NCBI GenBank assembly: GCA_004431415.1
Contig: QPMI01000219.1
Location: 1-64,000, forward strand
Direction: 5' to 3'
Length of the DNA stretch: 64,000 nt
From: Cyanophora paradoxa CCMP329
Taxonomy: Eukaryota > Plantae > Glaucophyta
The notes below the pieces were generated by a model. It was given only the letters and a program-made list of their open reading frames with translations. It was not told the origin of the DNA and did no database searches. Shown piece by piece: positions 1-64,000 of this stretch. Both the position numbers and the translations under genes were made by a program. Numbering within the stretch: position 1 is the stretch's first letter; each line of letters begins with the position of its first letter.

Positions 1-3000
1 AAATCTCTCTGGGGGAATATGCACAAGGCTAGCCTTAGGCAAGATGACCCACCCACCAGCAAGTCACTCAGTTCAAGGCCCAGTTTCGATCGCCAGAAAA
101 TAGAAGAGATGCACTTCAAATCTCTTGGGGAATATGCACAGGGCTAGCCTTAGGAATGACCCACGCAAATCACTCAGTCAAGGCCCAGGTTCGATCGCAA
201 TAAGATGCTCAATCTCTTGATTGCAAGGCGCTAGCCTTAGGAGATGACACCCACAGCAGCCTCAGTCAGCCAGTTTCCGATCTGCCAGAAATAGAAGATG
301 GATGCACTCAATCTCTCTGGGGGAATATGCACAAGGCGCTAGCCTTAGGAAGATGACCACCCACCAGCAAGTCACTCAGTCGAAGGCCCCAGGTTTTCGA
401 TCTGCAGAAATAGAAGATGGATGCACTTCAAATCTCTTGGGGGAATATGCACAAGGCGCTAGCCTTAGGAAGATGACCCACCCACCAGCAAGTCACTCAG
501 TCAAAGGCCCCAGGTTTCCGATCTGCCAGAAAATAGAAGATGGATGCACTTCAAATCTCTTTGGGGGAATATGCACAAGGTGCTAGCCTTAGGAAGATGA
601 CCCACCCACCAGCAAGTCACTCAGTCAAAGGCCCCAGGTTTCCAATCGGCCACAAAATAGAAGAAACATGCACCCCAAATCTCTCTGGGGGAATATGCAC
701 AAGGCGCTAGCCTTAGGAAGATGACCCACCCACCAGCAAGTCACTCAGTCAAAGGCCCCAGGTTTCCGATCGGCCAGAAAGAAGAAGAAAGATGCACCCC
801 AAATCTCTCTGGGGGAATATGCACAAGGCGCTAGCCTTAGGAAGATGACCCACCCACCAGCAAGTCACTCAGTTGAAGGCCCCAGGTTTCCGATCTGCCA
901 CAAAATAGAAGATGGATGCACTTCAAATCTCTTTGGGGGAATATGCACAAGGCGCTAGCGTTAGGCAGATGACCCACCCACCAGCAAGTCACTCAGTCAA
1001 AGGCCCCAGGTTTCCGATCTGCCAGAAAATAGAAGATGGATGCACTTCAAATCTCTTTGGGGGAATATGCACAAGACGCTAGCCTTAGGAAGATGACCCA
1101 CCCACCAGCAAGTCACTCAGTCAAAGGCCCCAGGTTTCCGATCGGCCACAAAATAGAAGAAACATGCACCCCAAATCTCTCTGGGGGAATATGCACAAGG
1201 CGCTAGCCTTAGGAAGATGACCCACCCACCAGCAAGTCACTCAGTCAAAGGCCCCAGGTTTCCGATCTGCCAGAAAATAGAAGATGGATGCACTTCAAAT
1301 CTCTTTGGGGGAATATGCACAAGGCGCTAGCCTTAGGAAGATGACCCACCCACCAGCAAGTCACTCAGTCGAAGGCCCCAGATTCCCAATCTGCCAGAAA
1401 ATAGAAGATGGATGCACTTCAAATCTCTTTGGGGGAATATGCACAAGGCGCTAGCCTTAGGAAGATGACCCACCCACCAGCAAGTCACTCAGTCAAAGGC
1501 CCCAGGTTTCCGATCGGCCACAAAATAGAAGAAACATGCACCCCAAATCTCTCTGGGGGAATATGCACAAGGCGCTAGCCTTAGGCAGATGACCCACCCA
1601 CCAGCAAGTCACTCAGTCGTAGGCCCCAGGTTTCCGATCTGCCACAAAATAGAAGAAAGATGCACCCCAAATCTCTCTGGGGGAATATGCACAAGGCGCT
1701 AGCCTTAGGAAGATGACCCACCCACCAGCAAGTCACTCAGTCAAAGGCCCCAGGTTTCCGATCTGCCACAAAATAGAAGATGGATGCACTTCAAATCTCT
1801 TTGGGGGAATATGCACAAGGCGCTAGCGTTAGGCAGATGACCCACCCACCAGCAAGTCACTCAGTCAAAGGCCCCAGGTTTCCGATCTGCCAGAAAATAG
1901 AAGATGGATGCACTTCAAATCTCTTTGGGGGAATATGCACAAGACGCTAGCCTTAGGAAGATGACCCACCCACCAGCAAGTCACTCAGTCAAAGGCCCCA
2001 GGTTTCCGATCGGCCACAAAATAGAAGAAACATGCACCCCAAATCTCTCTGGGGGAATATGCACAAGGCGCTAGCCTTAGGAAGATGACCCACCCACCAG
2101 CAAGTCACTCAGTCAAAGGCCCCAGGTTTCCGATCTGCCAGAAAATAGAAGATGGATGCACTTCAAATCTCTTTGGGGGAATATGCACAAGGCGCTAGCC
2201 TTAGGAAGATGACCCACCCACCAGCAAGTCACTCAGTCGAAGGCCCCAGGTTTCCGATCTGCCAGAAAATAGAAGATGGATGCACTTCAAATCTCTTTGG
2301 GGGAATATGCACAAGGCGCTAGCCTTAGGAAGATGACCCACCCACCAGCAAGTCACTCAGTCAAAGGCCCCAGGTTTCCAATCGGCCACAAAATAGAAGA
2401 AACATGCACCCCAAATCTCTCTGGGGGAATATGCACAAGGCGCTAGCCTTAGGCAGATGACCCACCCACCAGCAAGTCACTCAGTCGTAGGCCCCAGGTT
2501 TCCGAGCGGCCACAAAATAGAAGAAACATGCACCCCAAATCTCTCTGGGGGAATATGCACAAGGCGCTAGCCTTAGGAAGATGACCCACCCACCAGCAAG
2601 TCACTCAGTCAAAGGCCCCAGGTTTCCGATCTGCCACAAAATAACAGAAACATGCACCCCAAATCTCTCTGGGGGAATATGCACAAGGCGCTAGCCTTAG
2701 GAAGATGACCCACCCACCAGCAAGTCACTCAGTCGAAGGCCCCAGGTTTCCGATCTGCCATAAATTAGAAGAAAGATGCACCCAAAATCTCTTTGGGGGA
2801 ATATGCACAAGGCGCTAGCCTAAGGCAGATGACCCACCCACCAGCAAGTCACTCAGTTGAAGGCCCCAGGTTTCCGATCTGCCACAAAATAGAAGATGGA
2901 TGCACCCCAAATCTCTTTGGGGGAATATGCACAAGGCGCTAGCCTTAGGCAGATGACTCTTCCACCAGCAAGTCACTCAGTCAAAGGCCCCAGGTTTCCG

Positions 3001-3457
3001 ATCTGCCAGAAAATAGAAGATGGATGCACTTCAAATCTCTTTGGGGGAATATGCACAAGGCGCTAGCCTTAGGAAGATGACCCACCCACCAGCAAGTCAC
3101 TCAGTCGAAGGCCCCAGATTCCCAATCTGCCAGAAAATAGAAGATGGATGCACTTCAAATCTCTCTGGGGGAATATGCACAAGGCGCTAGCCTTAGGAAG
3201 ATGACCCACCCACCAGCAAGTCACTCAGTTGAAGGCCCCAGGTTTGCGATCTGCCAGAAAATAGAAGATGGATGCACTTCAAATCTCTTTGGGGGAATAT
3301 GCACAAGGCGCTAGCCTTAGGAAGATGACCCACCCACCAGCAAGTCACTCAGTCGAAGGCCCCAGGTTTCCGATCTGCCACAAAATAGAAGAAGGATGCA
3401 CCCCAAATCTCTTTGGGGGAATATGCACAAGGCGCTAGCCTTAGGAAGATGACCCAC
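1..3457 (+). repeat. 124-bp tandem satellite, block 1 (~28 monomers)
   Basis: AAATCTCT recurs at 801, 925, 1049 and 2041 (10 units = 1240 bp). The first ~420 bp are indel-rich, probably a low-quality contig edge. Confidence 0.97.
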
Positions 3458-3659
3458 TGATGCGAAGCGTAGTTCCCCTTCCCTTTCGCCGTAGCGAATG
3501 TAGCATGTACGTTAGTGATACCCCGTCCCTCGTGTAGGGGTATGTCATTCAATCATACGCGGGTATTACGCGTGTGTGCACGTGCGTCCCGGCACGGCAC
3601 TGCGCCGTGTGCGGAAGTGGCTTAGAACCCATCGTATAGACTCAAGCAGCTTCTTTTCA
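3458..3659 (+). repeat. 5' LTR of Gypsy A (202 bp, TG...CA)
   Basis: Near-identical to the reverse complement of 5948-6149; preceded by CCAC (TSD). Confidence 0.93.
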
Positions 3660-4223
3660 GCGGGGCTGCCGCCGGAAGCCATTGTATTTCGTGGCAGCGG
3701 TGGAATGTTCGACGCGAAGTGTTCGACAAAGCGGTCTCACAGCGTCTACGCATCGTTCTCCTGATTGCGTATACGCTTACAGTGCGTTCTGCAGCGATTT
3801 GCGCACTGCGACCTTTCATTGTCTATTCCGCCATTTTGCAGAGAACATAAGCTTGTTGCATCGCGATTCACTCATGGATCTCATTTTCGAAGCTGTGTGC
3901 GCCCTTGGCCGGCTGGCCGAGGTCGTTTGCTTGTGATACCTCCGTTTTCCGTGGAATCCCGCGAGTTTCCGGAGTTGTCTCTTTCCTCTCCTTTTGGAAT
4001 CTCTCTTTATCTCTCTTTCTTTCTTTTGGAACGATCTGAAATGTTTTCTTGAACACTGGCCTCGTCAAGCAACACTATTCGAGCAGTGTACCGTCGTAGG
4101 CTTGGGCCCTTTGCTAGGTCCTTAGTTAACGACTGTATTAATAAAGCTATCCTGCTCTCCGCACAGGCAGGAAGGCTGGCTGACGAGGACAACGTTTCTG
4201 TGGACATTGACCAGGAGGACATC

Positions 4224-5370
4224 ATGGCTGCCCAGCCTAGGGTGGACTTGATTAAGCCGCTCCTGCGCAATCTTCTTCTCCCCAAATTTGATATTCTGCT
4301 CCTTCTAGATTCCTTAAAAATGTTCGCGATGTGCTGAAGGCGATCTATGTCCTTACTTACTCCTTACTGGCGATCTTATGCCCACTGTGGACACCACTCC
4401 TTACTCCACATGGACGGCTCAGGCAAAGGCTGATTTTGACTATGCTTGGCCCCATGTGCAGTTGAAACTCCAGTCTGTCTTCAATGAGGCAGCTGGGGCC
4501 CATGACTTTTCTCGAGTGGTCCTTGAATGTGACAATTGGACAACTTTTCTCAAGAAGTTCGAGGATCACTTTATGCATTCGGATGTCCAGACGGATTCCG
4601 CTCGCAATTTCTGGTCCTATACATACCAGAGTGCTTGTCTCCAGGCTGGTACTCAAGTCAATTTTGAAGACTTTGCTGTGGAGAAGATGAAGCGAGCGGA
4701 GGAAGCTGGCATTCTCGAGAAAGTTGTGGTGAAGCAAATTTGGAGTGATGACCTGAAGTTGGGTGAGCTGCCTGCTGAATTGGACGACAATAAACTTCGC
4801 TTTTTGCGTCGGCTGCGCAGTCTCTGGACGGATCGCACTTCCTCTTTTTCTTCGTTTTCTCCTTTTGGAATTACTTCTCTTCCTTTTGGATCGCCGAAAA
4901 ATGTTTCTGGATTGAACGCTCTCACTTCGGAGCGTATTGAGTCTCTGATTGATGAGCGGGTCGAATCGAAGCTTAAACAGTTTTCTTTGAAGGTGGATGA
5001 TAAGCTTGATTCACTTCGTGACGAAACTCGCCGCCAATTGAGCGAGATTCGGCACGAGGCTCGCCAGCAATTTGACGAGTTGCGCGATGATTCTCGTCGC
5101 ACTTCTTCTATTATTTTGGATCGCATGGACCAGTTGTCTCGCCAGTTGCAGTATCGCCCTCGCGGTGATAGCTGGCGTGACCAGCCTCGTGGACATCACA
5201 ATTTTGATCGCAATCGTTCGAATGATAAATTTCTTAATTCTGGAAATGATTCTCGCAATTTTGGAAATTCTTCTGGTGGTTATCGCGGTCGCTCTGCTGA
5301 GCGCCGTGGGTCGTCGGCTGACCCTAGGGGTCGGGGCGGTTCGCAGCCCCGCCCGGCGGGAAAAGCCTAA
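4224..5370 (+). pseudogene. gag: Gypsy A gag, frameshifted near 4290 and about 4365
   Basis: MAAQPRVDLIKP...DFDYAWPHVQLKL...RRGSSADPRGRGGSQPR aligns with family B gag; 1-bp deletion relative to the copy near 28100. Confidence 0.82.
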
Positions 5371-5399
5371 CCCAGCCTGTTGTTGCCCGCCAGGCTGGG
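5358..5399 (+). promoter_or_regulatory. -1 ribosomal frameshift signal (G GGA AAA plus 9-bp stem-loop)
   Basis: Heptamer in gag phase; stem CCCAGCCTG/CAGGCTGGG; the -1 frame is open into pol. Confidence 0.85.
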
Positions 5400-5461
5400 G
5401 CGGCCAAGAAACCAGCCATTTTCGGCGCAGCGAATGGACTGCGATCGTTGCTGCCTTTGCC

Positions 5462-5947
5462 CAAGGCTAGCGCCTTGTGCATATTCCCCCAGAGAGATTT
5501 GGGGTGCATGTTTCTTCTATTTTGTGGCCGATCAGAAACCTGGGGCCTTTGACTGAGTGACTTGCTGGTGGGTGGGTCATCTTCCTAAGGCTAGCGCCTT
5601 GTGCATAATCCCCCAAAGAGATTTGAAGTGCATCCATCTTCTATTTTCTGGCAGATCGGAAACCAGGGGCCTTCGACTGAGTGACTTGCTGGTGGGTGGG
5701 TCATCTTCCTAAGGCTAGCGCCTTGTGCATATTCCCCCAAAGAGATTTGAAGTGCATCCATCTTCTATTTTCTGGCAGATCGGAAACCTGGGGCCTTCGA
5801 CTGAGTGACTTGCTGGTGGGTGGGTCATCTGCCTAAGGCTAGCGCCTTGTGCATATTCCCCCAGAGAGATTTGGGGTGCATGTTTCTTCTATTTTGTGGC
5901 CGATCGGAAACCTGGGGCCTTTGACTGAGTGACTTGCTGGTGGGTGG
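5462..5947 (-). repeat. 124-bp satellite, inverted block (~4 monomers)
   Basis: Reverse complement of the block 1 subfamily; abuts the 3' LTR through the TSD CCAC. Confidence 0.95.
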
Positions 5948-6149
5948 TGAAAAGAAGCTGCTTGAGTCTATACGATGGGTTCTAAGCCACTTCCGCACAC
6001 GGCGCAGTGCCCTGCCGGGACGCACGTGCACACACGCGTAATATCCGCGTATGAGTGAATGACATACCCCTACACGAGGGACGGGGTATCACTAACCTAC
6101 ATGCTACATTCGCTACGGCGAAAGGGAAGGGGAACTACGCTTCGCAACA
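5948..6149 (-). repeat. 3' LTR of Gypsy A (202 bp); polypurine tract at 6151-6160
   Basis: Matches 3458-3659. On the minus strand it is preceded by TGGAGGAGAG and followed by CCAC plus satellite. Confidence 0.93.
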
Positions 6150-6221
6150 ACTCTCCTCCAAGTAAGAAAAAGGCCACGTCCGCGCTGGCCAAGTCCAAGG
6201 AAGGAAAAGAAAAGAAAGAGA

Positions 6222-7643
6222 TCAATCAGGGTCCTTCCAAGGCTTGAGCCGAGAGGCATGGACCAATTGGCGCGAGCCCTCAGCAGGGGAACCACGCTCC
6301 TTAGGACCAGAATACTCCAGCAAGAAAGTAACTCCCTTGCCATGAGAAACATCTTTAAGCACAGTCCAAGGTCCAGTGAAACGATGGGAAAGCTTATCAG
6401 ACCGCCGAGTGGAAGGGGTCTTCACAGCAACAACTTCTCCAGGAATGAAAACTGGTTGAGAAGGCCGCTGCTGCTGCTTGGCAAGATATTCCTCCTTAGC
6501 TTGCTGAATGTCGGTATAAATCCGAGAGAAACGCCGTGCCAGCGTAGCCGGATAACCAGAAGGCTCTGAAGTAGTCACTTGAACTTCAGGAGTTGCCAGC
6601 AAGTCCACAGGAAGAATACAAGGCCTCCCATACAACATTTCGAAAGGAGTGTAGCCCGTTGTAGGATTAACGAAATTGCGCACTGCGAAGAGCGCAAACG
6701 GGAGAGAGAGATCCCATGTCGAAGCGTTTTTGTCAATGTAAAACCGCAGGCGAGTGACCAAGGTGTCATTCAATTTTTCCACAGCTCCTTGAGACTGCGG
6801 ATGATAAGAAGAAGAAAAGACCGCCTTTATTCCAAAAAGACGCTCCAGTTCATTAAGAAGCAAATTTTTGAATTCGCCGCCCTGATCCGACGAAATCTTG
6901 GCGGGGACTCCATGAAGGGGATTCCAGTGGTCGAACAAGGCCCGAACGACGGACATAGCCGACTTCGTTCGCGCGGGCACCGCATGGCACCAACGCGTAA
7001 AAACATCGATAATAGTAATCAGATATTTGTTGCCTTGCTTCGACTTCGGAAAAGGCCCGACGATGTCAATTTCCAAGTGCTGCATCGGCCGGTCAGCATG
7101 AATCTCGAATTGAGGAACCGCTTGAACAGTCTTGGAATTCTTGACACGTTGACAATCGGCACATGTCGAAACAAAGTTTGCGACATCAGAAAACATACTC
7201 CGCCAGTAATACCGCCGCTTGAGATGATTGTACATCTTGCCGACTCCCGGATGTCCGAGCGTGCGGTGCACCGATGACAGAATAGTTGATTCAAGATGAT
7301 CTGGTACGCAAATACGCACAAGTTTGTCCGAAGGCCGAGTGTGGACGAGAACGCCATCTTGCACAGAGAACTTGCCACTCTTGAGTTGGCGTTCGGCCTC
7401 CTTGTTGACACCTTGCGGTTCAATAGTAATATCTGATTCCAAATACTTAATCATATCCGCCAAAATAACATCATTTATTTGCTCATCCCGAATTCGAGCC
7501 GGGGGCAAACTCAACTGCAACTCAATTGCATCCAAGAAAGCGCTCGAAAAATTAGAAGAAAACTCCATCGCTTCCAAGGAAAGAACTGCAACTCGCACAA
7601 AACGAGAAAGAGCATCCGCATCGGCATTAGATTTGCCAGGCTT
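6222..7643 (-). pseudogene. pol: Gypsy A pol, piece 4 (end of RNase H and integrase)
   Basis: KPGKSNADADALSR, HHCC (HRTLGH...CADC), IDIVGP / SDQG / EKLN catalytic motifs, RFTGPW; no chromodomain. Confidence 0.93.
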
Positions 7644-7811
7644 ACGGATGCTGCTGCCTTCGATGACACATGGTGCTCGTTCTCCAAGCGGCTCTGCAAG
7701 ATGGCGCGTAAGCACAGAGCACATGTGATTAGCAAGCTTTACATGCATGAGCGCGGGGCGTTCAAAGCGCTGGGCGACGTCGAGATGAAGATCTACCGCC
7801 TGCCGCACGGA
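7644..7811 (+). pseudogene. LINE ORF2 fragment (post-endonuclease linker, piece 2)
   Basis: TDAAAFDDTW...LPHG joins in frame to the LINE break at 47959 and, across TSD CGGA, to 15296. Confidence 0.7.
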
Positions 7812-7891
7812 TGATGTGGAGTGTAGCTGGTTCGGGTTCTGTGTCGTAGTTTGCCCCCTACATCGCCCCTCTTTCTCTTTCGGCATAGGAT
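7812..7891 (+). repeat. Truncated Gypsy B LTR, probable original 5' partner of 15141-15295
   Basis: Same variant bases as the 15141 LTR; preceded by CGGA. Confidence 0.85.
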
Positions 7892-7892
7892 T

Positions 7893-8493
7893 TCAAGGCC
7901 CCAGGTTTCCGATCTGCCACAAAATAGAAGAAAGATGCACCCCAAATCTCTCTGGGGGAATATGCACAAGGCGCTAGCCTTAGGCAGATGACCCACCCAC
8001 CAGCAAGTCACTCAGTCCAACGCCCCAGATTACCGATCTGTGACAAAATAGAAGAAAGATGCACCCCAAATTTCTCTGGGGGAATATGCACAAGGCGCTA
8101 GCCTTAGGCAGATGACTCTTCCAAAAGCAAGTCACTCAGTCCAACGCCCCAGATTACCAACCTGCCACAAAATAGAAGAAAGATGCACTTCACATCTCTC
8201 TGGGGGAATATGCACAAGGCTCTAGCCTTAGGCAAATGACCCACCTGCCACCAAGTCACTCAGTCGAAGGCCCCAGGTTTCCGATCTGCCAGAAAATAGA
8301 AGAAAGATGCACCCCAAATCTCTCTGGGGGAATATGCACAAGGCGCTAGCCTTAGGCAGATGACCCTCCCAAAAGCAAGTCACTCAGTCCAATGCCCCAG
8401 GTTCCGATCTGCCACAAAATAGAAGAAAGATGCACCCCAAATATCTCTGGGGGAATATGCACAAGGCTCTAGCCTTAGGCAGATGACCCACCT
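7893..8493 (+). repeat. 124-bp satellite block (~5 monomers)
   Basis: Monomers carry the CCAAAAGCAAG / GATTACC variants shared with 43875-47646. Confidence 0.95.
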
Positions 8494-8648
8494 TGATGTG
8501 GAGTGTAGCTGGATCGGGTTCTGTGTCGTAGATTGCCCCCTACTTCGCCCCTCTTTCTCTTATGGCATAGGATATTTGTATCCCCTTCGTGTGCCCCTGC
8601 ACCCCAGTCTTGGTGTGTCCAATAATAAAGTGTCCACAATCCTTATCA
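8494..8648 (+). repeat. Gypsy B 5' LTR (155 bp, TGAT...ATCA)
   Basis: Direct repeat with 15141-15295; AATAAA near the 3' end. Confidence 0.95.
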
Positions 8649-8650
8649 TT

Positions 8651-8662
8651 TGGGGGCCGATG
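8651..8662 (+). promoter_or_regulatory. Candidate primer-binding site (TGGGGGCCG..., tRNA-Pro-like start)
   Basis: TGG 2 nt after the LTR; TGGGGGC matches the start of known tRNA-Pro PBSs. Host tRNA not available. Confidence 0.5.
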
Positions 8663-9263
8663 TGCAGAACCGCTCTGCCGCGGGAAAGTGTATAATCTTC
8701 TTCTTTGTCGTATTTGAAGGCTTCCTTTCGATGCTACGCGCTTGAATCTTGGAACTCGTCTGTCGTCGCGCGTACAGGCGCCAATCGTTCTCAAATGTGC
8801 TTTTGTGTGTAACTATTACCTATACGCATCGTTGGGACATCGCACAGCTGCTCTGCGCGCGCGCACGTGCTGGACTTCTGGCATGGAATGTTCTAGAACT
8901 TCGCTGAACCTCGCGTTCTGCGGTCGTTCCGTGTGCTACTGAGCTATACAAGACTCTTGCGCATGGTTTCTCGCCGCCTGCGTGCGTTCTGACGGTTTTC
9001 TGTGGAACCTTCCAGAACACCCCTTCCTGTCATGAAGTCTTGCTCTCGTCATCTAGACGCTTTCCTGCTGCTTCAGTAGTACTGCTCTCTTCTATTTCAA
9101 TCTGGCGAGTGCTACAAGGAGGTTGACCGCACTGCTGGACTTTGTGCTCGACCATCTGCTGACAGAAGTCCTTGGTGACCTCGCAGCAGAATCCCTTTCT
9201 GAACCCCTAGACGACGTGATTGTGGACGTTGATAACCAAGACGACATTAACCAGGAAGACGAC

Positions 9264-10354
9264 ATGGCACAGCCTAATGTGGACGTGCTCAAGCCCTTCC
9301 TCAAAACCGCTACTTTCCCTGCTTTCTCTGCCTCTTCTCCTACTGATTGGCTGGAGAGTGTGCAAGCACTCCTCCAGGTCGTTCAGATTATCCCCTCAGA
9401 TGGAACTGACGACCGCCCTGTGAATACATGGCCCAATCAAATGCAACTCGACCACAATTATGCTTGGAAGCAAGTTCTTATCAAGCTTGGATCCTGTTTT
9501 GCTCACGCTGAAAATGGAGCTGATTTCTGTCGTAAGGCTCTGCGAACTGCCTCATGGCCCGATTTCTTGAAGCAGTTCGATGAGTATTATCGACACAAGA
9601 GTGTTCAGCGTGATGCACGCAAGAAGTTCTGGGGCCTTAGCTATGCGGACGCCGTTCGTGACAATGGCAACATTCCAGTTCCATATGAGCAATTTTCCTC
9701 TACTGTGTTCCAATACGCAAAAGAGGTGAGACCCACAATCACGGACAACGAGATTATGAGTCATGTTTGGACTGAGTGCGGATTTCCTGGGGAGCTTCCC
9801 AGTGATCTTAAGAATCGTGCGCAATTCGATCACAGGTTGCGTACGATGTGGATTTCGTTTGTTCGAAGCGCGAATGTTGGAGCTTCGCCTTTCTTTTTCA
9901 ATTCTCCTAATCCGACGCTTCCAAAATTCTCGAATCCTGCGATAAACGCATTTTCTACTACCGAGCGCAGCAACTTCGTTACGCGCTCAGAGTTCGAGGA
10001 TTTTAAGGCTGAATTGGCGAAAGAAGTTGATTCGAAAGTGAATCGCCTCGATCGCAAAATTGACGATCGTCTTGATGAATTGCGTGCTGATTTGCGCGAT
10101 AACAATCGCCTCTTGCGCAACATTGCTTCGTCGCTGAAATTTTCTGATGCTGGTGCGCAAAACCGATCTCACGGAGGCGATGTCCAGCGCAGAGGCGACA
10201 GTTGGCGTGGCTCGTACAACTTCGAGAGTCTGGTCCCTCGTCTCGAGGTGGTCGTCCCCCTGCTCAGCGCGGACGCTCTCAGGAACGTCGCTCTGTGTCG
10301 GCTGATCCTGGTCGCCGAGGCAGCTCCCAGCCTCGCGGCTCGGGAAACGCCTAG
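9264..10354 (+). pseudogene. gag: Gypsy B gag (1-bp deletion near 10225)
   Basis: The copy ending at 42331 has the intact end ...SQPRGSGNA*; no CCHC knuckle. Confidence 0.85.
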
Positions 10355-10384
10355 CCCCGCCTGTTCTGCTCCGCCAGGCTGGGG
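10342..10384 (+). promoter_or_regulatory. -1 frameshift signal (G GGA AAC plus stem-loop)
   Basis: Classic slippery heptamer; CCCCGCCTG...CAGGCTGGGG stem; -1 frame reads RLAPPVLLRQAGAKLKPA into pol. Also at 42319-42325. Confidence 0.88.
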
Positions 10385-13300
10385 CGAAGTTGAAGCCAGC
10401 CACCCCTCGAGGCTCACTCGTGTCTCTTGCCCCGTTGATAACTTTCAATGAGTTTCTTCGTCGCTCGAGTGCACGTGGTGGTGTCTCTCTCTCTCATCCT
10501 TCTCCTATTGTCAATACGCATCCTTCTAACCCATCCTCCAATCCCTGTTCTGTTCCTCGAGTCCCTTTACCAGTACGGAGGGAAAACGTCATTTCAAGTG
10601 AATTACCTATTGTGGCCAAGCCTGTTCGTCCTTCCGATGGCGAACATACTTTCAATGGTCAAACGCAGTTGCGTGAGCAAACGCAAGACGCTGGGAATGT
10701 GCCTGCTCCAAGAACAGTGCAAATATTGAAGTCCAATGGTTTGATCGAGGAGAGGCAGTTTGCTTCGAGTTCTGATGCCCTTGGTCAATCCAATGCTACT
10801 TCTAAACTTGACATTCGTTCTTTTCAACGCAAGCACTATGCAAATCTTGCGAAATATTCGAATCTGGCCCCAGTGGCTGCTTCTCTTGAATATGATGGGC
10901 ATAACACTTACATACTCAACTCTGTGGACCTGAAGCATACCCCCGGAGGTCCTGCAGTTGCTGGACGTCGATTTGCGACTACTCCACCTGGTCGGTCACT
11001 GCTAGAGGTCAAAATAAAGGGTCGAGCCTACTCCTTTTTGCTGGACACAGGAGCGGACATTTCCATTATTCTTTTGCATCATGTGAAGGATCTTGGTCTT
11101 GAACATAAGCTGTTTCGAATTCATCACACGCCTTCAGTTCGCCTTCCAAATTCAGAAGTCATTCATGTTCCGGGAGAGATTGTCATTTCTGGGACAGTTG
11201 GTCCCTTGACTACTTCTATCCCTTTCCTGGTTTGCGATTTCCCTCGATTTTCCTATGATGGAATCTTGGGACAGGACTTCTTTAGTGCCCATGGAGTCAC
11301 TTACCAGAATTTGGAAGATGGACCGCGCACAAGGACAAGCCTGTTGAATGTAAGATTTTCCCCATTTGTCAAGGCACTGATCGGTCACGGGAGTCAGAGC
11401 CGGACTCTCCACCTGCTCCACCTGAGGAGAACTCAAGTTCATGCAGTAGCTGGACGCCTCAGGAGCATGGAGTGGTGCTGGAGGTGGCAAGATCAGTTAA
11501 AATTGCATCTGGAGAACAAAAGTGGGTTGAGTTTCGAGTGCGTGATCACCATTTTGTTCAAGATGGTGGAGGCAAGATTGAAGGTCGCTATGAATGGGAT
11601 GGCAATCCCATGATTCACGTGGCCAGTGGATATGCTGATTGCCGTGGAGGCAGAGTCAAGGCACTTGTGGTGAATTTTGACCGGCAACACGGTGGTCCCG
11701 CCACAACAGTGCCTCGTGGTCTCAAACTTGCTCGATTTGTTCCCTTGAGCAGAGTTGTTTCTGAGATTTGTGACATTGGCCCTGTACTTTCTTATGACCA
11801 AGATGGGCGTGGAAGCCTGGAGTATTTAAACAATGGCGCCCCTCGTGCTTCCGATGAGTCTTGTGCCAAGGAAGTTAATGTCACTTCTGCCGAAGCTGTT
11901 CTGACCTCTCAGCATTCTTTCTCTCAGCACAAACCTTCTGAGATCACTGATCATTCTGAGATTCCACATGGACATGGGCCTCTGAAATACCAATCTGCCA
12001 ATTCTTCTCCCTCAATTTCTTCTTCACTGCAGCCAGAAGTAGGTTCTTCTACATCGCTTGATATGCATTCCAAGAGTTCTTCGGTATCTATGGTTCCCCC
12101 ATTCACTCCCACTGCTCATCTTCAATATCAAGTATCCATTGATGAGGCGAAGTCTCTGTCGTTTGAGGAGCTTAAGCAACGATTCGGTGAGCCTGCTGCT
12201 GATATTCTTCGCCAGATTGATGTTGGAGATAGAGGAGACAAGTCTGAGGATCGTGCTCGCATGTATGAGTTTCTTGAGAAGAATATCAAGGTCTTCCAAG
12301 ATAAGCCTTCGGTTTATGATCCAAATACTCCTAAACCTCCAATCAAACATACCATTCCTACTGGGAATGCAGCTCCCATTGCTGAACCTCCTCGGAGGAT
12401 GTCTGCAACAGAACGTCAGAAAGTTCTTGATGAGACCAAATCTCTTCTGGAGCGCAATTTAATCAAGCCTTCTCGATCTGCTTGGGCGGCTCCTGTCGTC
12501 CTTGTCAAGAAGAAGGATGGTTCCTGGCGGTTCTGCATTGATTATCGGAGACTCAACGCTGTCACCTCTGATGATGCATATCCCCTCCCACGCATAGATG
12601 ATGCATTAGAAGCTTTGTCGGGTGCTATATATATATCTCTGCTGGTGATATCCCAGATGGCTACTGGGGTGTCGAAATGGATCCGAATGATAGGGAGAAA
12701 ACTGCTTTTCGTGCTCCCAATGGACTCTTTGAGTGGAACGTTATGCCTCAGGGTCTCAAGACGGCCCCTGCAACGTTTCAAATGTTGATGAATCAGGTTT
12801 TGGGTACATATCTGTATGTTTTTGTTCTGGTGTATCTGGACGACATCTGTGTGTTTTCCAAATCGCTGGAGCAACACTTCAAGGATCTTCAATGGGTTAT
12901 AGATGCTCTGTATGCTGCTAATCTTCGACTGAAACCGAAGAAGTGCAAGTTCTTCAACGCTGAAGTCGAATATCTGGGTTTCTTAGTCACACGCAATGGA
13001 ATCAAACCTTCCCATTCCAAGACTGCTGCAGTGAAAACCTTTCCAACTCCTAAAGATGCTTCTCAGGTTAGGTCTTTTCTGGGGTTAGTTGGATATTACA
13101 GGATATTCATTCCTGACTGTGCTATCATTGCTGGTCCACTTCATGATCTCACGAACAAGAACTCAATTTTCAAATGGGGAGATCAAGAAGACTTTGCATT
13201 CCGCAAGTTGAAGGAGATCCTGTGCTCAAGTCCCATTCTTGCATTTCCAGACTTCTCCAAACAGTTCATTCTAAAGACAGATGCTTCTAAGACTGGTGTT

Positions 13301-15100
13301 GGAGCTGTGCTTTCTCAATTGGACTCTTCTGGGAATGAACGAGTTGTGTCTTTTGCTTCTCATAAGTTCAATGCTTCGGAGAAGAAATGGACCAAAGAGA
13401 TTGTCATCGAGTATGCTGCCGAACCACTTACTGAGGATCAACATAAATGGACTGTCACTGAGCAAGAACTATATGCTGTCTGGTGGGCTGTCACTAAGAA
13501 ATTTCCTCAGTATCTCAAGGGTCAGAAATTTATTATCAAGTCGGATCATTCGGCTCTGCAATACTTGAAGACATCCAAGAAGTTCCCCAATGCTCGCATT
13601 GCCAGATGGATTCTCTCAATGCAAGAGTTTGACTTTGATGTGCACTACAAGCCTGGCAAACATAATCAGGATGCGGATGCTTTGTCTCGCATTGCACATG
13701 CTGCTGTTCGTGCAATTGAAGCTATGGAGGCTACTCCTAACCTTTTCTATTCGCTGCTGGATGCAATTGAACTTCAGCTGAACTTGGGCTCTGATCACAT
13801 CAGGACTGAGCAACTCAACGATTCTTTGCTGTCACCAGTGATCAAATACCTTGAAGAAGACATCACAATTGAACCAGAGGGCACTGACAAAGTTGCCGAG
13901 AAGATGATCAAGTCTAGCAAATTTGTTCTCAAGGATGGAGTCCTTTGTCATCATCTTGCTGGCGACAAGCTGTACAGAATTGTCATCCCTGCTCATCTCA
14001 CGTCTACCGTGCTCAAATCTGTTCATTTATCTCTTGGGCATCCTGGCGTTGGCAAGATGTACGACCATATGAAGAGGCGATATTACTGGAAGTCTATGTA
14101 CGCTGATATCCACAACTTCGTCCTCAAATGTCCTGACTGCCAGTTGATCAAGCCTTTTCGTGGTGCGAAAGACATCCCTCAAATTCCTATCTTCGCGGAT
14201 GGTCCTATGCAACACTTGGAGATCGATATTGTCGGTCCTCTTCCCAAGACGAATCGTGGCAACAAATATCTCGTGACGATTATCGATGTCTTCACCCGAT
14301 GGTCTTTCGCGCTGCCTGCACGAACTAAATCTCCAATCTACGTCATTCGTGCACTCTTCGATCACTGGATTCCTACTCATGGAGTTCCCAGGAAGATTTC
14401 ATCGGATCAAGGTTCGGAGTTCAAGAATGCGCTTTTGCAATCTCTTCAGCAGTTCTATGGAATAAAAGCTGTCTTTTCGTCTACGTATCATCCTCAGAGT
14501 CAAGGACTCGTTGAAAAACTGAACGATGTGCTCATTACAAGGCTTCGCTTCCATTGTGAGCGTAATCCGAAGGAATGGGATCTTTATCTTCCTTGCGCAT
14601 TACTCGCAGTTCGGAACTATCGCAATCCTCGTACTGGATATACGCCGTTCGAAATGGTGTATGGTCGTCCATGTGTACTTCCCGTTGATCTTCTGATCAA
14701 TCCGGATGGCGTAACGTCTGGTAATCATAATGAGTATGCGAAAATGTTGGCTCGTCGCTTTTCTCGCATTTACTCCGATGTCGAGTCTGAAAAACAACTC
14801 ATTCTTGCTAATCGGCCTGACAACGTTGCTCCAAGATTTGTCCCTGGTGAATTTGTCAAGGTCATGGCTATTCGGACTCGTCATTCTTCTAAATTGGATG
14901 CGAAGTTTACTGGTCCTTGGGCTGTTTTGCGTGACGTGACGCGTGGCCTTGGTAAATCGTTTGAAGTTCAGTTCGTTGGTGAGTCTGGTCGAAACGCGCC
15001 TAAGCCTGGTATGGTGCAAGTTCACCCTGTTAGTCGGCTACGCCCATGGCGATCTCCTTCTTCGATACATGAGCCCTCTACGCTCTCGTCTCGTTCCTAG
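10342..15100 (+). pseudogene. pol: Gypsy B pol (protease, dUTPase-like, RT, RNase H, integrase); frameshifts near 11330 and 12635
   Basis: FLLDTGAD; [19 protein letters not shown]; KTDASKTGVGAVL; HHCC; IDIVGP / SDQG / EKLN; KFTGPW. Confidence 0.95.
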
Positions 15101-15140
15101 TTGGCCAGCGAGGACGTGGCCTTCTCTACTACCGAGCGGA

Positions 15141-15295
15141 TGATGTGGAGTGTAGCTGGTTCGGGTTCTGTGTCGTAGTTTGCCCCCTACATCGCCCCTC
15201 TTTCTCTTTCGGCATAGGATATTTGTATCCCCTTCGTGTGCCCCTGCACCCCAGTCTTGGTGTGTCCAATAATAAAGTGTCCACAATCCTTATCA
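15141..15295 (+). repeat. Gypsy B 3' LTR (155 bp)
   Basis: Follows the pol stop by 40 bp; followed by CGGA. Confidence 0.95.
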
Positions 15296-15768
15296 CGGAG
15301 CTGATGCTGTTGCGCTGTACCGCGAGCGCTCCCAGAGACTTGAATCCCTACGCAAACTTCAGAAGAAGGTCTCTCTCAGCAATCGCCAGCTTGCCAGGCT
15401 TCAGCACCGGCTTACATTCGAAAGCGGCTCTAAGCGCGACTGGGCGCGGCTTGCCAGGCTCTCCTCCGTTGTCCCCCCGCCGCTGCATTTCACTTCTGAT
15501 GGTCCCATTGCTGTCGCTGTTGAGCCTGCTGCAGTTGCAAACTATTTGGCTAGAAAGCTTGAAGAACTGGGCGCTCCTACCCCTGCTTTCCTGTTGACCC
15601 AGACGTCCATCCTCGACGCTCTCTGCCCCCCTCCTGACCCCCCCGATGACCCTTCTATTGATATCCGCCTTCCTGCCCAGGATAATCCTTCCGCTGCTGC
15701 TTTCATTCGGCAATTTGTGGACGACCTCTTGCCTCATGTTCAGGGCACTGTCCCCCCTGCCTGGCGCA
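15296..15768 (+). pseudogene. LINE ORF2 fragment (endonuclease-RT linker, piece 3)
   Basis: Startless open frame GADAVALYRERSQRLESL...QGTVPPAW, in frame with 7644-7811 once the TSD is collapsed. Confidence 0.65.
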
Positions 15769-18700
15769 CCAGGTTTCTGATCTGCCAGAAAATAGAAGAA
15801 AGATGCATCCCAAATCTCTCTGGGGGAATATGCCCAAGGCGCTAGCCTTAGGCAGATGACCCACCCACCAGCAAGTCACCCAGTCCAAGGCCCCAGGTTT
15901 CCTATCTGCCACAAAAAAGAAGGAAGATGCACTTCAAATCTCTTTGGGGGAATATGCACAAGGCACTAGCGTTAGGCAGATGACCCTCCCACCAGCAAGT
16001 CACTCAGTCGAAGGCCCCAGGTTTCCAATCTGCCAGAAAATAGAAGAAAGATGCACCCCAAATCTCTTTGGGGGAATATGCACAAGGCGCTAGCCTTAGG
16101 CAGATGACCCATGCACCAGCAAGTCACACAAGTGAAGGCCCCAGGTTTCCGATCTGCCACAAAATAGAAGAAAGATGCACTTCAAATCTCTCTGGGGGAA
16201 TATGCACAAGGCACCCACCAGCATGTCACTCAGTCGAAGGCCCCAGTTTTCCGATCTGCCACAAAATAGAAGAAGGATGCACCCCAAATCTCTTTGGGGG
16301 AATATGCACAAGGCGCTAGCCTTAGGCAGATGACCCACCCACCAGCAAGTCACTCAGTCGAAGGCCCCAGGTTTCCAATCTGCCACAAAATAGAAGACAG
16401 ATGCACCCCAAATCTCTCTGGGGGAATATGCCCAAGGCGCTAGCCTTAGGCAGATGACCCACCCACCAGCAAGTCACCCAGTCGAAGGCCCCAGGTTTCC
16501 TATCTGCCACAAAAAAGAAGGAAAATGCACTTCAAATCTCTTTGGGGGAATATGCACAAGGCGCTAGCGTTAGGCAGATGACCCTCCCACCAGCAAGTCA
16601 CTCAGTCGAAGGCGCCAGGTTTCCAATCTGCCAGAAAATAGAAGAAAGATGCACCCCAAATCTCTTTGGGGGAATATGCACAAGGTGCTAGCCTTAGGCA
16701 GATGACCCACCCAACAGCAAGTCACTCAGTCGAAGGCCCCAGGTTTCTGATCTGTGACAAAAAGAAGAAAGATGCACCCCAAATCTCTCTGGGGGAATAT
16801 GCCCAAGGCGCTAGCCTTAGGCAGATGACCCACCCACCAGCAAGTCACCCAGTCCAAGGCCCCAGGTTTCCTATCTGCCACAAAAAAGAAGGAAGATGCA
16901 CTTCAAATCTCTTTGGGGGAATATGCACAAGGCGCTAGCGTTAGGCAGATGACCCTCCCACCAGCAAGTCACTCAGTCGAAGGCCCCAGGTTTCCAATCT
17001 GACAGAAAATAGAAGACAGATGCACCCCAAATCTCTCTGGGGGAATATGCACAAGGTGCTAGCCTTAGGCAGATGACCCACCCACCAGCAAGTCACTCAG
17101 TCGAAGGCCCCAGGTTTCCGATCTGCCACAAAATAGAAGAAGGATGCACCCCAAATCTCTCTGGGGGAATATGCACAAGGCGCTAGCCTTAGGCAGATGA
17201 CCCACCCACCAGCAAGTCACTCAGTCGAAGGCCCCAGGTTTCCGATCTGCCACAAAATAGAAGAAGGATGCACCCCAAATCTCTCTGGGGGAATATGCAC
17301 AAGGCGCTAGCCTTAGGCAGATGACCCATCCACCAGCAAGTCACTCAGTCGAAGGCCCCAGGTTTCCGATGTGCCACAAAATAGAAGAAAGATGCACTTC
17401 AAATCTCTCTGGGGGAATATGCACAAGGCGCTAGCCTTAGGCAGATGACCCACCCACCAGCAAGTCACTCAGTCAAAGGCCCCAGGTTTCCGATCTGCCA
17501 CAAAATAGAAGAAAGATGCACTTCAAATCTCTCTGGGGGAATATGCACAAGGCGCTAGCCTTAGGCAGATGACCCTCCCAAAAGCAAGACACTCAGTTAA
17601 AGGCCCCAGGTTTCCGATCTGCCACAAAATAGAAGAAAGATGCACCCCAAATTTCTCTGGGGGAATATGCACAAGGCACTAGCCTTAAGACGACCCACCC
17701 ACCAGCAAGTCACTCAGTCAAAGGCCCCAGGTTTCCGATTTGCCACAAAATAGAAGAAGGATACACCCCAAATTACTCCGGGGGAATATGCACAAGGCGC
17801 TAGCCTTAGGCAGATGACCCACCCACCAGCAAGTCACTCAGTTGAAGGCCCCAGGTTTCTAATCTGCCAGAAAATAGAAGAAGGATGCACCCCAAATCTC
17901 TTTGGGGGAATATGCACAAGGCGCTAGCGTTAGGCAGATGACCCTCCCACCAGCAAGTCACTCAGTTGAAGGCGCCAGGTTTCCAATCTGCCAGAAAATA
18001 GAAAAAGGATGCACTTCAAATCTCTCTGGGGGAATATGCACAAGGCGCTAGCCTTAGGAAGATGACCCACCCACCAGCAAGTCACCCAGTCGAAGGCCCC
18101 AGGTTTCCTATCTGCCACAAAAAAGAAGGAAGATGCACCCCAAATCTCTTTGGGGGAATATGCACAAGGCGCTAGCCTTAGGCACATGACCCACCCACCA
18201 GCAAGTCACTCAGTCGAAGGCCCAAGGTTTCCAATCTGCCAGAAAATAGAAGAACGATGCACCCCAAGTCTCTCTGGGGGAATATGCACAAGGCGCTAGC
18301 CTTAGGCAGATGACCCACCCACCAGCAAGTCACTCAGTCGAAGGCCCCAGGTTTCCAATCTGCCAGAAAATAGAAAAAGGATGCACTTCAAATCTCTCTG
18401 GGGGAATATGCACAAGGCGCTAGCCTTAGGCAGATGACCCTCCCACCAGCAAGTCACTCAGTCGAAGGCCCCAGGTTTCTGATCTGCCACAAAATAGAAG
18501 ACAGATGCACCCCAAATCTCTCTGGGGGAATATGCCCAAGGCGCTAGCCTTAGGCAGATGACCCACCCACCAGCAAGTCACCCAGTCGAAGGCCCCAGGT
18601 TTCCTATCTGCCACAAAAAAGAAGGAAGATGCACTTCAAATCTCTTTGGGGGAATATGCACAAGGCGCTAGCGTTAGGCAGATGACCCTCCCACCAGCAA

Positions 18701-19346
18701 GTCACTCAGTCGAAGGCCCCAGGTTTCCAATCTGCCAGAAAGTAGAAGAAAGATGCACCCCAAATCTCTTTGGGGGAATATGCACAAGGTGCTAGCCTTA
18801 GGCAGATGACCCACACACCAGCAAGTCACACAAGTGAAGGCCCCAGGTTTCCGATCTGCCACAAAATAGAAGAAAGATGCACTTCAAATCTCTCTGGGGG
18901 AATATGCACAAGGCACTAGCCTTAGGCAGATGACCCTCCCAAAAGCAAGACACTCAGTTAAAGGCCCCAGGTTTCCGGTCTGCCACAAAATAGAAGAAAG
19001 ATGCACCCCAAATTTCTCTGGGGGAATATGCACAAGGCACTAGCCTTAAGACGACCCACCCACCAGCAAGTCACTCAGTCAAAGGCCCCAGGTTTCCGAT
19101 TTGCCACAAAATAGAAGAAGGATACACCCCAAATTACTCTGGGGGAATATGCACAAGGCGCTAGCCTTAGGCACATGACCCACCCACCAGCAAGTCACTG
19201 AGTTGAAGGCCCCAGGTTTGCAATCTGCCAGAAAATAGAAGGATGCACCCCAAATCTCTTTGGGGGAATATGCACAAGGCGCTAGCCTTAGGCAGATGAC
19301 CCACCCACCAGCAAGTCACTCAGTCGAAGGCCCCAGGTTTCCTATC
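15769..19346 (+). repeat. 124-bp satellite block (~29 monomers)
   Basis: Tandem monomers with block-specific variants. Confidence 0.97.
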
Positions 19347-20088
19347 TATTTGATTACGATTAGGCGAGCAGCATCGATGAACAAAGCCTTCGGAGCTGAT
19401 CGCTTGCCGCTTCCAGGCGCTGGAGGCGTGCTTACACGATCGCTGCAGCTGGCCACGCTAGGCGCGCTGGACAGCGGCACTGGACTGGCGCGGGGCGTGC
19501 TCGGGACTGTCGGACAAAGGAGTTTAGATCCAAATGAACCGATCTGAAGCGCTTGCGCATGCAGCACTGCCGTCGAACCTGGACTCTGGGCGGGAGAGCC
19601 GCTGACCGACCGGGCGAGCTTCGGTGCGCCGCGGAGGCTGCAGCTGACTGCGGAAGTTGAAGCAGATACAACTACATCTGGTTGCGACCCAAACCCCGCT
19701 GGAGCGGCGCTCTTCTGCTGTACTGGGGGAACGGGCCGGGCGCAAACGCAATTCCGGTATTTTGCCGATTTCGACGTAAATATTGTTTTTCGAAGATAGC
19801 GAAATTATAGATCGAATCCGTCTCCGATAAATGCAATAATAGAAAATCCGGCTTATGACTATAAATCAAATTCGAAGCCAATTCCATCGATTCCGCATCC
19901 ATTCGCGAACACCCCACAATTGCTTACAATCTGTCTCCAATACCGTAATTGGTCTAGCGAAGTATAAGCGCTAGCTATAAATTGGATATTAAATTAAGTT
20001 TTAAGGATCTCTATCGCACAAAAATTCGCGTATTCACTGCATGATTGTGCGCACTGCATGATTGTGCGCGTTCACTGGTGCCACTGTC

Positions 20089-20620
20089 TTACCAATACCC
20101 CTGTTGCCAATTGGAATGACAAAGATGCTATTGCCAATCATAATCGCACCTAGCCCACTCTTCGTAACAAGATTGCGAAGGCTTTTTTCCGACTCTTCTC
20201 AACTGTTCCTGGTTTTCGGACGTTTTCCCGGGATGTTATGGCGCAGCCAGATTTCCCATCCTTCTACGCTCATTCCTGTGTGTCCATTTTGCACACTGCT
20301 GCCTCAAGCCAGGCACAAGAGAATTATTTCGGATTTAATTGGATGAATGCTCGTTTACCTGGTTATAATCCCCACACATTTGCTCGGCAGAAGATTCTAT
20401 GTGCCGGTGAACTTCGGCCGGAATTGGGGATGCAGGATGTCATGCAGGACATTACGTCTCAGCTCGGTATATTCGGTCAAGTTCCCGTTGGTCAGAACCC
20501 GTGGTATTTCCTGGATACACTTGAGAAAATGGTCAATGCGAATGCGCCCGCTCTTTTCAATGCAATGTCATCGATTGGAACCGGGGCACCCCGTTCTTTT
20601 CAAATTGGTACGGAAAATTT
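20089..20620 (+). pseudogene. gag: gag fragment of a third Gypsy family (C)
   Basis: TPVANWND...HNRT*PTLRNKIAKAF...AQENYFG...ELRP...GIFGQVP aligns by eye with A and B gag. Confidence 0.6.
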
Positions 20621-20833
20621 TTTTTTTCACCCCCAAATTTGAAACAAGAAAAGAAACCTGTCAGAGTGCTTCGGAGAATCCCAGCGCTCGGTGCCCGCCG
20701 TTTGGGAAGTCCAAGAGACAAGAAAGTAGAAAAAAGAATGAAAGAGACGTCTGCCCCGCTTCCGAGACAGAAAACCTGATTTTCGCCCTGCCTGCCCAAC
20801 TTCCTCGTTTTGGCTGATGGGCACGCACCAAGC

Positions 20834-21742
20834 ATGAAGTGCAAGACAAGGACTCTCTCAAAAGGCCTTGTTTTCGCTCTCGGCATCATTTCTCTTGTTC
20901 ATGTACTTCAGCGGCCTCAGGAATATGCTGCAGATACTCGCAACAACACCAAAGGAAATGCTAGGTACTCTCGCGGCCCTCTTTCACGCGTGCACATTCT
21001 TCGTTTTGGAACAGCCGACAGTACTTTCGGCGAAGTGTTTCTGATGGCCGCGTACATGAGATGTGGTCCCTTGTGTGATTTCTATGTCGTGGCTGCAGTG
21101 GACATACATCTCCGAGAGATCGATTGCTCAAAATATGCTTTTGTTATCTGTGACAGACCTGCGCATGATATGATCACAGTATTTGAAAAGAGTTGTGTTT
21201 CCGTCGTACCTGTCGTCTGCCAGCTATCTTGGGCGGATCGTCATGGCGCAGGATATCAAGCTGCACTTTTTTCCTCTTCAGGACATCCAAATACTCTCAA
21301 AGACTCTCTGAGCTTTATTTATTTCTGTGAACAGGCGAGTTTTACAGATTGCATGACTGGAAAGCCGATTCCTGTTACGAAACTGAGAGCTCCTGCCCCG
21401 TCACATAAAGTGCATGCGTGCCTGAGTCCGGTCTTTGGTGACGTGGGTAACAAATTGAGAGAGTGGGTTGAGTATCAACTGCAGATGGGAGTCGCGAATA
21501 TTGATATCCACATGACGTGCGACGTTTCCTCAGCAACACTTTTGAGTATACACGAGTTCGTGGTTTCGTCTCAGGTTCAAATCTATGTATGGGACCTTCC
21601 ATTCGAGATGCACTACCGCGGCCAAGTTTTAGCCATTTTAAGTTGCTTTATACGAAACTTTGGGGATGCGGAATGGGTTTTGAACACGGACATCGAATGG
21701 GTTTTGAACACGGACCCAACAAGGAGGCCGAGCGCCTCTTGA
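20834..21742 (+). pseudogene. 3'-truncated copy of the GT92 glycosyltransferase
   Basis: Near-identical to 23529 onward up to WVLNTDI, then a local duplication and fusion to an integrase fragment. Confidence 0.85.
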
Positions 21743-22058
21743 AAACAAATAAGTTTTCGCTTCGTTCTGGAGTACTTGTACATCATACGCATTTGCGGTT
21801 CCAGATCATTTGCGCGACACAGTTCTTTCCACAGTTCATCAGTCTCTTGGACACCCTGGCATTGGCGGAACATGTTCGCCGACGTAGTTGATTTGGTTTC
21901 TCGGCGCGCCGACTGTCAGCGCATCAAGGTAACGAAGCAACTGAAAGATGTTCCACAATTTCAAATCCATTCCGACGGACCTATGCAGCATATTGAAATT
22001 GATATTGTTGGTCCGCTCCCTAGAACTTCGGCTGGAAACGAATATTTGATTACGATTA
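21716..22058 (+). pseudogene. Degenerate Gypsy integrase fragment (related to, but distinct from, A and B)
   Basis: NKEAERLLKTNKFSLRSGVLVH...PMQHIEIDIVGPLPRT. Confidence 0.85.
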
Positions 22059-22785
22059 GGCAAGCAGCATCGATGCACAAAGCCTTCGGAGCTGATCGCT
22101 TGCCGCTTCCAGGCGCTGGAGGCGTGCTTACACGATCGCTGCAGCTGGCCACGCTAGGCGCGCTGGACAGCGGCACTGGACTGGCGCGGGGCGTGCTCGG
22201 GACTGTCGGACAAAGGAGTTTAGATCCAAATGAACCGATCTGAAGCGCTTGCGCATGCAGCACCGCCGTCGAACCTGGACTCTGGGCGGGAGAGCCGCTG
22301 ACCGACCGGGCGAGCTTCGGTGCGCCGCGGAGGCTGCAGCTGACTGCGGAAGTTGAAGCAGATACAACTACATCTGGTTGCGACCCAAACCCCGCTGGAG
22401 CGGCGCTCTTCTGCTGTACTGGGGGAACGGGCCGGGCGCAAACGCAATTCCGGTATTTTGCCGATTTCGACGTAAATATTGTTTTTCGAAGATAGCGAAA
22501 TTATAGATCGAATCCGTCTCCGATAAATGCAATAATAGAAAATCCGGCTTATGACTATAAATCAAATTCGAAGCCAATTCCATCGATTCCGCATCCATTC
22601 GCGAACACCCCCACAATTGCTTACAATCTGTCTCCAATACCGTAATTGGTCTAGCGAAGTATAAGCGCTAGCTATAAATTGGATATTAAATTAAGTTTTA
22701 AGGATCTCTATCGCACAAAAATTCGCGTATTCACTGCATGATTGTGCGCACTGCATGATTGTGCGCGTTCACTGGTGCCACTGTC

Positions 22786-23317
22786 TTACCAATACCCCTG
22801 TTGCCAATTGGAATGACAAAGATGCTATTGCCAATCATAATCGCACCTAGCCCACTCTTCGTAACAAGATTGCGAAGGCTTTTTTCCGACTCTTCTCAAC
22901 TGTTCCTGGTTTTCCGACGTTTTCCCGGGATGTTATGGCGCAGCCAGATTTCCCATCCTTCTACGCTCATTCCTGTGTGTCCATTTTGCACACTGCTGCC
23001 TCAAGCCAGGCACAAGAGAATTATTTCGGATTTAATTGGATGAATGCTCGTTTAGCTGGTTATAATCCCCACACATTTGCTCGGCAGAAGATTCTATGTG
23101 CCGGTGAACTTCGGCCGGTATTGGGGATGCAGGATGTCATGCAGGACATTACGTCTCAGCTCGGTATATTCGGTCAAGTTCCCGTTGGTCAGAACCCGTG
23201 GTATTTCCTGGATACACTTGAGAAAATGGTCAATGCGAATGCGCCCGCTCTTTTCAATGCAATGTCATCGATTGGAACCGGGGCACCCCGTTCTTTTCAA
23301 ATTGGTACGGAAAATTT
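22786..23317 (+). pseudogene. gag: Second copy of the family C gag fragment
   Basis: Duplicate of 20089-20620. Confidence 0.6.
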
Positions 23318-23528
23318 TTTTTCACCCCCAAATTTGAAACAAGAAAAGAAACCTGTCAGAGTGCTTCGGAGAATCCCAGCGCTCGGTGCCCGCCGTTTGG
23401 GAAGTCCAAGAGACAAGAAAGTAGAAAAAAGAATGAAAGAGACGTCTGCCCCGCTTCCGAGACAGAAAACCTGATTTTCGCCCTGCCTGCCCAACTTCCT
23501 CGTTTTGGCTGATGGGCACGCACCAAGC

Positions 23529-24884
23529 ATGAAGTGCAAGACAAGGACTCTCTCAAAAGGCCTTGTTTTCGCTCTCGGCATCATTTCTCTTGTTCATGTA
23601 CTTCAGCGGCCTCAGGAATATGCTGCAGATACTCGCAACAACACCAAAGGAAATGCTAGGTACTCTCGCGGCCCTCTTTCACGCGTGCACATTCTTCGTT
23701 TTGGAACAGCCGACAGTACTTTCGGCGAAGTGTTTCTGATAGCCGCGTACATGAGATGTGGTCCCTTGTGTGATTTCTATGTCGTGGCTGCAGTGGACAT
23801 ACATCTCCGAGAGATCGATTGCTCAAAATATGCTTTTGTTATCTGTGACAGACCTGCGCATGATATGATCACAGTATTTGAAAAGAGTTGTGTTTCCGTC
23901 GTACCTGTCGTCTGCCAGCTATCTTGGGCGGATCGTCATGGCGCAGGATATCAAGCTGCACTTTTTTCCTCTTCAGGACATCCAAATACTCTCAAAGACT
24001 CTCTGAGCTTTATTTATTTCTGTGAACAGGCGAGTTTTACAGATTGCATGACTGGAAAGCCGATTCCTGTTACGAAACTGAGAGCTCCTGCCCCGTCACA
24101 TAAAGTGCATGCGTGCCTGAGTCCGGTCTTTGGTGACGTGGGTAACAAATTGAGAGAGTGGGTTGAGTATCAACTGCAGATGGGAGTCGCGAATATTGAT
24201 ATCCACATGACGTGCGACGTTTCCTCAGCAACACTTTTGAGTATACACGAGTTCGTGGTTTCGTCTCAGGTTCAAGTCTATGTATGGGACCTTCCATTCG
24301 AGATGCACTACCGTGGCCAAGTTTTAGCCATTTTAAGTTGCTTTATACGAAACTTTGGGGATGCGGAATGGGTTTTGAACACGGACATCGATGAGTATTT
24401 GCACTTTAGCAGTCCAAATTCCACAGATTTGTACAATGACATACTTGAAAAAGTCACACAAAACAACCCCAGTAACTTTGATGTTGTTTTATTTGCTACC
24501 TGGTATTTCTACGAATCCCCCATGAACGTTAAAAATGAAAGCACGAACCAAGGACAAAGAGATATTCATGTGTACAAAAATTTGCGCCCACAGCCAATGG
24601 TTGAGCGAACAAAATACTTTGCTCGATCTGGGAGCTCAGTTTTCCAGTATCGAATCCATTCAGTCTATGATGGGAATCCACGAACTGTCCTCGTACCGCC
24701 TGATATCGCGTTCATTCGACATTACACATCAAAAAAACCGAATGCAGCAGAACGTGTTATTGAAGACCATTCACTTGCTAATCTGTTACTTCCTCCATTG
24801 GAAATCTCCCAAAAATCAAATTCGGACCTGACTTTCTTTGAATTCTTATCAGAATTTAAAAGAGGATGCAATCAGACAGGGTAG
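23529..24884 (+). CDS. Glycosyltransferase family 92 (DUF23 / GALS-like) type II membrane protein, 451 aa
   Basis: N-terminal TM (GLVFALGIISLVHVL); ACLSPVFG...LREWVEYQ...G; GQ...SC...WVLNTDIDEY (DxD); TKYF...IH...IRHY. Confidence 0.82.
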   Translation: MKCKTRTLSKGLVFALGIISLVHVLQRPQEYAADTRNNTKGNARYSRGPLSRVHILRFGTADSTFGEVFLIAAYMRCGPLCDFYVVAAVDIHLREIDCSKYAFVICDRPAHDMITVFEKSCVSVVPVVCQLSWADRHGAGYQAALFSSSGHPNTLKDSLSFIYFCEQASFTDCMTGKPIPVTKLRAPAPSHKVHACLSPVFGDVGNKLREWVEYQLQMGVANIDIHMTCDVSSATLLSIHEFVVSSQVQVYVWDLPFEMHYRGQVLAILSCFIRNFGDAEWVLNTDIDEYLHFSSPNSTDLYNDILEKVTQNNPSNFDVVLFATWYFYESPMNVKNESTNQGQRDIHVYKNLRPQPMVERTKYFARSGSSVFQYRIHSVYDGNPRTVLVPPDIAFIRHYTSKKPNAAERVIEDHSLANLLLPPLEISQKSNSDLTFFEFLSEFKRGCNQTG

Positions 24885-24921
24885 TTCAAAGTCTCACTGA
24901 GAAGCACATCGGTCGGAGCAG

Positions 24922-25152
24922 GCAGGGCCGTACGACAGAAATCAGTGCCATTTTCAGCGTGAGCCAAACAGGATCCAAGCTTACTAAGAACTTGCCTCCA
25001 AGCATAATTGTGGTCGAGTTGCATTTGATTGGGCCATGTATTCACAGGGTGGTCGTCAGTTCCATCTGAGGGAATAATCTGAACGACCTGGAGGAGTGCT
25101 TGCACACTCTCCAGCCAATCATTTGGAGAAGAGGCAGAGAAAGCAGGGAAAG
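24922..25152 (-). pseudogene. gag: Gypsy B gag fragment (diverged subfamily)
   Basis: VQALLQVVQIIPSDGTDDHPVNTW...DFCRTAL. Confidence 0.88.
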
Positions 25153-25263
25153 TGATGTGGAGTGTAGCTGGTTCGGGTTCTGTGTCGTAGTTTGCCCCCT
25201 AGATCGCCCCTCTTTCTCTTTCGGCGTAGGACAACTGTATGCCCTTCTTGTGCCCCTGTACCC
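25153..25263 (+). repeat. Partial diverged Gypsy B LTR, antisense to the adjacent gag fragment
   Basis: Starts with TGATGTGGAG; truncated by satellite. Confidence 0.85.
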
Positions 25264-25265
25264 TA

Positions 25266-25554
25266 GGGGAATATGCACAAGGCGCTAGCCTTAGGCAGAT
25301 GACCCTCCCAAAAGCAAGTCACTCAGTCCAATGCCCCAGGTTCCGATCTGCCACAAAATAGAAGAAAGATGCACCCCAAATATCTCTGGGAACATGCACA
25401 AGGCGCTAGCCTTAGGCAGATGACTCTTCCAACCAGCAAGTCACCCAGTCGGAGGCCGCAGGTTCCGATCAGCCACAAAATAGAAGAAAGATGCACCCCA
25501 AATCTCTCTGGGGGAATATGCACAAGGCTCTAGCCTTAGGCAGATGACCCACCT
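25266..25554 (+). repeat. 124-bp satellite (~2.3 monomers)
   Basis: Matches the reverse complement of ~43875-44160. Confidence 0.93.
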
Positions 25555-26404
25555 TGATGTGGAGTGTAGCTGGATCGGGTTCTGTGTCGTAGATTGCCCC
25601 CTACTTCGCCCCTCTTTCTCTTATGGCATAGGATATTTGTATCCCCTTCGTGTGCCCCTGCACCCCAGTCTTGGTGTGTCCGATAATGAAGTGTCCAGAA
25701 TCCTTATCATTTGAGGGCCGCTGTGTGGAACCGCTCTGCCGCGGGAAAGTGTTTAATCTTCTTTGTTGTCGTATCTGACGGCTTACTCTCGATGCTACGC
25801 GCTTGAATCTTGGAACTCGTCTGTTGTTGCGCGTACAGGCGCAAATCGTTCTCAAATGCGCTTTTGTGTGTAATTATAACCTGTGCGCATCGTTGGGACA
25901 TCGCACAGCTGCTCTGCGAGCCCGCACGTGCTGGACTGCTGGCATGGAATGTTCTAGAACTCCACTGAACCTCGCGTTCTGCGGACGTTCCTTGTGCTAC
26001 TGAGCTATATAAGACTCTTGCGCATGGTTTTTAGCCGCCTGAGTACGTTCTGACGGTTTTCTGGGGAACCTTCCAGAACACCCCTTCCTGTCATGAAGTC
26101 TTGCTCTCGTCATCTAGACGCTTTCCTGCTGCTTCAGTAGTACTGCCCTCTTCTATTTCAATCTGGCGAGCTTGACCGCACTGCTGGACTTTGTGCTCGA
26201 CCATCTGCTGACAGAAGTCCTTGGTGACCTCGCAGCAGAATCCCTGTCTGAACCCCTAGACGACGTGATTGTGGACGTTGATAACCAAGACGACATTAAC
26301 CAGGAAGACGACATGGCACAGCCTAATGTGGACGTGCTCAAGCCCTTCCTCAAAACCGCTACTTTCCCTGCTTTCTCTGCCTCTTCTCCTACTGATTGGC
26401 TGGA
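25555..26404 (+). mobile_element. Gypsy B 5' fragment (LTR 25555-25709, leader, gag start)
   Basis: Same satellite junction GACCCACCT|TGATG as at 8494. Confidence 0.92.
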
Positions 26405-26656
26405 ACAGCAGTGGCCCTGTAAGGGCCTCTTTCCTTCGAAGTGGGACCCCCACCAAGTGTTTGGGGACTTGAATGTTTCCTGGCTTCACTCCCTCTTAGG
26501 CGCTGGTCAGTTTGAATTCCTCGTGGGCCCACAGCAGGGGGTCAGGTGCTGTTGGCAGCGCTAGATTTTGTCTTCTTATTGTTCACCCGTGCATACAAGA
26601 TTAGCTCCTTACCCCGACTGGGGGGGGAAACGAGAGAGAGAGCCTGCAGGCGGGAG

Positions 26657-28277
26657 ACTTCTGTTCCAATTTTCCACGATTTCCACTAACTACCACTACT
26701 CTACTAGCACTTTTTGAATCATCCAAAGCATGATTAATTCCACGCGAATGCGCTTGACCATCACCAGAACGAATGTCTGGGCGAATTTCCACTGAAGCAA
26801 CCTCATGGATAATGGGATCATTCTCTTGAAGGGTAACATCGGGACCAGAAGAAGAAATAGGAGAAGAAGATTGAGAAGCATCCAAGGAAGGGAAAGGGAA
26901 AGCGCGAGCGACCGACAACGACTGCCGCTTCAAGAACTCATTGAGAGTAATCAGTCCATTCGCTGCGCCGAAAATGGCTGGTTTCTTGGCCGCCCCAGCC
27001 TGGCGGGCAACAACAGGCTGGGTTAGGCTTTTCCCGCCGGGCGGGGCTGCGAACCGCCCCGACCCCTAGGGTCAGCCGACGACCCACGGCGCTCAGCAGA
27101 GCGACCGCGATAACCACCAGAAGAATTTCCAAAACTGCGAGAATCATTTCCAGAATTAAGAAATTTATCATTCGAACGATTGCGATCAAAATTGTGATGT
27201 CCACGAGGCTGGTCACGCCAGCTATCACCGCGAGGGCGATACTGCAACTGGCGAGACAACTGGTCCATGCGATCCAAAATAATAGAAGAAGTGCGACGAG
27301 AATCATCGCGCAACTCGTCAAATTGCTGGCGAGCCTCGTGCCGAATCTCGCTCAATTGGCGGCGAGTTTCGTCACGAAGTGAATCAAGCTTATCATCCAC
27401 CTTCAAAGAAAACTGTTTAAGCTTCGATTCGACCGCTCATCAATCAGAGACTCAATACGCTCCGAAGTGAGAGCGTTCAATCCAGAAACATTTTTCGGCG
27501 ATCCAAAAGGAAGAGAAGTAATTCCAAAAGGAGAAAACGAAGAAAAAGAGGAAGTGCGATCCGTCCAGAGACTGCGCAGCCGACGCAAAAAGCGAAGTTT
27601 ATTGTCGTCCAATTCAGCAGGCAGCTCACCCAACTTCAGGTCATCACTCCAAATTTGCTTCACCACAACTTTCTCGAGAATGCCAGCTTCCTCCGCTCGC
27701 TTCATCTTCTCCACAGCAAAGTCTTCAAAATTGACTTGAGTACCGGCCTGGAGACAAGCACTCTGGTATGTATAGGACCAGAAATTGCGAGCGGAATCCG
27801 TCTGGACATCCGAATGCATAAAGTGATCCTCGAACTTCTTGAGAAAAGTTGTCCAATTGTCACATTCAAGGACCACTCGAGAAAAGTCATGGGCCCCAGC
27901 TGCCTCATTGAAGACAGACTGGAGTTTCAGCTGCACATGGGGCCAAGCATAGTCAAAATCAGCCTTTGCCTGAGCCGTCCATGTGGAGTAAGGAGTGGTG
28001 TCCACAGTGGGCATAAGATCGCCAGTAAGGAGTAAGTAAGGACATAGATCGCCTTCAGCACATCGCGAACATTTTTAAGGAATCTAGAAGGAGCAGAATA
28101 CTCAAATTTGGGGAGAAGAAGATTGCGCAGGAGCGGCTTAATCAAGTCCACCCTAGGCTGGGCAGCCATGATGTCCTCCTGGTCAATGTCCACAGAAACG
28201 TTGTCCTCGTCAGCCAGCCTTCCTGCCTGTGCGGAGAGCAGGATAGCTTTATTTATACAGTCGTTAACTAAGGTCCT
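26657..28277 (-). mobile_element. Second Gypsy A copy: gag, frameshift site (27029-27035), pol N-terminus
   Basis: Near-identical to 4116-5441 and to 30800-31096. Confidence 0.92.
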
Positions 28278-31096
28278 ATTCCCAAATTCATCCAATTGAG
28301 AAAGGACCGCACCAACTCCGGTCTTAGAAGCATCAGTTTTGAGAATGAAGGACTTTGAGAAATCAGGAAGCGAAAGGATGGGAGCAGAACAAAGCAACTC
28401 TTTCAATTTCCGAAAAGCCAGATCCTCTCGAGCAGTCCAATGAAAACTTGAACTCTTGGCGCAAAGATCATAGAGTGGCGCCGCAAGAACTGCATACAAA
28501 GGTACAAAGATTCTATAATATCCAGTCATGCCAAGAAAAGTCCTAACTTCGGATACAGATTTGGGGGTCGCAAACTTGCGAACAGCCTCCACCTTTGCGG
28601 CAGAGGGCTTGATGCCCTGTCTAGTAACTACAAATCCAAGAAACTCCAATTCAGCCTTGAAGAATTTCGATTTCTTGGGCTTAAAGAAGATGTTTGCCCG
28701 TCTCATAGCATCACACACCCACTGAAGATCAGCTAGGTGCTGCTTCAAGGATTTCCAAAATACACAGATATCATCCAAATATACCAAAATGAATACATAT
28801 AAATAAGTGCCAAGAACGCTGTTCATCATCATCTGAAAAGTGGCAGGGGCCGTCTTCAGGCCTTGGGGCATAACATTCCACTCAAAAAGTCCAAGGGGAG
28901 ACCGAAAAGCAGTCTTCTCCTTGTCCTCCTCCTCCATTTCAACACCCCAGTAGCCATCGGGGGCATCCATGCCAGTAATATAAATAGCTCCAGTCAAAGC
29001 TTCGAGAGCATCATCAATTCTAGGCAAAGGATAAGCGTCATCCGCAGTAACTGAATTTAATTTGCGATAATCGATGCAAAATCGAAGAGATCCATCCTTC
29101 TTGCGCACAAGGACCACAGGAGCGGCCCAAAGTGAGCGAGAGGGACGAATAAGATTGCGAGAAAGCAACTTTTTGGTCTCATCGATAATTAATTCTCGTT
29201 CAGTCTGCGAGTGCCTCCGAGGGGGCTCCGCTATGGGGCGGGCATCCCCAGTCTTGATCGAGTGCTTGATCGGGGGATGAGGCGCACTTGGGTCTTACGG
29301 AGGTAGCGCAGCCTTGGCCAAGTCCCAGTTCTGTGCAAGGAAGTCAGCCATGACAGCGCGCTCCGCAGGCGTATCATCCCGACTGCCGATATCGACGGCT
29401 CGGAGAGCATCAATAATGTCGGCGCCATACCGTTGCCGCAACTCATCGAAAATAACAGTCGAAGCTTGATCGATCGGAACAGCGTTCAAATGCGAAAAAC
29501 TACCTAACTTCTCCTCATATGGATACGAACACTCGGGAAGACCTACTCTATCAGAAACATTTTTAAAAGCATTCTCGGACTCCGTTGAACGTTTTGGAGG
29601 CGCGATTTCCACAAAAGAATTGTCAACATTTTTGGCATCGGCAGAGCTGACTTGCAATGAGTCTGCGCAAGTGTACTGAGCAGAGTATGTTGAGCTCGAA
29701 GGCGACGGAACCTCGCCAGGCCGGTCGACCTTCACATACTTGCCGTTCCCATCTTGATCATAACTCAGATTAAGAGCCAAGTCAAATACTTCAGCTTCGA
29801 GATGTTTCTCAGGGACAAATCGTGCGATTGCACGGCCCTTTTTCAAAACAACTGGTTTCTCAGAGAAACGATTTCTCAAATTCGAAACTAAAGCATATAC
29901 TTTGCCTCCACGACACGCAGCAAGTCCATTTGCCACACGGACCTCCTGATTGTCGTCCCATTTGTAGAAGTTGACAAGAAAACCTTCACAATCCGGCAAA
30001 TAGCGGTTGCCTCCGACTTGCAGTTCAACCTTCCGTTGCACACCAGGTTCAATTTTAACCTCCCTTGCAACCTCCAGAATATGACCATGCTCCTTGGACA
30101 CTCTGCGAGTGCTGGAGTCGTCCGAGGGGTCAGATTCCGGTGTCTCCGGCGACAGAGAACTGGGCTGCGTAGAGGTGCCAGGTAAGAAAGAGAGAATTCC
30201 ACACTTAACTGGCTTGTCTGGGTGCTTGGCGAAGACCACAAATCGGTTGTCAGCGTCCTTATTGCAATAGGTGACCCCATTATCAGAAAAGAAATCTTGG
30301 CCTAAGATGCCATCGAATGCGTATCCCTGGAAATCAACCACAAGAAAAGGAAAACTCCGGGTGAGGGGCCCAATAGTAGCAGCCACATGAACCTCACCAG
30401 GGACAGCCACCAATGCAGAATTCGGGAGCTTGACAGAAGGAGTGTGAATAGTTCTAAACACCTTATTTTGAAGTCCAAGAGAAGAGATAGTAGAAGAAAG
30501 AATGAAAGAGACATCTGCCCCGCTGTCGAGAAGGAATTTGTGATGTTTGCCCTGAATGACAACGTCCAGAGTTGACCTCCCCGGAGCTAAGGTCATGAAG
30601 CGACGCTGCCCTGCGAATGCAGGCTCAGCAGGAGGGCTCTGGGAGTCCAGAGAACAAATTTCAATTGAGGCTCGGCCATTATCATCAAAAGACAACTTCA
30701 GGGAAACCGGCTTCGAATTGTTTGTAGATGATATAAAATGCTTTTTAGCAGGGGCATCTCGTTTCCATCGCAGCTCATCAGAAAAGAAATTCGAAAATGA
30801 CTTCTGTTCCAATTTTCCACGATTTCCACTAACTACCACTACTCTACTAGCACTTTTTGAATCATCCAAAGCATGATTAATTCCACACGAATGCGCTTGA
30901 CCATCACCAGAACGAATGTCTGGGCGAATTTCCACTGAAGCAACCTCATGGATAATGGGATCATTCTCTTGAAGGGTAACATCGGGACCAGAAGAAGAAA
31001 TAGGAGAAGAAGATTGAGAAGCATCCAAGGAAGGGAAAGGGAAAGCGCGAGCGACCGACAACGACTGCCGCTTCAAGAACTCATTGAGAGTAATCA
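28278..31096 (-). pseudogene. pol: Gypsy A pol, piece 2 (protease, dUTPase-like, RT, start of RNase H); one in-frame stop at 29295-29297
   Basis: FLLDSGAD; RFCIDYRKLN; YLDD; KTDASKTGVGAVLSQLDEFGN. Confidence 0.93.
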
Positions 31097-32328
31097 GATG
31101 ACCCACCCACCAGCAAGTCACTCAGTCGAGGCCCCAGGTTTCCGATCTGCCAGAAAATAGAAGATGGATGCACTTCAAATCTCTCTGGGGGAATATGCAC
31201 AAGGCGCTAGCCTTAGGAAGATGACCCACCCACCAGCAAGTCACTCAGTCAAAGGCCCCAGGTTTCCGATCGGCCACAAAATAGAAGAAAGATGCACCCC
31301 AAATCTCTCTGGGGGAATATGCACAAGGCGCTAGCCTTAGGAAGATGACCCACCCACCAGCAAGTCACTCAGTCAAAGGCCCCAGGTTTCCGATCGGCCA
31401 CAAAATAGAAGAAAGATGCACCCCAAATCTCTCTGGGGGAATATGCACAAGGCGCTAGCCTTAGGCAGATGACCCACCCACCAGCAAGTCACTCAGTCGA
31501 AGGCCCCAGGTTTCCGATCTGCCAGAAAATAGAAGATGGATGCACCCCAAATCTCTCTGGGGGAATATGCACAAGGCGCTAGCCTTAGGAAGATGACCCA
31601 CCCACCAGCAAGTCACTCAGTCGAAGGCCCCAGGTTTCCGATCTGCCAGAAAATAGAAGATGGATGCACTTCAAATCTCTCTGGGGGAATATGCACAAGG
31701 CGCTAGCCTTAGGCAGATGACCCACCCACCAGCAAGTCACTCAGTCAAAGGCCCCAGGTTTCTGATCGGCCACAAAATAGAAGAAAGATGCACCCCAAAT
31801 CTCTCTGGGGGAATATGCACAAGGCGCTAGCCTTAGGCAGATGACCCACCCACCAGCAAGTCACTCAGTCGAGGGCCCCAGGTTTCCGATCTGCCAGAAA
31901 ATAGAAGAAAGATGCACCCCAAATCTCTCTGGGGGAATATGCACAAGGCGCTAGCCTTAGGAAGATGACCCACCCACCAGCAAGTCACTCAGTCGAAGGC
32001 CCCAGGTTTCCGATCTGCCACAAAATAGAAGAAGGATGCACCCCAAATCTCTTGGGGGAATATGCACAAGGCGCTAGCCTTAGGAAGATGACCCACCCAC
32101 CAGCAAGTCACTCAGTCGAAGGCCCCAGGTTTCCGATCTGCCAGAAAATAGAAGATGGATGCACTTCAAATCTCTTTGGGGGAATATGCACAAGGCGCTA
32201 GCCTTAGGAAGATGACCCACCCACCAGCAAGTCACTCAGTCGAAGGCCCCAGGTTTCCGATCTGCCACAAAATAGAAGAAGGATGCACCCCAAATCTCTT
32301 TGGGGGAATATGCACAAGGCGCTAGCCT
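31094..32328 (+). repeat. 124-bp satellite block (~10 monomers, block 1 subfamily)
   Basis: GGAAGAT / GATGGATGCACTTC variants as in 1-3457. Confidence 0.96.
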
Positions 32329-32329
32329 C

Positions 32330-32517
32330 CGTTTGCTTGTGATACCTCCGGTTTTCGTGGAATCCGGCGAGTTTCCGGAGTTGTCTCTTTTCTCTCCTTT
32401 TGGAATCTCTCTTTATCTCTCTTTCTTTCTTTTGGAACGATCTGAAATGTTTTCTTGAACACTGGCCTCGTCAAGCAACACTATTCGAGCAGTGTACCGT
32501 CGTAGGCTTGGGCCCTT
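32330..32517 (+). mobile_element. Gypsy A 5' leader fragment
   Basis: Matches ~3924-4111. Confidence 0.9.
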
Positions 32518-32519
32518 CC

Positions 32520-35500
32520 TTGGTGGGTGGGTCATCTGAGTGATGCTAGCACCTTGTGCATGTTCCCCCAGAGAGATTTGGGGTGCATCTTTCTTCTATT
32601 TTGCCACAGATTGGAAACCTGGGGCCTTCGACTGAGTGACTTGCTGGTGGGTTCATCTGTGTAATGCTAGCACCTTGTGCATTTTCCCCCAGAGAGATTT
32701 GGGGTGCATCTTTCTTCTATTTTGTGGCGGATAAGAAACCTGGGGCCTTCAACTGAGTGACTTGCTGGAGGGTGGGTTCATCTGCCTGAGGCTAGCGCCA
32801 TGTGCATATTCCCCCAGAGAGATTTGGGGTGCATCTTTCTTCTATTTTGTGGCAGATCCGAAACCTGGGGCCTTCGACTGAGTGACTTGCTGGTGGGTGG
32901 GTCATCTGCCTAAGGCTAGCGCCTTGTGCATATTCCCCCAGAGAGATTTGGGGTGCATCTTCCTTTGATTTTTTCACAGATCCTAAACCTGGGGCCTTCG
33001 ACTGAGTGACTTGCTGGTGGGTGGGTCATCTGCCTAAGGCTAGCGCCTTGTGCATATTCCCCCAGAGAGATTTGGGGTGCATCCTTCTTCTATTTTGTGG
33101 CAGATCGGAAACCTGGGGCCTTCGACTGAGTGACGTGCTGGTGGAAGAGTCATCTGCCTAAGGCTAGCGCCTTGTGCATATTCCCCCAGAGAGAGTTGAA
33201 GTGCATCTTTCTTCTATTTTGTGGCAGATTGGAAACCTGGGGCATTTGACTGAGTGACTTGCTGGTGGGTGGGTTCATCTGTGTAATGCTAGCACCTTGT
33301 GCATATTCCCCCAGAGAGATTTGGGGTGCATCCTTCTTCTATTTTGTGGCAGATCGGAAACCTGGGGCCTTCGACTCAGTGACTCGGTGGTGGGTGGGTC
33401 ATCTGCCTAAGGCTATCACCTTGTGCATATTCCCCCAGAGAGATTTGGGGTGCATCTTTCTTCTATTTTGTGGCAGATTCGAAAACTGGGGCATTTGACT
33501 GAGTGACTTGGTGGTGGGTGGGTCATCTGCCTAAGGCTTGCGCCTTGTGCATATTCCCCCAGAGAGATTTGGGGTGCATCTTCCTTTGATTTTTTCACAG
33601 ATCCTAAACCTGGGGCCTTCGACTGAGTGACTTGCTGGTGGGTGGGTCATCTGAGTGATGCTAGCACCTTGTGCATGTTCCCCAGAGAGATTTGGGGTGC
33701 ATCTTTCTTCTATTTTGTGGCAGATTGGAAACCTGGGGCATTTGACTGAGTGACTTGCTGGTGGGTGGGTCATCTGCCTAAGGCTAGCGCCTGATGCATA
33801 TCCTCAGAGAGATTTGGGGTGCATCCTTCTTCTATTTTGTGGCAGATCAGAAACCTGGGGCCTTCGACTCTGTGACTTGCTGGTGGGTGGGTCATCTGCC
33901 TAAGGCTATCACCTTGTGCATATTCCCCCAGAGAGATTTGGGGTGCATCTTTCTTCTATTTTGTGGCAGATTCAAAACCGGGCATTTGACTGAGTGACTT
34001 GCTGGTGGGTGGGTCATCTGCCTAAGGCTAGCGCCTTGTGCATATTCCCCCAGAGAGATTTGGGGTGCATCCTTCTTCTATTTTGTGGCAGATCGGAAAC
34101 CTGGGGCCTTCGACTGAGTGACGTGCTGGTGGGTGGGTCATCTGCGTAAGGCTAGCGCCTTGTGCATATTCCCCCAGAGAGATTTGGGGTGCATCTTTCT
34201 TCTATTTTGTGGCAGATTGGAAACCTGGGGCATTTGACTGAGTGACTTGCTGGTGGGTGGGTCATCTGCCTAAGGCTAGCGCCTTGTGCATATTCCCCCA
34301 GAGAGATTTGGGGTGCATCCTTCTTCTATTTTGTGGCAGATCCGAAACCTGGGGCCTTCCACTCTGTGACTTGCTGGTGGGTGGGTCATCTGCCTAAGGC
34401 TATCACCTTGTGCATATTCCCCCAGAGAGATTTGGGGTGCATCTTTCTTCTATTTTGTGGCAGATTCAAAAACCGGGCATTTGACTGAGTGACTTGCTGG
34501 TGGGTGGGTCATCTGCCTAAGGCTAGCGCCTTGTGCATATCCCCCAGAGAGATTTGGGGTGCATTCTTCTTCTATTTTGTGGCAGATCGGAAACCTGGGG
34601 CCTTCGACTGAGTGACGTGCTGGTGGGTGGGTCATCTGCGTGATGCTAGCACCTTGTGCATGTTCCCCCAGAGAGATTTGGGGTGCATCTTCTTCTATTT
34701 TGTGGCAGATTGGAAACCTGGGGCATTTGACTGAGTGACTTGCTGGTGGGTGGGTTCATCTGTGTAATGCTAGCACCTTGTGCATATTCCCCCAGAGAGA
34801 TTTGGGGTGCATCCTTCTTCTATTTTGTGGCAGATCGGAAACCTGGGGCCTTCGACTCAGTGACTCGGTGGTGGGTGGGTCATCTGCCTAAGGCTATCAC
34901 CTTGTGCATATTCCCCCAGAGAGATTTGGGGTGCATCTTTCTTCTATTTTGTGGCAGATTCGAAAACTGGGGCATTTGACTGAGTGACTTGGTGGTGGGT
35001 GGGTCATCTGCCTAAGGCTAGCGCCTTGTGCATATTCCCCCAGAGAGATTTGGGGTGCATCTTCCTTTGATTTTTTCACAGATCCTAAACCTGGGGCCTT
35101 CGACTGAGTGACTTGCTGGTGGGTGGGTCATCTGAGTGATGCTAGCACCTTGTGCATGTTCCCCCAGAGAGATTTGGGGTGCATCTTTCTTCTATTTTGT
35201 GGCAGATTGGAAACCTGGGGCATTTGACTGAGTGACTTGCTGGTGGGTGGGTCATCTGCCTAAGGCTAGCGCCTGATGCATATCCTCAGAGAGATTTGGG
35301 GTGCATCCTTCTTCTATTTTGTGGCAGATCAGAAACCTGGGGCCTTCGACTCTGTGACTTGCTGGTGGGTGGGTCATCTGCCTAAGGCTATCACCTTGTG
35401 CATATTCCCCCAGAGATATTTGGGGTGCATGTTTCTTCTATTTTGTGGCAGATTCAAAAACCGGGCATTTGACTGAGTGACTTGCTGGTGGGTGGGTCAT

Positions 35501-37475
35501 CTGCCTAAGGCTAGCGCCTTGTGCATATCCCCCAGAGAGATTTGGGGTGCATCCTTCTTCTATTTTGTGGCAGATTCGAAAACTGGGGCATTTGACTGAG
35601 TGACTTGGTGGTGGGTGGGTCATCTGCCTAAGGCTAGCGCCTTGTGCATATTCCCCCAGAGAGATTTGGGGTGCATCTTCCTTTGATTTTTTCACAGATC
35701 CTAAACTGGGGCCTTCGACTGAGTGACTTGCTGGTGGGTGGGTCATCTGAGTGATGCTAGCACCTTGTGCATGTTCCCCCAGAGAGATTTGGGGTGCATC
35801 TTTCTTCTATTTTGTGGCAGATTGGAAACCTGGGGCATTTGACTGAGTGACTTGCTGGTGGGTGGGTCATCTGCCTAAGGCTAGCGCCTGATGCATATCC
35901 TCAGAGAGATTTGGGGTGCATCCTTCTTCTATTTTGTGGCAGATCAGAAACCTGGGGCCTTCGACTCTGTGACTTGCTGGTGGGTGGGTCATCTGCCTAA
36001 GGCTATCACCTTGTGCATATTCCCCCAGAGATATTTGGGGTGCATGTTTCTTCTATTTTGTGGCAGATTCAAAAACCGGGCATTTGACTGAGTGACTTGC
36101 TGGTGGGTGGGTCATCTGCCTAAGGCTAGCGCCTTGTGCATATCCCCCAGAGAGATTTGGGGTGCATCCTTCTTCTATTTTGTGGCAGATCGGAAACCTG
36201 GGGCCTTCGACTGAGTGACGTGCTGGTGGGTGGGTCATCTGCGTGATGCTAGCACCTTGTGCATGTTCCCCCAGAGAGATTTGGGGTGCATCTTTCTTCT
36301 ATTTTGTGGCAGATTGGAAACCTGGGGCATTTGACTGAGTGACTTGCTGGTGGGTGGGTCATTTGCCTAAGGCTAGAGCCTTGTTGGGGCATTTGACTGA
36401 GTGATTTGCTGGTGGGTGGGTCATCTGCCTAAGGCTAGCCCCTTTTGCATATTCCCCCAGAGAGATTTGGGGTGCATCTTCCTTTGATTTTTTCACAGAT
36501 CCTAAACCTGGGGCCTTCGACTGAGTGACTTGCTGGTGGGTGGGTCATCTGCGTGATGCTAGCGCCTTGTGCATGTTCCCCCAGAGAGATTTGGGGTGCA
36601 TCTTTCTTCTATTTTGTGGCAGATTGGAAACCTGGGGCATTTGACTGAGTGACTTGCTGGTGGGTGGGTCATCTGTCTAAGGCTAGCGCCTGATGCATAT
36701 CCTCAGAGAGATTTGGGGTGCATCCTTCTTCTATTTTGTGGCAGATTCAAAAACCGGGCATTTGACTGAGTGACTTGCTGGTGGGTGGGTCATCTGCCTA
36801 AGGCTAGCCCCTTTTGCATATTCCCCCAGAGAGATTTGGGGTGCATCTTCCTTTGATTTTTTCACAGATCCTAAACCTGGGGCCTTCGACTGAGTGACTT
36901 GCTGGTGGGTGGGTCATCTGCCTAAGGCTAGCGCCTTGTGCATATTCCCCCAGAGAGATTTGGGGTGCATCCTTCTTCTATTTTGTGGCAGATCGGAAAC
37001 CTGGGGCCTTCGACTGAGTGACGTGCTGGTGGGTGGGTCATCTGCGTGATGCTAGCACCTTGTGCATGTTCCCCCAGAGAGATTTGGGGTGCATCTTTCT
37101 TCTATTTTGTGGCAGATTGGAAACCTGGGGCATTTGACTGAGTGACTTGCTGGTGGGTGGGTTCATCTGCCTAAGGCTAGCGCCTTGTGCATATAACCCC
37201 AGAGAGATTTGGGGTGCATCCTTCTTCTATTTTGTGGCAGATCGGAAACCCGGGGCCTTCGACTCAGTGACTCGGTGGTGGGTGGGTCATCTGCCTAAGG
37301 CTATCACCTTGTGCATATTCCCCCAGAGAGATTTGGGGTGCATCTTTCTTCTATTTTGTGGCAGATTCGAAAACTGGGGCATTTGACTGAGTGACTTGGT
37401 GGTGGGTGGGTCATCTGCCTAAGGCTAGCGCCTTGTGCATATTCCCCCAGAGAGATTTGGGGTGCATCTTCCTTT
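32520..37475 (-). repeat. 124-bp satellite block (~40 monomers, distinct subfamily)
   Basis: Variants TGATGCTAGCACC and TTCCTTTGATTTTTTCACAG; internal periods ~1481 and ~615 bp. Confidence 0.97.
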
Positions 37476-40400
37476 ACAGCCCAAGGATCAGTAAACTTCG
37501 CATCCAATTTAGAAGAATGACGAGTCCGAATAGCCATGACCTTGACAAATTCACTAGGGACAAATCTTGGAGCAACGTTGTCAGGCCGATTAGCAAGAAT
37601 GAGTTGTTTTTCAGACTCGACATCGGAGTAAATGCGAGAAAAGCGACGAGCAAACATTTTCGCATACTCATTATGATTACCAGATGTTACGCCATCCGGA
37701 TTGATCAGAAGATCAACGGGAAGTACACATGGACGACCATACACCATTTCGAACGGCGTATATCCAGTACGAGGATTGCGATAGTTCCGAACTGCGAGTA
37801 ATGCGCAAGGAAGATAAAGATCCCATTCCTTCGGATTACGCTCACAATGGAAGCGAAGCCTTGTAATGAGCACATCGTTCAGTTTCTCGACGAGTCCTTG
37901 ACTCTGAGGATGATACGTAGACGAAAAGACAGCTTTTATTCCATAGAACTGCTGAAGAGATTGCAAAAGCGCATTCTTGAACTCCGAACCTTGATCCGAT
38001 GAAATCTTCCTGGGAACTCCATGAGTAGGAATCCAATGATCGAAGAGAGCACGAATGACGTAGATTGGAGATTTAGTTCGTGCAGGCAGCGCGAAAGACC
38101 ATCGGGTGAAGACATCAATAATCGTGACGAGATAGTTGTTGCCACGATTCGTCTTGGGAAGAGGACCGACAATATCGATCTCCAAGTGTTGCATAGGACC
38201 ATCCGCGAAGATAGGAATTTGAGGGATGTCCTTCGCACCACGAGAAGGCTTGACCAACTGGCAGTCAGGACATTTGAGGACGAAGTTGTGGATATCAGCG
38301 TACATAGACTTCCAGTAATATCGCCTCTTCATATGGTCGTACATCTTGCCAACGCCAGGATGCCCAAGAGATAAATGAACAGATTTGAGCACGGTAGACG
38401 TGAGATGAGCAGGGATGACAATTCTGTACAGCTTGTTGCCAGCAAGATGATGACAAAGGACTCCATCCTTGAGAACGAATTTGCTAGACTTGATCATCTT
38501 CTCGGCAAGTTTGTCAGTGCCCTCTGGTTCAATTGTGATGTCTTCTTCAAGGTATTTGATCACTGTTGACAGCAAAGAATCGTTGAGTTGCTCAGTCCTG
38601 ATGTGATCAGAGCCCAAGTTCAGCTGAAGTTCAATTGCATCCAGCAGCGAATAGAAATGGTTAGGAGTAGCCTCCATAGCTTCAATTGCACGAACAGCAG
38701 CATGTGCAATGCGAGACAAAGCATCCGCATCCTGATTATGTTTGCCAGGCTTGTAGTGCACATCAAAGTCAAACTCTTGCATTGAGAGAATCCATCTGGC
38801 AATGCGAGCATTGGGGAACTTCTTGGATGTCTTCAAGTATTGCAGAGCCGAATGATCCGACTTGATAATAAATTTCTGACCCTTGAGATACTGAGGAAAT
38901 TTCTTAGTGACAGCCCACCAGACAGCATATAGTTCTTGCTCAGTGACAGTCCATTTCTGTTGATCCTCAGTAAGTGGTTCGGCAGATGACAATCTCTTTG
39001 GTCCATTTCTTCTCCGAAGCATTGAACTTATGAGAAGCAAAAGACACAACTCGTTCATTCCCAGAAGAGTCCAATTGAGAAAGCACAGCTCCAACACCAG
39101 TCTTAGAAGCATCCGTCTTTAGAATGAACTGTTTGGAGAAGTCTGGAAATGCAAGAATGGGACTTGAGCCATGGATCTCCTTCAACTTGCGGAATGCAAA
39201 GTCTTCTTGATCTCTTCATTTGAAAATTGAGTTCTTGTTCGTGAGATCATGAAGTGGACCAGCAATGATAGCACAGTCGGGAATGAATATCCTGTAATAT
39301 CCAACTAACCCCAGAAAAGACCTAACCTGAGAAGCATCTTTAGGAGTTGGAAAGGTTTTCACTGCAGCAATCTTGGAAGGGGAAGGTTTGATTCCATTGA
39401 ATGTGACTAAGAAACCCAGATATTCGACTTCAGCCTGGAAGAACTTGCACTTCTTCGGTTTCAGTCGAAGATTAGCAGCATACAGAGCATCTATAACCCA
39501 TTGAAGATCCTTGAAGTGTTGCTCCAGCGATTTGGAGAACACACAGATGTCGTCCAGATACACCAGAACAAAAACATACAGATATGTACCCAAAACCTGA
39601 TTCATCAACATTTGAAACGTTGCAGGGGCCGTCTTGAGACCCTGAGGCATAACGTTCCACTCAAAGAGTCCATGGGGAGCACGAAAAGCAGTTTTCTCCC
39701 TATCATTCTGATCCATTTCGACACCCCAGTAGCCATCTGGGATATCACCAGTAGAGATATATATAGCACCCGACAAAGCTTCTAATGCATCATCTATGCG
39801 TGGGAGGGGATATGCATCATCAGAGGTGACAGCGTTGAGTCTCCGATAATCAATGCAGAACCGCCAGGAACCATCCTTCTTCTTGACAAGGACGACAGGA
39901 GCCGCCCAAGCAGATCGAGAAGGCTTGATTAAATTGCGCTCCAGAAGAGATTTGGTCTCATCAAGAACTTTCTGACGTTCTGTTGCAGACATCCTCCAAG
40001 GAGGTTCAGCAATGGGAGCTGCATTCCCAGTAGGAATGGTATGTTTGATTGGAGGTTTAGGAGTATTTGGATCATAAACCGAAGGCTTATCTTGGAAGAC
40101 CTTGATATTCTTCTCAAGAAACTCATACATGCGAGCACGATCCTCAGACTTGTCTCCTCTATCTCCAACATCAATCTGGCGAAGAATATCAGCAGCAGGC
40201 TCACCGAATCGTTGCTTAAGCTCCTCAAACGACAGAGACTTCGCCTCATCAATGGATACTTGATATTGAAGATGAGCAGTGGGAGTGAATGGGGGAACCA
40301 TAGATACCGAAGAACTCTTGGAATGCATATCAAGCGATGTAGAAGAACCTACCTCTGGCTGCAGTGAAGAAGAAATTGAGGGAGAAGAATTGGCAGATTG

Positions 40401-43400
40401 GTATTTCAGAGGCCCATGTCCATGTGGAATCTCAGAATGATCAGTGATCTCAGAAGGTTTGTGCTGAGAGAAAGAACGCTGAGAGGTCAGAACAGCTTCG
40501 GCAGAAGTGACATTAACTTCCTTGGCACAAGACTCATCGGAAGCAGGAGGGGCGCCATTGTTTAAATACTCCAGGCTTCCACGCCCATCTTGGTCATAAG
40601 AAAGTACAAGGCCAATGTCACAAATCTCAGAAACAACTCTGCTCAAGGGAACAAATCGAGCAAGTTTGAGACCACGAGGCACTGTTGTGGCGGGACCACC
40701 TTGTTGCCGGTCAAAATTCACCACAAGTGCCTTGACTCTGCACCACAAGTGCCTTGACAAGTGCATATCCACTGGCCACGTGAATCATGGGATTGCCGTC
40801 CCATTCATAGCGAACTTCAATCTTGCCTCCACCGTCTTGAACAACTCAACCCACTTTTGTTCTCCAGGTGCAATTTTAACTGATCTTGCCACCTCCAGCA
40901 CCACTCCATGCTCCTGAGGTGTCCAGCTACTGCATGAACTTGAATTCTTCTCAGGTGGAGCAGGTGGAGAGTCCGGCTCTGACTCCTGTGGCCGATCAGT
41001 GCCTTGACAAATTGGGAAAATCTTACATTCAACAGGCTTGTCCTTGAACCGTGAGAAGGTAACAGTGCGCCGTCCATCTTCCAAATTCTGGTAAGTGACT
41101 CCATGGGCACTAAAGAAGTCCTGTCCCAAGATTCCATCATCGGAAAATCGAGGGAAATCGCAAACCAGGAAAGGGATAGAAGTAGTCAAGGGACCAACTG
41201 TCCCAGAAATGACAATCTCTCCCGGAACATGAATGACTTCTGAATTTGGAAGGCGAACTGAAGGCATGTGACGAGTTCGAAACAGCTTATGTTCAAGACC
41301 AAGATCCTTCACATGATGCAAAAGAATAATGGAAATGTCCGCTCCTCCTCCAGGTCGTTCAGATTATCCCCTCAGATGGAGCTGACGACCGCCCTGTGAA
41401 TACATGGCCCAATCAAATGCAACTCGACCACAATTATGCTTGGAAGCAAGTTCTTATCAAGCTTGGATCCTGTTTTGCTCATGCTGAAAATGGAGCTGAT
41501 TTCTGTCGTAAGGCTCTGCGAACTGCCTCATGGCCCGATTTCTTGAAGCAGTTCGATGAGTATTATCGACACAAGAGTGTTCAGCGTGATGCACGCAAGA
41601 AGTTCTGGGGCCTTAGCTATGCGGACGCCGTTCGTGACAATGGCAACATTCCAGTTCCATATGAGCAATTTTCCTCTACTGTGTTCCAATACGCAAAAGA
41701 GGTGAGACCCACAATCACGGACAACGAGATTATGAGTCATGTTTGGACTGAGTGCGGATTTCCTGGGGAGCTTCCCAGTGATCTTAAGAATCGTGCGCAA
41801 TTCGATCACAGGTTGCGTACGATGTGGATTTCGTTTGTTCGAAGCGCGAATGTTGGAGCTTCGCCTTTCTTTTTCAATTCTCCTAATCCGACGCTTCCAA
41901 AATTCTCGAATCCTGCGATAAACGCATTTTCTACTACCGAGCGCAGCAACTTCGTTACGCGCTCAGAGTTCGAGGATTTTAAGGCTGAATTGGCGAAAGA
42001 AGTTGATTCGAAAGTGAATCGCCTCGATCGCAAAATTGACGATCGTCTTGATGAATTGCGTGCTGATTTGCGCGATAACAATCGCCTGTTGCGCAGCATT
42101 GCTTCGTCGCTGAAATTTTCTGATGCTGGTGCGCAAAACCGATCTCACGGAGGCGATGTCCAGCGCAGAGGCGACACTTGGCGTGGCTCGTACAACTTCG
42201 ACAAGTCTGGTCCCTCGTCTCGAGGTGGTCGACCCCCTGCTCAGCGCGGACGCTCTCAGGAACGTCGCTCTGTGTCGGCTGATCCTGGTCGCCGAGGCAG
42301 CTCCCAGCCTCGCGGCTCGGGAAACGCCTAGCCCCGCGTGTTCTGCTCCGCCAGGCTGGGGCGAAGTTGAAGCCAGCCAACCCTCGAGGCTCACTCGTGT
42401 CTCTTGCCCCGTTGATAACTTTCAATGAGTTTCTTCGTCGCTCGAGTGCACGTGGTGGTGTCTCTCTCTCTCATCCTTCTCCTATTGTCAATACGCATCC
42501 TTCTAACCCATCCTCCAATCCCTGTTCTGTTCCTCGAGTCCCTTTACCAGTACGGAGGGAAAACGTCATTTCAAGTGAATTACCTATTGTGGCCAAGCCT
42601 GTTCGTCCTTCCGATGGCGAACATACTTTCAATGGTCAAACGCAGTTGCGTGAGCAAACGCAAGACGCTGGGAATGTGCCTGCTCCAAGAACAGTGCAAA
42701 TATTGAAGTCCAATGGTTTGATCGAGGAGAGGCAGTTTGCTTCGAGTTCTGATGCCCTTGGTCAATCCAATGCTACTTCTAAACTTGACATTCGTTCTTT
42801 TCCACGCAAGCACTATGCAAATCTTGCGAAATATTCGAATCTGGCCCCAGTGGCTGCTTCTCTTGAATATGATGGGCATAACACTTACATACTCAACTCT
42901 GTGGACCTGAAGCATACCCCCGGAGGTCCTGCAGTTGCTGGACGTCGATTTGCGACTACTCCACCTGGTCGGTCACTGCTAGAGGTCAAAATAAAGGGTT
43001 GAGCCTACTCCTTTTTGCTGGACACAGTGCTTGCACACTCTCCAGCCAATCAGTAGGAGAAGAGGCAGAGAAAGCAGGGAAAGTAGCGGTTTTGAGGAAG
43101 GGCTTGAGCACGTTCACATTAGGCTGTGCCATGTCGTCTTCCTGGTTAATGTCGTCTAGGGGTTCAGACAGGGATTCTGCTGCGAGGTCACCAAGGACTT
43201 CTGTCAGCAGATGGTCGAGCACAAAGTCCAGCAGTGCGGTCAAGCTCCTTGTAGCACTCGCCAGATTGAAATAGAAGAGAGCAGTACTACTGAAGCAGCA
43301 GGAAAGCGTCTAGATGACGAGAGCAAGACTTCATGACAGGAAGGGGTGTTGTGGAAGGTTCCACAGAAAACCGTCAGAACGCACTCAGGTGGCGAGAAAC

Positions 43401-43874
43401 CATGCGCAAGAGTTTTTTATAGCTCAGTAGCACACGGAATGACCGCAGAACGCGAGGTTCAGCGAAGTTCTAGAACATTCCATGCCAGAAGTCCAGCACG
43501 TGCGCGCGCGCGCAGAGCAGCTGTGCGATGTCCCAACGATGCGTATAGGTAATAGTTACACACAAAAGCACATTTAAGAACGATTGGCGCCTATACGCGC
43601 GACGACAGACGAGTTCCAAGATTCAAGCGCGTAGCATCGAAAGGAAGCCGTCAAATACGACAAAGAAGAAGATTATACACTTTCCCGCGGCAGAGCGGTT
43701 CTGCACAGCGGCCCCCAAATGATAAGGATTGTGGACACTTTATTATTGGACACACCAAGACTGGGGTGCGGGGGCACACGAAGGGGATACAAATATCCTA
43801 TGCCATAAGAGAAAGAGGGGCGAAGTAGGGGGCAATCTACGACACAGAACCCGATCCAGCTACACTCCACATCA
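37476..43874 (-). mobile_element. Gypsy B copy 2 (3'-truncated, several indels, internal inversion 41347-43025; 5' LTR 43720-43874)
   Basis: Near-identical to 8494-14925 after re-inverting the internal segment. Confidence 0.94.
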
Positions 43875-46800
43875 AGGTGGGTCATCTGCCTAAGGCTAGA
43901 GCCTTGTGCATATTCCCCCAGAGAGATTTGGGGTGCATCTTTCTTCTATTTTGTGGCTGATCGGAACCTGCGGCCTCCGACTGGGTGACTTGCTGGTTGG
44001 AAGAGTCATCTGCCTAAGGCTAGCGCCTTGTGCATGTTCCCAGAGATATTTGGGGTGCATCTTTCTTCTATTTTGTGGCAGATCGGAACCTGGGGCATTG
44101 GACTGAGTGACTTGCTTTTGGGAGGGTCATCTGCCTAAGGCTAGCGCCTTGTGCATATTCCCCCAGAGAGATTTGGGGTGCATCTTTCTTCTATTTTGTG
44201 GCAGATCGGAAACCTGCGGCCTCCGACTGGGTGACTTGCTGGTTGGAAGAGTCATCTGCCTAAGGCTAGCGCCTTGTGCATTTTCCCAGAGATATTTGGG
44301 GTGCATCTTTCTTCTTTTTTGTGGCAGATCGGAAACCTGGGGTTTTTGATTGAGTGACTTGCTTTTGGGAGGGTCATCTGCCTAAGGCTAGCGCCTTGTG
44401 CATATTCCCCCAGAGAGATTTGAGGTGCATCATTCTTCTATTTTGTGGAAGATCAGAAACCTGGTGCCTTTGACTGGGTGACTTGCTGGTGGGTGGGTCA
44501 TCTGCCTAAGGCTAGCGCCTTGTGCATATTCCCCCAGAGAGATGTGAAGTGCATCTTTCTTCTATTTTGTGGAAGATCAGAAACCTGGTGCCTCTGACTG
44601 GGTGACTTGCTGGTGGGTGGGTCATCTGCCTAAGGCTAGCGCCTTGTACATATTCCCCCAGAGAGATATGGGGTGCATCTTTCTTCTATTTTCTGGCAGA
44701 TCGGAAACCTGGGGTGTTGGATTGAGTGACTTGCTTTTGGGAGGGTCATCTTCTTAAGGCTAGCGCCTTGTGCATATTCCCCCAGAGAGATTTGGGGTAA
44801 ATCTTTCTTCTATTTTCTGGCAGATCGGAACCTGCGGCCTCCGACTGGGTGACTTGCTGGTTGGAAGAGTCATCTGCCTAAGGCTAGCGCCTTGTGCATA
44901 TTCCCCCAGAGAAATTTGGGGTGCATCTTTCTTCTATTTTGTGACAGATCGGTAATCTGGGGCGTTGGACTGGGTGACTTGCTGGTGGGTGGGTCATCTG
45001 CCTAAGGCTAGGGCCTTGTGCATATTCCCCCAGAGAGATTTGGGGTGCATCTTTCTTCTATTTTGTGGCAGATCGGAAACCTGGGGCCTTTGACTGAGTG
45101 ACTTGCTGGTGGGTGGGTCATCTGCCTAAGGCTAGCGCCTTGTGCATATTCCCCCAGAGAGATTTGGGGTGCATCTTTCTTCTATTTTGTGGCAGATCGG
45201 AAACCTGCGGCCTCCGACTGGGTGACTTGCTGGTTGGAAGAGTCATCTGCCTAAGGCTAGCGCCTTGTGCATGTTCCCGGAGATATTTGGGGTGCATCTT
45301 TCTTCTTTTTTGTGGCAGATCGGAAACCTGGGGTTTTTGATTGAGTGACTTGCTTTTGGGAGGGTCATCTGCCTAAGGCTAGCGCCTTGTGCATATTCCC
45401 CCAGAGAGATTTGAGGTGCATCATTCTTCTATTTTGTGGAAGATCAGAAACCTGGTGCCTTTGACTGGGTGACTTGCTGGTGGGTGGGTCATCTGCCTAA
45501 GGCTAGCGCCTTGTGCATATTCCCCCAGAGAGATGTGAAGTGCATCTTTCTTCTATTTTGTGGAAGATCAGAAACCTGGTGCCTCTGACTGGGTGACTTG
45601 CTGGTGGGTGGGTCATCTGCCTAAGGCTAGCGCCTTGTACATATTCCCCCAGAGAGATTTGGGGTGCATCTTTCTTCTATTTTCTGGCAGATCGGAAACC
45701 TGGGGTGTTGGATTGAGTGACTTGCTTTTGGGAGGGACATCTTCTTAAGGCTAGCGCCTTGTGCATATTCCCCCAGAGAGATTTGGGGTGCATCTTTCTT
45801 CTATTTTCTGGCAGATCGGAAACCTGGGGCCTTCGACTGAGTGACTTGGTGGCAGGTGGGTCATTTGCCTAAGGCTAGAGCCTTGTGCATATTCCCCCAG
45901 AGAGATGTGAAGTGCATCTTTCTTCTATTTTGTGGCAGGTTGGTAATCTGGGGCGTTGGACTGAGTGACTTGCTTTTGGAAGAGTCATCTGCCTAAGGCT
46001 AGCGCCTTGTGCATATTCCCCCAGAGAGATTTGGGGTGCATCTTTCTTCTATTTTCTGGCAGATCGGAAACCTGGGGCCTTCGACTGAGTGACTTAGTGG
46101 CAGGTGGGGCATTTGCCTAAGGCTAGAGCCTTGTGCATATTCCCCCAGAGAGATGTGAAGTGCATCTTTCTTCTATTTTGTGGCAGGTTGGTAATCTGGG
46201 GCGTTGGACTGAGTGACTTGCTTTTGAAAGAGTCGTCTGCCTAAGGCTAGCGCCTTGTGCATATTCCCCCAGAGAAATTTGGGGTGCATCTTTCTTCTAT
46301 TTTGTCACAGATCGGTAATCTGGGGCGTTGGACTGAGTGACTTGCTGGTGGGTGGGTCATCTGCCTAAGGCTAGGGCCTTGTGCATATTCTCCCAGAGAG
46401 ATTTGGGGTGCATCTTTCTTCTATTTTGTGGCTGATCGGAACCTGCGGCCTCCGACTGGGTGACTTGCTGGTTGGAAGAGTCATCTGCCTAAGGCTAGCG
46501 CCTTGTGCATGTTCCCAGAGATATTTGGGGTGCATCTTTCTTCTTTTTTGTGGCAGATCGGAAACCTGGGGTTTTTGATTGAGTGACTTGCTTTTGGGAG
46601 GGTCATCTGCCTAGGGCTAGCGCCTTGTGCATATTCCCCCAGAGAGATTTGGGGTGCATCTTTCTTCTATTTTCTGGCAGATCGGAAACCTGGGGCCTTC
46701 GACTGAGTGACTTAGTGGCAGGTGGGTCATTTGCCTAAGGCTAGAGCCTTGTGCATATTCCCCCAGAGAGATGTGAGGTGAATCTTTCTTCTATTTTGTG

Positions 46801-47646
46801 GCAGGTTGGTAATCTGGGGCGTTGGACTGAGTGACTTGCTTTTGGAAGAGTCATCTGCCTAAGGCTAGCGCCTTGTGCATATTCCCCCAGAGAGATTTGG
46901 GGTGCATCTTTCTTCTATTTTCTGGCAGATCGGAAACCTGGGGCCTTCGACTGAGTGACTTAGTGGCAGGTGGGTCATTTGCCTAAGGCTAGAGCCTTGT
47001 GCATATTCCCCCAGAGAGATGTGAAGTGCATCTTTCTTCTATTTTGTGGCAGGTTGGTAATCTGGGGCGTTGGACTGAGTGACTTGCTTTTGGAAGAGTC
47101 ATCTGCCTAGGCTAGCGCCTTGTGCATATTCCCCCAGAGAAATTTGGGGTGCATCTTTCTTCTATTTTGTCACAGATCGGTAATCTGGGGCGTTGGACTG
47201 AGTGACTTGCTGGTGGGTGGGTCATCTGCCTAAGGCTAGCGCCTTGTACATATTCCCCCAGAGAGATTTGGGGTGCATCTTTCTTCTATTTTCTGGCAGA
47301 TCGGAAACCTGGGGCCTTTGACTGAGTGACTTGCTGGTGGGTGGGTCATCTTCCTTAGGCTAGCGCCTTGTGCATATTCCCCCAGAGAGATGTGAAGTGC
47401 ATCTTTCTTCTATTTTCTGGCAGATCGGAAACCTGAGGCCTTCGACTGAGTGACTTGGTGGCAGGTGGGTCATTTGCCTAAGGCTAGAGCCTTGTGCATA
47501 TTCCCCCAGAGAGATGTGAGGTGCATCTTTCTTCTATTTTGTGGCAGGTTGGTAATCTGGGGCGTTGGACTGAGTGACTTGCTTTTGGAAGAGTCATCTG
47601 CCTAAGGCTAGCGCCTTGTGCATATTCCCCCAGAGAGATTTGGGGT
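43875..47646 (-). repeat. 124-bp satellite block (~30 monomers; 991-bp higher-order duplication)
   Basis: Tandem monomers; matching variants at 44107/45098 and 44569/45560. Confidence 0.97.
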
Positions 47647-47958
47647 GAAAAAGTCGTTTCTTTTGCTTCTCACAAATTCTCATCTCCTGAGAAGAAGTGG
47701 AATCGGGAAGTTGTTATTGAATATGCAGCTGAGTCCCTTTCTGATGAGCAGCAGAAATGGACAGTCACGGAGCAGGAGTTGTATGCAATTTGGTGGGCTG
47801 TCACCAAGAAATTTCCTCAATATCTCCGTGGCAAGAAGTTTATTATCAAGTCTGATCACTCGGCTCTTCAATATTTGAAATCGGCTAAGAAGTTGCCCAG
47901 TGCTCGCATCACTCGCTGGATTATGGATATGCAAGAGTTTGATTTCGAAATCCAGCAC
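47647..47958 (+). pseudogene. pol: Gypsy A pol, piece 3 (RNase H core)
   Basis: EKVVSFASHKF...TEQELYAIWWAV...SDHSALQYL...FDFEIQH fills the gap between pieces 2 and 4 exactly. Confidence 0.88.
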
Positions 47959-48916
47959 TAACTACCTCGCCTTCATCGCGCGCTTGAAGGATAGTGCTCA
48001 GGAATTGGGTCAAGTGCGTTTTCGTGCGCTTGCGCGGAGCAGGGTCGAGGCAGACTTGGATCGCCGCGCTGAGAATACTGTCCGGGCAGGTTGCTGACGA
48101 AATCATACGGGAACGCTTGCACGCGGGACCGGGGAAAATGACAAGAATGCGGTGGTCAAGCTGAAGATGGAGCGCATCGGATTGCGCTAGGAGCGAGTAA
48201 GTGGCAAGGCGACGCTGGAACCACTGGGTTGCAAGTGCAAAGTCGAGGCGCGAGTTTACAGTTTTAAGGCTAACAATACGCGAATAAGTTGGGGCAAAAG
48301 CTGAAGCAGTCCCGCCGGCAGGAGGCGGCGGAGCATGGTTTGCAAGATCATCAAGCTGGTGTGAAGTCATCGTTGTGTGAAGGTACGAGCGCTGCAGGGA
48401 ATTAGGCGTTGGGGTGCGGTGATTCCAGTCTCCGATAAGAAGCATAGGCAAAGTGGCGGAGAGATACCCAGCCTGCACACAAGATTGCCACCACTCACGG
48501 CGGTCCCTGTTGTTACTAGCGGGGGCATAAACGCAAGCCAAGAGTACAGTCGTAGCAGGGAAGGAACCCGAAGCCTTGTACGCAATAGAGACCGAAATAA
48601 AACGTCCATCAGAGTCCTGACGAGCAAGTGTAACCTCGTGCTGTGCAGTGAAGAAGGGCGTGACCATTATGGCAACACCAGTGGAGCGGGATTGAGTAGG
48701 AGCAGAGTGGAAGAACGGGCCTCGCCAGGCAGCTGCAATCTTTTCAAGTTTTCCCAAAGGGTGACCAGCGTCATCAAATTCCTGCAGCTTAGTTTCCTGT
48801 AAGCAGAGGATGTCTATCTTGTAAGCAACGGCAAACTTCCTGCAACGTTCCACAAAGCTCTGCAGCTTGCTAGGGCTGTTAAGCCCGCCCACATTTAATG
48901 ATGCAATGTTAACCAT
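47959..48916 (-). pseudogene. LINE ORF2 N-terminal apurinic-like endonuclease, broken at 47959
   Basis: IASLNVGGL, DILCLQET, GVAI, DSDGRFI, VYAP, IGDWN, SRLDF, LDHR. Confidence 0.92.
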
Positions 48917-48918
48917 AT

Positions 48919-51131
48919 TTAATCAGGCCACGGGGGTGCACGCAGAGGCCGCGTCTGGTGTGGGGGGCGGGGTGCAGGAAGCATTCTGCCATCAATGAAA
49001 GTGCTCACAAGGCAATGCAAAAGGCAATGATGGGTGGGCTCAGCAAGTACTCGTTTGTAAGGCCAGAAAGACACTGGAGCAAGATAAGAAGGGAGCAAGG
49101 GACTCCTGTGTCTGCTCAAAATTCTGCTTAGTGAGGGCTTCATAGTAGTTGCGTTGTTCAAGGCCAGCGGTTGGGTTCTCAGGGGCTGAAGCCTTCCCAG
49201 CTTTACCGCCAGTGCTTTTACTGAGAGGGTACTAGGTGAGTCTTGAGAGTGAACCACAAGGAAGGAAACAAACCGAGAGGCTGCGGGAGTGGGCAGATGG
49301 ACTTGCAGAGCACGTGGAATCATAGAGCTTGCAGCAATGACTTGCGTCTTTTGCGAGGGAGCCGCAGGCAGAGGGGCGTCAGGCAGATCAGAAGAGGTTG
49401 GCTCAATATCAGATTCCCGAGAGCGCTTGGAGACATCACGAGGAACAGTGGGTGGGGCCGGTAGGCCAGCGCGGGACGAAAAGAAATAGGAGATCTCATC
49501 ACAACCATTGTAATATGTGAGGACTTCCTCTTGGAGGGCCATAGGCAGGTGATAAATGATGGACTCGCCATTTACATGATAGAAGAAGGTCTGCTTGTCT
49601 TTGGACGGGATAAGGCAAAACGACTTGCGGTAATAGGCACAGCCAGTGCCACACGAGTAGAACGGAGTGTAGTTGCACGTGTCCACAACGGCTTCAGGCA
49701 CAGGAACAGAGGGCTTCAATTCATGAATCAGAGCTTGAGAGATGTTGTACGGGATGGAAGGGTATTCCGCATCCAGGAAGTTCAGATTGAAGGCCAGCAG
49801 GCGATCTTCAAGAGGGACGATGACAGACTTGAGACCATTATTGCCAAAGGGGTAGGCAGGGCCATGCAAGACTAAGTGGCAGACCAGAAAATTGGAGAGG
49901 GGGACAGAGACAATCAACATGATCGGGCTGACAGGACGGTTTTCGACAAGGGGGTCTTGAGAGTCATTGCAGCGTGCACGCGGCGGGAAGGGCTTCACCA
50001 CAGGCTGATATTTACCGGTAAAGTTGTAATCGTTATTTGGAGCCAGCACTCTGTCATACATCACAGGTTTGTGGATAACCGTGAAGCCTTCATGTTTGTG
50101 AGCAACGACAGCACAGAGAACAGTCGGAGCCGGATCTGAGACAGGAAGAAATGCAACATGGTCTCCCAGTTTAGTTTCAGGTTTGGTCTCACGGAGTTTA
50201 AGATGGTCATAGAGCGTAGAGAGGCGAAGAAGAAGAAGAGTATGTATAAGAGCGTAGAGAGGCGAGCGTTTGTGGGGGAGTCACTCAAAATCAGGACACC
50301 CGCGTCACGAGTAAAGACATCTTGCACAGTAACAAGAATATTTTGAATGAAGCTGTCAGTTTCCATAGTGGCCGCTTCAAAGAAAGGGTGATCAGGCTTA
50401 GCCGAAGGTGGGAGGCTGATTGACAGTTCGACGAGGACACGAGGATGTAAGGTTTGGATGTAAGGTTGAGATCGAGGGCTGGAACCGAGGACGGGAGTCC
50501 AGCAGCAGAGGTGGTCTGCACAAAGTCAGTCACAGTCTGGTGATGACGAAACAGTTTGTGTTGAATCCCGTGGGGATAGGCGCTGGTCACCCTGCTGGGG
50601 AAGAGCTCGATAGTCCAGTCCAGGGAGCCGTAGAAGGTCATGTAGGACTGGAGATCACCATGGCGTGGAGAGTGGAATCAACTGTCACATCGAGGGAGTT
50701 CTTGTCAGGGTTCGGTCTGGGATCAAGGGAGATTCCAGGAGTAATGTCTCCCGTCGTAGGATCACGGTGCTGAAATGGGGGCGACTGCATGTGCTTGAGA
50801 GGTCCCGAGTGCGAGACATCAACTCCTTCACTCGAAAAGAGCCTTGAACCTTGCTTACGTCATTAGGCTCAGTTACTCTTGCCCTGGCAGGGTCCAACGG
50901 AAACCGCAGGCGAAGTTGAGTAGGTACTCCAGCGACATGAAGAAGCTCCTGGTTGCAGAGGTACTTTTCCGCGGCGGGCGCGGACGCCACGTCATAGCAC
51001 CCAAAGCGAGCATTGCGCGTCGGCTTATGGAAGAAGGAGAGGAAATGGTTCTTCTCAGTCTTTACATGCCCACCCGGGCCAGGTGTAGACGACGCGCCGT
51101 GCTGGCATTGGTCCCACTCTTCGTCAGACAT
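48919..51131 (-). pseudogene. Probable LINE ORF1, frameshifted
   Basis: Run of ORF pieces directly upstream of ORF2; no motif recognised. Confidence 0.5.
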
Positions 51132-51559
51132 AACGTACAAAACTGCACAGGTACAGCAGCGATCAAGGGCGCGCAGGGACGCGAGCGGAAAACACGCCAT
51201 GCTAGGTGTATTGACACATAGATAGGGAGCCGCTGCAGGGATAGGTGTCCGAGGGACAGGTGCAGGTGCCAGACGGCAGGAGAGTCTCAAAACGAAGCAC
51301 ACAACGAGGATAAGTGCGCACCGCGCTCTGCGCTGCTGCTGGACGAGGCTTTCAGTAACCATTTGAAGCATGATCTCTGTCTTGAGTGCGATGAGCAAGC
51401 GAGGGACGTGCTGCCCAAGAAGGGAGAGCACATCCTCAAATTCGGCAGCAGCTAGTGGGCTACGCTGACAGTGAGACGATAACTCTACCGGCGTAGCAGC
51501 CATCCGGCGGCCGGGCAAAGACAGAGCAGTTGGGCGTGCATGCTACTGCATCCTTAGGG

Positions 51560-54107
51560 TGCCATATGATTTTGGTTCACACACATGGGATCACCGAACG
51601 AGGACTTGGCCGACAAATTCATTGCTTGGCTGGACGAAATGGAGCTGCCGTTCAGGCAGATTTTGCGCGAGACGGCTCCGATGCAGATCACACCCGAGTC
51701 CGAGGCGGCCCTCCAGGGCTCGACAGCCTGCTATATGTGTGGGGGTGCATTCGAATCGGATAAGGACAAGGTGCGCGACCACGACTATGACTCTGGTCTG
51801 TTCCGGGACGGCATGCCAAGCCTGCAACAGGAGACCTGCCGAGCCACCGTGCTGATATTCTTCCACAACAGTCGTGGATTCGATTTCCATCTGCTAGTCC
51901 GGGCACTGGCAGCAGGGCACAACAGGCGCCGCACCATCTGGGAAGCGTTTGAAGCGGATGTTGATCGGCAGCTGGAGCAGAGGTGCCCCGCGATCATCGA
52001 GTCACTAACGTCTGGCAGGTCGAGGGCCGCAACAATGTCGCACCGGCAGCTCACCCAGGCTGAGTATAACGTGCAGCTCCCTAAAATCATTTCGGAGTGT
52101 TTGAAGGCGGAGGGGAAGAGGCTCAAAGACAGGCTGCATCCGCAGGGCATGCTATCGATAAAATTTGATCATGTATTTCAGAACAGCGAGCGCATCTCCC
52201 AAATTACGTATGGAATTTACGTGTTTCGTGATTCAGCCCAGCACCTTCAGAGCAGCCTCGACTGCCTGGCCACTGAGGTGCCCGACGAGAAGAAGAGGAT
52301 CACGCCCAAGCTGCACGAGGACGATCCATGCTTTGGGCTAATGACGAGAAAAGGCGTGTACCCATACCAGTACATCACGGGCTGGGATCGTCTTGCAGAG
52401 ACATTGCTGCTGGGGCGTTGGCAGTTCTACAACGAGCTGAAGCAGGCAAAATGCACTTGAGAGGACTACGAGCATGCAAAGTTGGTTTGGCGTGCTCTCG
52501 GTTGCTGGAGCTTGGCCGATTACACGATGGAGTACATGTGAACGGACATCTGCCTTCTGGCCGACGTGTTTGAGAACTACCGAGATACCTGCCTGGTGAT
52601 GTACCAGCTTGATCCGAGCTACTTCATGAGCATCCCGGGTTTTTCCTGGCAGGCCGCGCTGAAATATACGGGGCAGCACCTTGAGCTCTTCCACGAGGGG
52701 CAGCAGGACATGCACCGTTTCATCGAGCGAGGCATTCGCGGAGGGATCTCCATGATCACAACCCGGCACGCAGCAGCAAACAACCGGCAAATGGAGGCGA
52801 TTGATCTGTCGAAGCCTGAAACATGGCTTATGTACCATGATGCGAACAACCTGTACGGGGTTGCGATGAAGCAGAAGCTACCGACAGGAGGGTTTCGCTG
52901 GGAGAAGCGGGAGGAGGGAACCGATCCCGCTCAGTACATAAGTGATCTAGAGGCGAATGGGTCGAGAGGGTTTGCTTTGGAGGTTGACATGCATTGCCCC
53001 CGGGAGCTGCACGGTTATTTCAGCGACTATCCGCTTGCTTCCGAGCGCATGTGTGTGTCAAAGGAGCACCTGTCGTCGGCGCAGAGGGCTATGATCGAGG
53101 CAGAAAAGCTGGGCAGTGTCGAGAGAACACCGAAACTTGTTCCGAACCTGCTTCCGAAGAGGGAATACGTTGTAGAAGCACGGGTTGCTGCAGTTTTACG
53201 TGTCGATGGGCATGGTCGTTACAAAAATTCACCGAGTGCTCTCATTTGAGCAGAGTGCATGGCTCTCTCGTTACATCGATTTGAACACCCGGAAGCGAAA
53301 GGAGGCACGGTTTCCGTTTGAAAAAGACCTTTACAAATTGCTCAACAATGCGGTCTTCGGCAAGACGATGGAGAACATGCGAAAGCATTGCAATTCCGAA
53401 CTCATCACATCAGGAGAGCATCTGGCCCAGATCAACACCGAGCCAAACCGCCTGAGACAGGTATCAGTTTTCGGTGATAACCTGGTTTATGTTTCGAAGC
53501 GGAAGAGCGAATACGTACTCAACAAGCCGATCTACTGTGGGTTTGCATTTCTGGACCTGCCGCTGCACTGTACCGCTTCTACTACGAGGTTCTGAAGCCG
53601 CTGTGGGGCCAGCGGCTCAAGCTCCTCGGGACCGACACAGACAGCCTCATCATGCAGATCCAGACTGGAAACGTGTACGCAGATATGCGGACGATTGCGG
53701 GCAAGCTAGACGTAAGCGAGTACCCTACGAATCACCCGTTCTTCAAGGGGATGCCAGCAGCTGAAGTGCAGCGGCTACGATCGATGGGCAAGGTTCCTGG
53801 GCTGTTCAAGAACGAGTGTGGCGGCAGGCAAATGCTGGAGTGGCTGGCAAACCGACCGAAATTGTACTATATGAGCACCGAGGAATCAGAAGTGCACAAG
53901 TGCAAGGGCGTTAACAAGACGTTCAGCAAAGCACTGACACGCGAGCGATACTTCGAGTGCATCTTTGGGGGCAAGGCGTGCAGTGTTGACGGAATCCTCG
54001 GCTTCCGATCGAAGCAGCATCAGATCCGGCTACAGCGTTCGTCGAAGCAGGCGCTGCACCCGCTGGACACCAAGCGTTTCCTCTGTGAGAACAGAGTGGA
54101 CACCTGA
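51560..54107 (+). pseudogene. Protein-primed family B DNA polymerase (Polinton/adintovirus type) with endonuclease VII-like zinc motif; stops and frameshifts
   Basis: CYMC...KVRDHD, FHNSRGFD, FRDS, RKGVYPY, LLADVFE, RGIRGGIS, DANNLYG, KLLNNAVFGK, DTDSL, PGLFKNE, KCKGV, DTKR. Confidence 0.92.
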
Positions 54108-54169
54108 GCCATCGGCCACTGGTGCAATAGGGCTGCTTCTGTAGCATAAAAAAATCTTGCGTCTCAGTA

Positions 54170-54825
54170 ATGGCTCTTTGTTTCCAGGTCACGGCACCAC
54201 CGGGGGGCTGGCAGGTCGACGTGCTATTCATAGGGCGGTATCGCTTGTTCGCAGCGATCGAAACTGCAACCAGGTTCGCTGTGGTACGTAAGCTGGAAGA
54301 CGCGAAGCAGATCCCCGGATTCATCGCCAAGCTTCCGGGGATCTGGGGCTTTTCGGGGGACAACGGGTTTAATACGGCAGCAGTGCGGGCAATGGCTGAA
54401 GTGAATGCACTGTCGATGCACACGGACGTGGCCAAGGACGACCATATATCGAAGGGCGACAAGCTAGCAATCATCGATCGATTCGCCCGGACATTGCGGG
54501 CCCTTATCCAGGCTGACACACAAGCAAGGGGCTCTCCTCATTTCCTATCGCGGCTGCCCCAGATTGTGAGGGCATACAATCAAACAGAGCACAGCTCTTT
54601 CAGCGGGGAGTACTCGCCAGCGGATGAGAGATCACCCCCAGGTGGCTGTGCAGCTGCATCTGGTGTGGCAACGGCAGAACGATATCGAGCGAGAGGCATT
54701 GCGTCTACCAGCACCAGGGGCGAAGGTGCAGATTCTGGAGCCAAAGAGCAGCGTTTTCGCAAAAGGGACTACGCAACCGAGCAAGGAGACGTACACAGTG
54801 GTGGGGCGGGACCGGAACCCGCTCA
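54170..54825 (+). pseudogene. Polinton-type retroviral-like integrase, frameshifted near 54625 and truncated
   Basis: WQVD...SGDNG...IIDRFARTLR...YNQTEHSS...P, then FAKG...SKETYTV. Confidence 0.8.
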
Positions 54826-55128
54826 GGTCTTCCTAAGGCTCGCGCCTTGTGCATTTTCCCGCAGAGAGATTTGGGGTGCATCTTTCCTCTTTTTTCTGGC
54901 AGATCGGAAACCTGGGGCCTTCGACTGAGTGACTTGCTGGTTTGTGGGGCATCTGCCTAAAACTAGGGCCTTGTGCATATTCCCCAGAGAGATTAAGGGG
55001 GCATCTTTCTTCTATTTTGTGGCAGATTGGAAAGAGAGAGAGAAATGCAGTAGACACATCCACGCCAGCAAGACTGGGTATGACAAAGTGGCAGATTGGA
55101 AACCTGGGGCCTTCGACTGAGTGACTTC
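54826..55128 (-). repeat. Degenerate satellite monomers with a 54-bp insertion
   Basis: Diverged monomers; insert at 55034-55087. Confidence 0.85.
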
Positions 55129-55327
55129 CTGGGGGCGGTGGGGGGGGGGCACGACCCCACATCAGAGACTAGAAAAGAAACACTCCTCCTGTCACATCAA
55201 AGCAATCCAAGTGCTCTTGAGACTCCCAGCCTACCCCTGCATACTGTTTTGTGTGGGTGGGGACCCCTGTAAGATTTGAGGGCGCGGTGGGGGTCCTTGT
55301 GTGTGGTAGTCAGTTGGGGGCTTGTAC

Positions 55328-57460
55328 TGGCTTCTGGAATAAATACAAGAGACTCTTGCAAATGACCGGTAAACATGTTCTCCCAAGTGTTCTTTGATCA
55401 TTTCTGGCTGCAACCCGTCATTGTTTCCACCAAAAGCGATAAGATGACAAGCCTGGTGTGGTACAAGTTCACCCTGACCTTGGTAAATCGTTTGAGGTTC
55501 AGTTCGTTGGTGCGTCTGGTCGAAACGCGCCTAAGCCTGGTATGGTGCAAGTTCACCCTGTTGGTCGGCTACGCCCATGGCGGTCTACTGATTCTCTAGT
55601 TGACTCTGATACATGATCCCTCTACGCCCTCGTCTCGTTCCTAGTTGGCCAGCGAGGACGTCTGGTCGAAACGCGCCTAAGTCTGGTATGGTGCAAGTTC
55701 ACCCTGTTAGTCGGCTACGCCCATGGCGATCTCCTGCTTCGATACATGAGCCCTCTACGCTCTCGTCTCGTTCCTACTTGGCCAGCGAGGACGTGGCCTC
55801 CTCTACTACCGAGCGGATGATGTGGAGTGTAGCTGGTTCGGGTTCTGTGTTGTAGTTTGCCCCCTACATTGCCCCTCTTTCTCTTTCGGCATAACAAATT
55901 TGAATCCCTTTTCTGTTCCCCTGTACCCCAGTCTTGGTGTGTCCAATAATAAAGCGTCCACAAAGCTTATCAATTGGGCATAAATCATGGAGACCAAGTT
56001 GGAGCAAAATGGAAAAATCCGCCAAGGCCGGTTGATACCTTCCCATGATGTTGCACAAGAGATTGTGTGGCAGCAAACAATGGAATCTGCAGCACATTGA
56101 TGACTTCATATTGAAAACCAACAGCACATAAGTACCTGATTCTGATAACAAAACAGGCGAAGAAGATGGTCATATGCAATTTCTGAGCTGCAAGAAGGTT
56201 AGTTCTTGAGGTAACATTATCAACTTCCACACACCTGCTCTTTTGGGTTGCTCTCGACTCGAAAAATTCGGAGAAGTTCTGAGCAACTGCAGAACCAAAA
56301 TACACCGCTTGTGTTCCATAAAATCTGCAGAGATTTGATGGTGCTAAATTTGCGTTTACAAAAATATGCTACGTGTTCGAAAAATCGTAATCTGGAAATG
56401 CATGAGGTTCTGAAGATCATTATGTGCAGCGAATCTGCATTGGAAAATACTCACAGTTTACATGACCTCGCCCAACAGGTTTCCAAGAGACGTGCCTGGG
56501 TTCATCAGTGATAAAAGTCGAAGAAAAAGCATAGGGATGGTAAACAGCCTGTTGAAGTTTGAAATTGAAGAACGGCATCTACAATGAACAAGCTCACCAA
56601 CACAAAGCGCCCGTGAAGCTGGTGCACCTCTTCTATTTCAAACAAAATGGAATTTAATGTTTCCAGCCAAGATGTCTGGAAAATAATATCATCTTCAAGA
56701 ACAAGAATTCCTTGAGATCTCTGCCTTGGCACTTGAAGACACTGAGCATATGTATATATAGATCGACGAATTATATCAGAAGAAAAGCTATTGTTGACCA
56801 ATAGAATAGAGAGCTTCCGATTATTGATGTAGGGATCCAAGTTATTGCACGATGTTGTTCCAACCACTGCAAAGATTTCATAGTTGTGCGAGGATGCATC
56901 AGCCATGAACATGCTTGCAAGTGTTGTATGAATGTATTCTTGTTTTCGAGGATATGTCCTGGCGTACGGTTGACGCTTTCCACCGGAATATTTATGAAGC
57001 ATTGATACTCACATGATGCTGATCACAAATCTAGATGCATTAGAAGAAATCGATCGATAAGGAGTTCCTTCTTCCACACAATTTCTAAACTGATCTAGCC
57101 GAATTGAAATGGGGTTCCACTCTGGAATGAAATGACGCAAAGTTACATTTCTAAGTTTCTGTTTTCTTCTGGTCAAGACCCCTGTGTACAAAACTCTGAG
57201 AACCTTTCCTATACCTGTGCCGCGTGAGCAAGAGGACCAGCGCTGTGTATAAAAAATCCCTGATCAAGGCTTACCGGGAGAAGGATCACCGAAAATGGAA
57301 GTCAGCGTTGTGAAATCAAACTTGGAGCTCCCATTCAAGAGATTGACGAGGGCGTCGGTTACATCTACTCTGTTCATGGAAAACATGTCTTCGAGGTGAA
57401 ATCTGCGACGTGTGAGAGCATCTGCGTCTTGTACACCATACACATGCACTTACGGATGCC
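55328..57460 (+). repeat. Segmental duplication copy 1 (= 60244-62504): Gypsy B 3' end, LTR 55818-55972, GT gene
   Basis: Near-identical; differs by one 146-bp unit and an 18-bp indel. Confidence 0.95.
55985..57460 (-). pseudogene. 5'-truncated copy (exons 2-9) of the spliced glycosyltransferase gene
   Basis: Same as 61029-62504 (offset 5044); lacks almost all of exon 1. Confidence 0.8.
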
Positions 57461-58616
57461 AGACAAAACAATTGGAGCCAGCAATATGTATATTAGAAAG
57501 GAGTCTGTGGCCACCCAGCCCTGGACCAACAGCAAATTCTTACCCCTCACTGGTGGGACGATAACGAGCAATTTGAGGGTAGATGGAAATCTCAGAGTGT
57601 CAAGCAACATTGAATTAGGAACTCATGGGATGGTTTTAGATGTGACTTATGACACACCCTATTATCCTATTACATCCAACACTGACCCCGCATTTACAAT
57701 TCCGAATTATGTTTTGGCTGCCAAACCATCTAACTATGCCCATTTACAGAATGAGTCTCACACTACTATAAAAAACCGTGCAACATCGGCTGTCCCATTC
57801 ATCCCAAGTTTTGCTCCTGGTGTGTGGACTACTGCTTCATATTATAAAATCAATCCTTTAATTAATAATCAACTTACTTTCAAAGCACCAGATAACCCTA
57901 ATGTTGCTATTGAATTAGTAACAAATAGAGTAAATACTATTGATTGACATTGATAACAGTAATAGAGTAGAGTAAAAAATAGAGTGCTGGAATGACATTT
58001 TGCTTTGTAGGTACACAAAGGCAAATATTACAGATTTCGCCCATACTCACACTAAATCAGAAATCACAGATTTGCCTTCTTTTGATCCACTCAGAGCCAA
58101 GACAATCACAGCCAATATACAATGTGTGTAGGATCGGGTTCAATAGTAACCCCTGCATCACCTACAAATGAGGAAACTTGGTTCTTCCACAATTCAGCAA
58201 ACTTTTATGATAAAACCCTGCTCTGTCGCGGAAATGCTTATGCAAGAGCATTTTATGCAATGAATGGGGGAACCACTCATACAATTAGCCAATTACCAAC
58301 TTGGTATGATATAGAAAGACGTTTCAAATCCGGAAAATATCAAGCTACAAGTGGTGTGATAAGCGCAGGTCAGAGAACACAGCATGCACACGTTTTATAT
58401 TGGGACCCACTTTTTTACACTCAGACAACTGTTGTAAATGCCACTCTTCAAGGAACTCCTGCAACAAACCCAGGGGATGTAGATTCTAGAATTGGAATAT
58501 CAAACTCCACAGCTAACTACACAACAATTTATACTACCTTCATTCCATCCCCTACTCTATCTGAAAGTCGTAGTATCACATCCACTATCCATTGGACCGC
58601 ATATGGAATTCCGTGA
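57461..58616 (+). pseudogene. Virus/phage tail-fibre-like protein, disrupted
   Basis: VATQPWTNSKFLPLTGGTITSNL; ITDFAHTHTKSEITD; C-terminal IHWTAYG. Confidence 0.6.
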
Positions 58617-58716
58617 TGAAGCTTTATTTTTCTAACCTTCTAAGTAAAAGAGGCAATGGGTAAAACTATTTTCTCTGGATAGTATAGAATGGCATATAAC
58701 TAACTATCTCAGCAGT

Positions 58717-59070
58717 GTGTGGGCATATAGGAACCGAATTAAATCGCAAGAATTTGTCCTTGCGAAAAAGCTATGCGATTGCAGAAATGCAGATATAAAA
58801 CAAGGTCGAGAAATACGTGAGAACCAATGCTGCATCTCCCGAGAATTTATAAAGGATATGATAGCAAGCACAGGGGGCAAGTGCAGCCTCTGTGGGGTTC
58901 AGCTGGAACTGGCTGGATACGAAAAAGCGAGCGACAGGCAAATAACGACAGACAGACTTGATGATAATTTGGCACACGTTGTAGATAATTGTCAAATAGC
59001 TTGCTGGGGTTGCAATCTGGCGAAGCCTAAACTAAAGAGAGTGCGTGTTCAGTTTTTGGCTTTATTGTAG
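58717..59070 (+). CDS. HNH / His-Me finger endonuclease-like zinc protein (no in-frame ATG, possibly pseudogene)
   Basis: CSLC...TTDRLDDNLAHVVDNCQIACWGCNLAK. Confidence 0.7.
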   Translation: MWAYRNRIKSQEFVLAKKLCDCRNADIKQGREIRENQCCISREFIKDMIASTGGKCSLCGVQLELAGYEKASDRQITTDRLDDNLAHVVDNCQIACWGCNLAKPKLKRVRVQFLALL

Positions 59071-59510
59071 TCATATGCTGCCTTCATTTTGCGCACCAAG
59101 GGACCGTATCCTGTAAGGTGCCAGAATAAAAGACCACTGAACGCATTGAAATGAAAGGTTGACAGGGACTGCAGGGTAATTATAACTACCATTGCCATAG
59201 CTATTTCAAAGCAGGCGGGCTCAATTTCCTCAATATCTGACTTTAAAGCATGTGTAGCAAGCACGTCCATAATTTTGCATTTTGTTTTCCATGAGAGGTC
59301 ACGCACAAACCTGAAATCCTGAATTCCATGTTTCCGGTACCCGAAGATATCCCATAAGCAGTGTTCAGGCTTCGTTTTACGGCTCCTTAGCAGACTGTAT
59401 ATGTTTGTCTCGTGAACCCTCACCCAGTACTTCTTAATATCCTCTGGTGTCCACTTTTTGCCTGCTCTGGTGGTCACCCTGTCAGTGAATGCTTCCTGCT
59501 GCAGTTGCAC
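59049..59510 (-). CDS. Hypothetical protein, probably part of the viral block
   Basis: 153-aa ORF convergent with the HNH-like gene; no motif. Confidence 0.35.
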   Translation of the reverse strand: MQLQQEAFTDRVTTRAGKKWTPEDIKKYWVRVHETNIYSLLRSRKTKPEHCLWDIFGYRKHGIQDFRFVRDLSWKTKCKIMDVLATHALKSDIEEIEPACFEIAMAMVVIITLQSLSTFHFNAFSGLLFWHLTGYGPLVRKMKAAYDYNKAKN

Positions 59511-59536
59511 ACATACAGATTTATTTTGATTCCAGT

Positions 59537-59767
59537 TTAGTCGTCATCCTCCTCACTGTCTTCATCGCTGTCTTCGTCGCTGTCACTCTCTACCTCACGA
59601 AACCTGTTTTCTTCCTCATAGTCATAGGCATTTGCCAGAATGGCCATGATGCCCGTATAATCCTCTTCCAAATCCCAGAAGCCCATGTCAATTGCAATAT
59701 CATGCAAATCAGCCCGGTAACCTGTGGCAATTTCGTCCTGCCCTGCCCAGTCCATGATTGTTTCCAT
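59537..59767 (-). CDS. Small acidic hypothetical protein
   Basis: 76-aa ORF with a D/E/S-rich tail. Confidence 0.35.
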   Translation of the reverse strand: METIMDWAGQDEIATGYRADLHDIAIDMGFWDLEEDYTGIMAILANAYDYEEENRFREVESDSDEDSDEDSEEDDD

Positions 59768-59798
59768 GACTTTGCATTTGATATCAGAGGAGAGGTGC

Positions 59799-60244
59799 TC
59801 CCCCAGAGAGATTTGGGGTGCATCTTTCTTTTATTTTTTGGCAGATTGGAAACCTGGGGCCTTTGACTGAGTGATTTGCTTTTAGGTGGGTCATGTTCCT
59901 AAGGCTAGCGCCTTGTGCATATTCCCCAAGAGAGATTTGGAGTGCATCTGTCTTCGATTTTGTGGCTGATTGGAAACCTGGGGCCTTCGACTGAGTGACT
60001 TCCTGGTGAGTGGGGCATCTGCCTTAGGCTAGCGCCTTGTACATATTACCCCAGAGAGATTTCGGGTGCATCTTTGTTCTATTTTCTGGCAGATTGGAAA
60101 CCTGGGACCTTTGACTGAGTGATTTGCTGGTGGGTACGTCATCTGCCTAAGGCTAGCACCTTGTGCATATTCCCCCAGGAAGATTTGGGGTGCATCTTTC
60201 TTCGATTTTGTGGCTGATTGGAAACCTGGGGCCTTTGACTGAGT
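59799..60244 (-). repeat. Diverged 124-bp satellite (~3.5 monomers)
   Basis: Monomers with more substitutions than the large blocks. Confidence 0.9.
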
Positions 60245-60430
60245 GGCTTCTGGAATAAATACAAGAGACTCTTGCAAATGACCGGTAAACATGTTCTCCC
60301 AAGTGTTCTTTGATCATTTCTGGCCGCAACCCGTCATTGTTTCCACCAAAAGCGATAAGATGACAAGCCTGGTGTGGTACAAGTTCACCCTGACCTTGGT
60401 AAATCGTTTGAGGTTCAGTTCGTTGGTGCG

Positions 60431-60860
60431 TCTGGTCGAAACGCGCCTAAGCCTGGTATGGTGCAAGTTCACCCTGTTGGTCGGCTACGCCCATGGCGGT
60501 CTACTGATTCTACAGTTGACTCTGATACATGAGCCCTCTACGCTCTCGTCTCGTTCCTAGTTGGCCAGCGAGGACGTCTGGTCGAAACGCGCCTAAGCCT
60601 GGTATGGTGCAAGTTCACCCTGTTGGTCGGCTACGCCCATGGCGGTCTACTGATTCTACAGTTGACTCTGATACATGAGCCCTCTACGCTCTCGTCTCGT
60701 TCCTAGTTGGCCAGCGAGGACGTCTGGTCGAAACGCGCCTAAGTCTGGTATGGTGCAAGTTCACCCTGTTAGTCGGCTACGCCCATGGCGATCTCCTGCT
60801 TCGATACATGAGCCCTCTACGCTCTCGTCTCGTTCCTACTTGGCCAGCGAGGACGTGGCC
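60431..60860 (+). repeat. 146-bp tandem repeat (3 units) derived from the Gypsy B integrase C-terminus / 3' UTR
   Basis: TCTGGTCGAAACGCG at 60431, 60577 and 60723; two units at 55515 and 55661. Confidence 0.9.
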
Positions 60861-60879
60861 TCCTCTACTACCGAGCGGA

Positions 60880-61032
60880 TGATGTGGAGTGTAGCTGGTT
60901 CGGGTTCTGTGTTGTAGTTTGCCCCCTACATTGCCCCTCTTTCTCTTTCGGCATAACAAATTTGAATCCCTTTTCTGTTCCCCTGTACCCCAGTCTTGGT
61001 GTGTCCAATAATAAAGCGTCCACAAAGCTTAT
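60880..61032 (+). repeat. Diverged Gypsy B 3' LTR, end clipped
   Basis: Homologous to 15141-15295; overlaps the GT stop codon. Confidence 0.88.
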
Positions 61033-62742
61033 GGAGACCAAGTTGGAGCAAAATGGAAAAATCCGCCAAGGCCGGTTGATACCTTCCCATGATGTTGCAC
61101 AAGAGATTGTGTGGCAGCAAACAATGGAATCTGCAGCACATTGATGACTTCATATTGAAAACCAACAGCACATAAGTACCTGATTCTGATAACAAAACAG
61201 GCGAAGAAGATGGTCATATGCAATTTCTGAGCTGCAAGAAGGTTAGTTCTTGAGGTAACATTATCAACTTCCACACACCTGCTCTTTTGGGTTGCTCTCG
61301 ACTCGAAAAATTCGGAGAAGTTCTGAGCAACTGCAGAACCAAAATACACCGCTTGTGTTCCATAAAATCTGCAGAGATTTGATGGTGCTAAATTTGCGTT
61401 TACAAAAATATGCTACGTGTTCGAAAAATCGTAATCTGGAAATGCATGAGGTTCTGAAGATCATTATGTGCAGCGAATCTGCATTGGAAAATACTCACAG
61501 TTTACATGACCTCGCCCAACAGGTTTCCAAGAGACGTGCCTGGGTTCATCAGTGATAAAAGTCGAAGAAAAAGCATAGGGATGGTAAACAGCCTGTTGAA
61601 GTTTGAAATTGAAGAACGGCATCTACAATGAACAAGCTCACCAACACAAAGCGCCCGTGAAGCTGGTGCACCTCTTCTATTTCAAACAAAATGGAATTTA
61701 ATGTTTCCAGCCAAGATGTCTGGAAAATAATATCATCTTCAAGAACAAGAATTCCTTGAGATCTCTGCCTTGGCACTTGAAGACACTGAGCATATGTATA
61801 TATAGATCGACGAATTATATCAGAAGAAAAGCTATTGTTGACCAATAGAATAGAGAGCTTCCGATTATTGATGTAGGGATCCAAGTTATTGCACGATGTT
61901 GTTCCAACCACTGCAAAGATTTCATAGTTGTGCGAGGATGCATCAGCCATGAACATGCTTGCAAGTGTTGTATGAATGTATTCTTGTTTTCGAGGATATG
62001 TCCTGGCGTACGGTTGACGCTTTCCACCGGAATATTTATGAAGCATTGATACTCACATGATGCTGATCACAAATCTAGATGCATTAGAAGAAATCGATCG
62101 ATAAGGAGTTCCTTCTTCCACACAATTTCTAAACTGATCTAGCCGAATTGAAATGGGGTTCCACTCTGGAATGAAATGACGCAAAGTTACATTTCTAAGT
62201 TTCTGTTTTCTTCTGGTCAAGACCCCTGTGTACAAAACTCTGAGAACCTTTCCTATACCTGTGCCGCGTGAGCAAGAGGACCAGCGCTGTGTATAAAAAA
62301 TCCCTGATCAAGGCTTACCGGGAGAAGGATCACCGAAAATGGAAGTCAGCGTTGTGAAATCAAACTTGGAGCTCCCATTCAAGAGATTGACGAGGGCGTC
62401 GGTTACATCTACTCTGTTCATGGAAAACATGTCTTCGAGGTGAAATCTGCGACGTGTGAGAGCATCTGCGTCTTGTACACCATACACATGCACTTACGGA
62501 TGCCCGTAAACTGCACTAACAATTTGTGCGGGGGGGTGGACATTATCGCAAAACGAGAAGAGCAGTCCCGAAGAAGGCACTTCTCGCGTTGAAATATCGT
62601 TTGATGTCATTCCCGATGCGGGAGAACGAAAAGCTTTCTCACTTGACTGCGACAACACCCAGTACAGCTGGGGAAGAAGAAAAATAGCCAAGCACAAATG
62701 CACTTGTCTCTTTTGTGGTTTCATTCGAAGTATTGCACACAT
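61029..62742 (-). CDS. Spliced GT-A fold glycosyltransferase (GT54/MGAT4-like motifs) with a lectin/DUF3395-like domain; 9 exons, 430 aa
   Basis: GT-AG introns 62497-62447, 62318-62259, 62056-62003, 61641-61593, 61498-61436, 61416-61369, 61278-61232, 61179-61131. The spliced CDS is 1293 nt and open, and restores FGDPSPGIGKVLRVLY, ISIMTYPRKQEYIHTTLASM, LVLEDD, FYGTQAVYF, SLVQHHGKVSTG. Confidence 0.82.
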
Positions 62743-62990
62743 CGTCAGCGGAGCTGGTTCATTTGGGAGAAGCACGAAGTCCGCCAGAACCTGTCAGAGT
62801 GTTTTCAAGAATGTTTTGTGTGGGTGGGAACCCCCATGAAATTTTAAAAGAAACCCAATGTTTCAGGGGGACGCATAACCCAGTGGTTAACGCCACTCCT
62901 TGGCAAGCCCCCGGGCCCTGTCCTTGCTGGCCGCACATGCAGTTGTGCATAGCCGCCGCTAGGCTGTGCACAGGAGCGGCAGGCAGAGAA

Positions 62991-63017
62991 TTTCAGTTTC
63001 AGTTTCAGTTTCAGTTT
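62991..63017 (+). repeat. (TTTCAG)4 microsatellite
   Basis: Seen directly. Confidence 0.9.
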
Positions 63018-63655
63018 GTACCGCCTAGTTGAGTTCGCCATCGGCCAGTCAGATGTATCCGTAGTCAGAATCGGCTGGCAGATAATTTCAGTACAGTCTG
63101 TACTGTACAGGCAGAGAATCGGCATCAGTTTCAGTGTGTACAGTCTAGACGAGCTCACCAGCGGCCAGTAAGATGTATCCATGGTCAGAATCGTAGATAG
63201 ATATGTAGATAGACCCCCAAAGAATCAGATACCACGCTTTATATATTTCTAGCCAGAACGCGTACGCCAGAGCTAGCCTGGCAAATCTTGTTGGCGAAAG
63301 CTAGTTCTGCTAGATGGGCGAGAACTGGGCTAGCCATGGCTCTCTAGTAGCTGGGTGGAGAACTGGGCGGGGAATGTAATTATAATAGATATTGATACGT
63401 TCTTATATATACGTATACTGATGTGCTAGTTCAGTACCCGTGTGCGGCTCCGATCGTCACTTCAATAATTTTGGCTCCAAAGAGGTGCATTCTGGTGCAG
63501 TTTGGACATGGTGCCGTGAACTGCCGCATACCAACGGTACGGCAGTGTACCGACGTGTATCTACCTAAGGCTAGCGCCTTGTGACTGCCATGGCCCAACG
63601 TCTGGCTTTGCATGTACGAGTGCGATAATTCTGCATGCAACAGCTGATAGGAATT

Positions 63656-63976
63656 TTATGGAAACAAGATGCTGTCACCTGTTATATCCCAAGCTGGAGC
63701 ACTGTGGAAGTGTGCTGCAACACCAGTTGATTTCACTCCAACATGTTGGACCAGCGACCAGGATGATGCAAACAGAGGTATGTCATGCGTTTCACAATAT
63801 TTAGTGATTGCCATATCATATCTGCGGAAAGGATCAGCAATCTCCTACCAGAAACTGAACAAAAACAAACCCATCCTGCCCAGAGTAATCAAAGCTTTGA
63901 ATTGCAAATTTAATATCTGGAACAACTGCATTGGGAAAATACGTTGCCTGTGTTCCATAGAACCAAATACCAGGGC
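63656..63976 (-). CDS. Last two exons of a diverged paralog of the spliced glycosyltransferase (gene continues beyond the window)
   Basis: WFYGTQATYF...[intron]...YD...IPLFASSWSLVQHVGVKSTG...FHSAPAW...*. Confidence 0.8.
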
Positions 63977-64000
63977 CTGAGTAATTCACATACAGATTAC

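Follow-up and report, generated by a model that had tools for sequence, protein, structure and literature searches.

How does one retrotransposon come to lie in four pieces, in both orientations, over 44 kb of satellite-rich DNA? The question is posed by contig QPMI01000219.1 of the glaucophyte Cyanophora paradoxa, of which a stretch of 64,000 nt (hereafter, the window) was analyzed. The dispersed element, denoted A1, is a Ty3/Gypsy LTR retrotransposon of about 6.8 kb located inside an array of a 124-bp satellite.

The four pieces of A1 and their joins

The original prediction that A1 consists of four abutting pieces in the genomic order 1(+), 4(-), 2(-), 3(+) is borne out, with at most one ambiguous base per join. 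The extents of pieces 1, 3 and 4 are those originally given, and those of piece 2 are corrected by one base at each end (31095-28279, not 31096-28278). The pieces, and a copy of the sister family B that served as the yardstick, are as follows:

3458..5441, + strand: piece 1 of A1, with the 5' LTR (3458-3659), the leader, the gag ORF (4378-5370) and the start of pol
28279..31095, - strand: piece 2 of A1, 2,817 nt of pol encoding protease, RT and the first third of RNase H
47647..47958, + strand: piece 3 of A1, 312 nt encoding the remaining two thirds of RNase H
5948..7643, - strand: piece 4 of A1, with integrase, the end of pol, the polypurine tract and the 3' LTR (6149-5948)
8493..15295, + strand: family B copy B1, colinear and nearly intact

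Pfam searches with the individual pieces identified protease, RT and the first third of RNase H in piece 2, the rest of RNase H in piece 3 and integrase in piece 4. The piece order 2, 3, 4 restores the domain order protease - RT - RNase H - integrase, which is that of Ty3/Gypsy elements and is identical in the colinear family B. The ends of A1 likewise conform to this group of elements, with two 202-bp LTRs that have TG...CA termini and differ at 4 of 199 aligned bases (98% identity), and a short target-site duplication. The satellite stops at phase 85 (position 3457) and restarts, inverted, at phase 82 (position 5947), so that CCAC (phases 82-85), present on both outer flanks of the element, is a 4-bp duplication, as the original prediction held. 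The ORFs of the pieces are nearly intact, with a single in-frame stop in the 2,817 nt of piece 2 and none in the 312 nt of piece 3, which fits recent events; A1 is probably a young element.

The joins were examined by aligning the pieces one by one to B1. The end of piece 3 and the start of piece 4 correspond to adjacent bases of B1 (13648/13649), and the end of piece 2 and the start of piece 3 to 13335/13337; the one-base offset is an alignment effect, since no gap occurs at the protein level. Indeed, the end of piece 2 (...SQLDEFGN) continues into the start of piece 3 (EKVVSFASH), where family B reads ...SGNERVVSFASH... without a gap, and the end of piece 3 (FDFEIQH) continues into piece 4 (KPGK), where family B reads ...FDFDVHYKPGK..., also without a gap. 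The join of pieces 1 and 2, GGACTG followed by ATTACTCTC, is unbroken at 26952 in a second partial copy of the element. All three joins had been anticipated in this form, and no large gap or overlap against B1 was found at the piece 2/3 and 3/4 joins. Three joins, each exact to about one base in a 6.8-kb element, cannot be a coincidence.

At each break, A1 itself lost or gained 0-1 base, well within the originally predicted limit of 3 nt; in addition, 9-16 bases of filler follow piece 1 at its junction. All three A1 breaks fall on pol codon boundaries (piece 2 is 939 x 3 nt and piece 3 is 104 x 3 nt), for which the chance is about 1 in 27.

Satellite arrays, family B and the second partial copy

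The surroundings of the pieces consist of satellite arrays, family B copies and fragments of other elements:

1..3457, + strand: satellite S1, 124-bp unit, the 5' flank of A1, stopping at monomer phase 85
5442..5457, no strand: filler at the junction ascribed to the first inversion, 9-16 nt, varying with the alignment
5458..5947, - strand: satellite S2, inverted, the original 3' flank of A1, at phase 82 at 5947 and at phase 75-76 at its left end
7644..7893, + strand: the stretch u and an 84-nt LTR piece, a partner side of the piece 3/4 break
26656..28278, - strand: second partial copy c'd', equivalent to 4115-5441 plus the first 297 nt of piece 2, contiguous
31096..32328, + strand: satellite S6, beginning at phase 74-75 and continuing S2
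32330..32517, + strand: fragment b', 188 nt equivalent to 3924-4111, with 4 substitutions (97.9% identity)
32521..47646, - strand: block of satellite S7(-), family B copy B2(-) and satellite S8(-), with S8 stopping at phase 27 beside piece 3
37476..43875, - strand: family B copy B2, carrying an in-place inversion
47959..48916, - strand: LINE fragment with the endonuclease domain, a partner side of the piece 3/4 break

Arrays S1, S2 and S6 represent one monomer subtype, with 94-95% mutual identity vs 88-91% identity to S3, S7 and S8. Satellite S5 matches a part of S8 exactly, and the arrays that separate the blocks are 0.3-5 kb long. Part of the filler, CGATCGTTG, has no second copy in the window, and the remainder repeats the adjacent satellite bases CTGCCT.

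The three family B copies, B1, B2 and B3, have in common a rare variant of the flank preceding the LTR (GGCTCTAGCC ... ACCT), and 288 flank bases are identical between B2 and B3; the copies are one insertion that was subsequently multiplied by segmental duplication. That each copy inserted independently and site-specifically at satellite phase 86 was considered and is ruled out by these shared flanks. B2 contains an exact in-place inversion of 1,680 bp (41346-43026), the ends of which show 3-nt inverted microhomology, TCC/GGA. Three family B breakpoints lie within 58 nt (9312, 9355 and 9369).

The original claim that the whole element is present once does not hold: about 1.8 kb of A1 recurs, at 32330-32517 and 28278-26656. 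The contiguous part, c'd', is 99.5-99.7% identical to A1 (6 substitutions and 2 indels in 1,624 nt; 0.4% divergence), and b', located between satellite arrays of opposite polarity, diverges from A1 by 2.1%. The end of b' (4111) and the start of c' (4115/4116) mark a single break. All of A1 other than 3924-5441 and the initial 297 nt of piece 2 is single-copy in the window. The duplicated parts differ mainly by substitutions, and so resemble diverged real DNA.

The 164-nt u (7644-7807) has open frames on both strands, and the adjoining 84-nt piece (7808-7891) is the start of the B1 3' LTR, 100% identical to 15137-15220. In tblastx comparisons against the window, u, v (15296-15765) and x (26405-26655) had no match, and an ESM Atlas feature search with u gave weak scores, below 0.9. 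The LINE is truncated within ORF2, about 78 codons past the endonuclease domain; an open frame of u is oriented to suit this ORF2 but is one base out of register, and one idea, drawn from this open frame, is that u might be the continuation of the truncated ORF2. For a junction-spanning ORF of 554 aa, exact look-up returned no match and homology search returned no relative above 33% identity, which indicates that the elements of this genome are absent from the searched collection.

Three proposed inversions and the competing explanations

Insertion of A1 followed by three ordinary two-break inversions is the best explanation of the locus and, on balance, a probable one. A1 would have inserted into the 124-bp satellite array, generating the 4-bp CCAC duplication, and three reciprocal two-break inversions would have followed at separate times, one break of each lying inside A1. 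The first, of about 5.3 kb, would have extended from the piece 1/2 join to a satellite monomer 0.5 kb downstream of A1. The other two, in either order, would have extended from the piece 3/4 join to the u/LINE junction (about 40 kb) and from the piece 2/3 join to the junction between S8 and the second partial copy (about 19 kb). The breaks were probably rejoined by end joining, and the 9-16-nt filler is proposed to be of the kind left by microhomology-mediated end joining.

If the blocks are numbered as in the inferred old order, they now read 1 -4 -6 -2 5 3 7. Three inversions suffice to sort them, by either of two equivalent paths: the reversal distance of 3 is the lowest that 6 breakpoints allow, and the inversions needed number half the breakpoints (3 vs 6), as in serial simple inversion. 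The first inversion is reciprocal, the satellite at the end of piece 1 stopping at phase 75-76 and that at the start of piece 2 beginning at phase 74-75, and both of its partner sides share the monomer subtype of the upstream array S1. For the second and third inversions, both new junctions of each are present. The restored neighbors are satellite phase 27 beside 4116 of the second copy, and the truncated LINE beside u; these partner sides would formerly have been adjacent. Once the three inversions are undone, S1, S2 and S6 are all in the + orientation, S7, S8, S5, S4, S3 and S9 are all in the - orientation, the satellite polarity switches drop from three to one, and all three family B copies assume one orientation. 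A1 serves as a barcode here: inversions with both breaks in satellite leave no recognizable junction, so that the true inversion rate in the satellite domain is probably higher than that seen.

The inversions account neither for the second partial copy nor for the 15-kb block lying between its two parts; an attempt to explain the split between b' and c'd' by inversions alone required 5 reversals for 7 breakpoints and gave no clean history. The predicted balance of the rearrangement is confined to the three breaks of A1 itself and does not extend to the whole locus, with its partial second copy, short captured fragments and many non-reciprocal satellite junctions. Ordinary nested insertion and decay, rejected in the original prediction, is rejected here as well: the pieces lie in both orientations, and their flanks are non-matching satellite phases or broken elements.

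The original prediction left a choice between chromothripsis-like cutting and serial inversions; the latter is supported by the reversal distance of 3 and the phase-matched partner break. A single event similar to chromothripsis or chromoplexy, with at least six simultaneous cuts and re-ligation of the fragments without loss inside A1, is unlikely. It would fit the clean breaks and their clustering, with the 312-nt piece 3, the 188-nt b', the 164-nt u and the 84-nt piece newly joined at both ends. For two inversions, the partner sides fall on other junctions that are not natural, which a single event can accommodate without breakpoint reuse; if the S8/c' and u/LINE junctions are those of older rearrangements, exact reuse of a breakpoint would be required in two of the three inversions, which would suit a single multi-break event better. 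The clustering, with 4 of the 6 breakpoints within 5.3 kb of the old order, is partly explained by ascertainment through the element barcode. However, only 35 of the 2121 fully broken arrangements (1.7%) are at distance 3, or 62 of 1680 (3.7%) when the orientation of one block is freely chosen and five fragments are re-joined; so small a share among random re-joinings argues against shattering, which would leave a random order. Moreover, satellite polarity becomes uniform in the inferred old order, shattering makes no extra copies such as b' and c'd', and the divergence of b' (2.1%) vs c'd' (0.4%) hints at events spread over time. That the junctions or the block order were created by a long-read assembler or by chimeric reads is, to a similar degree, unlikely. 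The region is satellite-rich, and the published assembly, if the same as this one, was produced with Canu v1.0 from noisy PacBio RSII reads (PMC6704402), a combination that leaves room for artefacts. Yet the key junctions lie in unique sequence, not in the repeats where assemblers misjoin; the inter-block arrays fall below the stated insert size of 15 kb, at a depth of about 75x; the duplicates differ by substitutions, not by indels alone; and no known artefact yields junction pairs that are reciprocal to the base and match in satellite phase and subtype.

Replication-based template switching (FoSTeS/MMBIR, chromoanasynthesis), in which a broken fork would have copied nearby templates in both orientations, would fit the presence of additional copies, namely, b', c'd', the 84-nt LTR piece and the partial repetition of S8 as S5. 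The short inserted stretches at junctions, the filler that partly repeats adjacent bases and the microhomology of the B2 inversion point the same way. Nevertheless, this route is very unlikely: copying leaves the template in place, whereas most of A1 shows no gain of copies and its pieces are exactly complementary, the mark of cutting and rejoining, with microhomology of only 0-1 nt at the A1 junctions. Five breakpoints were rejoined without base loss, the B2 inversion is exactly in place, and three family B breakpoints are clustered within 58 nt; these observations would fit an unusually active and unusually precise inversion-making process in the repeat domains of this alga. Such a process, possibly tied to hairpin or fold-back repair, is distinctly unlikely. 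Programmed scrambling, which the original prediction entertained, or unscrambling, as in ciliate germline genes, or inversion by a site-specific recombinase, finds no support and is extremely improbable. The precision of the joins, the several inversions within one 44-kb stretch and the position of the A1 breaks relative to pol codons are in its favor, but at all three joins successive piece ends have at most 1 nt in common, not the 2-20 nt of pointer repeats, and at the breakpoints there is neither a common motif nor any inverted repeat of more than 3 nt. In addition, the broken object is a selfish element without evident host function, and no recombinase gene was found among the ORFs scanned.

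Comparison with plant centromeres and implications

The reshuffling of a satellite region is not without precedent: Ma and Bennetzen reportedly studied it in rice CEN8 in 2006. In maize CEN10, the rearrangements described as products of double-strand break repair comprise inversions, segmental duplications and centromeric retrotransposons that are partial or chimeric, and microhomology is documented there as well (Wolfgruber et al. 2016; PMC4806543). As at the A1 locus, Gypsy elements in tandem satellite there mark inversions, duplications and deletions, junction homology is little or none, and satellite-plus-element blocks are segmentally duplicated, here in the form of B1, B2 and B3. The differences are the host, a glaucophyte alga, the kilobase rather than megabase scale, the only possibly centromeric nature of the 124-bp satellite, and the presence of three inversions in one 6.8-kb element, base-resolved including the reciprocal satellite break. 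Chromothripsis and balanced chromoplexy share with the locus the clustered breakpoints, both orientations, clean end joining and absence of loss within A1, but not the order sortable by three inversions, the extra copies or the duplicates of different ages. Scrambled germline genes of the ciliates Oxytricha and Stylonychia are also similar in that the segments of one coding unit are dispersed, inverted and fit exactly; unlike these genes, A1 has no pointer repeats, shows no evidence of an unscrambled somatic form, and is a transposon. By analogy, the A1 locus appears to show the wear known from the centromere regions of plants rather than a new scrambling process, and it points to no new biological mechanism.

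Single elements with matched target-site duplications, combined with satellite phase, provide a practical method by which inversions hidden inside satellite DNA could be counted and placed in order. We know of no described centromere or heterochromatin dynamics in glaucophytes. If confirmed by reads, the locus would be a base-resolution record of the reshuffling of a satellite-plus-retrotransposon domain in a glaucophyte, and the break-and-rejoin inversion, segmental duplication and fragment capture of plant centromeres would operate in this lineage as well.

Fit of the four pieces of A1

A1, a ~6.8-kb family A Ty3/Gypsy element, lies in the window as four pieces totalling 6,809 bases: piece 1 (3458-5441, +), piece 2 (31095-28279, -), piece 3 (47647-47958, +) and piece 4 (7643-5948, -). 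The Pfam domain order, the protein joins and the alignment to B1 (8493-15295), a near-intact copy of the sister family B colinear with A1, bear out the original prediction that these pieces are real and fit exactly end to end. Piece 2 contains protease, RT and RNase H profile positions 1-32, piece 3 contains RNase H positions 28-105, and piece 4 the integrase. At the 2|3 join, ...SQLDEFGN meets EKVVSFASH, a stretch that is gapless in B1 as SGNERVVSFASH; at the 3|4 join, FDFEIQH meets KPGK, gapless in B1 as FDFDVHYKPGK, and in separate alignments of the two pieces the last base of piece 3 and the first of piece 4 map to the adjacent B1 bases 13648/13649. The 1|2 join is unbroken in a second, partial copy, at 26952. 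The 202-bp LTRs (3458-3659 and 6149-5948) differ in 4 of 199 aligned bases, and the predicted 4-bp target duplication CCAC is confirmed, as the satellite breaks off at phase 85 ahead of the 5' LTR and picks up again at phase 82 past the 3' LTR. The pieces retain nearly complete reading frames; piece 2 has a single stop in its 2,817 bases. The protein collections searched contained no copy from this genome. All three breaks (at 5441, 28279, 47647, 47958 and 7643) fall on pol codon boundaries, piece 2 comprising 939 codons and piece 3 104, a coincidence expected by chance in ~1 of 27 cases.

The predicted limit of 3 nt gained or lost per break also holds: none at 2|3 and 3|4, and no more than one ambiguous base at 1|2. 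Piece 1 is followed by 9-16 nt of filler, the unique part of which, CGATCGTTG, is confined to this site within the window; the remainder repeats the adjoining satellite bases, with CTG on either side. Fillers of this kind are left by microhomology-mediated end joining. This pathway has been discussed for maize (PMC4806543).

Proposed old order of the window and three inversions

The 124-bp satellite forms nine arrays in the window, separated by Gypsy elements from two related families, by a LINE fragment and by a glycosyltransferase-like gene that is partly duplicated.

Satellite arrays (coordinates, strand)
S1, 1-3457, +
S2, 5458-5947, -
S3, 7894-8492, +
S4, 15766-19347, +
S5, 25263-25553, +
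S6, 31096-32328, +
S7, 32521-37474, -
S8, 43876-47646, -
S9, 59799-60253, -

The window was cut at the six junctions bordering A1 pieces, which yields seven blocks.

Blocks between A1 junctions
alpha, 1-5441
beta, 5442-7643
gamma, 7644-28278
delta, 28279-31095
epsilon, 31096-47646
zeta, 47647-47958
eta, 47959 onward

A1's own structure settles this part of the old order: alpha, -delta, zeta, -beta. The link from -beta to epsilon was tested and holds, with matching satellite phase and monomer subtype. Read as +, S2 runs out at phase 75-76, adjoining the end of piece 1, and S6 starts at phase 74-75, adjoining the start of piece 2; these phases, together with the monomer subtype common to S1, S2 and S6 (mutual identity 94-95%, versus 88-91% to S3, S7 and S8), indicate that the 1|2 break and the satellite break are the ends of one reciprocal inversion. 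This satellite break lies in a single monomer 0.5 kb downstream of A1, its sides overlap by 0-3 nt, and the inversion covered 5.3 kb when it arose.

When the remaining junctions are paired, the old order reads alpha, -delta, zeta, -beta, epsilon, -gamma, eta, relative to which the present order is 1 -4 -6 -2 5 3 7. The reversal distance is 3, the minimum for six breakpoints, and is reached by two paths: the 5.3-kb inversion would have come first, followed by the 40-kb and 19-kb inversions in either order. In present coordinates, the changes are undone by successive inversions of 28279-47646, 7644-47958 and finally 5442-10772. After this restoration, all arrays left of 32330 are + and all those right of it -, the polarity switches in the window fall from three to one, and the three family B copies run in one direction.

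Copies and other rearrangements in the repeat domain

The claim that the whole element is present once proved wrong, as the A1 3924-5441 stretch and the start of piece 2 recur in the window. A1 3924-4111 is repeated at 32330-32517 (b'; 4 substitutions in 188), and A1 4115-5441, together with the initial 297 bases of piece 2, forms one stretch at 28278-26656 (c'd'; 6 substitutions and 2 indels in 1,624). The end of b' (4111) and the start of c' (4116) represent one break; a block of 15 kb, consisting of a family B copy with satellite on either side, now separates the two. The A1 LTRs have diverged by 2.0%; c'd' differs from A1 by 0.4%, with the 1|2 join still whole. If c'd' was copied from A1, this unbroken join would make all three inversions younger than the copy, a relative timing that we infer from small counts.

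Within B2 (37476-43875, -), a segment of exactly 1,680 bases (41346-43026, equivalent to B1 9370-11049) is inverted in place, with breaks at 41345/41346 and 43026/43027, no bases lost or gained, 3 nt of inverted microhomology (TCC/GGA) and 99.3% identity to B1; its length equals 560 codons. The family B leader breakpoints 9312, 9355 and 9369 all lie inside 58 nt, near a short hairpin-capable motif, CTGGAG...CTCCAG. The region 24922-26404 is pieced together from family B leader and LTR fragments, in the order B 9543->9312 inverted, B 8494->8603, a 291-bp satellite stretch (matching the B2 flank at 100% identity) and B 8493->9355. A rare flank variant is common to B1, B2 and B3, and B2 and B3 have 288 identical flank bases; the three go back to one insertion copied with its satellite. 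Family B 5' ends (8493, 25554 and 43875) adjoin satellite phase 86 and the family A 5' end (3458) phase 85, in equal orientation relative to the satellite; these insertions 1 nt apart may reflect a target preference.

Several junctions carry short fragments of 84-312 nt, and satellite edges at phases 4, 17, 27, 44, 69, 91, 108 and 111 have no reciprocal partner within the window. The predicted balance thus applies to A1's own breaks and fails for the locus, given its extra copies, short fragments, unpartnered edges and other rearrangements.

GC content is ~50% across the satellite and element part of the window, versus a genome average of 67.6% (PMC6704402), marking it as a compositionally distinct repeat domain. 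A direct repeat of 2,361 bp (19348-24401; 99.4%, offset 2,696 bp) with ORFs containing glycosyltransferase family 92 domains sits between satellite arrays. A 98.9%-identical pair (55338-57460 and 60254-62504; also 60429-60856), one copy directly after S9, comprises a 3' end and LTR of family B type running into common sequence; in both copies, a tandem repeat of 146 bp precedes the LTR. The LINE fragment (47959-50064, -) has its ORF2 cut ~78 codons after the endonuclease domain, and the window lacks its RT part.

Origin of the arrangement

An assembly artefact appears unlikely: the A1 junctions fall in unique sequence, their pairs show base-exact reciprocity together with agreement in satellite phase and subtype, array lengths are small compared with the reads, and substitutions distinguish the duplicates. 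The published assembly, if it is the source of the window, was made with Canu v1.0 from ~75x PacBio RSII data, followed by polishing (PMC6704402).

Three inversions suffice to sort 35 (1.7%) of the 2,121 signed five-fragment arrangements in which none of the six neighbourhoods is preserved, or 62 of 1,680 (3.7%) when the free choice of gamma orientation is allowed for. By roughly 25-60 to 1, this speaks for serial two-break inversions and against random re-ligation; with a reversal distance of 3, the evidence upholds the serial part of the original prediction rather than the chromothripsis-like one. The old neighbours implied by the second and third inversions are putative: S8 phase 27 next to c' 4116, and the cut LINE next to u, a 164-nt stretch (7644-7807, +). 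If these were older junctions, two inversions would have reused a breakpoint exactly, and one multi-break event would fit better. The clustering of breaks in A1 is partly an ascertainment effect, because a satellite break is unmarked unless its partner falls in unique sequence. Programmed scrambling of the ciliate or recombinase type is unsupported, as consecutive A1 pieces share no pointer repeats >1 nt and no common motif was seen at the A1 breakpoints. Overall, the evidence does not favour a catastrophic or a programmed process.

In maize CEN10, inversions, partial and chimeric centromeric retrotransposons, segmental duplications and microhomology have been described (PMC4806543). This reshuffling of plant centromeres by DSB repair is the closest known case, and the A1 locus appears to work alike. 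By this analogy, the locus would be a fresh example of plant-centromere-type reshuffling in a distant lineage, its sole distinction being that a single element records three inversions at base resolution.
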